From Paramoeba atlantica (taxonomy: Eukaryota; Protista; Discosea), in NCBI GenBank assembly GCA_977017575.1, contig CDRNVI010000087.1, positions 124,001 through 188,000 on the forward strand: a stretch of DNA of 64,000 nt. Direction: 5' to 3'. The notes beneath the pieces are model-generated. The model did no database searches and had not been told where the DNA came from. It worked only from the letters and a program-made list of their open reading frames with translations. The position numbers and the translations under genes are program-made. Each line of letters opens with the position of its first letter. Positions within the stretch are counted from its first letter, which is position 1. Of this stretch, positions 1 through 64,000 are shown piece by piece.

Positions 1-1
1 T

Positions 2-1813
2 GCCCTCCTCGTCACGGAAGCGAAATTTTTGTCGTGATTCCACCGGTATCTTCACCTGCCAAAACCCGCACGCTAAATCCCGCTTAATAGCACATTGGTC
101 TCGAACCCGATGAAGGTAATATGCAGCATGGCAAACGGGAACCTCAGGCTTGTACTCTTCGCGAATTCTATTGTTATCGCCTCGGGTCCAGGCTATAAAG
201 CGACGTCGCTCCGAATCGTCGTCAGCTGGCTCCACCACCGTGAACGGAATCACCCACTCCATCGAAGGTCTGGCCTTTACTACCTCGGATCCAACCCGTG
301 AAATAACTCCTGTCTCTAACAAAGCGGATATATCAGCTGGGGGTAAAAAGGATTTGAATCGCTGCTCTATGGCCGGTGTAGACGGTAGCCGAACAAGTGT
401 ATCCCATGTTTCTGCGAATCGGCGTTCTGCTTCGCTGTTCATCATTCGTCTGAGAGTATTAACCTGCATGTCGGGTATTCCGGATTTCACGTGCAACGGA
501 AGATTATAATCGGATGGAAGAGCCACTTTCGATGTTCGTCGAGTACGAGTAATCGTGTGTTTAACTTTCTCCTGAGGAATATCGTCTAAAAACTTGATAA
601 AAAGATTGTCTTCCGTAATCAGATGGTCAACTTGCGCGTTGCTTTGTGCGTTCCCAGTGCCAGTGCAGTCGTCACTGGATCGGCATTGTACCGCAGAAGA
701 GATTCCAGGCTCTGATGTTTTGCAAGATGCTGGACCTCCTCCAAATTTAGATTGCCGTTTGCCACCTCCGCGAGAAGAAGAGTGATCGCCCCGCGCTTTG
801 CCGAATGTGACCCGAAACCCAATCCAAGAATTTTCCTTATCTCGACATCCACTTGTGAAGTTGTAGCCCATGACATCGGTTGGAGAGGCTTTAGTTGCGC
901 TACATACCTTGCGAGCTCCTCCGTGCCCGGTCCCTCGATGACGGTATACATGGATGGGCGATATGGGTTTAGGCGGGACGTCTTCGTATGCCTTCCCCAC
1001 CAAATTACAATTCTGTTGGACGCGAATTCGTAAAACCGTTCTCTGGTCAACGCTGCCGTTTCGGACAAACGGCTTGCCCCCTTCCAGCACAGCAGCAGCG
1101 TATGTTTTTCGCGGGATGCCATGTGGTTCCACAATTTCTGAATGTGCTGCTGCGTCAAGGGTTCCATTTGACGGCATGGTTCCGTCGCTCCTTCCGCCAT
1201 TAGAGATTTTACGTAGAATTTTAACGGGTTCGTATTTTCCCCTGCAAGGTTTACTATCGAGGCGAGGGTTCGGGCGTAAGTTAGTTTCGCCTGTATTCTT
1301 ATCTGCAAACTGGCAAGAAAAGTCACGGCGTGTAACGCCGTTATCCGTATCCCCCTTCCCGTGCAAAAGGCTGACAGGCGCTCCCATATTCGTGCCCGTG
1401 CCCGCCACGTCGAAACGCTCCACATTGCCCCCATTGCATCGAGAGCCATCCTTATTTCGGGACTCATTATTGTCACACCCAGCAATAACTTCATCAATTT
1501 CTGCCTTTCCGGCACCTTCTGCTCCAAACTTAGCGTCCCGCCGTATAAAGTCCCAGATCTGAGATATCTTCCTCTTGAGTTCTTTGCACTCACTACACCC
1601 ACGTGATTCTTCTCCATCCTTCGTTTCTTCGTCACTTGCATAAATTGTATCCTTTTTCTTTTGAAAACTGTTACTGTACTGTTCGCTTGCGTAAAAGGTT
1701 TGTGGTTTCGGTTGGTATTTATTGTAGTACTGGCCGTTCGGGTGGGAACGTTTCAGAAGTTCTTGCTGCCTTGTGCAGGGCCAGCCACCCTCGAACGAAA
1801 ACCCTGCTGAAAC
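2..1813 (-). CDS. RT of the YR retrotransposon (partial, continues past the window start; first ATG at 1387)
   Basis: My manual translation, absent from the ORF track because no stop lies inside the window. No stop from 1813 to 2. Reads ...LPLHVK...PFTVVEP...RRRFIAWTRGDN...VPVCH...RDLACGFWQVKIP...FRFRDEEG, i.e. RT motifs up to motif A (DL..GFWQ). Confidence 0.8.
619..1641 (-). CDS. Tyrosine recombinase of the YR retrotransposon
   Basis: 340 aa with ASRLSE (Arg), HTKT (Lys), HSAKRG (HxxR box), AKHQ (His) and LRY (Tyr). N-terminal STWRARARIW..L..FC segment typical of DIRS-type YRs. Confidence 0.92.
   Translation of the reverse strand: MQVTKKRRMEKNHVGVVSAKNSRGRYLRSGTLYGGTLSLEQKVPERQKLMKLLLGVTIMSPEIRMALDAMGAMWSVSTWRARARIWERLSAFCTGRGIRITALHAVTFLASLQIRIQAKLTYARTLASIVNLAGENTNPLKFYVKSLMAEGATEPCRQMEPLTQQHIQKLWNHMASREKHTLLLCWKGASRLSETAALTRERFYEFASNRIVIWWGRHTKTSRLNPYRPSMYTVIEGPGTEELARYVAQLKPLQPMSWATTSQVDVEIRKILGLGFGSHSAKRGAITLLLAEVANGNLNLEEVQHLAKHQSLESLLRYNADPVTTALALGTHKATRKLTI
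1753..1813 (-). pseudogene. gag piece 4 (C-terminus, FQQGFRSRVAGPAQGSKNF-stop)
   Basis: Joins piece 3 in frame across a GTTTC duplication (1809-1813 and 2803-2807). TGA at 1755-1753. Confidence 0.65.
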
Positions 1814-2802
1814 ATTTAATGTTTGGTTGTAATCCGATAGTGATCTTAGTAATGATAAAATCTTGTAATAATAACATCTTGTAATATGAGATGACCTGTT
1901 TTATTGCATTGTCTTTCGCAGTTGCGAAGCCAGGAGAGCTCCGTTCAATTCTTGAAGAAGCAACTTGAAGTCCTCAAGAATATGACGGCGTTCGAATCCG
2001 TTTGCATCCGCGAGGCTATGGAGGAAATTTATAGTGCTCTTGTTCATGGCACCACCTGTCAAAAGCGGTAGGCATACGAATTGCTCGCGCGGAATTAAAT
2101 TGGAGTCCACATATGTTGCGACTTTCTTTTTTTGAGCCTCTTGTAATAGGTGACTCGCTTTTTTTCCCAAGTGTGATTTCGCAAGTTCGTTGACTACTGT
2201 GAGATCGTAATAAACTTCGCCTGTCGCCCAGAACACGACTAAGTCAGGTCCACTGCGGTGAAATGAATGTGTGCCACATTTCCTCTGATGATGTAGTTTT
2301 TGGCCATCAGCCACCGTTTCTGCACACTTCACACAACGAAATGTCGAGAACTGCCGAGGCTCTCGCTCGCACGGGAGACCAGCTTTCAGGCACAGATCGT
2401 ATATGTGTCGAACTAAGGCATTGTGCCGTGTAGTAGCATTTGAGCCGAAACATTTCACACATCCCAGGAAGTGTGGTAACGCATTTTTCGCTTCGAGTAT
2501 CATTTTGCATCCGGGGCACAGTATTGTATTGGGCATCTCGCTGTGAGCCAACCCTAGACGAGCCATGATCATCAACGTGAACTGTGGGGATGGGATGTAT
2601 CTTGACTTCGCTTGGAGCCAATCATTATTGCCCTTTTCGCTGCAGACTTGCACAAGTGGTGAGAGGTCCTTGTCTTTCAACAACTCTTTGTGCGCGCGCT
2701 GGTTAGCCACGGCCTCCGTCACTTCTATAGATGCGCTTGCCTCACCAACCTTGCACACTTCCACACCCGTCACCCGAGCTGAATTGGTTTTCAGATGCTC
2801 TA
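1814..2802 (-). mobile_element. 5'-truncated CRE-like copy (family A: Zn + REL C-terminus + 3' UTR) inserted in gag
   Basis: CPGC...HFLGC, EREPR, RSGPDLVVFW, YYDLTVV motifs. Essentially identical to 3888-4876. Flanked by 5-bp GTTTC repeats. Confidence 0.88.
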
Positions 2803-2929
2803 GAAACCGTTTAGGACAATTTCTCCACATGTGATCAGGGGAACGACAACCATAACACAATAAAGGAGCTCGCTGTTGAGGCACAAAATTCTGGCGCGCA
2901 TTTCCTTGAAAACTTGCCTTTGAGTGGAA
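2803..2929 (-). pseudogene. gag piece 3 with CCHC zinc knuckle
   Basis: FHSKASFQGNARQNFVPQQRAPLLCYGCRSPDHMWRNCPKRF matches CX2CX4HX4C. Confidence 0.8.
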
Positions 2930-3000
2930 AAAAGGTACATCTGTGGACAGAAAAAGAATTGCTAATTTGATTGTTTGTTTTCAACTCGTATACCCCCCCC
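2930..3000 (+). repeat. Short copy of a recurrent retroelement 3'-end block (AATTGCTAATTTGATTG(T/C)TTGTTTT..TCGTATACCCCCC)
   Basis: Same block at about 16141-16215, 18860-18906, 27300-27365 and 28855-28902. Confidence 0.8.
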
Positions 3001-3105
3001 CAAGACCCCTGATCCGGAAAATCCCACTTGGCGGGCATACTGCTTCTGGCGATCAACTAATTGCTCACTGACAAGATGGTAGAACTTATCATTCGGACGG
3101 ACGTC
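3001..3105 (-). pseudogene. gag piece 2 (DVRPNDKFYHLVSEQLVDRQKQYARQVGFSGSGVL)
   Basis: Stop-free 35 codons that continue ...KLQKD of piece 1 across an AAAAAGA junction repeat. Confidence 0.6.
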
Positions 3106-3974
3106 TTTTTTTTTTTTTTTTTTTTTTTTTTTGCCGACAATTTTTTTTTTTTTTTTGCCGACAATTTTTTTTTTTTTTTTTTTTTAAACAAAAAGGGGGT
3201 ATTAAGCAATTTTTTTTTTTTTTATTCTGTAATACGATCTATAACTTTTCTCTCTCCGTATCCCCCTAACGGGGATTCTGACTTTCTTCACTCACTTTTC
3301 AAATCGCGAGGAATTGGGTGGCCCGAATGTCGCTGCTGGTTGTCATCCGTTGAAGTCGTGGCGCAGAAAACCTCACGAGCGAATTCACAAATGGTCCGAG
3401 CAGAAAGAAATTTTAGAGGCTCAAGAACTATCTGCAAATCCACTGCCGAGAGATGCGGTCCGGTACATCGAGAATACACCGATTTTCGTTTCCTGAGCAG
3501 AAAAGGATTTTTGGCGCTCGAAAGAAACGCAAACATGATGTTAACCCAACGTCCCATACGCAAACTCTGCGCAGCAGCTTTACGAATTGTACCTGTCGTC
3601 ACGCACGTCGACTTGTCCCTCGGCACTTCGACATCCGTTGAAATCATAGCGCAAAGAACCCCGCAAAGAATGATTTGGCACATGGTCAGCTCCGACTTTG
3701 TCGTTAAATGAAAAAAAGGAACAAAAACAAAGGTCTTAACAAAAGCCCGTGGAGCGCATATATTATATACGCGCCGATTACTATCAAATGTTCACATTCT
3801 AATAAACTTTTTTTTTTTTTTGATGTCCTCAAAAACTGGTTTGGCCAACTGACAGATACTCAAATTTCATGGATCCGTCTTCCAATCATTTAATGTTTGG
3901 TTGTAATCCGATAGTGATCTTAGTAATGATAAAATCTTGTAATAATAACATCTTGTAATATGAGATGACCTGTT

Positions 3975-5732
3975 TTATTGCATTGTCTTTCGCAGTTGCG
4001 AAGCCAGGAGAGCTCCGTTCAATTCTTGAAGAAGCAACTTGAAGTCCTCAAGAATATGACGGCGTTCGAATCCGTTTGCATCCGCGAGGCTATGGAGGAA
4101 ATTTATAGTGCTCTTGTTCATGGCACCACCTGTCAAAAGCGGTAGGCATACGAATTGCTCGCGCGGAATTAAATTGGAGTCCACATATGTTGCGACTTTC
4201 TTTTTTTGAGCCTCTTGTAATAGGTGACTCGCTTTTTTTCCCAAGTGTGATTTCGCAAGTTCGTTGACTACTGTGAGATCGTAATAAACTTCGCCTGTCG
4301 CCCAGAACACGACTAAGTCAGGTCCACTGCGGTGAAACGAATGTGTGCCACATTTCCTCTGATGATGTAGTTTTTGGCCATCAGCCACCGTTTCTGCACA
4401 CTTCACACAACGAAATGTCGAGAACTGCCGAGGCTCTCGCTCGCACGGGAGACCAGCTTTCAGGCACAGATCGTATATGTGTCGAACTAAGGCATTGTGC
4501 CGTGTAGTAGCATTTGAGCCGAAACATTTCACACATCCCAGGAAGTGTGGTAACGCATTTTTCGCTTCGAGTATCATTTTGCATCCGGGGCACAGTATTG
4601 TATTGGGCATCTCGCTGTGAGCCAACCCTAGACGAGCCATGATCATCAACGTGAACTGTGGGGATGGGATGTATCTTGACTTCGCTTGGAGCCAATCATT
4701 ATTGCCCTTTTCGCTGCAGACTTGCACAAGTGGTGAGAGGTCCTTGTCTTTCAACAACTCTTTGTGCGCGCGCTGGTTAGCCACGGCCTCCGTCACTTCT
4801 ATAGATGCGCTTGCCTCACCAACCTTGCACACTTCCACACCCGTCACCCGAGCTGAATTGGTTTTCAGATGCTCTAGAGAGACGCGTTTTGAAGCGTTGT
4901 AAGATGATGTCCGTATTTCGTTGGACGAAACAAGCCCTAGACCCCCCTGTTTCACCGGAAGGCGACACCATGATAAATGTTTTTCGGATAGCTTTCCAAG
5001 CCAAGTTTGCAGCACTGCTTCAACTTTCTCGTCAAATTGCTTACATAGCGCTTCTGTCGCGTCTGGCGTGTGCACACGAAGGTGGAATTTATGTCGTACA
5101 TTGATGCTTTTAGATAACAGTAAGAGTGATATATTGTTCAGCCCCATTGTTTCCAGCCTTCTGAAACACGTAGAATGTTTTTTGAGCTTGTCTTGTAATT
5201 GCAGGCTTACTGCGGAAGAATCGCCAATGTATGCCCCGAGCGTTTTGGCTGTTTTAGATGCAGTTATGACTCCTTCGGACTTCAGTTTGTCAGGCACCGG
5301 TATCATGTTTAGACCACCAAACCACACACACTTTTGTTTCGCCATTTTTACCTGCTTTTCAGTAAGTAGCGTGTGTAGTCTCTCGAAGGCCTTCACAATG
5401 GAATTCGTATTTTCTGAGGCCAACATGGTCCGAGCAGAAAGAGATTTTAAAGGCTCAAGAACTATTTGCGACACATCCGTTGCCGAGATATGCGAACCTG
5501 CCCACCGAGAATACACCAACGCATTCTGTTTCCTGAGCAGAAAAGGACTTTTGGCGCTCGAAAGAAACATAAACTTGATGTCATTCCAATGACCGATCCA
5601 CACAAATTGTGCAACAACTCCATGGATTTCGTCGAACAATTCCCACGTTGACGTGTCCGAAGGCACTCTACTTCCTCGAAATCCTCCACGCACTCCGATC
5701 GTCGCTTGCGGCGCCCCAGCGCCCAGGTACAT
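3975..5732 (-). CDS. Chimeric 585-aa ORF: ~110 aa unidentified + CRE RT thumb/Zn/REL, no RT catalytic core
   Basis: ATG 35 nt after the SL remnant. From IVKAFERL onward it matches CRE motifs (KCVWFGG, LPVKQGGLG, RSGPDL, YDLTVV). Confidence 0.7.
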   Translation of the reverse strand: MYLGAGAPQATIGVRGGFRGSRVPSDTSTWELFDEIHGVVAQFVWIGHWNDIKFMFLSSAKSPFLLRKQNALVYSRWAGSHISATDVSQIVLEPLKSLSARTMLASENTNSIVKAFERLHTLLTEKQVKMAKQKCVWFGGLNMIPVPDKLKSEGVITASKTAKTLGAYIGDSSAVSLQLQDKLKKHSTCFRRLETMGLNNISLLLLSKSINVRHKFHLRVHTPDATEALCKQFDEKVEAVLQTWLGKLSEKHLSWCRLPVKQGGLGLVSSNEIRTSSYNASKRVSLEHLKTNSARVTGVEVCKVGEASASIEVTEAVANQRAHKELLKDKDLSPLVQVCSEKGNNDWLQAKSRYIPSPQFTLMIMARLGLAHSEMPNTILCPGCKMILEAKNALPHFLGCVKCFGSNATTRHNALVRHIYDLCLKAGLPCEREPRQFSTFRCVKCAETVADGQKLHHQRKCGTHSFHRSGPDLVVFWATGEVYYDLTVVNELAKSHLGKKASHLLQEAQKKKVATYVDSNLIPREQFVCLPLLTGGAMNKSTINFLHSLADANGFERRHILEDFKLLLQELNGALLASQLRKTMQ

Positions 5733-5767
5733 AAAAGTGAAGGTTGTCAGAATAAGAAAAAGAAAAT

Positions 5768-5801
5768 CAACAAGGTACAGAAACTGTATCTTTATCGTTA
5801 A
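5768..5801 (-). other. Spliced-leader exon remnant, 34 nt (TTAACGATAAAGATACAGTTTCTGTACCTTGTTG)
   Basis: Identical to 33252-33285. Carries the ACAGTTTCTGTAC core of kinetoplastid/diplonemid SL exons (established knowledge). Not followed by a GT donor. Confidence 0.85.
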
Positions 5802-6634
5802 TCTTTTTGCAATTTTTGATGCACGAGATCCACGTCAATGCGCCGGGCTCGCCAATATGCATCGCGCATCGTCTGAATGATTGCTTTTCCCATTTCCAAG
5901 TAAACTCCCTGATCCCAACCTTGAGTCATCCGCGCAAAAAGAATCCACTTGCAAAAAACATTTTCAAAAAATCGTTCTTGTTGCTTCAGAAAAGTCCGGT
6001 CGGTGAAAAACTGGTTCACGCGAAGTCCAAATTCTGGTGCTTCTCGCAGTTCTCGCATCAAATCCCGTACGCGAAATCCCCCGTCATCAAAGGCGTTAAT
6101 CCATGGGGTGAACGTAATCGGCTCGTAAGGATCCAGGCCGTTAGGGTCCAAATTGGCACTCGGTCCGAAAGGAATTCCAGTTTCCACAGTATCAGCATTA
6201 ACAATAGCCTCGTTTGTCCCCCCACCATCCGGGAAATTCTGACTAGTACGTAATCCATTGGCGGCCGACCCTTGTTCTAGCCCCGTAGTCGCCGGAGGAT
6301 CATCTATGATCGAAATGTCATAATAGTACAAGTCGGCGTGCGGAAATGGATACTCTTTTGAGGGTTCATTATCCCAGACACCCCATAATTCAATCCCTTC
6401 TTTTCGAATCTTACCTTGCACAACTTGCATTGCCTCAGAAGAAGAGTCCTTGCGTCGAAATTTGGCCCTAACATTGACCGCCACCCTACTCAACAGTTTT
6501 TCTCGGGCAACAGTGCACACCAAACTCAGCTCCTGCTGCGACAACGGCTCGGTAGGCTCGGGCCGTTGAACTGCAGGAGACGAACTGCGCGATGACCGTA
6601 AATTTCGGGTAGAGTGAAGTTCGAGTTGTGTCAT
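5798..6634 (-). pseudogene. gag piece 1 (N-terminal ~278 aa); the stop is created by the SL insertion junction
   Basis: Long ORF upstream of the YR/RT on the same strand. It ends exactly at the SL junction and continues into pieces 2-4. Confidence 0.65.
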
Positions 6635-6945
6635 CGCAACTTTCCTTTTGCGAGTGGAAAAAGGTTATAAGTCACTAGAGTAAAATAATGTATAGTATAG
6701 TATGCTAAAAGTATAATTACATGGTTCCCCCCGGAGGGGGCAAAATCAGGTACATATATGTATATGTGCCCCGTAGGGCCACGGTCAAAGAATAAATATT
6801 TTCTTCAAGCAATTCTTTCCGTAAACTCTAAATATTCGTATTGTTGTTGTTGGATATTCATATTATTTTCATTAATTATGTGTGGCATGCGCATGCAAAA
6901 AGATCATGTGCTCGTTGAAAGCAGGACGAGACACTCTTCATTTCC

Positions 6946-9900
6946 ATGAAAAAAACGAACCAACGTGATCAGCTTCTCTCTCAGTTGGGGTCTCCATCAA
7001 GTCCCAAAATCGATGCGGAATTACCCGAGCGGGAGCCAAATGCAACGAAGTCACAGAACGAGAAAAATTCAGCGATCATGTTTATCGGAATCGACCCAAG
7101 CACAGAGGAGAATAAATCCTTTGACCTGATGAAGAATGTAACGCCCGAGTCTCAATTTCCGGCCTCGCCGGATGAGATTTGGACGCATTCGAAGCAAATC
7201 AAACCGGGCGCAATGTGTACAGTGGCCTGGACATTTAACAAACAAGGTGCGCTTAACATCTCAATAGGCAAAGTCACTCGAACACATAGTAAGCGTGGAG
7301 GATTTGGTAAGTTATCTATCTCGTATCGGGGCGTTGTTGGTCACAAAGTTGGGGAACAATTTTCCGGGGTTTTACCTCCACAAGAGGACGTACGGATCTA
7401 TAAACTAGCGTGGCATCAAGCGCCGCCAGCGATCGATACTACTGTGCAAAGGGATGCGTTTCTGGAGAATCATCAGATGAACTTTCCAGAAAAAGCCAAA
7501 GATGATTCATCAGTGGATTTGTTACCAATACCCACGCTACGTTCAATAAGCCCTGACCTCGCTCCGTGTGTTGTCGTGGTGCTGAGGAACATCGTCCAGG
7601 AGTATATAAATTCCGATCACACGCAAAGAACAAAAATATGGCACCGTTTGCTATCAGCCATTAAGTTATCCCTAGCGACTGTTCGAGAAAACAGTGGAAA
7701 AAGGCGAAGACGGCGCCCGTTACGGGAGCCCGATGACGGTGAACGAAAAGAGGAGACGCTGAGCGATACACGAGCCATCAAACGAGCGACAAGGCTAGTA
7801 TTGGATGGATGTACTTCCAAGGCGGCCAAGGTCTTGGATCAGACCTTTACACCAAAGCAACTAACGGATGAAGAGACCCTTGACAAGCTTGCCGCATTAC
7901 ATCCGCAAAGACAATACGAAGTTTCTTTGCCGGAGGATGCGCCGATAATTAGCGGGATAATGACGGAGGAGCTACGGAAAGCTGGGAAGCGACTCGCAAA
8001 AGGCGTAAACCCTGGCCCAACTGGAATGACAGACGGGATTTTGCAACTCATGCTCGATGATGAGATCTCATGCACTAATCTTGCCCATATGATATCGGAT
8101 CTAATCAACGGATTCGTGGATCACAGCGTTTTGTTTCGATTAAACCGAGCACGGCTCGTAGCCATTCCTAAATCCAACGGAGGAGTCAGACCAGTGGCAA
8201 TGGGCGAGATATTTATGAAGCTTGCCGGCGTTATATTGCTCCAGCGCTACGAACACACTTTGGGCCCTCTTTTTGCACCACTGCAACACGGCGTTTCGTC
8301 AAAGGCAGGATGCGAAAAAATCGTTCATAGACTGCATGAGCGTCTTAAGTCTGGACACGTCATTCTTTCCATTGACGCCAAAAACGCCTTCAACTCCCCG
8401 AATAGGGCGGATATTGCCAAACACGTATTTGCTTGTGGTACACTACGCCCGTTTCAACGGATCTTTCACGCTGAATACGGCCAACCCTCAGAGCTACTGT
8501 ATTACGGATACGATGGAACGCTATTCGGAGTCATTCCCAGCACATGTGGTTTGCGGCAAGGTTCCCCGCTGGCATCTCTATACTACTGCGCTTTCCTGCA
8601 GCCACTATTGGAGATTCTGAAACAAGAGTTTCCCGACATCGAAATATATGCGTTTATTGATGACGTGAACATGGCTTCGAAAAACTCACAATCATTGGCC
8701 AAAGCATTTGTAAGGCTCCAAGAAATGGTGAATGCTCACAACATTGAACTTGCTCCTGGAAAATGCGTGTGGTTCGGTGGACAGGAAAAAATCCCGATTC
8801 CAGAACAGCTTGCAAATGAAGGGGTCAAGGCTGCATACGATTCTATAAAGATCCTTGGGGCACACCTTGGAGAAGATGAATCTGTAAAGTCGGGTTTGTT
8901 TCAGCAGCTTGTCAGGAATACCGAAGCCTTTCGCCGATTAAAACTTATGGGCGCCAACAATGTCTCACTTTTGCTACTTTCCAAAAGCATGAATGTGAGG
9001 CATCAATACACCATAAGAGTGCACGAGCCAACGTTAACCGACGCGGTCTCTCTCAGTTTCGACAACAACGTCGAAAAAGTGCTGCACCAGTGGTTGGGAG
9101 AAATGACCAAAGAGCAAATCGAATTGGCTCGGCTGCCGCTAAAGAAAGGAGGCCTTGGTCTGACATCATGTCATAGTATTCGTGCGGCGTCATACGAAAC
9201 TTCTCGTTACCTAGCTCTAGAGCGCAAAAACTCAATTTCTGCTCGGGCGGGCAATGTGAGTAACGTATCCGCTATCATGGATAATGGAATGAGTCAAACA
9301 GCAGTGGTCGCCCCAATTGATGAAGTAACAACAGCCGCGCAATTGCACCAGAAAGCATACGAGGCTTTAAAGGATCACGATCCCAGGCTAGCCACAATAT
9401 TAAATGCTACCACACGGAAAGGAAGCTATGACTGGTTACAGTCTAATGCTAAATTTGTACCCACGCGTGCATTTCAGATTGCAATCATGACACGCCTTGG
9501 GATGCCTCATCCTCGACTCCCGAAATCGCTGCTGTGCCCCGGCTGTCGTATGTTACTCGACAACAAAACAGCTTTGCAGCACATCCCCGGATGCGTCCAA
9601 TGTACAGGGCTTAATGCCACAGTGAAGCACAATCGGCTGGTTAAGTATATCTTCGAGTTGGCGCAAAAGGCCGGTATACAATGCGAGAAAGAACCGCGAT
9701 CTTTTTCGACTTGGCAATGCGGAATTTGCAAGAATAAAGTGTTTCCAAGCAACAAAATGATTCATGACAAAACATGTGCCGGACGTCAGCTGTTTCGCTC
9801 AGGGCCGGATTTGGTGATATATTGGTCAACCGGGGAAATATTTTATGATCTAACTGTGGTGCACGAGCTATCGAACTCCAATCAAGCGAAATCTTGTTCC

Positions 9901-10179
9901 CAGCTTCTTACAGATGCAATCAAGCGGAAACGGGATACATATGTGACATCCGGAAAAATTCCCGACTTCGCATTTCAGTGCATCCCAGTGCTGTCCTGCG
10001 GCTCTCTTCATCAAAATACGAGATCTCTGTTGCATGTCCTATCCGACGCGGCACTCTTAAATCGTCGAGCAACTGAAATGGAGTTCAAGCTCCTACTTCA
10101 GGAACTGAATGGGACGGAAGTGTACGCCCAGTTGCGGAACCACTTATCCCCGCAAGGCAGCAGCAGGTACAGCATTTGA
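6946..10179 (+). CDS. CRE/SLACS-like RT-REL protein (family D), 1077 aa, uninterrupted
   Basis: GVRPVAMGE, SIDAKNAFNS, GLRQGSPLAS, YAFIDD, LPLKKGGLG, CPGC..HIPGC, RSGPDLVIYW..YDLTVVH. Confidence 0.92.
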   Translation: MKKTNQRDQLLSQLGSPSSPKIDAELPEREPNATKSQNEKNSAIMFIGIDPSTEENKSFDLMKNVTPESQFPASPDEIWTHSKQIKPGAMCTVAWTFNKQGALNISIGKVTRTHSKRGGFGKLSISYRGVVGHKVGEQFSGVLPPQEDVRIYKLAWHQAPPAIDTTVQRDAFLENHQMNFPEKAKDDSSVDLLPIPTLRSISPDLAPCVVVVLRNIVQEYINSDHTQRTKIWHRLLSAIKLSLATVRENSGKRRRRRPLREPDDGERKEETLSDTRAIKRATRLVLDGCTSKAAKVLDQTFTPKQLTDEETLDKLAALHPQRQYEVSLPEDAPIISGIMTEELRKAGKRLAKGVNPGPTGMTDGILQLMLDDEISCTNLAHMISDLINGFVDHSVLFRLNRARLVAIPKSNGGVRPVAMGEIFMKLAGVILLQRYEHTLGPLFAPLQHGVSSKAGCEKIVHRLHERLKSGHVILSIDAKNAFNSPNRADIAKHVFACGTLRPFQRIFHAEYGQPSELLYYGYDGTLFGVIPSTCGLRQGSPLASLYYCAFLQPLLEILKQEFPDIEIYAFIDDVNMASKNSQSLAKAFVRLQEMVNAHNIELAPGKCVWFGGQEKIPIPEQLANEGVKAAYDSIKILGAHLGEDESVKSGLFQQLVRNTEAFRRLKLMGANNVSLLLLSKSMNVRHQYTIRVHEPTLTDAVSLSFDNNVEKVLHQWLGEMTKEQIELARLPLKKGGLGLTSCHSIRAASYETSRYLALERKNSISARAGNVSNVSAIMDNGMSQTAVVAPIDEVTTAAQLHQKAYEALKDHDPRLATILNATTRKGSYDWLQSNAKFVPTRAFQIAIMTRLGMPHPRLPKSLLCPGCRMLLDNKTALQHIPGCVQCTGLNATVKHNRLVKYIFELAQKAGIQCEKEPRSFSTWQCGICKNKVFPSNKMIHDKTCAGRQLFRSGPDLVIYWSTGEIFYDLTVVHELSNSNQAKSCSQLLTDAIKRKRDTYVTSGKIPDFAFQCIPVLSCGSLHQNTRSLLHVLSDAALLNRRATEMEFKLLLQELNGTEVYAQLRNHLSPQGSSRYSI

Positions 10180-10521
10180 GCCAAATGTATCAACATAGTT
10201 TCGTTTTTCAATGCCTATATGTATTATTATACAGTAAAAAAAAAAAGTAATCGAAGCGTACACGTAAAAAAACATAAAAGTATACGGATTGAAATTCAGG
10301 AGGGATTAGTGGTATTTAGATGACGGCATTCTTCGTCTGATGATTGACGATGAAGTGTCATGTATAAAAAGGACAAAAGTTACTTGAAAAAAAAAAAAAA
10401 AAAAAAAAAAACTTCATTTTGAAGGTTTGTTGATGAGCACGGAAAACCCACTTACGCTCCGGCAAACTGGAAAGATGGAGAGTGTTGTCCTATCCTATCC
10501 TATAAGACCGATTTGCATCGG

Positions 10522-11379
10522 TTAAGAACACATCCGTTTTATTCGTCGCTTCGACGTCTTTCTCTCAGGTGAATTCGCCCTTTCATGCTCCTTGTCCGCT
10601 GAACCGGGCGTGGTACGTCTTTCATGCAACTTTGTATTTTTGGCATCACGTTCCTCAGTCAAACATTCTTTCTTTTCAGGAGAATCCACTCCAGTCTCTA
10701 CAGGTGGCGAGGTACCCTTTTTGGAGAGAGGATCACCTTCTGCAATCTTGAAGTAATCCCGTCTTTTCCCTAATGGCTTAGGTATTTGGCCACAGTGTTT
10801 CCGAGGACGATTCATGGTTTGAACGGTTTCTGAGCTAACCCTTTGAGCTTCTGAGGCACTTGTCGCAGTCTTTCTCCTCTTTATTTCTGAGGCTGGGACT
10901 ATTTTTCTCGACCCTGCAAGCGCCAAGGTGTCTGCCTTCTCATTGTAAATGTTCCCGTTGTGGGATTTCACTTTGCACACGTAACACCTTTTATCCATCG
11001 ATTGGAGCGTTCGAATTTCCCGATCCAATTTCTCAAGGATATCCCCATTCGGTAGATTGTTATACCCAGTGATTCGCCGTCTTAGACGAGTATGATGGAA
11101 GAAATTCCATACATAGAACGAATCGGTGTGTATAACAACTGTTTGAGTCTCATTAGGTATCCTTTCCAGCGCTTCCCTCAGCGATTCAACCTCAGCTCTC
11201 TCAGCTGAGCCAGCATCCAATGCTATGGAATAGTATTTGTCTTCTGTTCCACTCATTCTCAGAACTATTCCCGCACCGGATCTTTGTTCCTTGGACCCCC
11301 GCAACTGCCGAACAGAGCCATCAATATACATATGAACCTCACCCTCACTCATGGGGAACGGATCCGAGCCTTCCTCCAC
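10522..11379 (-). pseudogene. Orphan retroelement-type RNase HI domain plus basic tail
   Basis: YIDGS, AERAEVESL, IHTDS, KVKSH.GN..NEKADTLA give the complete D-E-D-H-D set. No linked RT. Confidence 0.85.
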
Positions 11380-11401
11380 AAATTGTAGCTCATAAGAGCT
11401 T

Positions 11402-11882
11402 TTGCTTTTGACACAAACTACAAGTCAGTTTTTTACAAACTACAAGTCAAACGGCATCGTTGTAGGCAGGACCGTGCGAAAATCAACCGTGAAAGTCAAG
11501 ATTTCATACGAGCCGGCTCTAGGTCACGATGGTCCATGCGGTTTTCTTTATCTTCCACCGTCCAATAAAATCAGAATCTGTAACCTCCAAGCCACTAAGT
11601 TATTCAAAATCGAGATGCCGACACAAAATTTGGAGGAACAAGCGGAGCACATCTCATGCGAAGACGGTCAGAGTGACCTTGATCCGCTCCCGCCTATGGC
11701 TCAAATAGACCCATCTTTCGCGGTTCATGTTGTGGCGATTTTCCGTGCGATAATTCGGGGATATGCAGCGGCGGAGCTTGACTCAGAAAAAGAGGCGATA
11801 TGGCACAAATTTTTGAATGCGCCTCGCGATTCACTTGCGACAGTACGTCAAGCAATTCGACGAAACCAAAAAGTAGCTCATG
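11402..11882 (+). pseudogene. CRE N-terminal/pre-RT fragment; continues at 12256
   Basis: KISY...GH...LPP..KIRI module and RDSLATVRQ motif as in the other CRE families. Confidence 0.75.
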
Positions 11883-12255
11883 GTGGATCCCTCCACTTCA
11901 ATACGAAGTCGCTGTTAATGGCCCTCGCAGATGCGGGCAGCGTACCTCGACAGCAGCTTCAGCTTGAGCTACAACTTTTGCTACAGGAGCAAAATGGTGC
12001 CATACTATATTCACAACTTCGGAATTACCTTGAGAAGGACAAGGGGGCGCTCCAGTTCGCTATATAAAGAGTTTCTAAAGAGGGGCAGAGCTTCTAAAGC
12101 CTGCAGTCAGGATAGATTTTTCAGAACTTGAGATAGTAATTGGCGCAAAAAAAAAAAATAGTGTATAAAAGTAAAGGTTTTACGACTCTAAAAGAGTTCA
12201 CTACCACACGAGTTATCTTAATAAAAATTGTTATCTTAATAAAACTTTACATACA
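11883..12255 (+). mobile_element. 373-bp 5'-truncated CRE 3' end inserted into another CRE, 8-bp TSD AGCTCATG
   Basis: GGSLHFNTKSLL...LQEQNGAILYSQLRNYL C-terminus. AGCTCATG at 11875-11882 and 12256-12263. Confidence 0.82.
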
Positions 12256-15232
12256 AGCTCATGTTCGCAACGACCGAGAAAACTTGGAAGCTAGCAACTT
12301 GAGTGCGGAACAACGGGCGGAGTTAGAAATTGACAGGCGTTCGATCAGGCACGCCCTACAGACGGCGCGGGCAGGAAACCTTGGCAAAGCAACTCGGATC
12401 CTGGACAATGTCTACAAGGAATCAGCTCTCACTCCTGAAGAAGAAGTGCGAAAGCTTCAACAACTTCATCCTGAAGGCGACGCCATACGAATCCCGGAAG
12501 CAGACTTCCCACGGACTGGCGTTGTTGAGAAATCAGAGGTTCGCCTAGCGACCGAAAAATTATCCAGAGGCGCTTCACCAGGACCAACCGGCCTGAGTGA
12601 AAGCATGATGCGACTGCTCGTAGACGACGAAGAGTCATGTCTTTCACTTTGCCACATGCTTCGGGATGTCATCAACGGCGAAGTTCCTCCCTTGTTGACC
12701 TTTCCTTATTGTAAGACCTTTCGTAAAGTCACTGTCAAGCGACGTCGACGACGCCCCCTACAATCCATGGAGTCGCAAACGCCAACAAACGAAGGAACAG
12801 GCTCCAGTCCTGATATTAATGTTAGCGATAAGCGGGCCATTAAAAAGGCTACTAGTCTTGTGATGGACGGATGTGTTTCAAAAGCTACACGCGTTTTAGA
12901 TCAGGAAATCGTTGCGAAGTCATTGAGCGACGATGACACTCTTGCAAAACTTCGCGATTTACACCCCGATCTGCCGGTAAACTTCCAGATTCCACAAGAC
13001 GCACCTATCACGGCATGCATCACGCCTGATGAGCTTAGAGAAGCCGGTAGACGCATGGCTAAAGGTGCTGCGCCGGGGCCGACAGGAACGACGGACTTAA
13101 TTCTACGCATGCTATTAGATGATGAAGTATGTTGCGTCAGCTTAACTCACATGTTCACCGATTTGATAAATGGATCAGTTTCTGATGAAGTAATGAAGCG
13201 ACTTAAGCGAGCACGTCTTGTTGGTATCCCGAAACCTGCAGGAGGAATACGACCGATAGCCGTCGGAGAGGTATGGCTGAAACTCGCCGAAGTAGTACTC
13301 CTACAACGGCACGAAAAAAAGCTCGCCCCACTATTCTCACCGCATCAATACGGGGTAATGGTCAAATCAGGTTGTGAGCGTGTCGTACACGAACTGCGCG
13401 AAAGGTACATAGAAGGCTGCAACATTCTGTCAATTGATCTTAAAAATGCGTTCAATTCTCCTTCGCGAGATGAAATCGCTAAAGCAGTCTTCGCCTTCAG
13501 CTCCCTACGTCCCTTCTATCGACTATTTTGCGCAGAATACGGAAGCCCATCTGAACTTTTGTTTTATGGAAAAGATGGTAAACTTTGCAATACAGTCATG
13601 AGCGCGGCGGGCGTGCGCCAAGGATCGCCACTGTCCTCAGTACTATTTTGTGCCTTTCTCCAACCAATGCTCGAGACGATTGCCGATGAATTTCCAAGTA
13701 TCCGCATATATGCTTTTGTGGATGACATAAGCTTTGCTTCGCAGGACGCCGACCTTCTGACTTCTGCGTTCCTCCGCATACGTGAGCTATTAGCCGAAAA
13801 GCGTGTTGAAATGTCCCCTACAAAATGTGTTTGGTTTAATGGAATCGAAAATGTGCCAATTCCGCATGGGCTACAAAATGAGGGAGTAACGTCGGAATCA
13901 GGTTCAACAAAAATTCTTGGTGCGTTTGTCGGAGAAACCCAACGAGTGAGCGATCAGCTCGTGCTAAAATTGAGAAAACACCAGACGGCATTCAGGCGTT
14001 TGAACCAGATGGGCGCCAGCAACGTGTCGCTTGTCTTACTTTCGCGGTGTGTGAATGTAAGACATCGGTATCACATACGCGTCCATGATCCCGAAAGTTC
14101 CCTCGAGCTCACTCGACGATTTGATCAAGAGGTGACTAACACTCTCAAGACGTGGTTTGGTAAATTGTCCGCGAATCAAATATCATGGGCGAGACTCCCA
14201 TTGAAAAAGGGAGGACTCGGCCTCACACCCTCCGAACAAATTCGAGAGGCTGCGTTCAATAAATCGAAACAACAGGCAATGGAGCGACCAGTCTATCTTT
14301 CAGCTCCCGTCTGTGGCTTTGAATCAAGTGAGCGCACGCCGATGCTGTCTCAGGGTGAGTCGCAAACCCCGACCGACGAACCAACCTCAGAAGAATTGTA
14401 CCATCAAGACATTCGCGACAGGCTCATGGAGACTCCTCGTCAAGCTGACATTATCCGAGCCGCGAGTACCAAAGGTAATTACTCTTGGCTGCAATCATGT
14501 GCTAAACTGATTCCCCCACGACTTTTTACGCTTGCTGTTATGCCAAGACTCGGTATAGCACACCCTAAGCTCCCAAGTCATCTAAAATGCCCAGGTTGCC
14601 ATATCCTGCTTACGAGTGATAACGCCCTGGCACATGTATCAGGATGCACTAACTGTACGGGGAACAATGCAACGGCTAAACACAATCGAATGGTACGCTG
14701 TCTGTACGAATTGTGTATAAAAGCCGGAATACCTTGCGAGATCGAACCGCGCCAATTTTCATCATACACTTGCTCTAAATGTAGCGCCGTGGTCGATGGT
14801 GACAACAAACGTACACATCAAAGAGTATGCAGCTCAGGGTCATTCTATCATTCAGGTCCCGATTTAGTGATCCATTGGGCAAGTGGCGACATCTTTTACG
14901 ATTTTTCAATCGTTCACGAGCTCTCCCCGTCTAACGTATCCAGATCCGGTGCACAGCTAATGCGCGAAGTTATACGACGAAAGCATAATACCTACGTTCT
15001 TTCCAAGCAAATACCAAGCCACCAATTTCGATGTATTCCTATGCTATCGGGAGGCGCTTTGCACGGGAACACGAAAATCCTTCTGCATACACTGGCCGAT
15101 GCGTGTGGGCTCGAACGGGAGAGAGCCATTCAAGATTTCGTGCTTCGTTTGCAAGAACTCCACGGATCAGTCATTATCGGTCAGCTCAGACAATTTTTCC
15201 TACCGTTGGAAGACGATGAAATGGCTTTCTAG
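12256..15232 (+). CDS. In-frame chimera of two CRE families: pre-RT fragment (to ~12690) followed by a near-complete RT-REL (family E)
   Basis: The pre-RT domain (LHP...GASPGPTG...LDDE..C.SL.HM) occurs twice in succession, then GVRQGSPLS, YAFVDD and the REL motifs. Confidence 0.85.
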
Positions 15233-15436
15233 GAAGGCAAGGAATAGCTGCAGAATCCTCACAAATCGGGGTGTATGATACGGCGTATGGTAAGTGTTTT
15301 TTGGGATACGGGAAGTTTATGCGATACGTGAACATTCGTGATATTTTGGGATACGGGACATATGTGCGATACTTTCATAATATCTAAAGGAACGAATCTT
15401 ATTATTTTCATAAAAAAAAAAAAAAAAAAAAAAAAA

Positions 15437-16323
15437 GGGTCTTTTGCCGCGCACTATGCCGAGACCAAGGCGCGACAGCGACAAGAAGCAGACGAAGCCG
15501 GGCATCTCTTCACAGCAATGGTTGTAGAGTCCTTTGGGTCCTGGAGTGAAAGTGCCCTAGCGTTACTCCGGGATATCGGAACGCAACGGGCGAATGCGTC
15601 CAAGGGGTTTCTGTCACGGAGCCAAGCGCGAAATGAACTCTTGACGGAGCTGAATGTTACGCTCATGCGTTCGCAGGCCAGGATGATGGTGTCACGCATC
15701 CCCGTGGCGGATCCAGCGGGGTCTTTGGTAGGGGCATAAGCCCCTACCCACTGTGTCTTACCCACCTATTCTCAAGCCTTGCTCTCATGAGTGAGGTTCT
15801 CTAATGTGATCCCGGATGCTGGTCGGGTCGACAGAGTCTATACTCACGCCTAGCCCGCGAGGGCTAGGTACCCCAAGTGAGGTAGTACACGGGCAGTGAA
15901 TCTCCTCCCCGTCGGCCAGCATCCTGTTTCGTGACCGTGTCGCTGTCGACACAGGCCCGCGCCTGCGCCCTCCCATATAACAAGGGAAGGGTTCACAAGT
16001 CAGGCCGTGGAGAGGTCGAAAGACCCGGTCCGGAACGCGCGAATGGATTGGGCATGGATTGCTTGTTTTAATTTTTACTGTTTTTCTTGTTTGTAGTATA
16101 TACTTAGGGGAGACTAAATTGCTAGTTTTGGGCTGAGAAAAAAGGTACATCTGTGGACAGAAAAAGAATTGCTAATTTGATTGTTTGTTTTCAATTCGTA
16201 TACCCCCCCCCCCCCAATGGACCTACTTGGTTCGTCTACTGGGTCAAAATATAGAGGCAATGCCGCGATTCATACTTCTCCCCCCTTATTAATTGCAAAA
16301 AAAAAAAAAAAAAAAAAAAAAAA
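15437..16323 (+). mobile_element. 3' end of a further REL element (C-terminus to stop at 15739, ~550-nt structured 3' UTR, poly(A) 16297-16323)
   Basis: GHLFTAMVVESFGSWSESALALL...LMRSQARM is a classic CRE-type REL C-terminus. The UTR recurs at 27067-27387. Confidence 0.75.
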
Positions 16324-16460
16324 GTTCCTCTGAATGTGCGAAAACGTCTAACCCGATGCAGAATCATCGCGCTAGCGAAACCTCAAAATGGAATTCGACC
16401 TATTGCGATGGGGGATACCATTCTGAAGATTTGCGGTGCCATCCTTCTACAACGACATGA
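16324..16460 (+). pseudogene. Short CRE RT fragment
   Basis: KRLTRCRIIALAKPQNGIRPIAMGDTILKICGAILLQRHEKK. Confidence 0.8.
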
Positions 16461-16469
16461 AAAAAAAAT

Positions 16470-17378
16470 GGTTAAATTTTTGTATCCTTCGTGATCGATC
16501 GGTTCAGGTGGTGATAGAGGAGCTGGCAATGGTGGACCCTCATCATTGTTTCGTTGTTGCACTGGCGATTCGCAATCGTGGAAAAGGGGGTCTCGATTGT
16601 CATTGTTGGAATCGTCAGTCTGCTCTCGACTTGTTGCGCCCTCGTCATGTGGACTGAGATTATGAGCCCTAGATTCTTGGACTTCGCGATTTAGTGGCGC
16701 GTGGGCCGTGGTATCGATGTTGCCTTGGTATCCTGTGCCTGTGTTTTCGATTGGTTCATGCTGTGGCGTTTGGTTTCGGTATGTCCCTACGAAGTCTTGC
16801 CATTTCTTTTTGATTTTAATCAACCGAGATTCTGGCGCTTGTTCATGTCCGCCTGCAATTGTCGAGGATTCCGGATGGCTTTGATCTGACGGTTCTCGCT
16901 GATCTCGCGCTGGCCCTGGGGAAGGAATGAGCGGTAGACAGGGTGGTGATGGCGATTTCAGCGCTTCGGAATCGGCCGAGGACATCTGCAGAGCTCTCGT
17001 TCGCGCTTTACGCGAGAATGCGTGCATGCTGGGACGTGGGGCGGGTGGAGACGAGGACAGCACACCCGACGGAGGCGAAGGCGGTCCACATCGTGGAGGT
17101 GAAGGGTGCGAAGGAGATTGCACGTGGGGAGCAAATGGCAACTGTTGCGGAGGTCGTGGTGGCGATGGCAGGGGCGATGGTGGTGGCGGCGATGGGGGCG
17201 GCGGTGAGGGCGGCGATGGGGGCGGCGGTGAGGGCGGCGATGGGGGCGGCGGTGAGGGCGGCGATGGGGGCGGCGCTGGCGGGTCCTTTGGGAGCTTCTT
17301 GCGGCGCGTGGGGGGAAGCGATTGAACAACAGGAGCTACCCCCGTATTCTTCGCCATGGCACGCGTGAGCATGCCCAT
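16470..17378 (-). pseudogene. 5' part of CRE family C (Pro-rich N-terminus), duplicate of 26152-27041
   Basis: Near-identical sequence with one extra PPSPPSPP unit. Confidence 0.85.
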
Positions 17379-17418
17379 TTAATAAAATTTAATAAAAATC
17401 AACAACAAAACAACAAAA

Positions 17419-17431
17419 CAACAAGGTACAG
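17419..17431 (-). other. SL remnant (CTGTACCTTGTTG) followed by TTTTGTTG reiterations; repeated at 27408-27420
   Basis: Exact match to the last 13 nt of the SL-like exon, upstream of the family C 5' UTR. Confidence 0.7.
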
Positions 17432-18860
17432 ACCAAGTCGTGGAAAATCTGCTGATCAAGAAAATGGAGAAACACAAGTGCCTATTCCGCAGGTTGTTGC
17501 TTATGGGTCCCAGTAATTTGTCTCTTGCCATTCTCCGCCGTTGTACGATTCCACGGCACGATTACCATCTACGAGTACATCGGCCAGGCGCTACTTTCCA
17601 ACTAGCACAATCCTTCGAGAACCAAGTAAACAAAGTTCTAGAAAAGTGGAGTGGAGCAGACGCAAACGCCCTGAAACTCGCCGCTCTACCACAGAAACTC
17701 GGTGGCCTAGGCTTAATTTCCTCGACTCTGAAGCAAAAACATTTCTTCGAAACTGCCAGCAAATCTATTGATGAGCACCTTAAACCCAATAACGCTCCGG
17801 TAGATCAGAAAGGCAGCGAAAAAGCTGTGAAACAACCGCAAAGTCGAGGAGAGGCAGCGCGCAAGCTATTGAAAAAGAAGCTAAGTGCAGAACACGATAA
17901 ACAGATAACTGAGCTGCAGAAGGATTCTCACATGGGACTTTTATTGAAGCGTACAAAGGAATCAAACATGCATTTAGAAAGCACCAGCAATTATGTAAAC
18001 CCGTACCTCTTCCGATACACTTTGATGATGCGTTTGGGCATCGGATTACATAACGCACCGGCCGATGTTATATGCCCTGGATGCTGTGGCCATGAATCTC
18101 CTACCAGCATTATACCACACGTCGCAGGATGCTCCCGGTGCTCGGGCATGAATTGCACCAGAAAGCACTCACACATAGTGAGGTACCTCGCAGATTTGTG
18201 CTCCAAAGCTGGTCTCCCTTGTATTATCGAACCGCGCATCCATTCTTCGTTTTTCTGTACTAAGTGCAAGTGTTCCATCTCAGCGGAAGTAGCTGAACAT
18301 CATCCTTGCAAAGCCCGCAGAATCCGATCCGGTCCTGATCTTGCTATTATGTGGCCCCACATGGGGGAGGTCCTGTATGATTTTACCGTTGTTCACACTT
18401 GTTGCAGCAGCTATGCCAAACAAACAAGTACAGCGCTGATGCAGCACGTGCTCGACAAGAAATTCAAGAAGTACGTTACGGAGAAAGGCGTAGAAAGCGA
18501 CTCTTTTCGTTGCCTGGCCGCCTCTGACTGCGGTCTTCTGCACAACGACACCAAAACCCTCCTCAAGGCATTATCCCAACGAGCCAAACAAAAGTACGAA
18601 GACGTACGTGAGGCCTTCCAACTCGAGATAGAAAAGCTAGCAGCGTATACTATTGTATCGCAGCTCCGCGAGTATATTCCAGAAGCACATTGGATTGGTG
18701 GACTGCGTCAGTGAGTCGACCAACAAGTTCGCACATTAGAAAAGCTCTTAAAAGTTCTTATTATTATTCACAACGATTATCCGTGTTTAGAATGCCTGCG
18801 AGATTTAGGATAATACGAACGATCTTTGGGAGAAGGCTCAGAAAAAAAAAAAAAAAAATA
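17432..18860 (+). mobile_element. 5'-truncated CRE family I (thumb + Zn + REL, stop at 18714, poly(A))
   Basis: LPQKLGGLG, CPGC, IEPR, RSGPDLAIMW..YDFTVVH. Appears identical to 27421-28855. Confidence 0.9.
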
Positions 18861-18930
18861 GCAATTGCTAATTTGATTGCTTGTTTTTAACTCGTATACC
18901 CCCCCCAATAAAAAAAAAAAAAAAAAAAAG

Positions 18931-19038
18931 ACCATCGTTTTTTGTAAGACCATCGTTTTTTGTAAGACCATCGTTTTTTGTAAGACCATCGTTTTTTGTA
19001 AGACCATCGTTTTTTGTAAGACCATCGTTTTTTGTAAG
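18931..19038. repeat. 6 x 18-bp perfect tandem repeat (ACCATCGTTTTTTGTAAG) at the 3' junction of the RTE-like element
   Basis: Counted directly. Reads LTKNDG x6 in the ORF. Confidence 0.95.
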
Positions 19039-22000
19039 ACTTTTGACCGCTTGAGTGTGTTTAGTTTTCCACCTTGGAGACCTTAATACCTCATACATCG
19101 GAAGTGGTTCAAGTTTCTGCCTGAGCTCATCGCATAGCTTTTGCCAGTGTAGCCGATCCTGCGAGTAAACAAGCGCCTGCTCCAGAGTAATCCCTAGATC
19201 ATTAAAACTTGCTTCGCTAGGAGAAATATTTCTTGCTTTTTCCGTGCTATTCCATTGAACGAGCTCGCGAAACGTAGAGGAGTGCCTGAGCATGTGACCA
19301 ACGATTTTCGCACGGGAAACACGATGCACGGTCGAAAATCGAGGCGTACCACAATACAAGGACTCTAATGGGTAGCAATGTCCGAAATCGTCAAGCTTTG
19401 CTGAGTTACAAGCGAATCTCCTCATCATATTTACCTCAACCTCCGTTTTTCGAAGCATTTTGTTAGAAAGAGAAAGACAGGCTGCACCAAACGTTAAAAT
19501 AGGGTAGACCAAGCAGTCAAACAGGCGTATTTTCGTAGCAGCACTCAGAGGAGAAGCCCAAATGCCACTGAGTTTACGAAATGCTGCCCATGTGAGCCTT
19601 AGCCTGTCCTTGATGGGGGATGATGCTGTAGCATCTTGAAGATGACCAAGATGCCGGTAGGAATCCACAAGAGGAATCTTGCCAAGCGATCCGGCTCGAA
19701 GTTCTCGCGTCCCCCCCGGAACTTTCCCAAAGGCCATCCACGCAGTCTTGGTTTTCCCCACGGCAATCCTCAGATTAGCTGGTTTTGCCTCATTTGCCGT
19801 AGCTTCGATCATTTGCGATATTTCATGTTTCGTGGAAGCTAAAAGTGCTATGTCGTCTGCGTAGTCGATGTCCTTTAGTCTAAATTCTTGAATTCCCCTG
19901 CTTTTCGTCCCGCTGCTCCTTAGAAGAATCCCGAGCGGCTTGTTATCGAGTGCTTTGTTGAGAATCCTATCGATTACAAGCACAAAGAGATAAGGAGCAA
20001 GCACGTCCCCTTGAAGAACTCCTGTTTCAATGGGAAAAGAATCCGTATTTCCGTATGGTGTGCGGACTATTCCTTTTAAATTCGAGTACAAGGACATTAC
20101 CATCCTAGTAAGCGCGGGTCCGACATGAAAGGCATTCAATGCAGCACGGATGGCATGAAACGATACCGAGGGAAATGCTTTTGCGAAGTCCATGAATGCC
20201 ACTGCAATGCCTTTCTTGCCCCTGGTCGCACGAACTCTTGCATCATTCAAAATGATTTGCGCCCCTGCCGTGGACCTTTCTGGCCGAAAACCAAATTGAC
20301 TGTCGCGAAGGAGCGGCTCGATGGATGGTCTGATTCTTTTCAGGATCATTGCATTCATCAGTTTAACCGCACTGTTCACGAGACAGATTGGCCGCCAATT
20401 CGCTATTTGTGTCAGGTCGCCTTTTTTTGGAATAGGCACCTGAAGGACAATTTTCCAGGACGCAGGCGAAACCCCTGTTCGATGAACCTCGTTTATAATA
20501 TGTAATAAGGATTTTCTCAGCTCAGCATGTTCTGTGATCATTCTGAGTGCCTCCGCCGGAATTTGGTCTATTCCAGGTGCCTTGTTGCGCGCTAGTCTAC
20601 TGATGCCGTCCTCGAGCTCTTCTGCAGTGAAACTTTCATCGTTGATTGGTACTTTTGGGCTGACTACTTTGTCAAATTTTATATCCTTATCTCCGCGATC
20701 ATCGGACCCCATACGAGCAAAGAAATCTTTAACAATGTTAAGAGTTTCCCTTGTCGACGAGGTCTCGATGCAAAGAGTCTCCCTGTACAAACCGCAAATT
20801 CTACGCAGCGTACGCCACGGATTAGAACGGTTTCGCCGCAGACCTGCTTCAATTTCGGCGCATTCCTGCCCAATCTGCGCCTCAATTTCTTCTCCGTGCT
20901 CTTTTAGCACTTCCTTGAAGTGGTCCGGTTTTCGACTCTGAAGAAATAAGTCGCGAAACCCTGAGATGCGCGGTGTTTCTGTACCCGGTGGTGTGTTTTC
21001 TGTCCCTGTAGGCGCGTTGGTCGTTTTTGGGGTTCGGTCCTTTTTTGAGAGTCTTTTCGCTGTGTGTATCATATTTTCCGATAAGTGTTCCCATGTGATC
21101 TCTTCCTCTTTCTTCGCCATTTCCCACACTGCTTGCTGGAAGGATGCCTTCTTCTCTTCATCTCCAAGTCTTGGCCAGGGTACCTTGCTTTGCCCCCCTG
21201 TACCTTTAGAACGCCACTTGATTTTCACATCCGCCATAACGACGCAGTGTACTGTAGGCACTGGCGCCTTGAGTACTTTGTGCCTCCTAATGCTGGAGGC
21301 AAAGCGCTCACTGACCATGATGTGGTCAAGCTGTCTCCGCACCTTGTTGTCCCCACGCCTTTTGCTACCTCCCTTGTTGCCGACCTCTCCTTTTACATGT
21401 ATGTACTCGCAGGCCTTGTCCCCATTTTCCTCTCCTTCCCTTCCCCTCTTCACCATACCGTTGTTATCCGTCCCCTCTGGCTCTGATCCTTTCCTTCTCA
21501 GTTCCACCTTTCCTTCTTCCCCCTTCTGCCCCACCTTCTCTGTTCCTACGTTGCGACGGTCCTTTGTCTCCGCCCTCCTGCCCGGCAGCTCACATGTCCA
21601 TTTCCTCTTGCTCGGGCAGAGGGTGTGTGCTGACTTACAGCCAATGGAGCACAAGAGGCCTTTCAGCTGAGAGACCGCTGGGGGATCCATGCTCGGATTC
21701 GTCACGAGCGTTATCGGTGCATTGAAATCCCCCATGACCAATAAAGGTCTTCGTTTCCGTTCAGCCTTGACCTCACGACACGCCTTGTCCAAGTCACCCA
21801 GAAATGCCGCATGAACGGCTTCTGAGGAGTCCCGTATTGGGGCATAGACATTGAACAAAGTGCCGGTCCCCTCCTCCAGGGGATACTCAGCTCCCATAAC
21901 CCTGTTGCTCACCATCCAAACCTTCCGAAACGCATGCCGGCTCACTATGGCCATGCCATTATATGAATCGCGTGCGGCGGCCGACTGCAAATACAGGTGA

Positions 22001-22749
22001 AACCTCTCCCCTAGGTTTTCAACCTGCCTGTAGAGGATTCTATCCTCATGGCCTTCCTTCGAGAAATTGTATCTGGTCTCCTGTAGGCACATGATACCGA
22101 CCCCCCTTACCTGCATGAAAGCAAGCACCTCGTTCAAACGGGTGCATCTTCGAAGAGAGAATTCATCTTCCCCCTCGAGTTTTAACGTCGTAACGTTAAG
22201 CGTTGCAACGGTTGTGTCCTCCTTCACAGCGGAACCTTTGAGGTTCTCCGAATCTCGTTGGGCGTGTGTGCCACGCGACGCCCAGTGTGACCGAGGGCGG
22301 TGACGGGAGCTCCTTCGTTTTGCCTCTGCCGGGTTACTCACCTGCACCGCGCAGAGCACGACACCTGTATTCGGTAAGGGGGGAAAGGGGAGAGTCATGT
22401 GCGGCCTCGCCACGTACCGAACACGAAATGTACCGGCCAAAGGTTCACCTCGAGTTACCGAGGATCCCCCCTGAGTATGCCAGCCTACGCTTTTAAGATA
22501 AGCCGGCCCCTCACACACGACCTCGCCCTCCCAAACAAACAAAGTCTCGCAACAGTTGTCGTGTCTCCACGCGACGCGAAGATGAGCCCCAACGCGGACA
22601 AACTTACAGAGCGCCCACACCGCCCTCTGGCGGAGTTTAGCAGGCCCCTCTCGCTCGGGTGAACGAAAGATGACCCCCCGACCACGCTTGGTCCGTGTAA
22701 GGGTTTCAAAAACCTCTGTCCCCTTACACGTGCCGGAAGCATCCGCCAT
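19039..22749 (-). CDS. RTE-like LINE ORF: N-terminal module + APE endonuclease + RT; native stop and tail not seen
   Basis: TLNV, LQETR, NVYAP, MGDFNA, QLDHI; KAPGIDQIPAE, IPKKGD..NWRPI, FMDFAKAF, GVLQGDVLAPYLF, YADD; C-terminal KIRLF..LV.PILTFG..C typical of the RTE clade. Confidence 0.9.
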
Positions 22750-22782
22750 GTTTTTATAATTAGATTACAAAAAAAGGTGGTC

Positions 22783-22800
22783 CAACAAGGTACAGAAACT
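22783..22800 (-). other. SL remnant, 18 nt (AGTTTCTGTACCTTGTTG), 33 nt upstream of the RTE ATG
   Basis: Exact match to the 3' part of the SL-like exon. Confidence 0.85.
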
Positions 22801-25800
22801 CGTGGTTCCCCTTCTCGCTGCACGCTTTTACCAACGGTGCTACCTCCTCATTTTTCTTAGTGAGTTCCTGATATACCTTCTGATTTAACATTGCATCTGT
22901 CACGGCACCATCATCACTTACTACTTCGCTTTCCCGCATCATCTCTTCGTCATGCGTTAACCGAGCTGAGTTGATTTTACAGCGCTCTAGAGAAACGCGT
23001 TTCGAAGAATTGTAAGCAGCATTGCGAGTTTCGGCCGATGATGGTAGACCGAGTCCACCTTTCTTGACGGGCAGTCGACACCAGGAGATGTGTTTGTCGG
23101 ACATTTTACCGAGCCATGTGCGCATTACCTCTTCAACCTCCTTATCGAATTGTTTACATAGCTTTTCGGAAGCAGCTGGCGTGTGTACCCGAGTGTGGTA
23201 TCTGTGTCGGATGTTTACGCTTTTCGAGAGTAAGAGCAGCGATATGTTGTTCAACCCCATGAGCTTTAGACGTCGAAAAATTGCTTCATGCTTCTTAAGC
23301 TTTTGCGCTAAACACTCGCTGACCACCTCATCATCTCCTATGAAAGCTCCGAGCGTCTTTGTCGCTGCGTTTTCTGTTTTTACACCCTCTGTTTGAAGAG
23401 TTTCCGGGATCGGGATTTTGTTCTTTCCACTAAACCACACGCATTTATGTTTTGCCATTTTAGAAGTCTACGCATGGAAATTTAACCGAGGGGCTAATAT
23501 CGGGTCAAATGCCCCGGAAGGGGGTTATAATTTTCATTGTTCTTTTCCCCGAAAGGGGGTTGTAATTGAATCATGTATAAAAGCTACAATATGTATTCTG
23601 AAAATTTACATATTTACTGATTACTTACTTGTAGAATCCTTTTCCTTTACGCGTTTTTTGTAAGTTCGGTTTTATAAGTCGGGGTAAAGAAGTTGACATT
23701 AAACAGATTGAAAAGTGTGTGATGTAAAGGGCACGATAATAGACCGGTCATCTATTATTGTGTTATCCTTCCCTAGTTATTTTCGAAAAAAAAAAAAAAT
23801 TACTGTGTGTTTGGGAAAATATTGTGACGTGTGTGTGGGCAGGTAGCCGCCGGGTTTGGCGGGTGCAACCCGCTAACATAGTGATATATTATAAATTTAT
23901 ATTGTTTGTTTTGAAAGGCCTATTTTGTCAAGATGATGTAGAAGCTACATACGTTTCAATTTGCTTTTCATGTATATGATATGAATAGGTGAACTCATGT
24001 GAAAATAAATTATTATTTCATCTTTATAGTTATTTTCTTTTATGTCCTGTGCGGCCCCTCGGTGTGGATTTCTAGAAGTCTACGCATGGAAATTTAACCG
24101 AGGGGCTAATATCGGGTCAAATGCCCCGGAAGGGGGTTATAATTTTCATTGTTCTTTTCCCCGAAAGGGGGTTGTAATTGAATCATGTATAAAAGCTACA
24201 ATATGTATTCTGAAAATTTACATATTTACTGATTACTTACTTGTAGAATCCTTTTCCTTTACGCGTTTTTTGTCCCACCCACCAAACCCCCATCCTATAG
24301 CCGCCGGGTTTGGCGGGTGCAACCCGCTAACATAGTGATATATTATAAATTTATATTGTTTGTTTTGAAAGGCCTATTTTGTCAAGATGATGTAGAAGCT
24401 ACATACGTTTCAATTTGCTTTTCATGTATATGATATGAATAGGTGAACTCATGTGAAAATAAATTATTATTTCATCTTTATAGTTATTTTCTTTTATGTC
24501 CTGTGCGGCCCCTCGGTGTGGATTTCTAACTCGTTTTTCAGCCAGGAGACCATGTAAGCGAGGAAATGCGTTGGCCAATGCTTGATGATCCTCGGACGCC
24601 ATATTAATATCGTCTATGAAGGCAAAAATCTTTACTTGTGGGAATTCTGCCGCAAGCGTTTCCAAGATGGGCTGCATGAAGGCGCAAAAGTATAGGGTGG
24701 ACAGCGGAGAGCCCTGCCGAACTCCAGCAGAGCTGTATATCGTTTCATAGTGCTCGCCATTCTTTCCATAATATAAAAGCTCCGATGCCTCGGAGTATTC
24801 GGTGTGGAAGAATCTTCGAAACGGTCGCAATGTACACAGACCGAAAACAACTTTCGCGATGTCACTGCGCATGGGTGAGTTGAAAGCGTTGGCGAGATCA
24901 ATGGATAAAATCGCTTTCCCTTCTTGGTAATGACTTTGTAGGCGATGTACTACCTTTTCACATCCAGACTGTATGGAGACACCGAATTGTAAAGGAGCAA
25001 ACAGTTTCTCGAGCGTGTGCTCATGTCGCGCTACCAGTACGATTCCGGCCAACTTTAGGAACACTTCGCCGACGCATATTGGTCGAATGCCTTTGTCCAC
25101 TTTTGGTATCGCTACTAGGCGGGAGCGTTTGAGGCGGTTCATCACTTGCTTCGACAGGAAACCGTTTATGAGGTCAGCAAGCATATGGCACATTGAGACG
25201 CAACATATCTCGTCATCCATAAGGAGACGGATAATTGTGTCGGTAGTTCCCGTTGGACCCGGTGCCGATCCTTTCACAAGTCGCCGACCTGCTGCTCGGA
25301 GCTCTTCAGTTGCGATTATTGCTATTTCTGGGGAATCGTCCGGGAGATCAAATGTCTCGTGGTTTTGCGGATGGAGATCTTTGAGTTTTTCGCATATTTC
25401 GTCATCCGTGAGTTCATGTGGTCGCACTTCTTGATCCAGAACTTTTGTTGCCTTGGTTACGCATCCTTCTAACGCTAGGCGGGTTGCTTTCTTAATCGTG
25501 CGCATTTCGGCTTTGCTCTTCTCATCCGTGTCCATATCATTTTCGTCGTCCCGGAACGGACGCCTCCGCTTCTGTCGACGCGATGCTGTTCGTACGACCG
25601 TCAACGAATGTTTCATCGCCGATAGGACTCTGTTCCAGATATCGTTCCTAAGATCATACGAGCTGATTGCGTAGTCTCTAATGATGTCCCTGTATATGGC
25701 GATGACGCATGGTGCAAAGTCGGCGTGGATTGCTCGGAGTTTGGGCATGGGGGTTAGATCTAAATCTTCTTCCGTGTATTTTGTAACTGTTTGGCTGACG

Positions 25801-27041
25801 TTCGTTTTGCTGCGTTCACTGTGGTCCATCGGAATCTGTCTTTTAACCCATTGTATTTTGTAAACTCGAACATTCGTTTGCGGTGGAAGAAAACCCTTGA
25901 ACGTGTTATTTACTTTGTGGCCTTGAACTCCTGAGTATTCCATCGACAACTTTGTTCGTCCACTCCTGTGATTTGCTGATGATACAGTTCCCCTTGATAC
26001 ACTAAGCGTGTCTTGGCAATCGAAACCCCAGGTCAGATCGCATATATCGCCCGCTTTTGCCTTGTTTATAGCATTGGATATTCCTTCGGCTGTCAATGGA
26101 AAATTGTATCGCGGATCTATTGTGCACGCTGATTGTAGGTCGTTATCTATTCCATTGGTTAAATTTTTGTATCCTTCGTGATCGATCGGTTCAGGTGGTG
26201 ATAGAGGAGCTGGCAATGGTGGACCCTCATCATTGTTTCGTTGTTGCACTGGCGATTCGCAATCGTGGAAAAGGGGGTCTCGATTGTCATTGTTGGAATC
26301 GTCAGTCTGCTCTCGACTTGTTGCGCCCTCGTCATGTGGACTGAGATTATGAGCCCTAGATTCTTGGACTTCGCGATTTAGTGGCGCGTGGGCCGTGGTA
26401 TCGATGTTGCCTTGGTATCCTGTGCCTGTGTTTTCGATTGGTTCATGCTGTGGCGTTTGGTTTCGGTATGTCCCTACGAAGTCTTGCCATTTCTTTTTGA
26501 TTTTAATCAACCGAGATTCTGGCGCTTGTTCATGTCCGCCTGCAATTGTCGAGGATTCCGGATGGCTTTGATCTGACGGTTCTCGCTGATCTCGCGCTGG
26601 CCCTGGGGAAGGAATGAGCGGTAGACAGGGTGGTGATGGCGATTTCAGCGCTTCGGAATCGGCCGAGGACATCTGCAGAGCTCTCGTTCGCGCTTTACGC
26701 GAGAATGCGTGCATGCTGGGACGTGGGGCGGGTGGAGACGAGGACAGCACACCCGACGGAGGCGAAGGCGGTCCACATCGTGGAGGTGAAGGGTGCGAAG
26801 GAGATTGCACGTGGGGAGCAAATGGCAACTGTTGCGGAGGTCGTGGTGGCGATGGCAGGGGCGATGGTGGTGGCGGCGATGGGGGCGGCGGTGAGGGCGG
26901 CGATGGGGGCGGCGGTGAGGGCGGCGATGGGGGCGGCGCTGGCGGGTCCTTTGGGAGCTTCTTGCGGCGCGTGGGGGGAAGCGATTGAACAACAGGAGCT
27001 ACCCCCGTATTCTTCGCCATGGCACGCGTGAGCATGCCCAT
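22801..27041 (-). pseudogene. CRE family C, interrupted by a MITE dimer (23463-24526) and cut at 22801 by the RTE insertion; REL missing
   Basis: ORF 27041-24529 (...AEKRV) resumes at 23460 (KMAKHKCVWF). GVRQGSPLS and FAFIDD are present. Confidence 0.88.
23463..24526. mobile_element. Head-to-tail dimer of a TA-targeting MITE-like element (23463-24072 and 24075-24526)
   Basis: TA at 23461-62, 24073-74 and 24527-28. Removal restores the CRE frame. Imperfect terminal inverted repeats GAAGTCTACGC / GAAATCCACAC. Confidence 0.8.
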
Positions 27042-27066
27042 TTAATAAAATTTAATAAAAATCAAC

Positions 27067-27387
27067 AATCCTGTTTCGCGACCGTGTCGCTGTCGACACA
27101 GGCCCGCGCCTGCGCCCTCCCACATAACAAGGGAAGGGTTCACAAGTCAGGCCGTGGAGAGGTCGAAAGACCCGGTCCGGAACGCGCGAATGGATTGGGT
27201 CTGGATTGCTTGTTTTTATTTTTACTGTGTCTTGTTTGTCGTATATACTTAGGGGAGATTGAATTGCTAGTTTTGGGCTGAGAAAAAAGAAAAAGAAAAT
27301 ATACTTCTGTGGAAATAAAAAGAATTGCTAATTTGATTGCTTGTTTTAAATTCATATACCCCCCTAATGGACCTACTAAAAAAAAAA
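27067..27387 (+). repeat. 5'-truncated 3'-UTR copy of the 15437-16323 family, with poly(A)
   Basis: Collinear with about 15925-16225 and ends in an A-run. Confidence 0.8.
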
Positions 27388-27420
27388 TCAACAACAAAAC
27401 AACAAAACAACAAGGTACAG

Positions 27421-28855
27421 ACCAAGTCGTGGAAAATCTGCTGATCAAGAAAATGGAGAAACACAAGTGCCTATTCCGCAGGTTGTTGCTTATGGGTCCC
27501 AGTAATTTGTCTCTTGCCATTCTCCGCCGTTGTACGATTCCACGGCACGATTACCATCTACGAGTACATCGGCCAGGCGCTACTTTCCAACTAGCACAAT
27601 CCTTCGAGAACCAAGTAAACAAAGTTCTAGAAAAGTGGAGTGGAGCAGACGCAAACGCCCTGAAACTCGCCGCTCTACCACAGAAACTCGGTGGCCTAGG
27701 CTTAATTTCCTCGACTCTGAAGCAAAAACATTTCTTCGAAACTGCCAGCAAATCTATTGATGAGCACCTTAAACCCAATAACGCTCCGGTAGATCAGAAA
27801 GGCAGCGAAAAAGCTGTGAAACAACCGCAAAGTCGAGGAGAGGCAGCGCGCAAGCTATTGAAAAAGAAGCTAAGTGCAGAACACGATAAACAGATAACTG
27901 AGCTGCAGAAGGATTCTCACATGGGACTTTTATTGAAGCGTACAAAGGAATCAAACATGCATTTAGAAAGCACCAGCAATTATGTAAACCCGTACCTCTT
28001 CCGATACACTTTGATGATGCGTTTGGGCATCGGATTACATAACGCACCGGCCGATGTTATATGCCCTGGATGCTGTGGCCATGAATCTCCTACCAGCATT
28101 ATACCACACGTCGCAGGATGCTCCCGGTGCTCGGGCATGAATTGCACCAGAAAGCACTCACACATAGTGAGGTACCTCGCAGATTTGTGCTCCAAAGCTG
28201 GTCTCCCTTGTATTATCGAACCGCGCATCCATTCTTCGTTTTTCTGTACTAAGTGCAAGTGTTCCATCTCAGCGGAAGTAGCTGAACATCATCCTTGCAA
28301 AGCCCGCAGAATCCGATCCGGTCCTGATCTTGCTATTATGTGGCCCCACATGGGGGAGGTCCTGTATGATTTTACCGTTGTTCACACTTGTTGCAGCAGC
28401 TATGCCAAACAAACAAGTACAGCGCTGATGCAGCACGTGCTCGACAAGAAATTCAAGAAGTACGTTACGGAGAAAGGCGTAGAAAGCGACTCTTTTCGTT
28501 GCCTGGCCGCCTCTGACTGCGGTCTTCTGCACAACGACACCAAAACCCTCCTCAAGGCATTATCCCAACGAGCCAAACAAAAGTACGAAGACGTACGTGA
28601 GGCCTTCCAACTCGAGATAGAAAAGCTAGCAGCGTATACTATTGTATCGCAGCTCCGCGAGTATATTCCAGAAGCACATTGGATTGGTGGACTGCGTCAG
28701 TGAGTCGACCAACAAGTTCGCACATTAGAAAAGCTCTTAAAAGTTCTTATTATTATTCACAACGATTATCCGTGTTTAGAATGCCTGCGAGATTTAGGAT
28801 AATACGAACGATCTTTGGGAGAAGGCTCAGAAAAAAAAAAAAAAAAAAAAAAAAT
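27421..28855 (+). mobile_element. Second copy of 5'-truncated CRE family I
   Basis: Same protein sequence as 17440-18714. Confidence 0.9.
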
Positions 28856-29741
28856 AGCAATTGCTAATTTGATTGCTTGTTTTTAACTCGTATACCCCCC
28901 CCAAAAAAAAAAAAAAAAAAAAAAACTGAAGAGACAGGAAGTTTCCTTCTTCCTGCTGAGGAGTGCACGTCTCTTGCGTGATGCATGTCACCTCAAAAAT
29001 CAAAATACAACACTGCATATGGTGTTCTTGATATTCAGGTCTGCGGTGCCTGCGATCATTATTTATGCTAACTTTTTCTAGTTTTGCTGAGATAAATTTC
29101 GTTGCGATGAAATTCTACTGCGATAAAAATTCTGAAAAGATAAAATTATGCTGCGATAAATTTCTGCAAAGATAAAATTATGCTTAAGACCACTTTTGAA
29201 ATGAATAGGTATAAACAAAAGGATTAAATCCCCAAATGCATATATACGGTTATGTGATCTCCGGGAAGTATTAGAACGAGCAAAATACATTGTTTTTTAC
29301 TTCGTCATCTGACTATGACGGAACCAAAAAAACATCAATCTGCATTTCGTCGGCTCAAGAAAATGGGCATAAACAATGTTTCTACCTTTAATTATTATTT
29401 TCATTAATAGATCTTGTGAAGGTAATCGAAAAAAAATTTGAAGCGTACACGTAAAAAAACATAAAAGTATACGGATTGAAATTCAGGAGGGATTATATTT
29501 GAATAGGAATTCTGAACACTAGGAAATAAATGATGCTAAACCTGACTGACACATGATCTAGAGAGAAGCTTTTCATGTTCTCGCACAAACTTATCGAAAC
29601 GTTTCCTATTACTTGATATTTTGTATAAAGCTTGCAGATTTACCGGTGCGTCATTACATACTGGAGTGGCAAAACTGAGAGGAACATCTGTTTTCGGCTG
29701 AGACTTGAGACACATTTGCGCCTCCTGGATACTTGTTTTTA

Positions 29742-32655
29742 CCCGCGAAGAAACACATGACCCGCGAAGAACACAGACCCGCGAAGAAACACATGTTAAA
29801 AAGGCCAGAGCGCTTAAGCTGGACACAGGAGCTGAAGACGTAGACCATCTCCCAATTCCAACCGCGAAAACCATTAGTCCTGATTTTATCTCCAGTGTGA
29901 TTGCCATATACAGGGACATCATGCACATCTATGCAGAAAGCGACTACGTACAAAGAAATCAAATTTGGAATAAAGTTTTGTCTGCAATGAAACTTTCATT
30001 AGCTTCTGTGCGTCAAGCCAATAGTAGACAACGGCGGCGAAGACCCATACAACAAGAGACAGTTGAACACAATCAACCAGAAGACGAGTTTTTTCATGAG
30101 GACAAGCGAGCAATCAAACGGGCCACTCGTTTGGTGCTAGAAAACTGTACATCGAAGGCTTCAAGGATTTTGGACTGTTCTTTTCAGAAGAGCACATTGA
30201 CTGATCAAGAAAAAGTCCAAAAACTACGTGCACTTCATCCAGAACAAAACTGCAATTTCAAAGTTCCGGAAGATGCACCGATTATCGCAGGAATAGCCGT
30301 ACAAGAATTAAGATGTGCAAGTAGACGACTGGCAAAAGGTGTGAGCCCTGGGCCTACAGGTAAGACCGACAGCATGGTTAGACTTCTCATAGACGACGAG
30401 CCATGTTGCAATAGTCTTTGTCACATGATGAGCGATCTGATCAACGGATTCCTATCTAGACAAGTTCTACAGCGTCTAAATCGGGCAAGACTCGTAGCCA
30501 TCGACAAGCCCAACGGGGGAGTACGCCCAGTAGCTATTGGAGAAATATTTAGCAAATTAGCTGGAATAATTCTGCTGCAAAGATACGAAAAGTCACTGGA
30601 ACCCCTCTTTGCACCAATGCAACAAGGCGTATTCTCTCAAGCGGGGTGCGAACGAATCGTACACAAGTTGCGGGACCGCTGGCTTGACGGACACTCAATC
30701 CTGACTGTGGATATGCAAAATGCATTCAACTCACCCTCACGAGAGGAAATTGCAAAGTGCGTTTTTGCTTTCGCTACACTGAAACCCTTTCAAAGGTTCT
30801 TTGCGGCCGAATATTCAAATGCTTCCGAACTTTTATTTTATGGCTCCGATGGCAGCCTGACGGACATTATAATGAGCTCAGCAGGTGTACGGCAAGGGTC
30901 CGCTCTGGCTAGTCTTTACTTTTGCGTATTCTGTCAACCAATACTCGAGACACTGGCCTCCGAATTTCCAGGTATTGAAATAAATGCATACATTGACGAT
31001 ATAACGTTAGTGTCTCGAGATTCAACCGAACTGGAGAAAGCATTCTTTAGGCTCAAAGGTCTCCTAGAAGAAAAACAGGTGAAACTAGCCGAGGCAAAAT
31101 GCGTTTGGTTCAGAGGAAAATCCGGAAATTCCATACCGAATTCGCTGAGCACCCAAGGTGTAAAGTCGGAGGACGAAGCGGTCAAAGTACTCGGAGCGTA
31201 TATTGGAGAAAACAACACAATAAGTGAACGACTTTTGCGTCAACTAGAGAAGCAGGTCACAGCTTTTCGGCGGCTAAAACGAATGGGCATCAATAATATA
31301 TCGATGATTCTTTTAGCAAAATGTGCCAATGTTCGTCAACAGTACCTGATTCGTGTCCACCCGCCCGAAACAACAGAGAAAGCATCATCACAATTCGATC
31401 AAGAGGTTGAAAATGTGGTAGAGACTTGGATTGGTCCACTCTCTCCTGATCAAATGAAAATTGTACGATTACCCGTTAAGAAGGGAGGAATGGGTTTGAC
31501 AGCGAGCAGTCCCCTTAGGGAGACGGCATATGTGGCATCCCGCTACTCGGTTCTTGAGCGCCGAAACTCTTTTTCAGCTCGGATCGACAACGCGGTGCCA
31601 TCACACCCGTCTATTCCTAAGAACTCGACAATGAAAGTCATACCAGTGGACGAAAAAGCTTCCACCAGCATTCATCATGTCGAAGTATTGAAAGAGTTGC
31701 AAACGGATCCCGACATTAAGCCCATTCTACAAGCCACATCCTTCAAAGGAAACAGCGACTGGATCCTTTCCAACGCGAAGTACATCCCTTCCCATCTCTT
31801 CAAACTCGCGATTATGCCACGACTAAATGCCCAACACCCAGATCTACCTACCAGTCTATTGTGTCCAGGGTGCGGTATTCTCCTCAATAACCGAAACGCC
31901 CTCACCCATATCCCAGGCTGTGCTCAATGTTCAGGTATAAATACGACCGTGAAACATAACTCACTTGTCGGATTTTTACATCGTCTATGCGTGAAAGCAG
32001 GCATCCCATGTGAAACGGAACCTAGAAACTTTTCTACGTGGAAGTGCATCGCTTGCCGATCCACAATCAGTCCGGAAAACCAGTTGGTACATCAGAAGAC
32101 TTGTGCAGGAAAAAAACTTTGTCGGTCTGGCCCCGATCTCGTGATCTATTGGAACACGGGTGCGGTCTTCTATGATCTGACAGTTATTCACGAACTCTCA
32201 ATGTCTAATCGTGGAAAGAAATGCACACAGTTCATGAATGACGCGCTGCAGCGAAAGTCCAACACATATGTACGTACGAACTTAATTCGTGAAGACTCAT
32301 TTCAATGTTTACCCGTACTGGCAGGAGGCGCTTTGCACCGCAATACGCAGAACTTGGTACACTCGCTAGCAGACGCGGCCATGCTAAACAGGAAACAGGT
32401 CGAACTCGAAATGAAGCTGACGATTCAGGAGCTTAATGGATTAGGGATTTATGCGCAGCTAAAGAAATACTTAGACGGCTGCACGCAAACTCAAGAATAT
32501 AGTATATAAGTTCTAAACACAATATCACTATAAGCTGAGTCAGCTTATAAAATTATATAGATTTCATTTTCGGGATAGTTTCTCTTTGAAAATTGAGAGA
32601 AGGGGGGAAGGTGAACATGTCTCACATTTGATAGTAAAAAAAAAAAAAAAAAAAA
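29742..32655 (+). mobile_element. 5'-truncated CRE family F copy (ORF to 32509, poly(A) from ~32636)
   Basis: Only four amino-acid differences seen against 37369-41436. The 5' junction carries a triple ACCCGCGAAGAA reiteration. Confidence 0.92.
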
Positions 32656-32819
32656 GAAAATGAAAGAGAAGTTCGAGTTTCTGTGAAAGAGAAGTTCGAG
32701 CGCCACGTTCGGACGTCCAACCGTGACGCGTACAAAAAAAAAAAATGTTTTATTGCATTGTCTTTCGCAGTTGCGAAGCCAGGAGAGCTCCGTTCAAAAA
32801 AAAAAAAAAATTTTACTGA

Positions 32820-33240
32820 CAACCATAATTGCTCGACATCCCTGTCTTCTAACTCACTTTGAGAATGATCAGGTTGTGGGTCAAAGTGAGCTGCAACGCT
32901 GGCGGAAAACAGTTGTCGAATTCCAGGATCACGCAATAGATACCATGGAGGATGCATGTGTGAATTCTTTTTATGCACTTTCCATTTGATGTTAATGTGC
33001 GCTTCCACGGCATAATGTCCTGTGCAAATGGGAGGGTAGATAACTCGGTGCCGTGAAATTGCAGACGCAAATCGTCGGTTCAGAATAATGTGATCGAGCT
33101 GTTTCTTGTAGCCATTCGGAAATATGAAGGTCCAGTCTCTCGAAGCAGGACAAACTTCGAATCCAGAGACAGCATCTATGTTATCCAAGAACGTTCGCAG
33201 TCCACAGTACGCAGGCGAGGATTCTTTTCCCTTCAAATCT
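32820..33240 (-). pseudogene. APE endonuclease C-terminal fragment of a second APE-type LINE
   Basis: DWTF.FPNG..KQLDHII..RRF, TGHYAV, IKWK. Confidence 0.8.
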
Positions 33241-33246
33241 TGTGTT

Positions 33247-33285
33247 AAACTTTAACGATAAAGATACAGTTTCTGTACCTTGTTG
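33247..33285 (+). other. Putative full-length 39-nt SL exon copy (AAACTTTAACGATAAAGATACAGTTTCTGTACCTTGTTG)
   Basis: CAGTTTCTGT falls at positions 21-30 and the exon ends in TTG, the same register as the 39-nt trypanosomatid SL (recalled, not searched). The first 5 nt could belong to the target. Confidence 0.8.
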
Positions 33286-34579
33286 TGTTCTTTTTTACAT
33301 TCTTACTCCCCCCCTTATGGGAATGTTCACCCGCAGTCGGGCGAAGGACACTGGAGTAGCTCCGGTGATCCAACCGCTGCCACCAACGCGTCGAAGGAAG
33401 AAAACCCCTGATGAGCGGCCGCCGACACCCGAATCGACGCCATCGCCGCCCGAACCTCCGCCGCCAGCGACGCTGACACCATCGCCACCGGTACCTTCGC
33501 CAACGGCACCATTGTCATCGGAGAATCATACGCAGCCACCGGCGCCGCCATTCACCGAGTCGCCTCAACGATCTTCACCTCCACTGCCCACACCCCTGTC
33601 GCCGCCTTCCCAGACGAGTCCAACACAACCGAAGGGGCAGTAGATCTCAAGTTGCACAAACAAGTGAAAGAAGAGCTGTGTAAAGATCCCAAAATCGGTA
33701 GAATTATATCAGCGACGTCCAGAAAAGGAAGCTACCAATGGATACACGCCACCGAAAGATACATCCCTCCAATGCAATTTACGCTTTCTGTGATGCCAAG
33801 GCTTGGTATTCGTCATCCCAAACTTCCCGACTCTCTACTGTGCCCAGGTTGCAGGACTCTATTAGATGCAGCTAGCGCTATGACCCACATACCTGGATGC
33901 GTACGCTGTTCTGGAATTAACGCGACAACCAAACATAATTCTCTGACGAGATATATTTATGAGTTATGTCTGAAAGCAGGTCTGCCATGCGCCCGTGAGC
34001 CCAGAGAATTTACCTCTTACACTTGCTCTGCATGTTCACAAGTGTTAAGCGAAGAAAACAAGATCGAACACGCGAAATTATGTCGGGGTGCAGCATTGCA
34101 CCGATCAGGCCCTGACCTTGTGATATATTGGGCTTCTGGCGCGACGTACTATGACCTAACCGTGGTACATGAGCTATCACCTTCTTATGAAAGGGTATCA
34201 GCACAAAAGGCGTTGCAGGACGCCATCGCTCGGAAGCATGCGAAATATGTAAAATCAACTATGTTGCGAAATGATCAATTTCAATGCCTCCCTATATTGT
34301 CCTGCGGGGCTCTCCACAATAACACAAAATCTCTACTACAGCTCCTGGCGGAAAAGGTCTACCGCGAACCCAAGGCGATTCTGAATGATTTTGTGCTTCT
34401 TCAACAGGAATTGAATGGAGCGATAGTTCAGGCGCAATTGCGTAGCTACTTACCGGATCCGAAAGATGAGTATGCTTATTAGAGTCGAGTCCGAGTCTGG
34501 ACTTATTTGGTGGATAAGGTAGTAATAGGAAGAAGTGGAAAAGGTAGGAGGATAAATTAGGAATACGAAAAAAAAAAAA
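33247..34579 (+). mobile_element. Internally deleted CRE (family H): SL + 5' UTR + N-terminal ~108 codons joined to Zn/REL C-terminus + poly(A)
   Basis: MGMFTRSRAKDTG... start at 33317, jump near 33640 to HKQVKEELCKDP...RSGPDL, A-run ending 34579. Confidence 0.85.
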
Positions 34580-34789
34580 GCTTAAGGATCTACACCCGGA
34601 GGGATAACGTCATTCATTGAATTCGTCGAGAGATTCAATCCAAGCTGCCCAAGTAAGAGGAACAACCGAAGAGTGACAGCAAAAAAAGTGATTGTTTGAT
34701 CAAAATTAAGAGTGGTCTTCTGTCTACGAATTTTTTCAACCGCCGTCGCGGCAAGCAGCTGAATCTCCTTCAAACCTGGAAGCCCCCTG

Positions 34790-35625
34790 GAAGCCCATGG
34801 TATCGAGCGAAGGAAAGTCGCGGAAAAAGACAATACCCACCATGGTCGACGTCGCCTGCATTGGTAGTTTGAGATATTGTGAGTCAATATTTCCCCGTTT
34901 GAAGTTTGATGAGCCGATTCTTATCATTGGATCTGTGTGTCGTTCGGCCCTCGAGCATTTAAAACCTTTTTCAGCTCGGTCCGTGCATCTCGCAGGTCAA
35001 ATGATATCGGAACGCAAATCTCAGAATGGTGAGACAGAGCCAGCGAACTTCATCTTTCGCAAACTTGTGATGTGCGAATTCATTCCAATCAACGTCTCAA
35101 AAATTGATTTCGAGCGCCTAAAACCCATTTCAGCTCAGTTGATTTGCGAGATTTTTTTGAAAAGTGTTTCGCGCCTCATAAACGCTAAAACGCCAAGGCA
35201 GCTGAAGGTCAATTTCCCACGAGAGCCCATGGTATCGAGCGAAGGAAAGTCGCGGAAAAAGACAATACCCACCATGGTCGACGTCGCCTGCATTGGTAGT
35301 TTGAGATATTGTGAGTCAATATTTCCCCGTTTGAAGTTTGATGAGCCGATTCTTATCATTGGATCTGTGTGTCGTTCGGTCCTTGAGCATTTAAAACCTT
35401 TTTCAGCTCGGTCCGTGCATCTCGCAGGTCAAATGATATCGGAATGCAAGTCTGAGAATGGCGGGACAGAGCCAGCCAACTTCATCTTTCGCAAACTTGT
35501 GATGTGCGAATTCATTCCATTCAAAGTCTCAAAAATTGATTTCGAGCGCCTAAAACCCATTTCAGCTCAGTTGATTTGCGAGATTTATTCGGAAAGTGTT
35601 TCGCGCCTCATAAACGCTAAAACGC
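34790..35625. repeat. ~1.9 copies of a 432-bp tandem repeat
   Basis: Matching landmarks lie 432 bp apart (34953/35385 and 35112/35544). Confidence 0.9.
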
Positions 35626-35669
35626 GCATATCAACTGGGTCATATCAATTAACTGGGTCATATCAACTG

Positions 35670-36032
35670 GGTCATTATGATGGACTTGAGAATGCCGATT
35701 TGTTGATTCAAATAAACAGTCTAGCACAGGAAATAAACAAGAAACATGAAATTCTAGTTGTCAAAGTCAGAGCACATTGTGGTAATTCAAGGAATGAACA
35801 TGTGGACCAAATTGCAAAGGAAAGTGCAACATCTGAGTCTATAAGCGTCGCGGAGCCCTATATGAATATATGGAGTATCATTCTGGCACAGCAGCACAAA
35901 ACATCGATGGCTCCGTCAATTTCGTCTGAACGGCAGCATCCAACAAACATATCGCCTGTGAATATTGCGTGTAAACATCCGTGTAAAGATAAAAGAACGT
36001 GTGGTCATAAGTGTTGCAAGCGACATTTGTGA
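35670..36032 (+). pseudogene. RNase H C-terminal half with a Cys/His tail, followed by a (TTA)n tail near 36100-36121
   Basis: NADL..., KVRAHCGNSRNEHVDQIAK, then CKHPCKDKRTCGHKCCK. Confidence 0.75.
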
Positions 36033-36129
36033 ATAGCATTGAAAGGTTATTAATTTAGTGACATAATCGAGGACTCTTAGCCACTTATAACACAGTGGTG
36101 TATTATTATTATTATTATTATTTCAATGT

Positions 36130-36500
36130 ATATTTGCTTCGCGTGAAGGAATCACTAAGGCGCAACAAGAACTCCTTGCGTTCTTCTTCCGAAACAGTTG
36201 CCGTTGGAGCGTACACGTTGTATATCGCGGCTTGGAAAGGCTTCATGTCAATTTGAGCATATGCTATTCTCTCTGAAACGCTGACGATACGATCTATCGC
36301 AAACCGACTGATGAACATCAGTCCGCCGTACCCATTTTTGGCAGACAAGAAGTATAAGAAGAATTTAGTAGTCCCAATTCGAATTGTTCGAAACAGTGAC
36401 TCCGCGCATGTAAAGCGAGTTTCCTGTAGGCAGCAGATCTGTATGTCACGTAAAACGAGCAGCCGAAGAAGATGTGTGATATGAAGACTCACACACAACA
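36130..36500 (-). pseudogene. APE endonuclease N-terminal fragment, probably the same element as 32820-33240
   Basis: ICCLQETRF, GYGGLMFIS, IYNVYAPT..EEERKEF. Confidence 0.82.
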
Positions 36501-37040
36501 AAAAAACATTGTTCGATACAAAAAAAATGAAATACGATAGGAAGAAGTGGAAAAGGTAGGAGGATAAAAAAAAAGCGTTTGAAGAGTAGATGTGTCTACG
36601 TTGTAGGGGATGGTGTCTGTTTCATTATGGAGTATTGTACGATACTTGCCCTGAGATGAATGTTCACAGACAGTGACACATGTGCCGCGCTGTTTGAATC
36701 AGCTTGTGAGCATCAAAGCCACAACGCTCGAGAAACACACATGCACTCATCTCCTTTTTCGTTTGGCATTTGACACGTTTTTCAGTTTTTTGTTCTAAAA
36801 GTGACGTTCGATTTGGGGTGGTGTGGATCGCGCTTTGGAGCCAGGAAGTCGTGCGAGGCTGTCGGCTATCCGAACGGCGGCTTCTCGAATCTTGTCCCGC
36901 TGGGAGGTGCAGAATGGCATCGGAGAGATGAAAATAAATCAAGCACGATTAGATTCATACGGACGAATTCTTAGCTGGAGAGAATGGTGGAAAACTGTTC
37001 ACTCGATCTTGATCAGTTCCTTGTGGTAGAGACTCGGAAG

Positions 37041-37121
37041 GCGTCTATACCCAAGTGGTTAAGGGGCCTGACTTGAAATCAGGTGTGTTCTCACGCGCAG
37101 GTTCAAACCCTGCTGGGCGCG
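37041..37121 (+). tRNA. tRNA-Ser(UGA), intact
   Basis: GCGTCTA/TGGGCGC acceptor, CCC/GGG D-stem, CCTGA-CTTGAAA-TCAGG anticodon arm, long variable arm, GCAGG-TTCAAAC-CCTGC T-arm, G discriminator, TTTT terminator. Confidence 0.92.
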
Positions 37122-37327
37122 TTTTCCTTCCACAAGCGTTGTCAAATCATATTCAGCGCGGGATACCAACTACGCCCGCACCGCTCTTCTTCTCTCTTCT
37201 TCTTCTTCTATTCCGCGCGGAGTTTTTTTGAAAAGGTGTGATGCCCAGCGGCGCGGCACCCGTCGTGGGAACGCACGCTCCGCATAAAAGACGTTGTTCT
37301 GAATCTCGAGGCGGTTTTACCCACACA

Positions 37328-40300
37328 CTGTACCTTGTTGATTTATTTTCTATTACTTTCTCACTTTCATGGGCATGTTCACGCGGAGCCGGGCGAAAGA
37401 AACGGGAGTAGCTCCCGTCGTACAGCCTCTACCTCCGACCCGTCGCAGGAAGAAAACAATTGAGGAGAAACCGCCTGAGGCTCCGTCCGAACCGAGCGCT
37501 TCTCCTTCGCCGCCCCCGCCGCCCCCGCCGCCCTCACCACCCACGACTTTGTCCACTGAAACTCCGTCTCTTCCATCGCCCGTCCCCGCCGCATCGCGGT
37601 CACCTACTTCACCGCCACTTCCGCCGCCACTACCGCCGCCATCACCACCATCAACGCCATCTGAGTGTCCACAATCTCCTCCTCCGTCGATGCGTCGATC
37701 GCCGACCCCACTGCCGAAAAGTGACTGCAAAGTCACAATTAAGAACGCACTGCTGTCTTCAAATTTCTTCAATCGGCGAAACAAACAACTCAACCTTCTT
37801 CAGACAAGAGCTGACAAAGTGTCGCAAGACGAGAGCCCAACCATTCGTCACCCAGAAGGATGCATCAAAATAAGAACGAACACCGCTCGGAACACAGCAT
37901 TTACGAACTGGAGCAAGGAACCAACGTACGCTCAGGCGGCCACCCCTCCACCAAAAGATCCCACTACTCTGGATGAACTCGTTTTACGACCGTTAAATCC
38001 GTCGGCCGTTGCCATGGACAGTTACCGTAAGAAGGCTAAAGTTCTGCAGGATGCTATCATCCAAAAGGAAAACGAGCACAACAAGAGTACAAAGAACGTC
38101 CAGGAAAACGGACGCGTACAAAACAACGAACCGATTCAGTACGGCGAAATTGCGCCCAACGGCGACGAAGGTTTCCGACCTGACACATCGAGCGAAATAC
38201 AGGTAATTAGCACGACTCCGGGCCCCAAAACCAAGGAGTATGGAAGTAACACCGAGTTCTACGACTGCATCACGCCAGACACACAAGAAAAGGACAAACC
38301 AACCGAAACAACAAATCAAGTCATCAGGATACTTTATAGCGAAGGAAATCCGGAACAAGACAACCACATCGGTGGCATCATAAAATCGATAAATCCAGAC
38401 ACCGAATTCCCCATTCCTTTCGAGCGCATACAGAAGTCTTGTTCTTCAATAAAAAAAGGAACCAAATGCACAGTGGCGTGGACATTCGATAAACAAACCG
38501 CCTTGAACATCTCCGAAGGAACCGTAACACGATCCGCGAATCGGACCGGGGCGTCGAAACTACATTTGAGCTATAAAGGTCTGTTCGGCCATCGTGCAGA
38601 AGAAAGTTTTCCAGGTTTTCTTCCTCCGCAAGAAAATATCCGTGTATATCAGATCCGTTGGTACAGAGCTCCTCCAGCCATTGACGAGAACCTTCCTATT
38701 GAGACCCGCGAAGAAACACATGTTAAAAAGGCCAGAGCGCTTAAGCTGGACACAGGAGCTGAAGACGTAGACCATCTCCCAATTCCAACCGCGAAAACCA
38801 TTAGTCCTGATTTTATCTCCAGTGTGATTGCCATATACAGGGACATCATGCACATCTATGCAGAAAGCGACTACGTACAAAGAAATCAAATTTGGAATAA
38901 AGTTTTGTCTGCAATGAAACTTTCATTAGCTTCTGTGCGTCAAGCCAATAGTAGACAACGGCGGCGAAGACCCATACAACAAGAGACAGTTGAACACAAT
39001 CAATCAGAAGACGAGTTTTTTCATGAGGACAAGCGAGCAATCAAACGGGCCACTCGTTTGGTGCTAGAAAACTGTACATCGAAGGCTTCAAGGATTTTGG
39101 ACTGTTCTTTTCAGAAGAGCACGTTGACTGATCAAGAAAAAGTCCAAAAACTACGTGCACTTCATCCAGAACAAAACTGCAATTTCAAAGTTCCGGAAGA
39201 TGCACCGATTATCGCAGGAATAGCCGTACAAGAATTAAGATGTGCAAGTAGACGACTGGCAAAAGGTGTGAGCCCTGGGCCTACAGGTACGACCGACAGC
39301 ATCGTAAGACTTCTCATAGACGACGAGCCATGTTGCAATAGCCTTTGTCACATGATGAGCGATCTGATCAACGGATTCCTATCTAGACAAGTTCTACAGC
39401 GTCTAAATCGGGCAAGACTCGTAGCCATCGACAAGCCCAACGGGGGAGTACGCCCAGTAGCTATTGGAGAAATATTTAGCAAATTAGCTGGAATAATTCT
39501 GCTGCAAAGATACGAAAAGTCACTAGAACCCCTCTTTGCACCAATGCAACAAGGCGTATTCTCTCAAGCGGGGTGCGAACGAATCGTACACAAGTTGCGG
39601 GACCGCTGGCTTGACGGACACTCAATCCTGACTGTGGATATGCAAAATGCATTCAACTCACCCTCACGAGAGGAAATTGCAAAGTGCGTTTTTGCTTTCG
39701 CTACACTGAAACCCTTTCAAAGGTTCTTTGCGGCCGAATATTCAAATGCTTCCGAACTTTTATTTTATGGCTCCGATGGCAGCCTGACGGACATTATAAT
39801 GAGCTCAGCAGGTGTACGGCAAGGGTCCGCTCTGGCTAGTCTTTACTTTTGCGTATTCTGTCAACCAATACTCGAGACACTGGCCTCCGAATTTCCAGGT
39901 ATTGAAATAAATGCATACATTGACGATATAACGTTAGTGTCTCGAGATTCAACCGAACTGGAGAAAGCATTCTTTAGGCTCAAAGGTCTCCTAGAAGAAA
40001 AACAGGTGAAACTAGCCGAGGCAAAATGCGTTTGGTTCAGAGGAAAATCCGGAAATTCCATACCGAATTCGCTGAGCACCCAAGGTGTAAAGTCGGAGGA
40101 CGAAGCGGTCAAAGTACTCGGAGCGTATATTGGAGAAAACAACACAATAAGTGAACGACTTTTGCGTCAACTAGAGAAGCAGGTCACAGCTTTTCGGCGG
40201 CTAAAACGAATGGGCATCAATAATATATCGATGATTCTTTTAGCAAAATGTGCCAATGTTCGTCAACAATACCTGATTCGTGTTCACCCGCCCGAAACAA

Positions 40301-41608
40301 CAGAGAAAGCATCAACACAATTCGATCAAGAGGTTGAAAATGTGGTAGAGACTTGGATTGGTCCACTCTCTCCTGATCAAATGAAAATTGTACGATTACC
40401 CGTTAAGAAGGGAGGAATGGGTTTGACAGCGAGCAGTCCCCTTAGGGAGACGGCATATGTGGCATCCCGCTACTCGGTTCTTGAGCGCCGAAACTCTTTT
40501 TCAGCTCGGATCGACAACGCGGTGCCATCACACCCGTCTATTCCTAAGAACTCGACAATGAAAGTCATACCAGTGGACGAAAAAGCTTCCACCAGCATTC
40601 ATCATGTCGAAGTATTGAAAGAGTTGCAAACGGATCCCGACATTAAGCCCATTCTACAAGCCACATCCTTCAAAGGAAACAGCGACTGGATCCTTTCCAA
40701 CGCGAAGTACATCCCTTCCCATCTCTTCAAACTCGCGATTATGCCACGACTAAATGCCCAACACCCAGATCTACCTACCAGTCTATTGTGTCCAGGGTGC
40801 GGTATTCTCCTCAATAACCGAAACGCCCTCACCCATATCCCAGGCTGTGCTCAATGTTCAGGTATAAATACGACCGTGAAACATAACTCACTTGTCGGAT
40901 TTTTACATCGTCTATGCGTGAAAGCAGGCATCCCATGTGAAACGGAACCTAGAAACTTTTCTACGTGGAAGTGCATCGCTTGCCGATCCACAATCAGTCC
41001 GGAAAACCAGTTGGTACATCAGAAGACTTGTGCAGGAAAAAAACTTTGTCGGTCTGGCCCCGATCTCGTGATCTATTGGAACACGGGTGCGGTCTTCTAT
41101 GATCTGACAGTTATTCACGAACTCTCAATGTCTAATCGTGGAAAGAAATGCACACAGTTCATGAATGACGCGCTGCAGCGAAAGTCCAACACATATGTAC
41201 GTACGAACTTAATTCGTGAAGACTCATTTCAATGTTTACCCGTACTGGCAGGAGGCGCTTTGCACCGCAATACGCAGAACTTGGTACACTCGCTAGCAGA
41301 CGCGGCCATGCTAAACAGGAAACAGGTCGAACTCGAAATGAAGCTGACGATTCAGGAGCTTAATGGATTAGGGATTTATGCGCAGCTAAAGAAATACTTA
41401 GACGGCTGCACGCAAACTCAAGAATATAGTATATAAGTTCTAAACACAATATCACTATAAGCTGAGTCAGCTTATAAAATTATATAGATTTCATTTTCGG
41501 GATAGTTTCTCTTTGAAAATTGAGAGAAGGGGGGAAGGTGAACATGTCTCACATTTGATAGTAATCGGCGCGTATATAATATATGCGCTCCACGGGCTAA
41601 AAAAAAAA
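37328..41608 (+). mobile_element. Full-length CRE family F element with SL remnant (37328-37340) and poly(A), inserted in the tRNA array
   Basis: CCCACA at 37320-25 and 41624-29. The empty site TTTTACCCACAGAAGC is present in later array units. Confidence 0.9.
37369..41436 (+). CDS. Intact 1355-aa CRE-like protein (Pro-rich N-terminus, pre-RT module, RT, Zn, REL)
   Basis: GVRPVAIGE, TVDMQNAFNS, GVRQGSALAS, AYIDD, CPGC..HIPGC, ETEPR, RSGPDLVIYW..YDLTVIH. Confidence 0.95.
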   Translation: MGMFTRSRAKETGVAPVVQPLPPTRRRKKTIEEKPPEAPSEPSASPSPPPPPPPPSPPTTLSTETPSLPSPVPAASRSPTSPPLPPPLPPPSPPSTPSECPQSPPPSMRRSPTPLPKSDCKVTIKNALLSSNFFNRRNKQLNLLQTRADKVSQDESPTIRHPEGCIKIRTNTARNTAFTNWSKEPTYAQAATPPPKDPTTLDELVLRPLNPSAVAMDSYRKKAKVLQDAIIQKENEHNKSTKNVQENGRVQNNEPIQYGEIAPNGDEGFRPDTSSEIQVISTTPGPKTKEYGSNTEFYDCITPDTQEKDKPTETTNQVIRILYSEGNPEQDNHIGGIIKSINPDTEFPIPFERIQKSCSSIKKGTKCTVAWTFDKQTALNISEGTVTRSANRTGASKLHLSYKGLFGHRAEESFPGFLPPQENIRVYQIRWYRAPPAIDENLPIETREETHVKKARALKLDTGAEDVDHLPIPTAKTISPDFISSVIAIYRDIMHIYAESDYVQRNQIWNKVLSAMKLSLASVRQANSRQRRRRPIQQETVEHNQSEDEFFHEDKRAIKRATRLVLENCTSKASRILDCSFQKSTLTDQEKVQKLRALHPEQNCNFKVPEDAPIIAGIAVQELRCASRRLAKGVSPGPTGTTDSIVRLLIDDEPCCNSLCHMMSDLINGFLSRQVLQRLNRARLVAIDKPNGGVRPVAIGEIFSKLAGIILLQRYEKSLEPLFAPMQQGVFSQAGCERIVHKLRDRWLDGHSILTVDMQNAFNSPSREEIAKCVFAFATLKPFQRFFAAEYSNASELLFYGSDGSLTDIIMSSAGVRQGSALASLYFCVFCQPILETLASEFPGIEINAYIDDITLVSRDSTELEKAFFRLKGLLEEKQVKLAEAKCVWFRGKSGNSIPNSLSTQGVKSEDEAVKVLGAYIGENNTISERLLRQLEKQVTAFRRLKRMGINNISMILLAKCANVRQQYLIRVHPPETTEKASTQFDQEVENVVETWIGPLSPDQMKIVRLPVKKGGMGLTASSPLRETAYVASRYSVLERRNSFSARIDNAVPSHPSIPKNSTMKVIPVDEKASTSIHHVEVLKELQTDPDIKPILQATSFKGNSDWILSNAKYIPSHLFKLAIMPRLNAQHPDLPTSLLCPGCGILLNNRNALTHIPGCAQCSGINTTVKHNSLVGFLHRLCVKAGIPCETEPRNFSTWKCIACRSTISPENQLVHQKTCAGKKLCRSGPDLVIYWNTGAVFYDLTVIHELSMSNRGKKCTQFMNDALQRKSNTYVRTNLIREDSFQCLPVLAGGALHRNTQNLVHSLADAAMLNRKQVELEMKLTIQELNGLGIYAQLKKYLDGCTQTQEYSI

Positions 41609-42228
41609 CCAGATCTTTGATTGCCCACAGAAGCTGCATTCGCAGGCCTTTCAGTGCAATTTTCGCCGGGACAGCCCACAGAAAACACCCTTTACCTGAG
41701 AGAGGTGCATTTGGGAACGTGAATACGAAACGAGCGAACAGATCACCCGCCCACAAAATCGTGGAGCATCGAGTGTCGCCGAGTAAATTGAAAGGTGTGA
41801 TGGAGAAACAGGCGGAATGAGGTGGAATACAATGGTGTGCTGCATGGCGAGGTTGTGGTGTTTGTTTGCGCTGTTGGGGGTAGAGGTGTCTAGTTTGGTG
41901 TGAATTTGTTATCGCATTGGATGTTTCTGTGAAAATCATATTTTCCGGAGTAAGCATACGGTGGGGTGGGGGATACAATGGTGCGCTGCGTGGTGCGTCG
42001 GGTGTGCTTGTTGTGGCGTTTGAAGAGTAGATGTGTCTACGTTGTAGGGGATGGTGTCTGTTTCATTATGGAGTATTGTACGATACTTGCCCTGTACCTT
42101 GTTGTACCTTGTTGTATTAATTACTAAAAACATACCCCCCATGCGCCCCTTCAACCCACCCCCCTCCCAGAGGAAAACTCCCTCGTATCACCGCCCCTTT
42201 GTGGCCGACGTCGCCCCCTTCACCCTGC

Positions 42229-45200
42229 ACAAGTCAGGGCATTCGACTTTTGTCGGATGATGGGGCGTAGCGACCCCAGCTTCCCTAGCTAACTCACCCG
42301 GCGTCGCACAACAAGACGCTACATACCTAGGGTGGGTACGATCAAGGCCCCGCGGATGACACTACCCGGTGCCAGCAAAACAAGGCACAAAATAACTAGG
42401 GCGATCGATCGGCACACCCTCGTCAGAAGAACCCTCGATCCGGACCCGAGATGCCCCACCCGGACCCCAGGTGCCACCTCCGTCGCCGTTAGCACAGCTA
42501 CCAACGCCCCTTCATCCGCCACAGAACCCAAAGAAGAAAGTTTTCATCTTCCCGTCATACAGCCCACCCTCGTCACCGCATCCTCCAGCGCCGCAGTCAA
42601 TGCCAGTATCACCGAGTAAATCTCGCACGCGACGAGTCAAGATCATTGGACCCTCATGTGACATTTCAGCGACGGACTTCCACCGAATGCGCAAAGTGCA
42701 AGACGATCGTAGCAAACAAAGATCACCCCCCAAAGCACCAGTACTAAAACAGCATCTGCCGATTCCGAACAGTAAGACACGCAAGGATATAAATGAGCCA
42801 GAAGCGTGGAGCAGTAGATTAAGGAAAACGTGTGTCACGGCGGCGAATGCCATCTCAACAGCGACGAATGTCATGTCCGAAGCCATATTCAATTCTGAAA
42901 AAGCATCGGAACACCATGACATTGCACCGACCCCCCTAGCGTTCGATACGCCATCTGATTCCTCGACTTCCGAGAGTTCAACAAACGGCAGCACGGAAAT
43001 TGCGAATGGAAAGGATGATAGCAATGATACGGGGCAGACGGAAAGCCCAGGGCGTGAAAGAGGGGAGGTGTCTTTCTTTGAGTGCGAGGATACGGCCGGG
43101 AACATGAGCGAGGATATGACAGAGAACATGGGCGGAGACGCACAAAACGCTCATCGTATTGCGGAACGCAGCGCCGTTCTGTTCGTAGGCAGCGGCGTCG
43201 AACAAGCACGGGACAGAGCTCTAAATCTCATGCAAAACACGAAGCCCATATCCCAGTTCCCTTTATCCCCTGAAGAGATATGGCTAAAGTCGAACATGGT
43301 GAAAAAGGGAACTGCATGTACGGTAGCGTGGACTTGGGACCGACAAGTAACGCTCAACGTGTCTCTTGGGAAGGTAACTAAAACTTATAAGCGCGGAGGG
43401 AAAGGGAAGCTGAACATAACCTACAATGGCTTACACGGACACAAAACAGGAGAGGAGTTCAGCGGATCCCTGCCACCGCAAGAAAACGTTCGCGTGTACC
43501 AAGTTTTGTGGCATTGCGCACCACCTCCTATCGACTATGCTTCACCAGAAAATGCAACTCAAGAGTGTATTTCAATGGGAGAAGCCACACGTGCACCGGA
43601 AGAGGACGTCGATCACCTACCGATACCAACCGCCCGAAACTTCTCACCAGACTTCATTCCATGCGTGCTCGCCACCTATCGTGACATAATTAGTACATAT
43701 GGGAAAAGCGATTATCCTGTGAGGAACAAGATTTGGAATCAAATGATGTCTGCGATGAAATTGTCCCTTGCAACTGTAAGACTTGCGAATGGGAGACGAC
43801 GAAGGAGAACGCCCATAAATTCACAAAAAGCCGAAGGAGAGGACAGAACGGATGCAGACCTTGATAGCTCGACGGGCGACAGACGAGCGATCAAAAAGGC
43901 GATACGGCTAGTCCTGGAAGGGTGTACTTCCAAAGCGACTAAGGTGCTTGATCAACCCTTTCGACGACTAGAGCTTTCTGACGAACAAGTGTTGGAAAAG
44001 TTGCAGGCACTGCACCCGAAAAACGAATATAAAATTCATCTTCCGGAAGCAGCCCCAATAATCGCTGGTATCTCGGTGGAGGAGCTGAGGGCAGCTGGGC
44101 GACGGCTCAGCAAAGGCGTGAGCCCAGGTCCCACGGGAACGACGGATAGCGTTCTTCGACTTCTTCTCGACGATGAAGTGTGTTGCTTGAACCTTTGCCA
44201 CATGATCGCCGACTTAATAAACGGTTTTGTATCTCGTGAAGTACTACAACGCCTAAACAGGGCCCGACTAATTGCCATACCAAAAGCGGACGGGGGAGTT
44301 CGCCCAGTTGCGATGGGCGAAGTGTTTGGAAAGCTAGCCGGCATAGTCTTGTTCCAAAGGTACGAAAACGCGCTTGAGCCGCTATTCGCCCCTATGCAAC
44401 AAGGTATTATGGCAAAGGCAGGTTGCGAAAAAATTGTCCACACGCTGCATGAACGATACTGCGAAGGTCAGTCGATCCTCTCGGTTGATCTAAAAAATGC
44501 TTTCAACTCACCGTCACGGGCCGACATCGCGAAACATGTATTTGGACTCTCAACTCTTCAGCCCTTTCAACGTTTCTTCCTAGCCGAGTATGCTGAAGCC
44601 TCTGAATTGCTGTTTTAAGGAAGTGAGGGCACGCTCGCAGGAAAAGTTCTTAGCGAAGCCGGAGTACGACAAGGTTCGCCACTTTCGACGCTGTATTTTT
44701 GTGCATATCTCCAACCGATCCTCGAAACCCTGGCAGCTGAACATCCAGAGATCGAAATCCATGCATACATAGACGACATCAATCTCACGTCACATACGCC
44801 TTCCGAGATAGCAAAAGCGTTTGAACGCCTGAAAGCATTACTGGCAGAGAGCAGCATTGAGCTCTCCGCTCAGAAATGTGTATGGTTCGGCGGACTGCAA
44901 GGTACAGAGATGCCAACGAGCTTGAAGGAAGTGGGGGTCCGGAATGAAGAAGACGCTACCAAAATTCTTGGAGCGTTTATAGGGAAGGAGGAAACGATAA
45001 GTGAGAAGTTACTACAGCGAGTCGACAAACACAAGGACATATTCAGACGACTGAAATCGATGGGCATGAGCAACGCATCGCTTATAATCCTGTCGAAGTG
45101 TGTCAATGTACGACAGCAATTTCACATGAGAGTGCACAGCCCAGCGGCCACCGAAAAATGCGCACAGCTCTTCGACAATCAAGTGGAAGAAGTCCTAGAA

Positions 45201-46833
45201 ACCTGGTTGGGTAAATTGCAAAAACAACAGATGGACATCGCACGTCTACCAATTAAGAAGGGAGGGTTGGGTCTCACGTCATGCTACCACACGCGAGAAG
45301 CAGCATATAATGCGTCCAGACACGCGGCTCTGAAGCAAAGAAAATCCTTTTCAGCTCGAGCCACGTCAACGGAAGCCAGGTGCACCGACAGCGTAAATTC
45401 AGTTCAGAAAAATACGTCACTCCCCCCTACAGACGAACTCGCCACAGCTGCGAAACTCCACGAACATGCCTGGAACAAACTCTTTAACGATCCAGAAATA
45501 GCACCAATCCTGAGGGCCACTACCACCAAAGGGAGTTACGACTGGCTTATGTCACATACGAGATATATTCCACCCCACGTTTTTGAATTAGCCATAATGC
45601 CGAGATTGGGGATAGAACATCCGCGCCTGCCGAAAAGCTTGCTATGCCCAGGATGCCGTTCCATACTCGACAACAGATCAGCTCTCACTCACATCAGTGG
45701 ATGTGCGCAATGCTCTGGTATCAATGCCTCCGTGAAGCACAACATGCTGGTGAAATTCTTCCACGACCTTTGCATGCGCGCAGGGATACCATGTGAGAGT
45801 GAACCTCGAGCATTCAGTAACTGGGCGTGCACTACGTGTAGAAATGTGGTAAGCCGAGAAAGCCAACCTACGCACAGCAAAATATGTACAGGACGGCACC
45901 TTCATCGATCTGGGCCAGACCTTGTGATATACTGGGACACAGGAGCTATATTTTATGATCTTACCGTCGTGCACGAGATGACACCTTCCCACATAAATAA
46001 GAAAAGCTCTCAATTGATCCGTGACGTCATTCATCGCAAAATGGAAACTTACGTCGCAACGGGAATGATCGCCCAAGAATCGTTCCAATGCATTCCGATT
46101 CTGTCCTCCGGATCACTACACGCGAACACACGCAATCTGATCAGAGCCTTGGCAGACGCTTGTCTTCTGAACGCCCGCGAGACGGAACTCTCGTTCAAGC
46201 TACTGTTGCAAAACTTCAACGGCCTCGTGGTATACTCCCAACTTCGGGAGCACCTCGAAGACAAGTAATAGATTTTAGATATATTCTATACTGGTGAAAT
46301 AGCTGAGAGATAATATCCGTTGACATCTAAATATTATATATTTTCTATTTTATACGGAGATAGTTTCTCTTCGAAAATTGAGAGAAGGGGGGAAGGAGCA
46401 CATTTCTCATTTTCCTACGTGGCTTCCTGCTGTAGGGAGCTTATAGGATTTCACAGGAGAAATGCCTCCGAGAATGTTTTTCAAGTTGGTGAGGAATTCA
46501 CTGGGACACTACCGCCCCACGAAAGTGTGAGGGTTAACGGAATGGGCCTTTGCCCCAGGACATATGAAAAGTTAACTGAGTAAGAAAAAAAAAAGACAAC
46601 AACAAGGTTTTCACTTCAAAAGAAGTGTTTTTTTCATAAAGAAGATCTTGTAGTATATGAAAGGGGTTAAAAAAAAAAAGATAAGCTGGCTGCTCGCGCT
46701 CGATCTGGTGAAATCTTCGGATTTGACTTGCGTGCTGCGTGGCACAGCTCCTAGCAAGCGATAAGGGGGGGCTTGTTCTAGGGAGGTAACATCTCCTCGG
46801 AGATATAATGCCTAAAAAAATCAAAAAATCAAA
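42229..46833 (+). mobile_element. CRE family G insertion with 12-bp TSD CCTTCACCCTGC
   Basis: TSD at 42217-28 and 46834-45. A-rich 3' end. Confidence 0.88.
42396..46268 (+). pseudogene. CRE family G RT-REL with one in-frame TAA (44616-44618) where other families have Tyr
   Basis: ELLF*GSEG..AGVRQGSPLS, AYIDD and REL motifs continue in frame. Confidence 0.9.
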
Positions 46834-47257
46834 CCTTCACCCTGCGCCCTCCACTTCGCTGCTCCCTTCGCTCACCCTGCCTCAATTCCCGCGCTCCTTC
46901 GCGGCCCTTTTTCGCCCCCCTCCGCGCCACGATCTCGGCCGCCCTCCCGCTCCGGTGCTCTCCTCGCCGCGCTCTCCCTCGCTGTTTTTTTTTTGCTCCC
47001 TCCCGTGCCCCCCTCCGCGCTCCACGCCACGCTCTCCGTCGCCCTTCCCCTCTGGCGCTCTCCTCCCGCGCTCTCCGCCGCTGTTTTTTTTTCTTCGTTG
47101 TCTTCGCCCTCCCCTCGCCACCCCCTTGGTCGCCCTCTGTTGCCCCCTGCGTCGCTCTGCCGCGCCGCTTTTCGCCCCCCACCCACTGCGCTGTCCCCTT
47201 CGCCGCCCATTCCCCCTCCCTCCCTGCTCCCACCTGCGCCACTCTTTCCCTTCCCAC

Positions 47258-47495
47258 AACAACAACAACAACAACACTGATATAATCAGTTAAGGGGTAA
47301 TATTTTCCCTTAAACATCTTCACACCTTAGATTAAAAACACTGACCACACAACTGTTTACCATATCTCAAATTTAATGTTTGTTTTAATGAGTCCTCGCA
47401 TAATGATGAGTCTTTTCATTACAATAAACCAGGAAATGGAACCACCAACGCCCCTAGAGTTCAACGCAAATTGAAGGTATCAACTACTTGAGCGC
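47258..47495 (-). mobile_element. 238-bp insertion with a (TTG)n end and 12-bp TSD TTCCCTTCCCAC
   Basis: Absent from the other retroposon copies. TSD at 47246-57 and 47496-507. Strand inferred from the microsatellite end. Confidence 0.8.
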
Positions 47496-48491
47496 TTCCC
47501 TTCCCACTCTTTCCCTTCATCCCCTCTGCCACCCCCTCACGCTGCATCTCGAAGAATGGCGCCGCCCGGTACCGAATATAACAAGGTACTAAAAAACTAG
47601 GGTAGGCGTCATTCACGCTTTTCTTTTCTTTTTTCTTTCTTTCTGCGGCTTGCAACTAGCCCATGATAACGGGGCTAGGGTAACAATTTGGAGAGATACG
47701 AGCTTGTTGAAGCTGAGGTTTGGCCTGTTGAAGCTGAGGAGCCAGTCCGCTCGAGGGGATACCACCCTAGAAGACTTGGTCCGTTGAAGCTGAGGTGCTA
47801 AAACCGTTGAAGCTGAGAGTCGACACTCCCAAACTATGCCAGCAAGCAGGCAAGGGGTCAAGGAGCACTGCTTTTGGCAGTGTCGGGGTGTGGCGAACCC
47901 CACCCTCCTAGCTAATCCAGATTCCCGCAGCGGACTTTCAGTCTGCGCGTTAGCTGGATCGGCTTGCATTGGCTCTGTGCTGCAATCCTTTTAGGTCTGC
48001 GCATGGGTCGTGCGGGTCGGAGCTACCTTCGGCTCTCTCCGAGGAGGCAACACCCCGTCTACGGGGTTTTTACCTGAATACATAACGTAACATAACTTGC
48101 CCTGAGATGAATGTTCACAGACAGTGGCACATGTGCTGCGCTGTTTGAATCAGCATGTGAGCATCAAAGCCACAACGCTCGAGAAACACACATGCACTCA
48201 TCTCCTTTTTCGTTTGGCATTTGACACGTTTTTCAGTTTTTTGTTCTAAAAGTGACGTTCGATTTGGGGTGGTGTGGATCGCGCTTTGGAGCCAGGAAGT
48301 CGTGCGAGGCTGTCGGCTATCCGAACGGCGGCTTCTCGAATCTTGTCCCGCTGGGAGGTGCAGAATGGCATCGGAGAGATGAAAATAAATCAAGCACGAT
48401 TAGATTCATACGGACGAATTCTTAGCTGGAGAGAATGGTGGAAAACTGTTCACTCGATCTTGATCAGTTCCTTGTGGTAGAGACTCGGAAG

Positions 48492-48815
48492 GCGTCTATA
48501 CCCAAGTGGTTAAGGGGCAGCTGCCCACTCGCAGCTTCGGCAATACCTTCCTCACAAGAGCAGTGGGGAGGAATACGGGTTTTAAAGGTTTTTCAAAAGT
48601 TCAAGGTCATAGTGGTTGGCAGATTTGGATGGAGAGGTAGGACATTTATTTATATTTATTGTGTGACGTGTGTGTGGGCAGGTTGGCCGAGGGTTCCGGT
48701 GGGGGGGAACCCCGTTAACAACGAGACCTCTAAAAGCATCTCTAAAAAAAAATTAAGGGGCCTGACTTGAAATCAGGTGTGTTCTCACGCGCAGGTTCAA
48801 ACCATGCTGGGCGCG
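48492..48815 (+). pseudogene. tRNA-Ser(UGA) copy 2, disrupted in the D-arm by a 234-bp insertion
   Basis: The two tRNA halves flank the insert. Also has a T-stem mismatch (CATGC). Confidence 0.88.
48519..48752 (+). mobile_element. 234-bp poly(A)-tailed insertion with 9-bp TSD TTAAGGGGC
   Basis: TSD at 48510-18 and 48753-61. A9 tail at 48744-52. Confidence 0.88.
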
Positions 48816-49482
48816 TTTTCCTTCCACAAGCGTTGTCAAATCATATTCAGCGCGGGATACCAACTACGCCCGCACCGCTCTTCTTCTCTCTTCTTCTTCT
48901 TCTATTCCGCGCGGAGTTTTTTTGAAAAGGTGGGATGCCCAGCGGCGCGGCACCCGTCGTGGGAACGCACGCTCCGCATAAAAGACGTTGTTCTGAATCT
49001 CGAGGTGGTTTTACCCACAGAAGCTGCATTCGCAGGCCTTTCAGTGCAATTTTCGCCGGGACAGCCCACAGAAAACACCCTTTACCTGAGAGAGGTGCAT
49101 TTGGGAACGTGAATACGAAACGAGCGAACAGATCACCCGCCCACAAAATCGTGGAGCATCGAGTGTCGCCGAGTAAATTGAAAGGTGTGATGGAGAAACA
49201 GGCGGAATGAGGTGGAATACAATGGTGTGCTGCATGGCGAGGTTGTGGTGTTTGTTTGCGCTGTTGGGGGTAGAGGTGTCTAGTTTGGTGTGAATTTGTT
49301 ATCGCATTGGATGTTTCTGTGAAAATCATATTTTCCGGAGTAAGCATACGGTGGGGGGGGATACAATGGTGCGCTGCGTGGTGCGTCGGGTGTGCTTGTT
49401 GTGGCGTTTGAAGAGTAGATGTGTCTACGTTGTAGGGGATGGTGTCTGTTTCATTATGGAGTATTGTACGATACTTGCCCTG

Positions 49483-50619
49483 TACCTTGTTGTACCTTGT
49501 TGTATTAATTACTAAAAACATACCCCCCATGCGCCCCTTCAACCCACCCCCCTCCCAGAGGAAAACTCCCTCGTATCACCGCCCCTTTGTGGCCGACGTC
49601 GCCCCCTTCACCCTGCGCCCTCCACTTCGCTGCTCCCTTCGCTCACCCTGCCTCAATTCCCGCGCTCCTTCGCGGCCCTTTTTCGCCCCCCTCCGCGCCA
49701 CGATCTCGGCCGCCCTCCCGCTCCGGTGCTCTCCTCGCCGCGCTCTCCCTCGCTGTTTTTTTTTTGCTCCCTCCCGTGCCCCCCTCCGCGCTCCACGCCA
49801 CGCTCTCCGTCGCCCTTCCCCTCTGGCGCTCTCCTCCCGCGCTCTCCGCCGCTGTTTTTTTTTCTTCGTTGTCTTCGCCCTCCCCTCGCCACCCCCTTGG
49901 TCGCCCTCTGTTGCCCCCTGCGTCGCTCTGCCGCGCCGCTTTTCGCCCCCCCCCCCCCACTGCGCTGTCCCCTTCGCCGCCCATTCCCCCTCCCTCCCTG
50001 CTCCCACCTGCGCCACTCTTTCCCTTCCCACTCTTTCCCTTCATCCCCTCTGCCACCCCCTCACGCTGCATCTCGAAGAATGGCGCCGCCCGGTACCGAA
50101 TATAACAAGGTACTAAAAAACTAGGGTAGGCGTCATTCACGCTTTTCTTTTCTTTTTTCTTTCTTTCTGCGGCTTGCAACTAGCCCATGATAACGGGGCT
50201 AGGGTAACAATTTGGAGAGATACGAGCTTGTTGAAGCTGAGGTTTGGCCTGTTGAAGCTGAGGAGCCAGTCCGCTCGAGGGGATACCACCCTAGAAGACT
50301 TGGTCCGTTGAAGCTGAGGTGCTAAAACCGTTGAAGCTGAGAGTCGACACTCCCAAACTATGCCAGCAAGCAGGCAAGGGGTCAAGGAGCACTGCTTTTG
50401 GCAGTGTCGGGGTGTGGCGAACCCCACCCTCCTAGCTAATCCAGCTTCCCGCAGCGGACTTTCAGTCTGCGCGTTAGCTGGATCGGCTTGCATTGGCTCT
50501 GTGCTGCAATCCTTTTAGGTCTGCGCATGGGTCGTGCGGGTCGGAGCTACCTTCGGCTCTCTCCGAGGAGGCAACACCCCGTCTACGGGGTTTTTACCTG
50601 AATACATCACATAACATAA
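49483..50619 (+). mobile_element. SL-headed non-autonomous retroposon, copy 2 (1137 bp, (ACATA)n tail)
   Basis: TSD CTTGCCCTG at 49474-82 and 50620-28. Doubled SL remnant at 49480-49502. Confidence 0.88.
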
Positions 50620-51015
50620 CTTGCCCTGAGATGAATGTTCACAGACAGTGACACATGTGCTGCGCTGTTTGAATCAGCATGTGAGCATCAAAGCCACAAC
50701 GCTCGAGAAACACACATGCACTCATCTCCTTTTTCGTTTGGCATTTGACACGTTTTTCAGTTTTTTGTTCTAAAAGTGACGTTCGATTTGGGGTGGTGTG
50801 GATCGCGCTTTGGAGCCAGGAAGTCGTGCGAGGCTGTCGGCTATCCGAACGGCGGCTTCTCGAATCTTGTCCCGCTGGGAGGTGCAGAATGGCATCGGAG
50901 AGATGAAAACAAATCAAGCACGATTAGATTCATACGGACGAATTCTTAGCTGGAGAGAATGGTGGAAAACTGTTCACTCGATCTTGATCAGTTCCTTGTG
51001 GTAGAGACTCGGAAG

Positions 51016-51096
51016 GCGTCTATACCCAAGTGGTTAAGGGGCCTGACTTGAAATCAGGTGTGTTCTCACGCGCAGGTTCAAACCATGCTGGGCGCG
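51016..51096 (+). tRNA. tRNA-Ser(UGA) copy 3 (T-stem mismatch, function uncertain)
   Basis: As copy 1 but CATGC instead of CCTGC. Confidence 0.8.
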
Positions 51097-51763
51097 TTTT
51101 CCTTCCACAAGCGTTGTCAAATCATATTCAGCGCGGGATACCAACTACGCCCGCACCGCTCTTCTTCTCTCTTCTTCTTCTTCTATTCCGCGCGGAGTTT
51201 TTTTGAAAAGGTGGGATGCCCAGCGGCGCGGCACCCGTCGTGGGAACGCACGCTCCGCATAAAAGACGTTGTTCTGAATCTCGAGGCGGTTTTACCCACA
51301 GAAGCTGCATTCGCAGGCCTTTCAGTGCAATTTTCGCCGGGACAGCCCACAGAAAACACCCTTTACCTGAGAGAGGTGCATTTGGGAACGTGAATACGAA
51401 ACGAGCGAACAGATCACCCGCCCACAAAATCGTGGAGCATCGAGTGTCGCCGAGTAAATTGAAAGGTGTGATGGAGAAACAGGCGGAATGAGGTGGAATA
51501 CAATGGTGTGCTGCATGGCGAGGTTGTGGTGTTTGTTTGCGCTGTTGGGGGTAGAGGTGTCTAGTTTGGTGTGAATTTGTTATCGCATTGGATGTTTCTG
51601 TGAAAATCATATTTTCCGGAGTAAGCATACGGTGGGGGGGAATACAATGGTGCGCTGCGTGGTGCGTCGGGTGTGCTTGTTGTGGCGTTTGAAGAGTAGA
51701 TGTGTCTACGTTGTAGGGGATGGTGTCTGTTTCATTATGGAGTATTGTACGATACTTGCCCTG

Positions 51764-52901
51764 TACCTTGTTGTACCTTGTTGTATTAATTACTAAAAAC
51801 ATACCCCCCATGCGCCCCTTCAACCCACCCCCCTCCCAGAGGAAAACCCCCTCGTATCACCGCCCCTTTGTGGCCGACGTCGCCCCCTTCACCCTGCGCC
51901 CTCCACTTCGCTGCTCCCTTCGCTCACCCTGCCTCAATTCCCGCGCTCCTTCGCGGCCCTTTTTCGCCCCCCTCCGCGCCACGATCTCGGCCGCCCTCCC
52001 GCTCCGGTGCTCTCCTCGCCGCGCTCTCCCTCGCTGTTTTTTTTTTGCTCCCTCCCGTGCCCCCCTCCGCGCTCCACGCCACGCTCTCCGTCGCCCTTCC
52101 CCTCTGGCGCTCTCCTCCCGCGCTCTCCGCCGCTGTTTTTTTTTCTTCGTTGTCTTCGCCCTCCCCTCGCCACCCCCTTGGTCGCCCTCTGTTGCCCCCT
52201 GCGTCGCTCTGCCGCGCCGCTTTTCGCCCCCCCCCCCCCCACTGCGCTGTCCCCTTCGCCGCCCATTCCCCCTCCCTCCCTGCTCCCACCTGCGCCACTC
52301 TTTCCCTTCCCACTCTTTCCCTTCATCCCCTCTGCCACCCCCTCACGCTGCATCTCGAAGAATGGCGCCGCCCGGTACCGAATATAACAAGGTACTAAAA
52401 AACTAGGGTAGGCGTCATTCACGCTTTTCTTTTCTTTTTTCTTTCTTTCTGCGGCTTGCAACTAGCCCATGATAACGGGGCTAGGGTAACAATTTGGAGA
52501 GATACGAGCTTGTTGAAGCTGAGGTTTGGCCTGTTGAAGCTGAGGAGCCAGTCCGCTCGAGGGGATACCACCCTAGAAGACTTGGTCCGTTGAAGCTGAG
52601 GTGCTAAAACCGTTGAAGCTGAGAGTCGACACTCCCAAACTATGCCAGCAAGCAGGCAAGGGGTCAAGGAGAACTGCTTTTGGCAGTGTCGGGGTGTGGC
52701 GAACCCCACCCTCCTAGCTAATCCAGCTTCCCGCAGCGGACTTTCAGTCTGCGCGTTAGCTGGATCGGCTTGCATTGGCTCTGTGCTGCAATCCTTTTAG
52801 GTCTGCGCATGGGTCGTGCGGGTCGGAGCTACCTTCGGCTCTCTCCGAGGAGGCAACACCCCGTCTACGGGGTTTTTACCTGAATACATAACATAACATA
52901 A
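51764..52901 (+). mobile_element. SL-headed non-autonomous retroposon, copy 3
   Basis: TSD at 51755-63 and 52902-10. Confidence 0.88.
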
Positions 52902-53297
52902 CTTGCCCTGAGATGAATGTTCACAGACAGTGACACATGTGCTGCGCTGTTTGAATCAGCATGTGAGCATCAAAGCCACAACGCTCGAGAAACACACATG
53001 CACTCATCTCCTTTTTCGTTTGGCATTTGACACGTTTTTCAGTTTTTTGTTCTAAAAGTGACGTTCGATTTGGGGTGGTGTGGATCGCGCTTTGGAGCCA
53101 GGAAGTCGTGCGAGGCTGTCGGCTATCCGAACGGCGGCTTCTCGAATCTTGTCCCGCTGGGAGGTGCAGAAGGGCATCGGAGAGATGAAAATAAATCAAG
53201 CACGATTAGATTCATACGGACGAATTCTTAGCTGGAGAGAATGGTGGAAAACTGTTCACTCGATCTTGATCAGTTCCTTGTGGTAGAGACTCGGAAG

Positions 53298-53378
53298 GCG
53301 TCTATACCCAAGTGATTAAGGGGCCTGACTTGAAATCAGGTGTGTTCTCACGCGCAGGTTCAAACCCTGCTGGGCGCG
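53298..53378 (+). tRNA. tRNA-Ser(UGA) copy 4 (D-loop GG>GA, probably impaired)
   Basis: AAGTGATTAA instead of AAGTGGTTAA. Confidence 0.75.
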
Positions 53379-54006
53379 TTTTCCTTCCACAAGCGTTGTC
53401 AAATCATATTCAGCGCGGGATACCAACTACGCCCGCACCGCTCTTCTTCTCTCTTCTTCTTCTATTGCGCGCGGAGTTTTTTTGACAAGGTGGGAGGCCC
53501 AGAAATTCCAAGAAAAAAGAGAGTTTTCGAATTAATTACCCCACGTAACTAATAAGTAATTCGTAACTAATAAATGATTTTTAACGTTTTATGTAACTAA
53601 TAAGTGATACGTAACTAAAAAGTGATGTAACTTATGTGCGCGGGGGGGGTTTACGTTTTTATGACTATTTTAGGCTAAAAGTAATCTTACGGTGGAAACG
53701 TTAATTAAGAGACACATTAAATAAGGGAACGCTAATTAAGGGAATAATTATGTTTCGTCTATTTTTGGCATTTTCAGGCAATTAATAATTATTTTTTCCG
53801 CCCATGGCCCAGGCGCCCCCAACCCCCGCTGAGCCCACATACCAATATTTCAGAGTTTAGGTCAAAAAATCGCAGTATGCAACCAAAATGTTGTAATACG
53901 TGAAGTATCCACTTATTAACAAACTTTCTCGAAATTTCACTTGTTATCACACAATTCGCTTATTATCGCACCGAAAAAAGTGTGATAATGGGTGGTCCCC
54001 CCTCTA

Positions 54007-56291
54007 ACCCGGGGTGCGGATTAATATCCAAATACGGATTTGGATATTAAAGTGCTATTTGGATATTAAAGTGCAAAAATTTCTATTTGAATATTAAAAT
54101 GCTTGCACTTTAATATCCAAATGAAGTGTGGCGGGGCTGTGATTGGTGGGAAAGGTGCTGATTGGTGGGGCTGCGAGGGAGACATAGTGTTAGAACACAC
54201 GTGGAAAATCACGTTTCTAGAATATTAATTAATCAGTGCAGGATGTTTTTAAAAAATACACGTGGAAAATCACGTTTCTAGAATATTAATTAATCAGTGC
54301 AGGACGTTTTTAAAAAGCATTATGACATTATAAATGTTATAAGAGAAATACGAAAGATATAACGTTCACGATGTCTTTTAATTTTATGTTTCAACTCCTT
54401 TCAACTTGCTTCTTGGATCTTAGGCTTCAATTTCATCTTTCGACTTGATCACATTACAGTTCTTCAATGGCTTGCGTGTTGCTTGCTTGGCGCGTTGATG
54501 TCGACTGCATCGTCAAAAAGGAATCTAGAGGCCCGGTTCTAATGCCCGACTGTGCGCCGCGTTGAAACTGTTGGGAAATTTTTATCTTGTGCTGATGCAC
54601 GCGGTCTGCAGGAATTATCGGCGGATCGTATTTATAGTTTTCTAGCTTGGGGGAGTGGAACTGGGCAAGTGAAGGGTTTAAGTAACCCAACTTGACGAAT
54701 TGATCCTTTACATTCATGTTAGCAGTAATTTTGTCGTGGGCTCGTGCGACCATGGAGTGTAACCACGTACGCTTTTCCTTTGCAGTACGTGTGATACTGT
54801 GCTCTGCCTCCCATAGGGATGTGTGAGCTGCCTTGTAGTGGGAAGCATAGTAAACGTCAACCCATTGGAGCCAACATGTGCATCCACCAGGGAGAACGGC
54901 CGCATGTGATTGTAACTTTTCTGCAAACGTCTGGAGAACATCTGTGGTAATATGCGGGCGCGCAGAATCCATAATCATAAGAGTTGGGCCTTCAACACGA
55001 TGTGCGCGAAATTCTGCTTGAAGAAACGGTATGAAGCACTTGATGAAAAATGGTGAATTGACAACGGCCTTCGCAGTTATGCCGCGCGTGGTTCGAGCAT
55101 CAAACGTCTCATTGATTAAGATGTAGCTTTTAGCCTTGAAGAGAATCATTGGTTTAGTAAAAAAGTGCTTCACGGGGTTCAAATTTTTGTCAATGACTAC
55201 GCCGACACCACAAATAAGAGTCGCGCAACGTTTGCGGTCGTTAGGGTTGACGGAAGCTCGAATATCTTGTTCCGCAATATCTGCCACAGTCTTAAGTGAT
55301 CGCATGGAACCTCGCAGGGACAAGGGAATTTCATCAAAATTGAAAACACAGCGAAACAATTTAGTGGATAAAGTGCGATGAACAAAAGTATGCAGGGAAT
55401 GAATTTTTTGATGAAGCTCAGCATTGGTTAAGGTAGTTTGGCGTTGAACACTGCGAAGGGAGAAGCCAGAGCGTCGCAGAAACCGAGATACCCACGAGTC
55501 GCTTACAGAATTAACAGATTGCACGTCTGGATCTACACCGTCGCGTATAATATGCAGTGCTTCAGATTTTACCATTTGCAAGGTAACTATGGCATTTGTG
55601 CTTCTACGACCTCGTATTAAAGATGAAAGAAGCTGCTTTACATGACAAAGTGGATGCCTTCTGTTGTGCTTACGTCGCTTGCCTCCACCTTTTCTTGGAG
55701 CACAGCCCCAATTCATAAGTTGACGCTTTCGCGTGATCCTAAAATTCATTGTTGGCAATGCCTTGCTTATGAACGTATTTAAAATAGGCATTAAGCCTTT
55801 CTTTCTATCTTTCGTAGATGCAGGAAGGGATTCGTAATATGCGAAAACACGTCTTTTCACCTTGTGATCGACGAGTTCGTTGTGTCGACGGCCATTCGAG
55901 GAAACAGGCCGCTTTTCCCGTGCGCGGATTCCACCTAATTTCACTTGTTCGGTGCTTGGGCTTTCTTCCACACTGTCAGTATCATCTTCTTCACTGTTGC
56001 CTTCTTCGCTGCTTTCTGATCCTCCACTTTCTTCTGGGTCAGAACTTTCTGCCACCCTATAAACTTGATGAGCGTCTTCCGTTCCATTTGGCGCTTCTTC
56101 GGACGGCGATGCCTCAAAATCACCTAAGGAACTACATTCAGAAATAATTTCCCAAGTTGTTTCTTGACATTTCAGCTCTTCCGAATGGCGCTTCAAGCAT
56201 TCGGATGCAACAGCTTCCATAATGTGATTTTGAAGTGAAAAAACCTATTTGGATATTAAAGCGCATTTGGATATTAATCCGCACCCCGGGT
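54007..56291 (-). mobile_element. pogo-like DNA transposon with 27-bp TIRs (ACCCGGGGTGCGGATTAATATCCAAAT) and TA TSD
   Basis: Perfect TIRs at both ends, TA at 54005-06 and 56292-93, and subterminal ATTTGGATATTAAAG repeats. Confidence 0.92.
54454..56220 (-). CDS. pogo/Tigger-type transposase (CENP-B-like HTH + DDE_1), 588 aa, uninterrupted
   Basis: SDSWVSRFLRRSGFSLR, FNFDEIPL, KPMILFK, IMDSARPH, VLPGGCTCWLQWVD (D-x36-D). Confidence 0.9.
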   Translation of the reverse strand: MEAVASECLKRHSEELKCQETTWEIISECSSLGDFEASPSEEAPNGTEDAHQVYRVAESSDPEESGGSESSEEGNSEEDDTDSVEESPSTEQVKLGGIRAREKRPVSSNGRRHNELVDHKVKRRVFAYYESLPASTKDRKKGLMPILNTFISKALPTMNFRITRKRQLMNWGCAPRKGGGKRRKHNRRHPLCHVKQLLSSLIRGRRSTNAIVTLQMVKSEALHIIRDGVDPDVQSVNSVSDSWVSRFLRRSGFSLRSVQRQTTLTNAELHQKIHSLHTFVHRTLSTKLFRCVFNFDEIPLSLRGSMRSLKTVADIAEQDIRASVNPNDRKRCATLICGVGVVIDKNLNPVKHFFTKPMILFKAKSYILINETFDARTTRGITAKAVVNSPFFIKCFIPFLQAEFRAHRVEGPTLMIMDSARPHITTDVLQTFAEKLQSHAAVLPGGCTCWLQWVDVYYASHYKAAHTSLWEAEHSITRTAKEKRTWLHSMVARAHDKITANMNVKDQFVKLGYLNPSLAQFHSPKLENYKYDPPIIPADRVHQHKIKISQQFQRGAQSGIRTGPLDSFLTMQSTSTRQASNTQAIEEL

Positions 56292-56677
56292 TACCTATCT
56301 CGTGATCTTGGGCTATTTTCAACTTGATTCCCGCAAAACAATTAAGGAAACATAAAATAAGGGAACACTAATTAAGGGAATAATTGTTTTTGAAAACCTT
56401 AATTAATTTTCCCTTAATTAGAGGGTTGAAACAGGTGGGTGCGTCTGGGTGCGTCCGGGTGCGTCCGGGTGCGGCTGAGTTAGGGGAGGGGTGAATTTTT
56501 TTATGTATTTTTCCTCTTATTTTTTCTCAATACCTAGATATTGGCAAACTCATAATTTCTCATATATTTTTTATAGCGACGTACATAATTTATATTGGTA
56601 CATTTCATATTTTATCATCTCTTTTATCTTTTTTAGAATCCCGTTTTATAACGATACTTTTTTCAAACATATTCCGT

Positions 56678-57643
56678 ATGGACGATTTGCCCCCCAAGGA
56701 TAGTGAGGTAGAGGCGTGTTCCTACGGACATGCAGACTCGGAAAACTTTGATCGATTAAGAAATTGGGTGCAACACACCTTAAAGAAGGTACTCCACATT
56801 CCTTTGAAAAGAGCGGAGAGAGGTTTGGAGTATCTCAAGATGACTCAGGAGGAACGAAACAGTGCCCAATTTGCCCCTGACAGACTTCCCCCTCAAGAAA
56901 TCATGGATCGTCTCGAGGACGATATTATTTCGAGGGCCGTGACATGGTTAAACAACCGTCATCATCAGCTCACCGCTTCTTCAGTTCCCAGTATTCACAA
57001 CACTTTGTGTGGTGTTACACTGGACGAAGAAATCCTTCTCGAGGGTATCATCCTCATTGCAAAACATCGCCAGGTAGGCTTGTTCTTTTCCGACGCCAAA
57101 TGCAACGTGCTAAATGGTGTTCGAGAGGAAGAGGTGCCAAGTTATTGGCCGTGGAAACACGGGGATCAATGGTCACTCCCCTCCATCGAGCTCCCCACAG
57201 ATGTACTCTCGCAAAACCTAGGTGCCTTCCTGGCGAAAGCCTACCCAGGGTTGTATGAGCCATCCCGCAAAGGCCAAGAGACCATTGCAGAATGGTTTCG
57301 AACTCTTTGGCGAGGGTTTCGTGGAGAGACCGTTGCGGCGTCGAAAAGACATCGAGAACAAAATCGACTTCTACGCGGCGCGGTTTCTGTAAGTCAGACC
57401 GAGGCAGCAAAGGCGCTCGCTGAAGTAGAAAAGTTGCAAGCGGTGACTAGCCGTCTTGAAGCCAAGGTTGAAAGATTAACTGAGGCTCAACTTTCTCATC
57501 GTCGCGAGACAGACGACATGAGAGCCCAGATCGCATTACTGAAACAAGCAGTAATTGCGAAATCCCGGATCGCAGAAAGCGAAGAGTCTAAAACCAAGAC
57601 GACAGGAAAGAGTAAGTTGTATGATCAGTCGGGTTTACGATAA
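56678..57643 (+). CDS. Hypothetical 321-aa protein with a C-terminal coiled coil; possible accessory ORF of the downstream transposon
   Basis: Long ATG-started ORF. No recognisable family motif. Confidence 0.5.
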   Translation: MDDLPPKDSEVEACSYGHADSENFDRLRNWVQHTLKKVLHIPLKRAERGLEYLKMTQEERNSAQFAPDRLPPQEIMDRLEDDIISRAVTWLNNRHHQLTASSVPSIHNTLCGVTLDEEILLEGIILIAKHRQVGLFFSDAKCNVLNGVREEEVPSYWPWKHGDQWSLPSIELPTDVLSQNLGAFLAKAYPGLYEPSRKGQETIAEWFRTLWRGFRGETVAASKRHREQNRLLRGAVSVSQTEAAKALAEVEKLQAVTSRLEAKVERLTEAQLSHRRETDDMRAQIALLKQAVIAKSRIAESEESKTKTTGKSKLYDQSGLR

Positions 57644-57845
57644 CCCGATTGTTTCTTTATTAAATAAAGAAAATTTGGATGAAGTAGTAAGTTTGGATTT
57701 GGAAGTCTGAAGTAGTAAGAATATTGAAGCCAAAGTACAGAATATGAAACGCTAGTTACTGTCAGTAAAGCAGAAAATATTGAGCAAAAATCACTAAACT
57801 TTTGAATGACAACAGAGTTACTTTTCTCATTTTCAACTTCTCGAT

Positions 57846-58461
57846 ATGATACTTCTTCCCTGGAAAGACGTTTCACACGCTTTTACCGGGTATTGTTCTG
57901 ATGTGGTTGTAGAGCTGAGCATATCTTTAAAAAGCCCCACGCTTGACGTGTTCTGCGCTCTGTCAATGCTTCATTTGAATCTGACCCATGAACAAGCAGC
58001 GGCTGTTCTCATACCTTATGTGGGGGGCCATTATTCAGCACCCCATATATGGAAAAAATTTATTCAGCTGGCCTTGAAGCTTTCTGATGAGGCTGGCAAT
58101 CTGGCCGACACAGAGAGAAGATTTTCTATCCGAGAAAAAGCATTTTGCATGGTGTTGAGTATACTCGACGGCGTCCCCATGTACAGCCGTGGGCCCAGTG
58201 AATTATATAACGCGATTATATAACGCGATCCTGGAACACATTCATCGCACCATGGATAGTTTCCTTCACGGGGGCCGTTCCGTTTGTGGCATAGACATTA
58301 CGCCACAGATGCTGGAGCGCGCCATTCTTCACATCGTAGATCGCCGCGGGCATCTGCTTATGGATGTTCCGCCGTTTACTTTGTTGGAGAAGCTGCCCAG
58401 GATCTCCAAAGCTTCCTGGAACTCAGCCCGATGTATGCACCTCGACGGGACAACGAAGTAG
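57846..58461 (+). pseudogene. Possible degenerate Harbinger/ISL2EU-type transposase N-terminus, frameshifted by a 13-bp duplication at ~58203-58228
   Basis: VFCALSMLHLNLTHEQAA weakly resembles an HTH_Tnp_4 helix and HLDGT resembles the first catalytic motif. Weak. Confidence 0.3.
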
Positions 58462-58937
58462 GAGACTTCGTGGATAGTTTGTGGCGCTCTGTATCCGGGA
58501 GGCGTTCTCATGCCTGCGCGACCTACCGGGCTCGTCGCCGGCTCAAACGAGGGGCGGATGAAGCATCTCAGAAGCCAGCATCTCAGACCCCAGAAGCTTG
58601 TCCCACGGCTGCAGATCAGAGGAAGAATGTCCCCATGCCGTCCTATTATACGGCGAAAGAAATAAGAACATCAGACCGTGTAGTCTCGTTCCCGCGGCTG
58701 AACTAAAAAGGACGCGTTGAGGAAAAGTTGAAGGAGAAAGAGAGAAGATAATATTTTAAGTTCTGCTTATTATTCGTGATAGTTTTAAGTGTGTCAAAGC
58801 GGATGTTTATTGTTCACCTCAAATACCATTTTACCTAATCTACAAGTCGTGTTTTTACCCTCTAGCCCGTAACATAACATAACATATTTAGCATAACATA
58901 GTTCAATTTCATAGCTAGTACTGTCATAGAGGCATTC

Positions 58938-59894
58938 ATGTATGGCGTGACCCGAGAACAGCTTGCGCAATTTTACGCGGAACAGCAAGCGGTGCATGGA
59001 ACTAACGTAACAAGCACTGATCTAAGGAGGTTGAAGTCTTCCCTTTGCTTATGTGCACTGAATTGTTCTTGGGAACAATTGAGTGATTTGCAAGTCATAT
59101 GGACGGGGCCAGAGGATCCCCCAGTTTCCGTGCGAACCCTGCGCGAGGATTTTCATCGCATCGCGGACCTGTATCGTTCACCCTCGTTGATGAATCCTTC
59201 GCTGAGATTTCGTCATGGTGTCCCGTGGCTTAGCGACGTGACGTGTATGCTAGACGTTACCACCATCCCTTGTCGAGCAAAAAAACCTCATATGAAATTT
59301 GATCCCCGTAGTCAGACTGTTAAACGGAAGAATTCGACTTACTCTGGGAAGAACGGGGAACACTGTTTTAAAATTGAATTATGGCTCACACTGGCCGGAG
59401 TTCCTATCTTTTTTCGTGGGCCCGTAGTTGGAAGTGTGCACGATGCAAGGATTTATCAAGACACGATGACTCATGGAACATACCTCTTTGAGCATCACAA
59501 AGATGAAATCTTTCTGGCCGACCTGGGGTATGTTGGTTGTTATCATTGTTTGGTCCCATACAAAACTCCAAACAAGGGAATGCTTGAGGACGATCAATTA
59601 CGCGTCAACGAGAGGCTCGCATTAGTGCGCTCTCGTGTAGAGCGTTTCTTTGCCCATGTGGACAAGTTTCGTTTTTTCTGGGCAACAGATCATGATCTTT
59701 CCTGGATCAAAGATGCTGTTCAGATAGTATCTGTGTTGGCGTACGGACTGTTGGCTGGAGAGCCGCAGTACGACTTTGATACTGGGGTGAATGCGTCTCT
59801 CCGAAAGATTGACCATTTGAATAAATGTTGGTGCAGTGAGGGATGCGAAATTGTCGAGAAAACTGGTGTAAGTCGCGCGAGCGACCCCCGATAA
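58938..59894 (+). CDS. PIF/Harbinger/ISL2EU-like (DDE_Tnp_4) transposase, 318 aa
   Basis: MLDVTTIPC, YSGKNGEHCFK, GSVHDARI, LADLGYVG, VPYK, N..LALVRSRVERFF. No TIRs identified. Confidence 0.88.
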   Translation: MYGVTREQLAQFYAEQQAVHGTNVTSTDLRRLKSSLCLCALNCSWEQLSDLQVIWTGPEDPPVSVRTLREDFHRIADLYRSPSLMNPSLRFRHGVPWLSDVTCMLDVTTIPCRAKKPHMKFDPRSQTVKRKNSTYSGKNGEHCFKIELWLTLAGVPIFFRGPVVGSVHDARIYQDTMTHGTYLFEHHKDEIFLADLGYVGCYHCLVPYKTPNKGMLEDDQLRVNERLALVRSRVERFFAHVDKFRFFWATDHDLSWIKDAVQIVSVLAYGLLAGEPQYDFDTGVNASLRKIDHLNKCWCSEGCEIVEKTGVSRASDPR

Positions 59895-60353
59895 ATGGGG
59901 GGAAGGTGGTAGTTGTTTTGGGGAATATGAGAGGCCGAACGCACGGAGGGGCCGGCCGGGCCAATGAACCCAGACACCATACCCAACCCCTAGCAAAGCC
60001 TAGACATTGTTTACCCGTTTGCAAGACAAGAATGTGTGTCGTTAGTGGGAAGCAATTTGCGAAGTCGAAAGTCTGTGTGATATTAGGGTAACGCGCATAA
60101 GTACATGCCCGTGTATATAAAGGACGCACATTTATGGATAAGAATCGGATGTCTTTGTCACTGAGACAAACCACAAATCTCAGATACGAAGAGAGAAAAG
60201 AAACGAAGCGGAGCTGTGGACGCGGTTATTGCAGAAGGTTATTGTTCAGAGCTATAATATCTTGGACGATTATTACGATGATCGTGTTGCCGGAAATAAC
60301 GAATTAGCCCAAAAATAGCAATTTTGGTGATATGATGCTGCCTATAAAGTCCG

Positions 60354-61370
60354 TCATTCTGATTCTTCCGACGTGTCTACTAAGAACCCGCTACGTACCT
60401 TCGGAGCAATGTTACCTCGAATGTTTTCGGCAAGCTCCTTTGGGCTGCTGTTCTGGAGAATTTCCATAGGTCGTTGGTTAATTGAATCACACGCTGAGTC
60501 CAGAGTGGCTTGAGAAATGTCAGTGAAAACAACGCGCTTCGGGTAGAAATCGCGCACCAGACCACTGAAATGTTCTACCCCGCGCTTTTCCCAACTTGCG
60601 TAGGGCTTGCAAAAGAAAGATAAACAGCCTAATGCTTAATTCACTGCCTCGTGCTTCGCAAACTCGGAGCCGTTGTCATAGGTCAAAGTACGAACCTGAT
60701 AACATCGCAGTGCTTGGATAATTTCCTGCACAACGAGATCCGACCTTTTGCAAGACAGCTTGCGAAGGATGCCAAACCGGCTTTTCCGTTCTACAAGACT
60801 GAGAAAAAAGCCGCTGTGTTTACTCCCTTCAATTAGGTCGCATTTCCAGTCTCCATACCGGGACCGACTGTTGACTGAATCGGGGCGTTCGCTAATATCC
60901 GTCCGGTTTGGTATTTTCAGACGATTCGTGCCACGACGTCGTCTGCCACGACCTCCCCCCCGCCGAAGAAACTTGACCAAGTGCCCCGCTCTGTCTTCGC
61001 GTTGGATAAATCCGTAAATTGCTACACGTGACAGTTTTACGCCATCTTCCTTATATATTCCAGGCGCAATTTGTTGAGGGCTAAATCTTTTTTCCAGAAG
61101 GGAGAGAACTTTATGTCGCATTGAACCGGAAATCTTAAGCTTCTTCCCCTTGCGTTTTGTCATGGCTTTTTCACTCGTCCCTTGCGCACGCTTTGCACTG
61201 TACTCGCCGAGACGTGCGCCTCGCTTGAGCTCCCGGCTCACAGTAGCCTGGCTTTCTCCCAGTTTTTCTGCTATTTCTTCTTGCGAGAAGCCTTGTTGAT
61301 TATAGAGCACTGCGATAGTTTCCCGGGCCTCGGTGTCTAGGCGTTTGGTTTTACGTTGGGAAACTGACAT
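60354..61370 (-). pseudogene. IS30-family transposase with one in-frame TAA (60638-60636)
   Basis: HTH (SQEEIAEKLGESQATVSRELKR), FSPQQI, ISERP..R.RYGDWKCDLI, LVERKSRF, TYDNGSEFA. Past the stop: FFCKPYASWEKRGVEHFSGLVRDFYPK...INQRP. Confidence 0.92.
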
Positions 61371-61397
61371 TCTGGAGGTCAAATAAAATTCTGAAGG

Positions 61398-61466
61398 TCA
61401 ATGTGCTATATGCATTATCAATGTGCTATATGCAATATCAATGTGCTATATGCATTATCAATGTGC
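61398..61466. repeat. 3.5 x 20-bp tandem repeat (TCAATGTGCTATATGCATTA) abutting the foldback end
   Basis: Counted directly. Shares TATGCATTATCAAT with the foldback terminus. Confidence 0.9.
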
Positions 61467-61467
61467 C

Positions 61468-63333
61468 GCTTAGTATGCATTATCAATCTGCGGGCGCCGG
61501 GGGGTCCATGGGGGGGTTCAGGGGGGGGTCCAGGGGGGTTGCTCATGGTCGAGCAAATTTTTTCGAAAAAACTATTTTTCGAAAAAAAACCGCAGAAGGG
61601 GTAGCCGGGGTCTTGGCGCGCATTTTCCACCCGCCTACCCGGGGGTGACTCCCCCGCGTATCCGCAGGACGGGTCCGCCAAGTTCAGATTTTTTCGGAAT
61701 TTTTTTTTTGAAAAAAAATTCAACTTGGTAAAAAAAATAGGAAAACGGAATTTTTTACTTGGTAAAAAATGGTAAAAAAAATATTTTATCAACATTTTTT
61801 TCGCTAATGTATTTTGAGAGTTTGGGACCTATACTAGCCCCCTACACCGTTGTTTTCGCCAGACACCCCTTCTTCTAGCCGTGGCACGCCTCCCAAAATG
61901 GTCCATTTTTACCCAAAAAGTGCGGAAAAGTGATTTTCGGACCCAAAAGGGTCGTTTTATGTCAAAAGAATGGTGTGGTTGGAGTCGCATTCTATACCCA
62001 ATACGTTCAGTAGGCTTTCATTCACGCCTCCGAGTGATTTCTCATACGCAAATATCAGATTTAGCGCTCTGAGAGCAAAAATACCCAAAAATCACCCCAT
62101 TTTTACCCTAAAATCGGCTATTTTTGGCTATAATCTTTGTTTTACTTTAGCTGTCCAGGCCGAATTTTCTTTTTTAGGCTTCTTTTTTAGGCTTCTTCTT
62201 TTTCTTTTTTAGGCTTCTTCGTTAAACGCGGTGGTAGTTTTGAACGCGAAGCGCGCAGCATGAGTGACTTCTAAGATCCTCTAAAAAATGATCCTCTAAA
62301 ATGAGATGAATAAAAATCGCATGTTCTTATTTTTGTGCTTCGAATTTTTTTGTTCATACATTTTTTTCACTATTTAGCGCTTTTTTAAATTTTCTTTTCT
62401 AGGCTCTTCGTTAAACGCGGAGGTAGTTTTCAACGCGAATCGCGCAGCATGAGTGACTTCTAAGTTGAAAACAACCACCGCGTTTAACGAAGAGCCTAGA
62501 ATTAAAGTGGCGCTGATAAATGTAAATTTTTGTTATTATCGTATATTTTCTTTTTTAGGCTCTTCGTTAAACGCGGTGGTTGTTTTCAACTTAGAAGTCA
62601 CTCATGCTGCGCGCTTCGCGTTGAAAACTACCGCCGCGTTTAACGAAGAGCCAAAAAAAGAAAATTTAGCCTGGAAAACGGAACGATTATAGCCAAAAAT
62701 AGCCGAATTTCGGGTAAAAATGGGGTGATTTTCGCGTATTTTTGCTCTCAGAGCACTAAATCCGACATTTGCGCGTGGGAAATCACTCGTAGGCATGAAT
62801 GGAAGCCTACCGAACGTATTGTGTAGAGAATGCGACTCCAACCATACCATTCTTTCGACACAAAAATGCCCCTTTAGGTCCGAAACATACTTTTTCACCT
62901 TTTTTAGTCAAAAATGGGTCATTTTGGGGGGCGTACCACGGTTCGAAGAAGTGATACCTTGCGAAAACAACTGCTGAGAAAGCTAGTGTAGGTCCCAAAC
63001 TATCAAAATACAATAGGGGAAACGATTTTGGAAAAATATTTTTTTTGTCATTTTTTTCGCCAAGTTGAAATTTTTTTCAAAAACATTTTTCCGAAAAAAT
63101 CCGAACTTGGCGGACCCGTCCTGCGGAAACGCGGGGGGGTCACCCCCGGGTAGGGGGGTGGAAAATGCGCGCCAAGACCCCGGCTACCCTTTCTGCGGTT
63201 TTTTTTCGAAAACTAATTTTTTCGAAAAAATTTGCTCGACCATGACCCCCCCCCTGGACCCCCCCCTGGACCCCCCCTGGACCCCCCCCCCCTGGACCCC
63301 CCGGCGACCGCAGATTGATAATGCATACTAAGC
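61468..63333. mobile_element. 1.87-kb non-coding foldback (long inverted repeat) element
   Basis: Arms at ~61468-62275 and ~62590-63333 are reverse complements. The centre holds further direct and inverted copies of a ~65-bp unit. Confidence 0.88.
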
Positions 63334-63647
63334 TTCCAAGTTGGACTACAATGCTGTTGAACCAACAGCATGTGAAAAGCATGTGGTGAAAGCATCCTGC
63401 GAAACTGTTCAAAATTCCCATCTTCAAGTAAAATAGCTTGGTTTGACAGGGGAGGAGGATCCGTGAGTCTGCCGACCATCTTGTAAGAGTGCGAGAACTC
63501 ATTTTGGTTTAAGTGGCGGTGGTTTCATCATCAATGCTCGCGTCTTGTCTAAAGACGTCACCCCTGAAAGAAGAACATCGAAAAGAAAAAGAAAAATCTA
63601 CTAGTTAGTAAAAGAAAAATCAACCTAGTTTTTTTTAATTTTTTTTG

Positions 63648-63998
63648 TCAAAGGCAGAGTGCGGTTTTTACAGAGATGCAAGCAGTAGACTTCAAGTATA
63701 GATCGCAGACTTCCTTTATTTGGCTCACGGTATTTGGCCTGTGTTTCTTGCAGAGCTTAATAATACTCCAGAGATCCTCGATCGGGTTTAGATCCGGGGA
63801 GTCTGCTGGTCATCTTGGGAGTGTATGAGCACTCTTCACAGCTATGCAAAGCCGCAGAGCCTCAAACTGAGGATGAAATTTCCACCAGGTGATTGTTATG
63901 GCCTTGTGCCCAGGCGCGTTATCATCCATAGAGATTTTGTCTCCGATCTTTTCCCATGGAAGATACGTCTTCTGCAAATGTGCAACTGCGATAATATA
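63648..63998 (-). pseudogene. Tc1/IS630-type (DDE_3) transposase C-terminal fragment with TGA at the conserved Trp
   Basis: My manual translation: MDDNAPGHKA...LPR*PADSPDLNPIEDLWSIIK. TGA at 63812-63810. Confidence 0.85.
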
Positions 63999-64000
63999 AT

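What the first reader, a model, noticed from the sequence alone, without database searches (positions are those of the whole stretch)
5768..51783. Unrelated retroelements carry a spliced-leader exon at their 5' end: retrotransposition through trans-spliced RNA
Seen: a 39-nt SL-like sequence or its 3' remnants (39, 34, 18, 13 and 6 nt) is fused directly to the 5' UTR of CRE families C, F and H (33247, 37328, 17419, ~27063), the RTE-like LINE (22783), a chimeric ORF (5768) and a non-coding retroposon (42092, 49480, 51761). In every case it is followed by a 21-35 nt AG-free UTR and an ATG, never by a GT donor. No SL duplicate appears at the 3' junctions. Known: trypanosomatid CRE/SLACS insert into SL RNA genes, and SL relics on retrocopies are described in dinoflagellates. 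Inference: here three element classes obtain their 5' end from host trans-splicing, and RT stops at variable points near the capped end. The AG inside the retained SL (TACAG) may give daughter copies a new splice acceptor.
Basis: partly seen in the sequence, partly recalled or inferred. Interest (0 to 1): 0.88.

Follow-up and report, generated by a model that had tools for sequence, protein, structure and literature searches.

The report
Retrotransposons headed by the spliced leader
In this kinetoplastid-type genome, several kinds of jumping genes begin with a DNA copy of the short leader that the cell splices onto its messenger RNAs. They were therefore copied back from leader-bearing RNA; I found no report of this 5' end habit for mobile elements of this group.

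Summary

**What was checked**
- The leader's 3' 12-mer occurs 12 times in the window, against 0.3 expected.
- It is the exon of true SL RNA genes, followed by GT, in tandem arrays linked to 5S rRNA.
- The window holds six independent leader-headed insertions, not about ten. Sites 17419 and 27408 are one duplicated event. Sites 42092, 49480 and 51761 are one insertion inside a tandemly repeated tRNA-Ser unit. The "6 nt" relic is the target duplication of a nested insertion.

**Evidence that the leader belongs to the insert**
- Two elements have exact target-site duplications and empty paralogous sites in the window, which place the relic inside the inserted DNA.
- The ten heads of one young R2/CRE-type family (nine flank contexts) carry relics of 3 to 36 nt.

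**Genome-wide**
- 963 sites hold at least 16 nt of the leader.
- None of 60 sampled sites is an SL gene, and they show over 35 different leaders.
- Stacked relics occur. Pieces starting after the leader's internal AGs (16 nt at 14-17 sites, 22 nt at 2 sites) fit re-splicing. A commoner 10-nt stack fits reverse-transcriptase slippage.

**Limits**
- No RNA data were available.
- How heads are renewed is only partly resolved.
- The scan found the same phenomenon before on other pieces of this genome.
- No published report for kinetoplastid mobile elements was found.

The parts
5768..5801 (-). 34-nt SL relic heading an unclassified ORF-bearing repeat (leader 5733-5767, ORF 3975-5732)
   Evidence: A second genomic copy of the same head (L057) has a 36-nt relic and a different flank. 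The ORF has no Pfam hit.
17419..17432 (-). 14-nt SL relic heading an R2/CRE-type element ('CRE-H'; leader 17379-17418, truncated ORF 16383-17378)
   Evidence: An independent copy elsewhere (L022) has a stacked 8+16-nt head.
27408..27421 (-). Duplicate of the 17419 head (the same event, segmentally duplicated). Its leader is split by a nested insertion at 27069-27379 with a 12-bp TSD; the ORF is 24399-27041.
22783..22800 (-). 18-nt SL relic heading an APE+RT LINE (leader 22750-22782, ORF 18868-22749)
   Evidence: The other heads of this LINE seen (C55, L022) lack the SL and carry T-rich 18-nt head repeats.
33247..33285 (+). Full 38-nt SL plus one extra A, heading a degenerate R2/CRE-type element ('CRE-C'; leader 33286-33316, ATG at 33317)
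   Evidence: This leader is unique in the genome.
37328..37340 (+). 13-nt SL relic heading an intact R2/CRE-type element ('CRE-F'; leader 37341-37368, ORF 37369-41436)
37320..41629 (+). Whole CRE-F insertion with its 6-bp target-site duplication CCCACA (37320-37325 and 41624-41629). The 3' end is poly(A) plus 15 extra bases.
   Evidence: (joint 37319 to 41624, 6 letters shared).
51280..51310 (+). Empty paralogous site for the CRE-F insertion (flank, one CCCACA, flank)
42093..42114 (+). Stacked relic (12 nt plus a repeated 10 nt) heading a 1.14-kb non-coding retroposon. Copy 1 spans 42093-48094 and is interrupted by a 4.6-kb nested element at 42229-46833.
49481..50618 (+). Copy 2 of the same retroposon, uninterrupted (1138 bp), flanked by the TSD (A)CTTGCCC. 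Copy 3 starts at 51762.
36637..36660 (+). Empty site for the retroposon (one ACTTGCCC at 36644-36651, between the same two flanks)
29775..32637 (+). 5'-truncated CRE-F copy (3' 2.9 kb, 99.65% identical to 38702-41564), showing ordinary 5' truncation in this family

Best explanation
These retroelements were reverse-transcribed from RNAs that carried the host's 38-nt spliced leader at the 5' end. These were mRNA-like transcripts, trans-spliced and, in most families, polyadenylated.

**Proposed mechanism**
- Target-primed reverse transcription copies the RNA from its 3' end and stops at variable points inside the leader.
- Each DNA copy therefore begins, inside its target-site duplication, with 3 to 38 nt of the leader's 3' part, joined exactly to the element's own short leader.
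- Relic-bearing copies can be transcribed again within host transcription units.
- They can be re-spliced at an AG inside the relic or in nearby flank. This produces stacked relics.
- The reverse transcriptase also slips and jumps on leader sequence.

**Shown**
- The relic is identical to the real SL exon.
- The relic lies inside the insert.
- Relic length varies among near-identical copies.
- SL gene context is absent.
- Stacked forms exist.

**Inferred**
- The element RNA itself is trans-spliced.
- Reverse transcription is blocked near the cap.
- The routes by which heads are renewed.
For: **The leader is real**
- True SL genes have the exon followed by GTATGAG in tandem repeats that carry 5S rRNA genes. 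Further arrays lie on other contigs.

**The relic belongs to the insert**
- CRE-F has the TSD CCCACA and an empty paralog at 51280. The retroposon has the TSD (A)CTTGCCC and an empty site at 36644.

**Variable truncation**
- All 10 CRE-F heads in the assembly (97-100% identical; nine flank contexts, one pair shares a flank) carry relics of 36, 35, 35, 13, 8, 7, 6, 6, 4 and 3 nt.

**Genome scale**
- 963 sites hold the exact 16-mer, against 0 in the reversed control.
- 1471 sites hold the 10-mer, against 156 in the control.
- In the first 60 sites there is no SL gene and there are over 35 different leaders. Relic length peaks at 36 nt.
- Leaders have a median of 33 nt and are 76% pyrimidine. 21 of 30 are AG-free.

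**Re-use of relic-bearing copies**
- A 16-nt stack occurs at 14 exact and 3 near-exact sites in at least 8 families.
- A 22-nt stack occurs twice. Heads with short non-SL spacers between two relics also occur.

**3' ends**
- They vary in position and carry poly(A) tails of different length, as expected of polyadenylated templates.
Against: - No RNA data could be obtained. The runs that hold the sequence look like DNA, and the one possible RNA run has nothing.
- No SL-less source copy (AG directly before the leader) exists in the assembly for CRE-F or for the SINE-like GT family. It is therefore unclear how a fresh leader is placed at the same junction each round.
- In CRE-F the youngest copies have the shortest relics and the more diverged copies the longest. 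This fits inheritance with erosion as well as it fits fresh splicing.
- The commonest stack (10 nt, at least 43 sites) starts after TG, not AG.
- The assembly contains collinear duplicate stretches (C1 and C3), so counts overstate the number of independent events.
Confidence: 0.8

Rival explanations
1. Inherited relic. Only the founder of each family was copied from a trans-spliced RNA. Later copies are made from relic-bearing sources, so the relic is ordinary element sequence that erodes by 5' truncation, and no fresh leader is added.
For: - CRE-F has no SL-less master. Its young copies have 3-13 nt relics and its older copies 35-36 nt.
- The SINE-like GT family has relics of only 21-31 nt and no AG|GTAC source. 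Most of the 65 sites with at least 34 nt followed by GT lie in tandem arrays, as SL genes do; the rest were not inspected.
Against: - Heads of 34-38 nt are the majority (26 of 48 distinct junctions) across more than 30 different leaders. Erosion alone would not maintain this.
- Stacked relics show that new leaders are added to old heads.
- Daughters do not carry parental flank.
- This is a rival for the mode of renewal, not for the origin of the heads.
Confidence: 0.3
2. The leader is added at the cDNA stage. The reverse transcriptase, on reaching the 5' end of an unspliced element RNA, jumps onto leader sequence of another RNA (an mRNA, or the free SL exon intermediate) and copies it.
For: - Full-length heads directly follow another element's poly(A) tail in 12 of 26 cases, against 1 of 22 for truncated heads (Fisher p = 0.0012). 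This is as expected of end-to-end template jumps.
- 3'-truncated pieces of the leader's 5' part sit upstream of complete relics (L029, L033, L054, L013). Splicing cannot make these.
- The 10-nt stack is recurrent in at least 25 different leaders.
Against: - It needs an acceptor RNA that ends exactly at the exon's last base. Such an RNA is only a transient spliceosomal intermediate.
- The junction is constant within a family, which is explained more simply by one splice acceptor.
- The jumps seen here may all follow the copying of a normally spliced RNA.
Confidence: 0.1
3. CRE/SLACS-style insertion into SL RNA genes, with the exon as target DNA or target-site duplication.
For: - The families with a C-terminal endonuclease resemble the R2/CRE group.
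- Known members of that group in trypanosomatids target SL genes (established knowledge; PMC4728078 lists SLACS/CZAR as site-specific).
Against: - Flanks are unique and unrelated to SL gene repeats.
- The relic is the exon's 3' part, truncated from the 5' side.
- Empty sites lack any SL sequence.
- There is no SL at 3' junctions.
- None of 60 sampled sites is an SL gene.
Confidence: 0.01

Closest known systems
Dinoflagellate retrogenes with DinoSL relics ('recycling of processed cDNAs'; PMC5585692, PMC6050394, PMC12014239)
   Same: - DNA copies of trans-spliced RNAs keep the leader at their 5' end.
- Relics can stack when a retrocopy is spliced again at an AG inside the old leader.
   Different: - There the tagged sequences are host genes. 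One study found that RT-encoding genes and relic-bearing genes did not overlap in function, and took retroposition and retrotransposition to be independent processes (bioRxiv 10.1101/783902).
- Here the tagged sequences are the retroelements themselves, in many families.
- The commonest stack here is at a non-AG position.
CRE1/CRE2/SLACS/CZAR, the SL-gene-specific retrotransposons of trypanosomatids
   Same: - Same host group.
- RT followed by a C-terminal cysteine motif and a PD...D...K-like endonuclease region.
- Profile hits to R2 proteins.
   Different: - Those elements sit inside SL RNA genes at a fixed exon position.
- These elements are dispersed with short ordinary TSDs and carry the exon's 3' end as part of the insert.
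L1Tc/ingi with the Pr77 head (internal promoter plus HDV-like ribozyme; PMC1874656, PMC3185411)
   Same: A kinetoplastid answer to the problem of defining a retroelement's 5' end inside polycistronic transcription.
   Different: - Pr77 gives unspliced transcripts and is a conserved 77-nt element sequence.
- Here the 5' end is the host leader itself, and no ribozyme family was detected in the window.
Processed pseudogenes and L1 5' truncation or extra 5' bases in mammals
   Same: - Variable 5' truncation.
- TSDs and poly(A) tails.
- Chimeric copies made by template switching.
   Different: The 5' tag here comes from trans-splicing and marks autonomous elements.

Membership tests
Retrocopies of SL-trans-spliced RNA (dinoflagellate-type SL relics) | The relic is identical to the host SL exon and ends at the exon's last base | tested here: met
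   The exon of the SL-5S arrays matches the relics base for base. The junction is always after ...GTTG.
Retrocopies of SL-trans-spliced RNA (dinoflagellate-type SL relics) | The relic lies at the 5' boundary of the inserted DNA, inside the target-site duplication | tested here: met
   Shown for CRE-F and for the 1.14-kb retroposon, each with a TSD and an empty site.
Retrocopies of SL-trans-spliced RNA (dinoflagellate-type SL relics) | Stacked relics at an AG inside the older relic | tested here: inconclusive
   The 16-nt stack occurs at 14+3 sites, the 22-nt stack at 2 and the 28-nt stack at 0. This fits AG use, but one-base microhomology slippage is not excluded. The 10-nt non-AG stack is commoner.
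Retrocopies of SL-trans-spliced RNA (dinoflagellate-type SL relics) | Transcripts with the leader joined at that junction exist | not testable with these tools
   No RNA run for this organism was available.
CRE/SLACS/CZAR clade | RT followed by a C-terminal restriction-like endonuclease with a cysteine motif | tested here: inconclusive
   The family profile hits R2 proteins at E about 1e-25, against 1e-12 for L1 ORF2. Conserved C-P-C...H...C and PD...D...K positions were seen by eye. No Pfam model hit the C-terminus. No phylogeny was made.
CRE/SLACS/CZAR clade | Site-specific insertion inside SL RNA gene exons | tested here: not met
   The ten CRE-F copies lie in nine flank contexts (one pair shares its flank), none an SL gene.
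L1Tc/ingi (Pr77 head) | Conserved 77-nt head with an HDV-like ribozyme | tested here: not met
   The Rfam gathering scan of the window found only three tRNAs. Heads are the SL relic plus family-specific leaders.
   APE and RT lie in one 1293-aa ORF and the tail has 18-nt tandem repeats. The clade was not tested by phylogeny.

The most novel reading that the evidence does not exclude
The retroelements of this kinetoplastid have given up promoters and ribozymes. They use the host spliced leader as a universal, self-renewing 5' terminal repeat.
- Trans-splicing caps and defines the RNA.
- The reverse transcriptase copies up to the hypermodified cap nucleotides.
- Heads are rebuilt in later rounds in three ways: re-splicing at AGs in the relic or flank, slippage over the TG...TG repeat, and template jumps onto leader fragments and poly(A) tails.
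- The short, AG-free, pyrimidine-rich leaders shared by unrelated families would be the stable end state of that cycle.
Probability: 0.35. Interest if true: 0.85.

Novelty: new variant of a known kind. Interest (0 to 1): 0.72.

Why it matters
Retroelements in organisms with polycistronic transcription must solve how to make a defined, capped, translatable 5' end. The known kinetoplastid answers are the Pr77 promoter-ribozyme head and parasitism of SL genes.

A third answer, simply riding the host's trans-splicing, would explain how many unrelated families stay active.

It would also give about a thousand natural records of how reverse transcriptases behave at a hypermodified cap:
- a stop two bases short of the end;
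- T or C in place of the second A;
- slippage and template jumps.

Finally, it would provide a built-in tag for dating and tracing retrocopies in this lineage, as DinoSL does for dinoflagellate genes.

Tried and rejected
**RNA evidence**
- The look-up of sequencing runs returned four runs that hold the stretch, all looking like DNA contigs, and one possible RNA run with nothing on it. Read laying therefore gave no starts or spliced forms.
- The 'empty site' joint in those contigs may come from the paralogous repeat units in the window rather than from an allele. It is used only as paralog evidence.

**Search for source copies**
- SL-less masters were sought and not found. For CRE-F, all 10 heads carry a relic. 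For the GT family, there are 0 sites with AG before the leader (the leading H in the pattern covers only three quarters of possible sites).
- I tested whether relic-bearing CRE-F copies are spliced at the first AG downstream of the pyrimidine-rich leader, inside the ORF. No such copies exist.
- Tracing a source by 3' transduction failed. The extra 3' segment is part of the element's long form, with alternative poly(A) sites.

**SL variant as a tracer**
- The SL gene variant (G at position 17) occurs at 4 dispersed and 2 array sites, too few to decide anything.

**Classification and relatives**
- The homologue search gave only unnamed ENA proteins.
- Two distant homologues from other samples have no leader upstream, so a second species was not confirmed here.
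- The unclassified repeat at 5768 has only a weak tyrosine-recombinase hit (E 0.007) in a downstream ORF and no PDB hit. It was not filed as a YR element.

**Limit reached**
Later tallies rest on counts and matched strings only.
Full report
**1. The observation**

The 3' part of a kinetoplastid-type spliced leader is present at the cited places.
- The 12-mer TGTACCTTGTTG occurs 12 times in the window, against 0.31 expected from shuffles. The 19-mer occurs 3 times against 0 expected.
- Reading each site shows that the motif always ends at ...GTTG. It is followed by a short pyrimidine-rich leader and an ATG.

**2. Is it the real leader?**

A genome search for the motif followed by GT found 417 sites.
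- Most belong to a dispersed short element (see section 8).
- Two sites on contig C3, 1454 bp apart, are typical SL RNA genes. They have the exon AACTTT...GTTG, then GTATGAG and a structured intron.
- Each of these repeat units carries a 5S rRNA gene. This linkage is known from bodonid SL arrays (my own knowledge, not checked in a paper here).
- Longer arrays with periods near 2.56 kb lie on C97 and C107, and others on C11 and C74.
- The exon is 38 nt as I read it. The copy at 33247 has one extra A.
- I could not show the leader on host mRNAs, because no RNA run for this organism is served.

**3. What the window holds**

The window is a nest of mobile elements.
- Six ORFs have RT domains, one of them with an APE domain.
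- There are also an RNase H ORF, a DDE_Tnp_4 ORF and a Tc5-type ORF.
- A self-comparison changes the count of events:
  - 17391-18929 equals 27380-28925 at 99.4%, so the heads at 17419 and 27408 are one event that was later duplicated.
  - The '6 nt' relic near 27063 is the right-hand half of a 12-bp target duplication. It was made by an insertion of about 310 bp in the leader of the second copy.
  - The heads at 42092, 49480 and 51761 lie in a 2.28-kb tandem unit that carries tRNA-Ser(TGA). They are one insertion copied with its host unit.
- Six independent leader-headed insertions remain:

| Site | Strand | Relic | Element |
|---|---|---|---|
| 5768 | - | 34 nt | unclassified ORF-bearing repeat |
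| 17419 | - | 14 nt | R2/CRE-type ('CRE-H') |
| 22783 | - | 18 nt | APE+RT LINE |
| 33247 | + | 38+1 nt | R2/CRE-type ('CRE-C'), degenerate |
| 37328 | + | 13 nt | R2/CRE-type ('CRE-F'), intact |
| 42092 | + | 12+10 nt | 1.14-kb non-coding retroposon |

**4. The relic is part of the inserted DNA**

*CRE-F*
- Contigs of three DNA runs join 37319 to 41624 with six letters shared.
- The window's own paralogous unit at 51280 reads flank, CCCACA, flank.
- The insert is therefore bounded by a 6-bp duplication (37320-37325 and 41624-41629). It starts with two extra bases, then the 13-nt relic, then the leader.
- Its 3' end is poly(A) plus 15 more bases.

*The retroposon*
- The flanks are joined without it at 36644-36651, with one ACTTGCCC.
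- Filled copies have that octamer on both sides.

In both elements the target has no leader sequence and the 3' junction has none. This excludes the exon as target DNA.

**5. Variable truncation among near-identical copies**

The CRE-F leader occurs exactly ten times in the assembly.
- The ten heads lie in nine flank contexts. L089 and L090 share theirs and are probably haplotigs. The relic lengths are 36, 35, 35, 13, 8, 7, 6, 6, 4 and 3 nt.
- The copies are 97-100% identical over the first 420 bases.
- A 5'-truncated copy lies in the window itself (29775-32637).
- This is the classic pattern of cDNA synthesis that stops at different points on one kind of RNA, an RNA that had the leader in front of the element's own leader.
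- The ORF (1355 aa) has an RT domain. As a family profile it hits R2 proteins at E about 1e-25, against 1e-12 for L1 ORF2.
- It ends with conserved C-P-C...H...C and PD...D...K positions. I therefore call it R2/CRE-type. Clade membership is not tested.

**6. Genome scale**

- The exact 16-mer occurs 963 times, against 0 for the reversed control. The 10-mer occurs 1471 times against 156.
- I fetched the first 60 sites in contig order. None is an SL gene.
- They give 48 distinct junctions and more than 35 different leaders.
- Relic lengths among the 48 junctions:

| Relic length | Junctions |
|---|---|
| 16 nt | 8 |
| 17-33 nt | 14 |
| 34-38 nt | 26 (peak of 15 at 36 nt) |

- In the 36-nt class, the base in place of the leader's second A is T in 11 cases, C in 4, and never G (one search list). 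With the known hypermodified cap4 of kinetoplastids (established knowledge), this suggests a block or misreading next to the cap. This is inference.
- Among 30 heads with an open frame, the leader has a median of 33 nt and is 76% pyrimidine. 21 are AG-free.
- Some junctions recur in the same order on C1 and C3, which looks like haplotigs. The counts are upper bounds.

**7. How heads are renewed**

This was left open by an earlier follow-up on this genome.

*Re-splicing at an internal AG*
- That string occurs at 14 exact and 3 one-mismatch sites (0 in the control), in at least 8 different families and with different flanks.
- A 22-nt stack, after the leader's other AG, occurs twice. A 28-nt stack, after CG, never occurs.
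- Several heads have short non-leader spacers between two relics. This is expected if a relic-bearing copy was spliced at an AG in its flank.
- These results fit recycling of the dinoflagellate kind.

*The 10-nt stack*
- A 10-nt stack (leader end plus TACCTTGTTG) is commoner: at least 43 sites in at least 25 leaders, with one triple.
- It starts after TG. The leader has TG both 12-11 and 2-1 bases from its end, so a backward slip of 10 bases by the reverse transcriptase explains it without a second round. This is inference.

*Other route tested*
- No copy is spliced at the first AG inside the CRE-F ORF.

*Source copies*
- No SL-less master (AG directly before the leader) exists for CRE-F or for the GT family.
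- For the APE LINE the reverse holds. The window copy is the only SL-headed one found. Other heads (C55, L022) extend upstream into T-rich 18-nt repeats without a leader, as a source copy should.
- In CRE-F the most diverged copies have the long relics and the youngest have the short ones. This fits erosion from relic-bearing sources.

I conclude that more than one route operates. Only RNA data can rank them.

**8. Signs of template jumping, and a family that differs**

- Heads of at least 34 nt directly follow a poly(A) run, often the tail of another element. This happens in 12 of 26 cases, against 1 of 22 for shorter relics (Fisher p = 0.0012).
- Pieces of the leader's 5' part, cut at their 3' side, sit just upstream of complete relics in several loci. 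Both features are what end-to-end template jumps by a non-LTR reverse transcriptase would give.
- The abundant family with the relic followed by GTAC is a non-coding element of about 0.58 kb. It has no poly(A) and a conserved structured 3' end.
- Its relics are 21-31 nt and never full. Most of the 65 sites with at least 34 nt before GT lie in tandem arrays, as SL genes do; the dispersed remainder was not inspected. Its head is probably inherited rather than renewed.

**9. Comparison with what is known**

- Library searches found SL relics only for dinoflagellate genes. One such study took retroposition and retrotransposition to be independent processes.
- For kinetoplastids they found the Pr77 head and the SL-gene-specific CRE/SLACS group.
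- The Diplonema and VIPER/TATE papers I opened mention no leader-headed elements.
- I found no report of leader-headed retrotransposons in kinetoplastids. Absence from this library is not proof.
- The scan itself has reported the same phenomenon on other pieces of this genome.

**10. Verdict**

- The core reading is well supported by DNA evidence: copies were made from leader-bearing RNA, not by insertion into SL genes.
- The internal-AG idea is partly supported.
- Expression and the main renewal route are untested.

Noticed in passing
window 36644-37325, 48095-53502: A tandem array (period 2281 bp) of a unit carrying tRNA-Ser(TGA) at 37041, 51016 and 53298. One unit was hit by the 1.14-kb retroposon before the unit was duplicated. 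Another unit was hit by CRE-F, and another by a 4.6-kb element (42229-46833).
   Followed up: partly
L001-L010, L019 (e.g. G000:C3:18104): A SINE-like family of about 0.58 kb and roughly 350 copies. It has a 21-31 nt SL relic followed by GTAC, internal 77-nt repeats, no poly(A) and a conserved 3' end. No AG|GTAC source copy exists in the genome.
   Followed up: partly
L023-L026, L074 (G000:C1:9752-25045): A tandem array (period 5093 bp) in which the same 34-nt leader stands on both sides of a 37-nt SL relic. The upstream copy is preceded by AG. It looks like a retained acceptor plus a spliced copy, or a circle junction.
   Followed up: no
L059, L060 (G000:C2:544671, 553089): An inverted partial SL relic lies directly upstream of a direct 36-nt relic (hairpin-like head).
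   Followed up: no
window 18930-19000 and 22750-22782; L022; G000:C55:243630: The 3' tail of the APE LINE is a tandem 18-nt repeat. Its reverse complement forms the repeats in the 5' heads of other copies of the same LINE.
   Followed up: no
L027, L029, L039, L040, L042, L064, L081, L016, L020: Leaders of families with unrelated ORF starts begin with nearly the same bases ((A)ATTATTTTC...). This hints at a shared constraint or at head swapping.
   Followed up: no
L039, L042, L061, L062, L064, L030, L076: The same element 3' end (...CCCCTTATTAATTGC plus poly(A)) is followed by SL heads of different families at several loci. These are head-to-tail chains of mRNA-like units.
   Followed up: no
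genome-wide sample: Single relics cluster at lengths that start just after a G of the leader (16 nt in 8 of 48, 28 nt in 4 of 48, and 28 nt as the mode in the GT family). This is unexplained.
   Followed up: no
window 54454-56220 (-), 58938-59894 (+), 10522-11379 (-), 619-1641 (-): ORFs with Tc5-type HTH, DDE_Tnp_4 and RNase H domains, and a weak tyrosine-recombinase hit. DNA transposons and possibly a YR retroelement share the cluster.
   Followed up: no
G000:C11:3795, C97:23410: The SL gene arrays contain variant exons (C for A near the 3' end; G at position 17). The G17 variant also occurs in four dispersed relics.
   Followed up: partly
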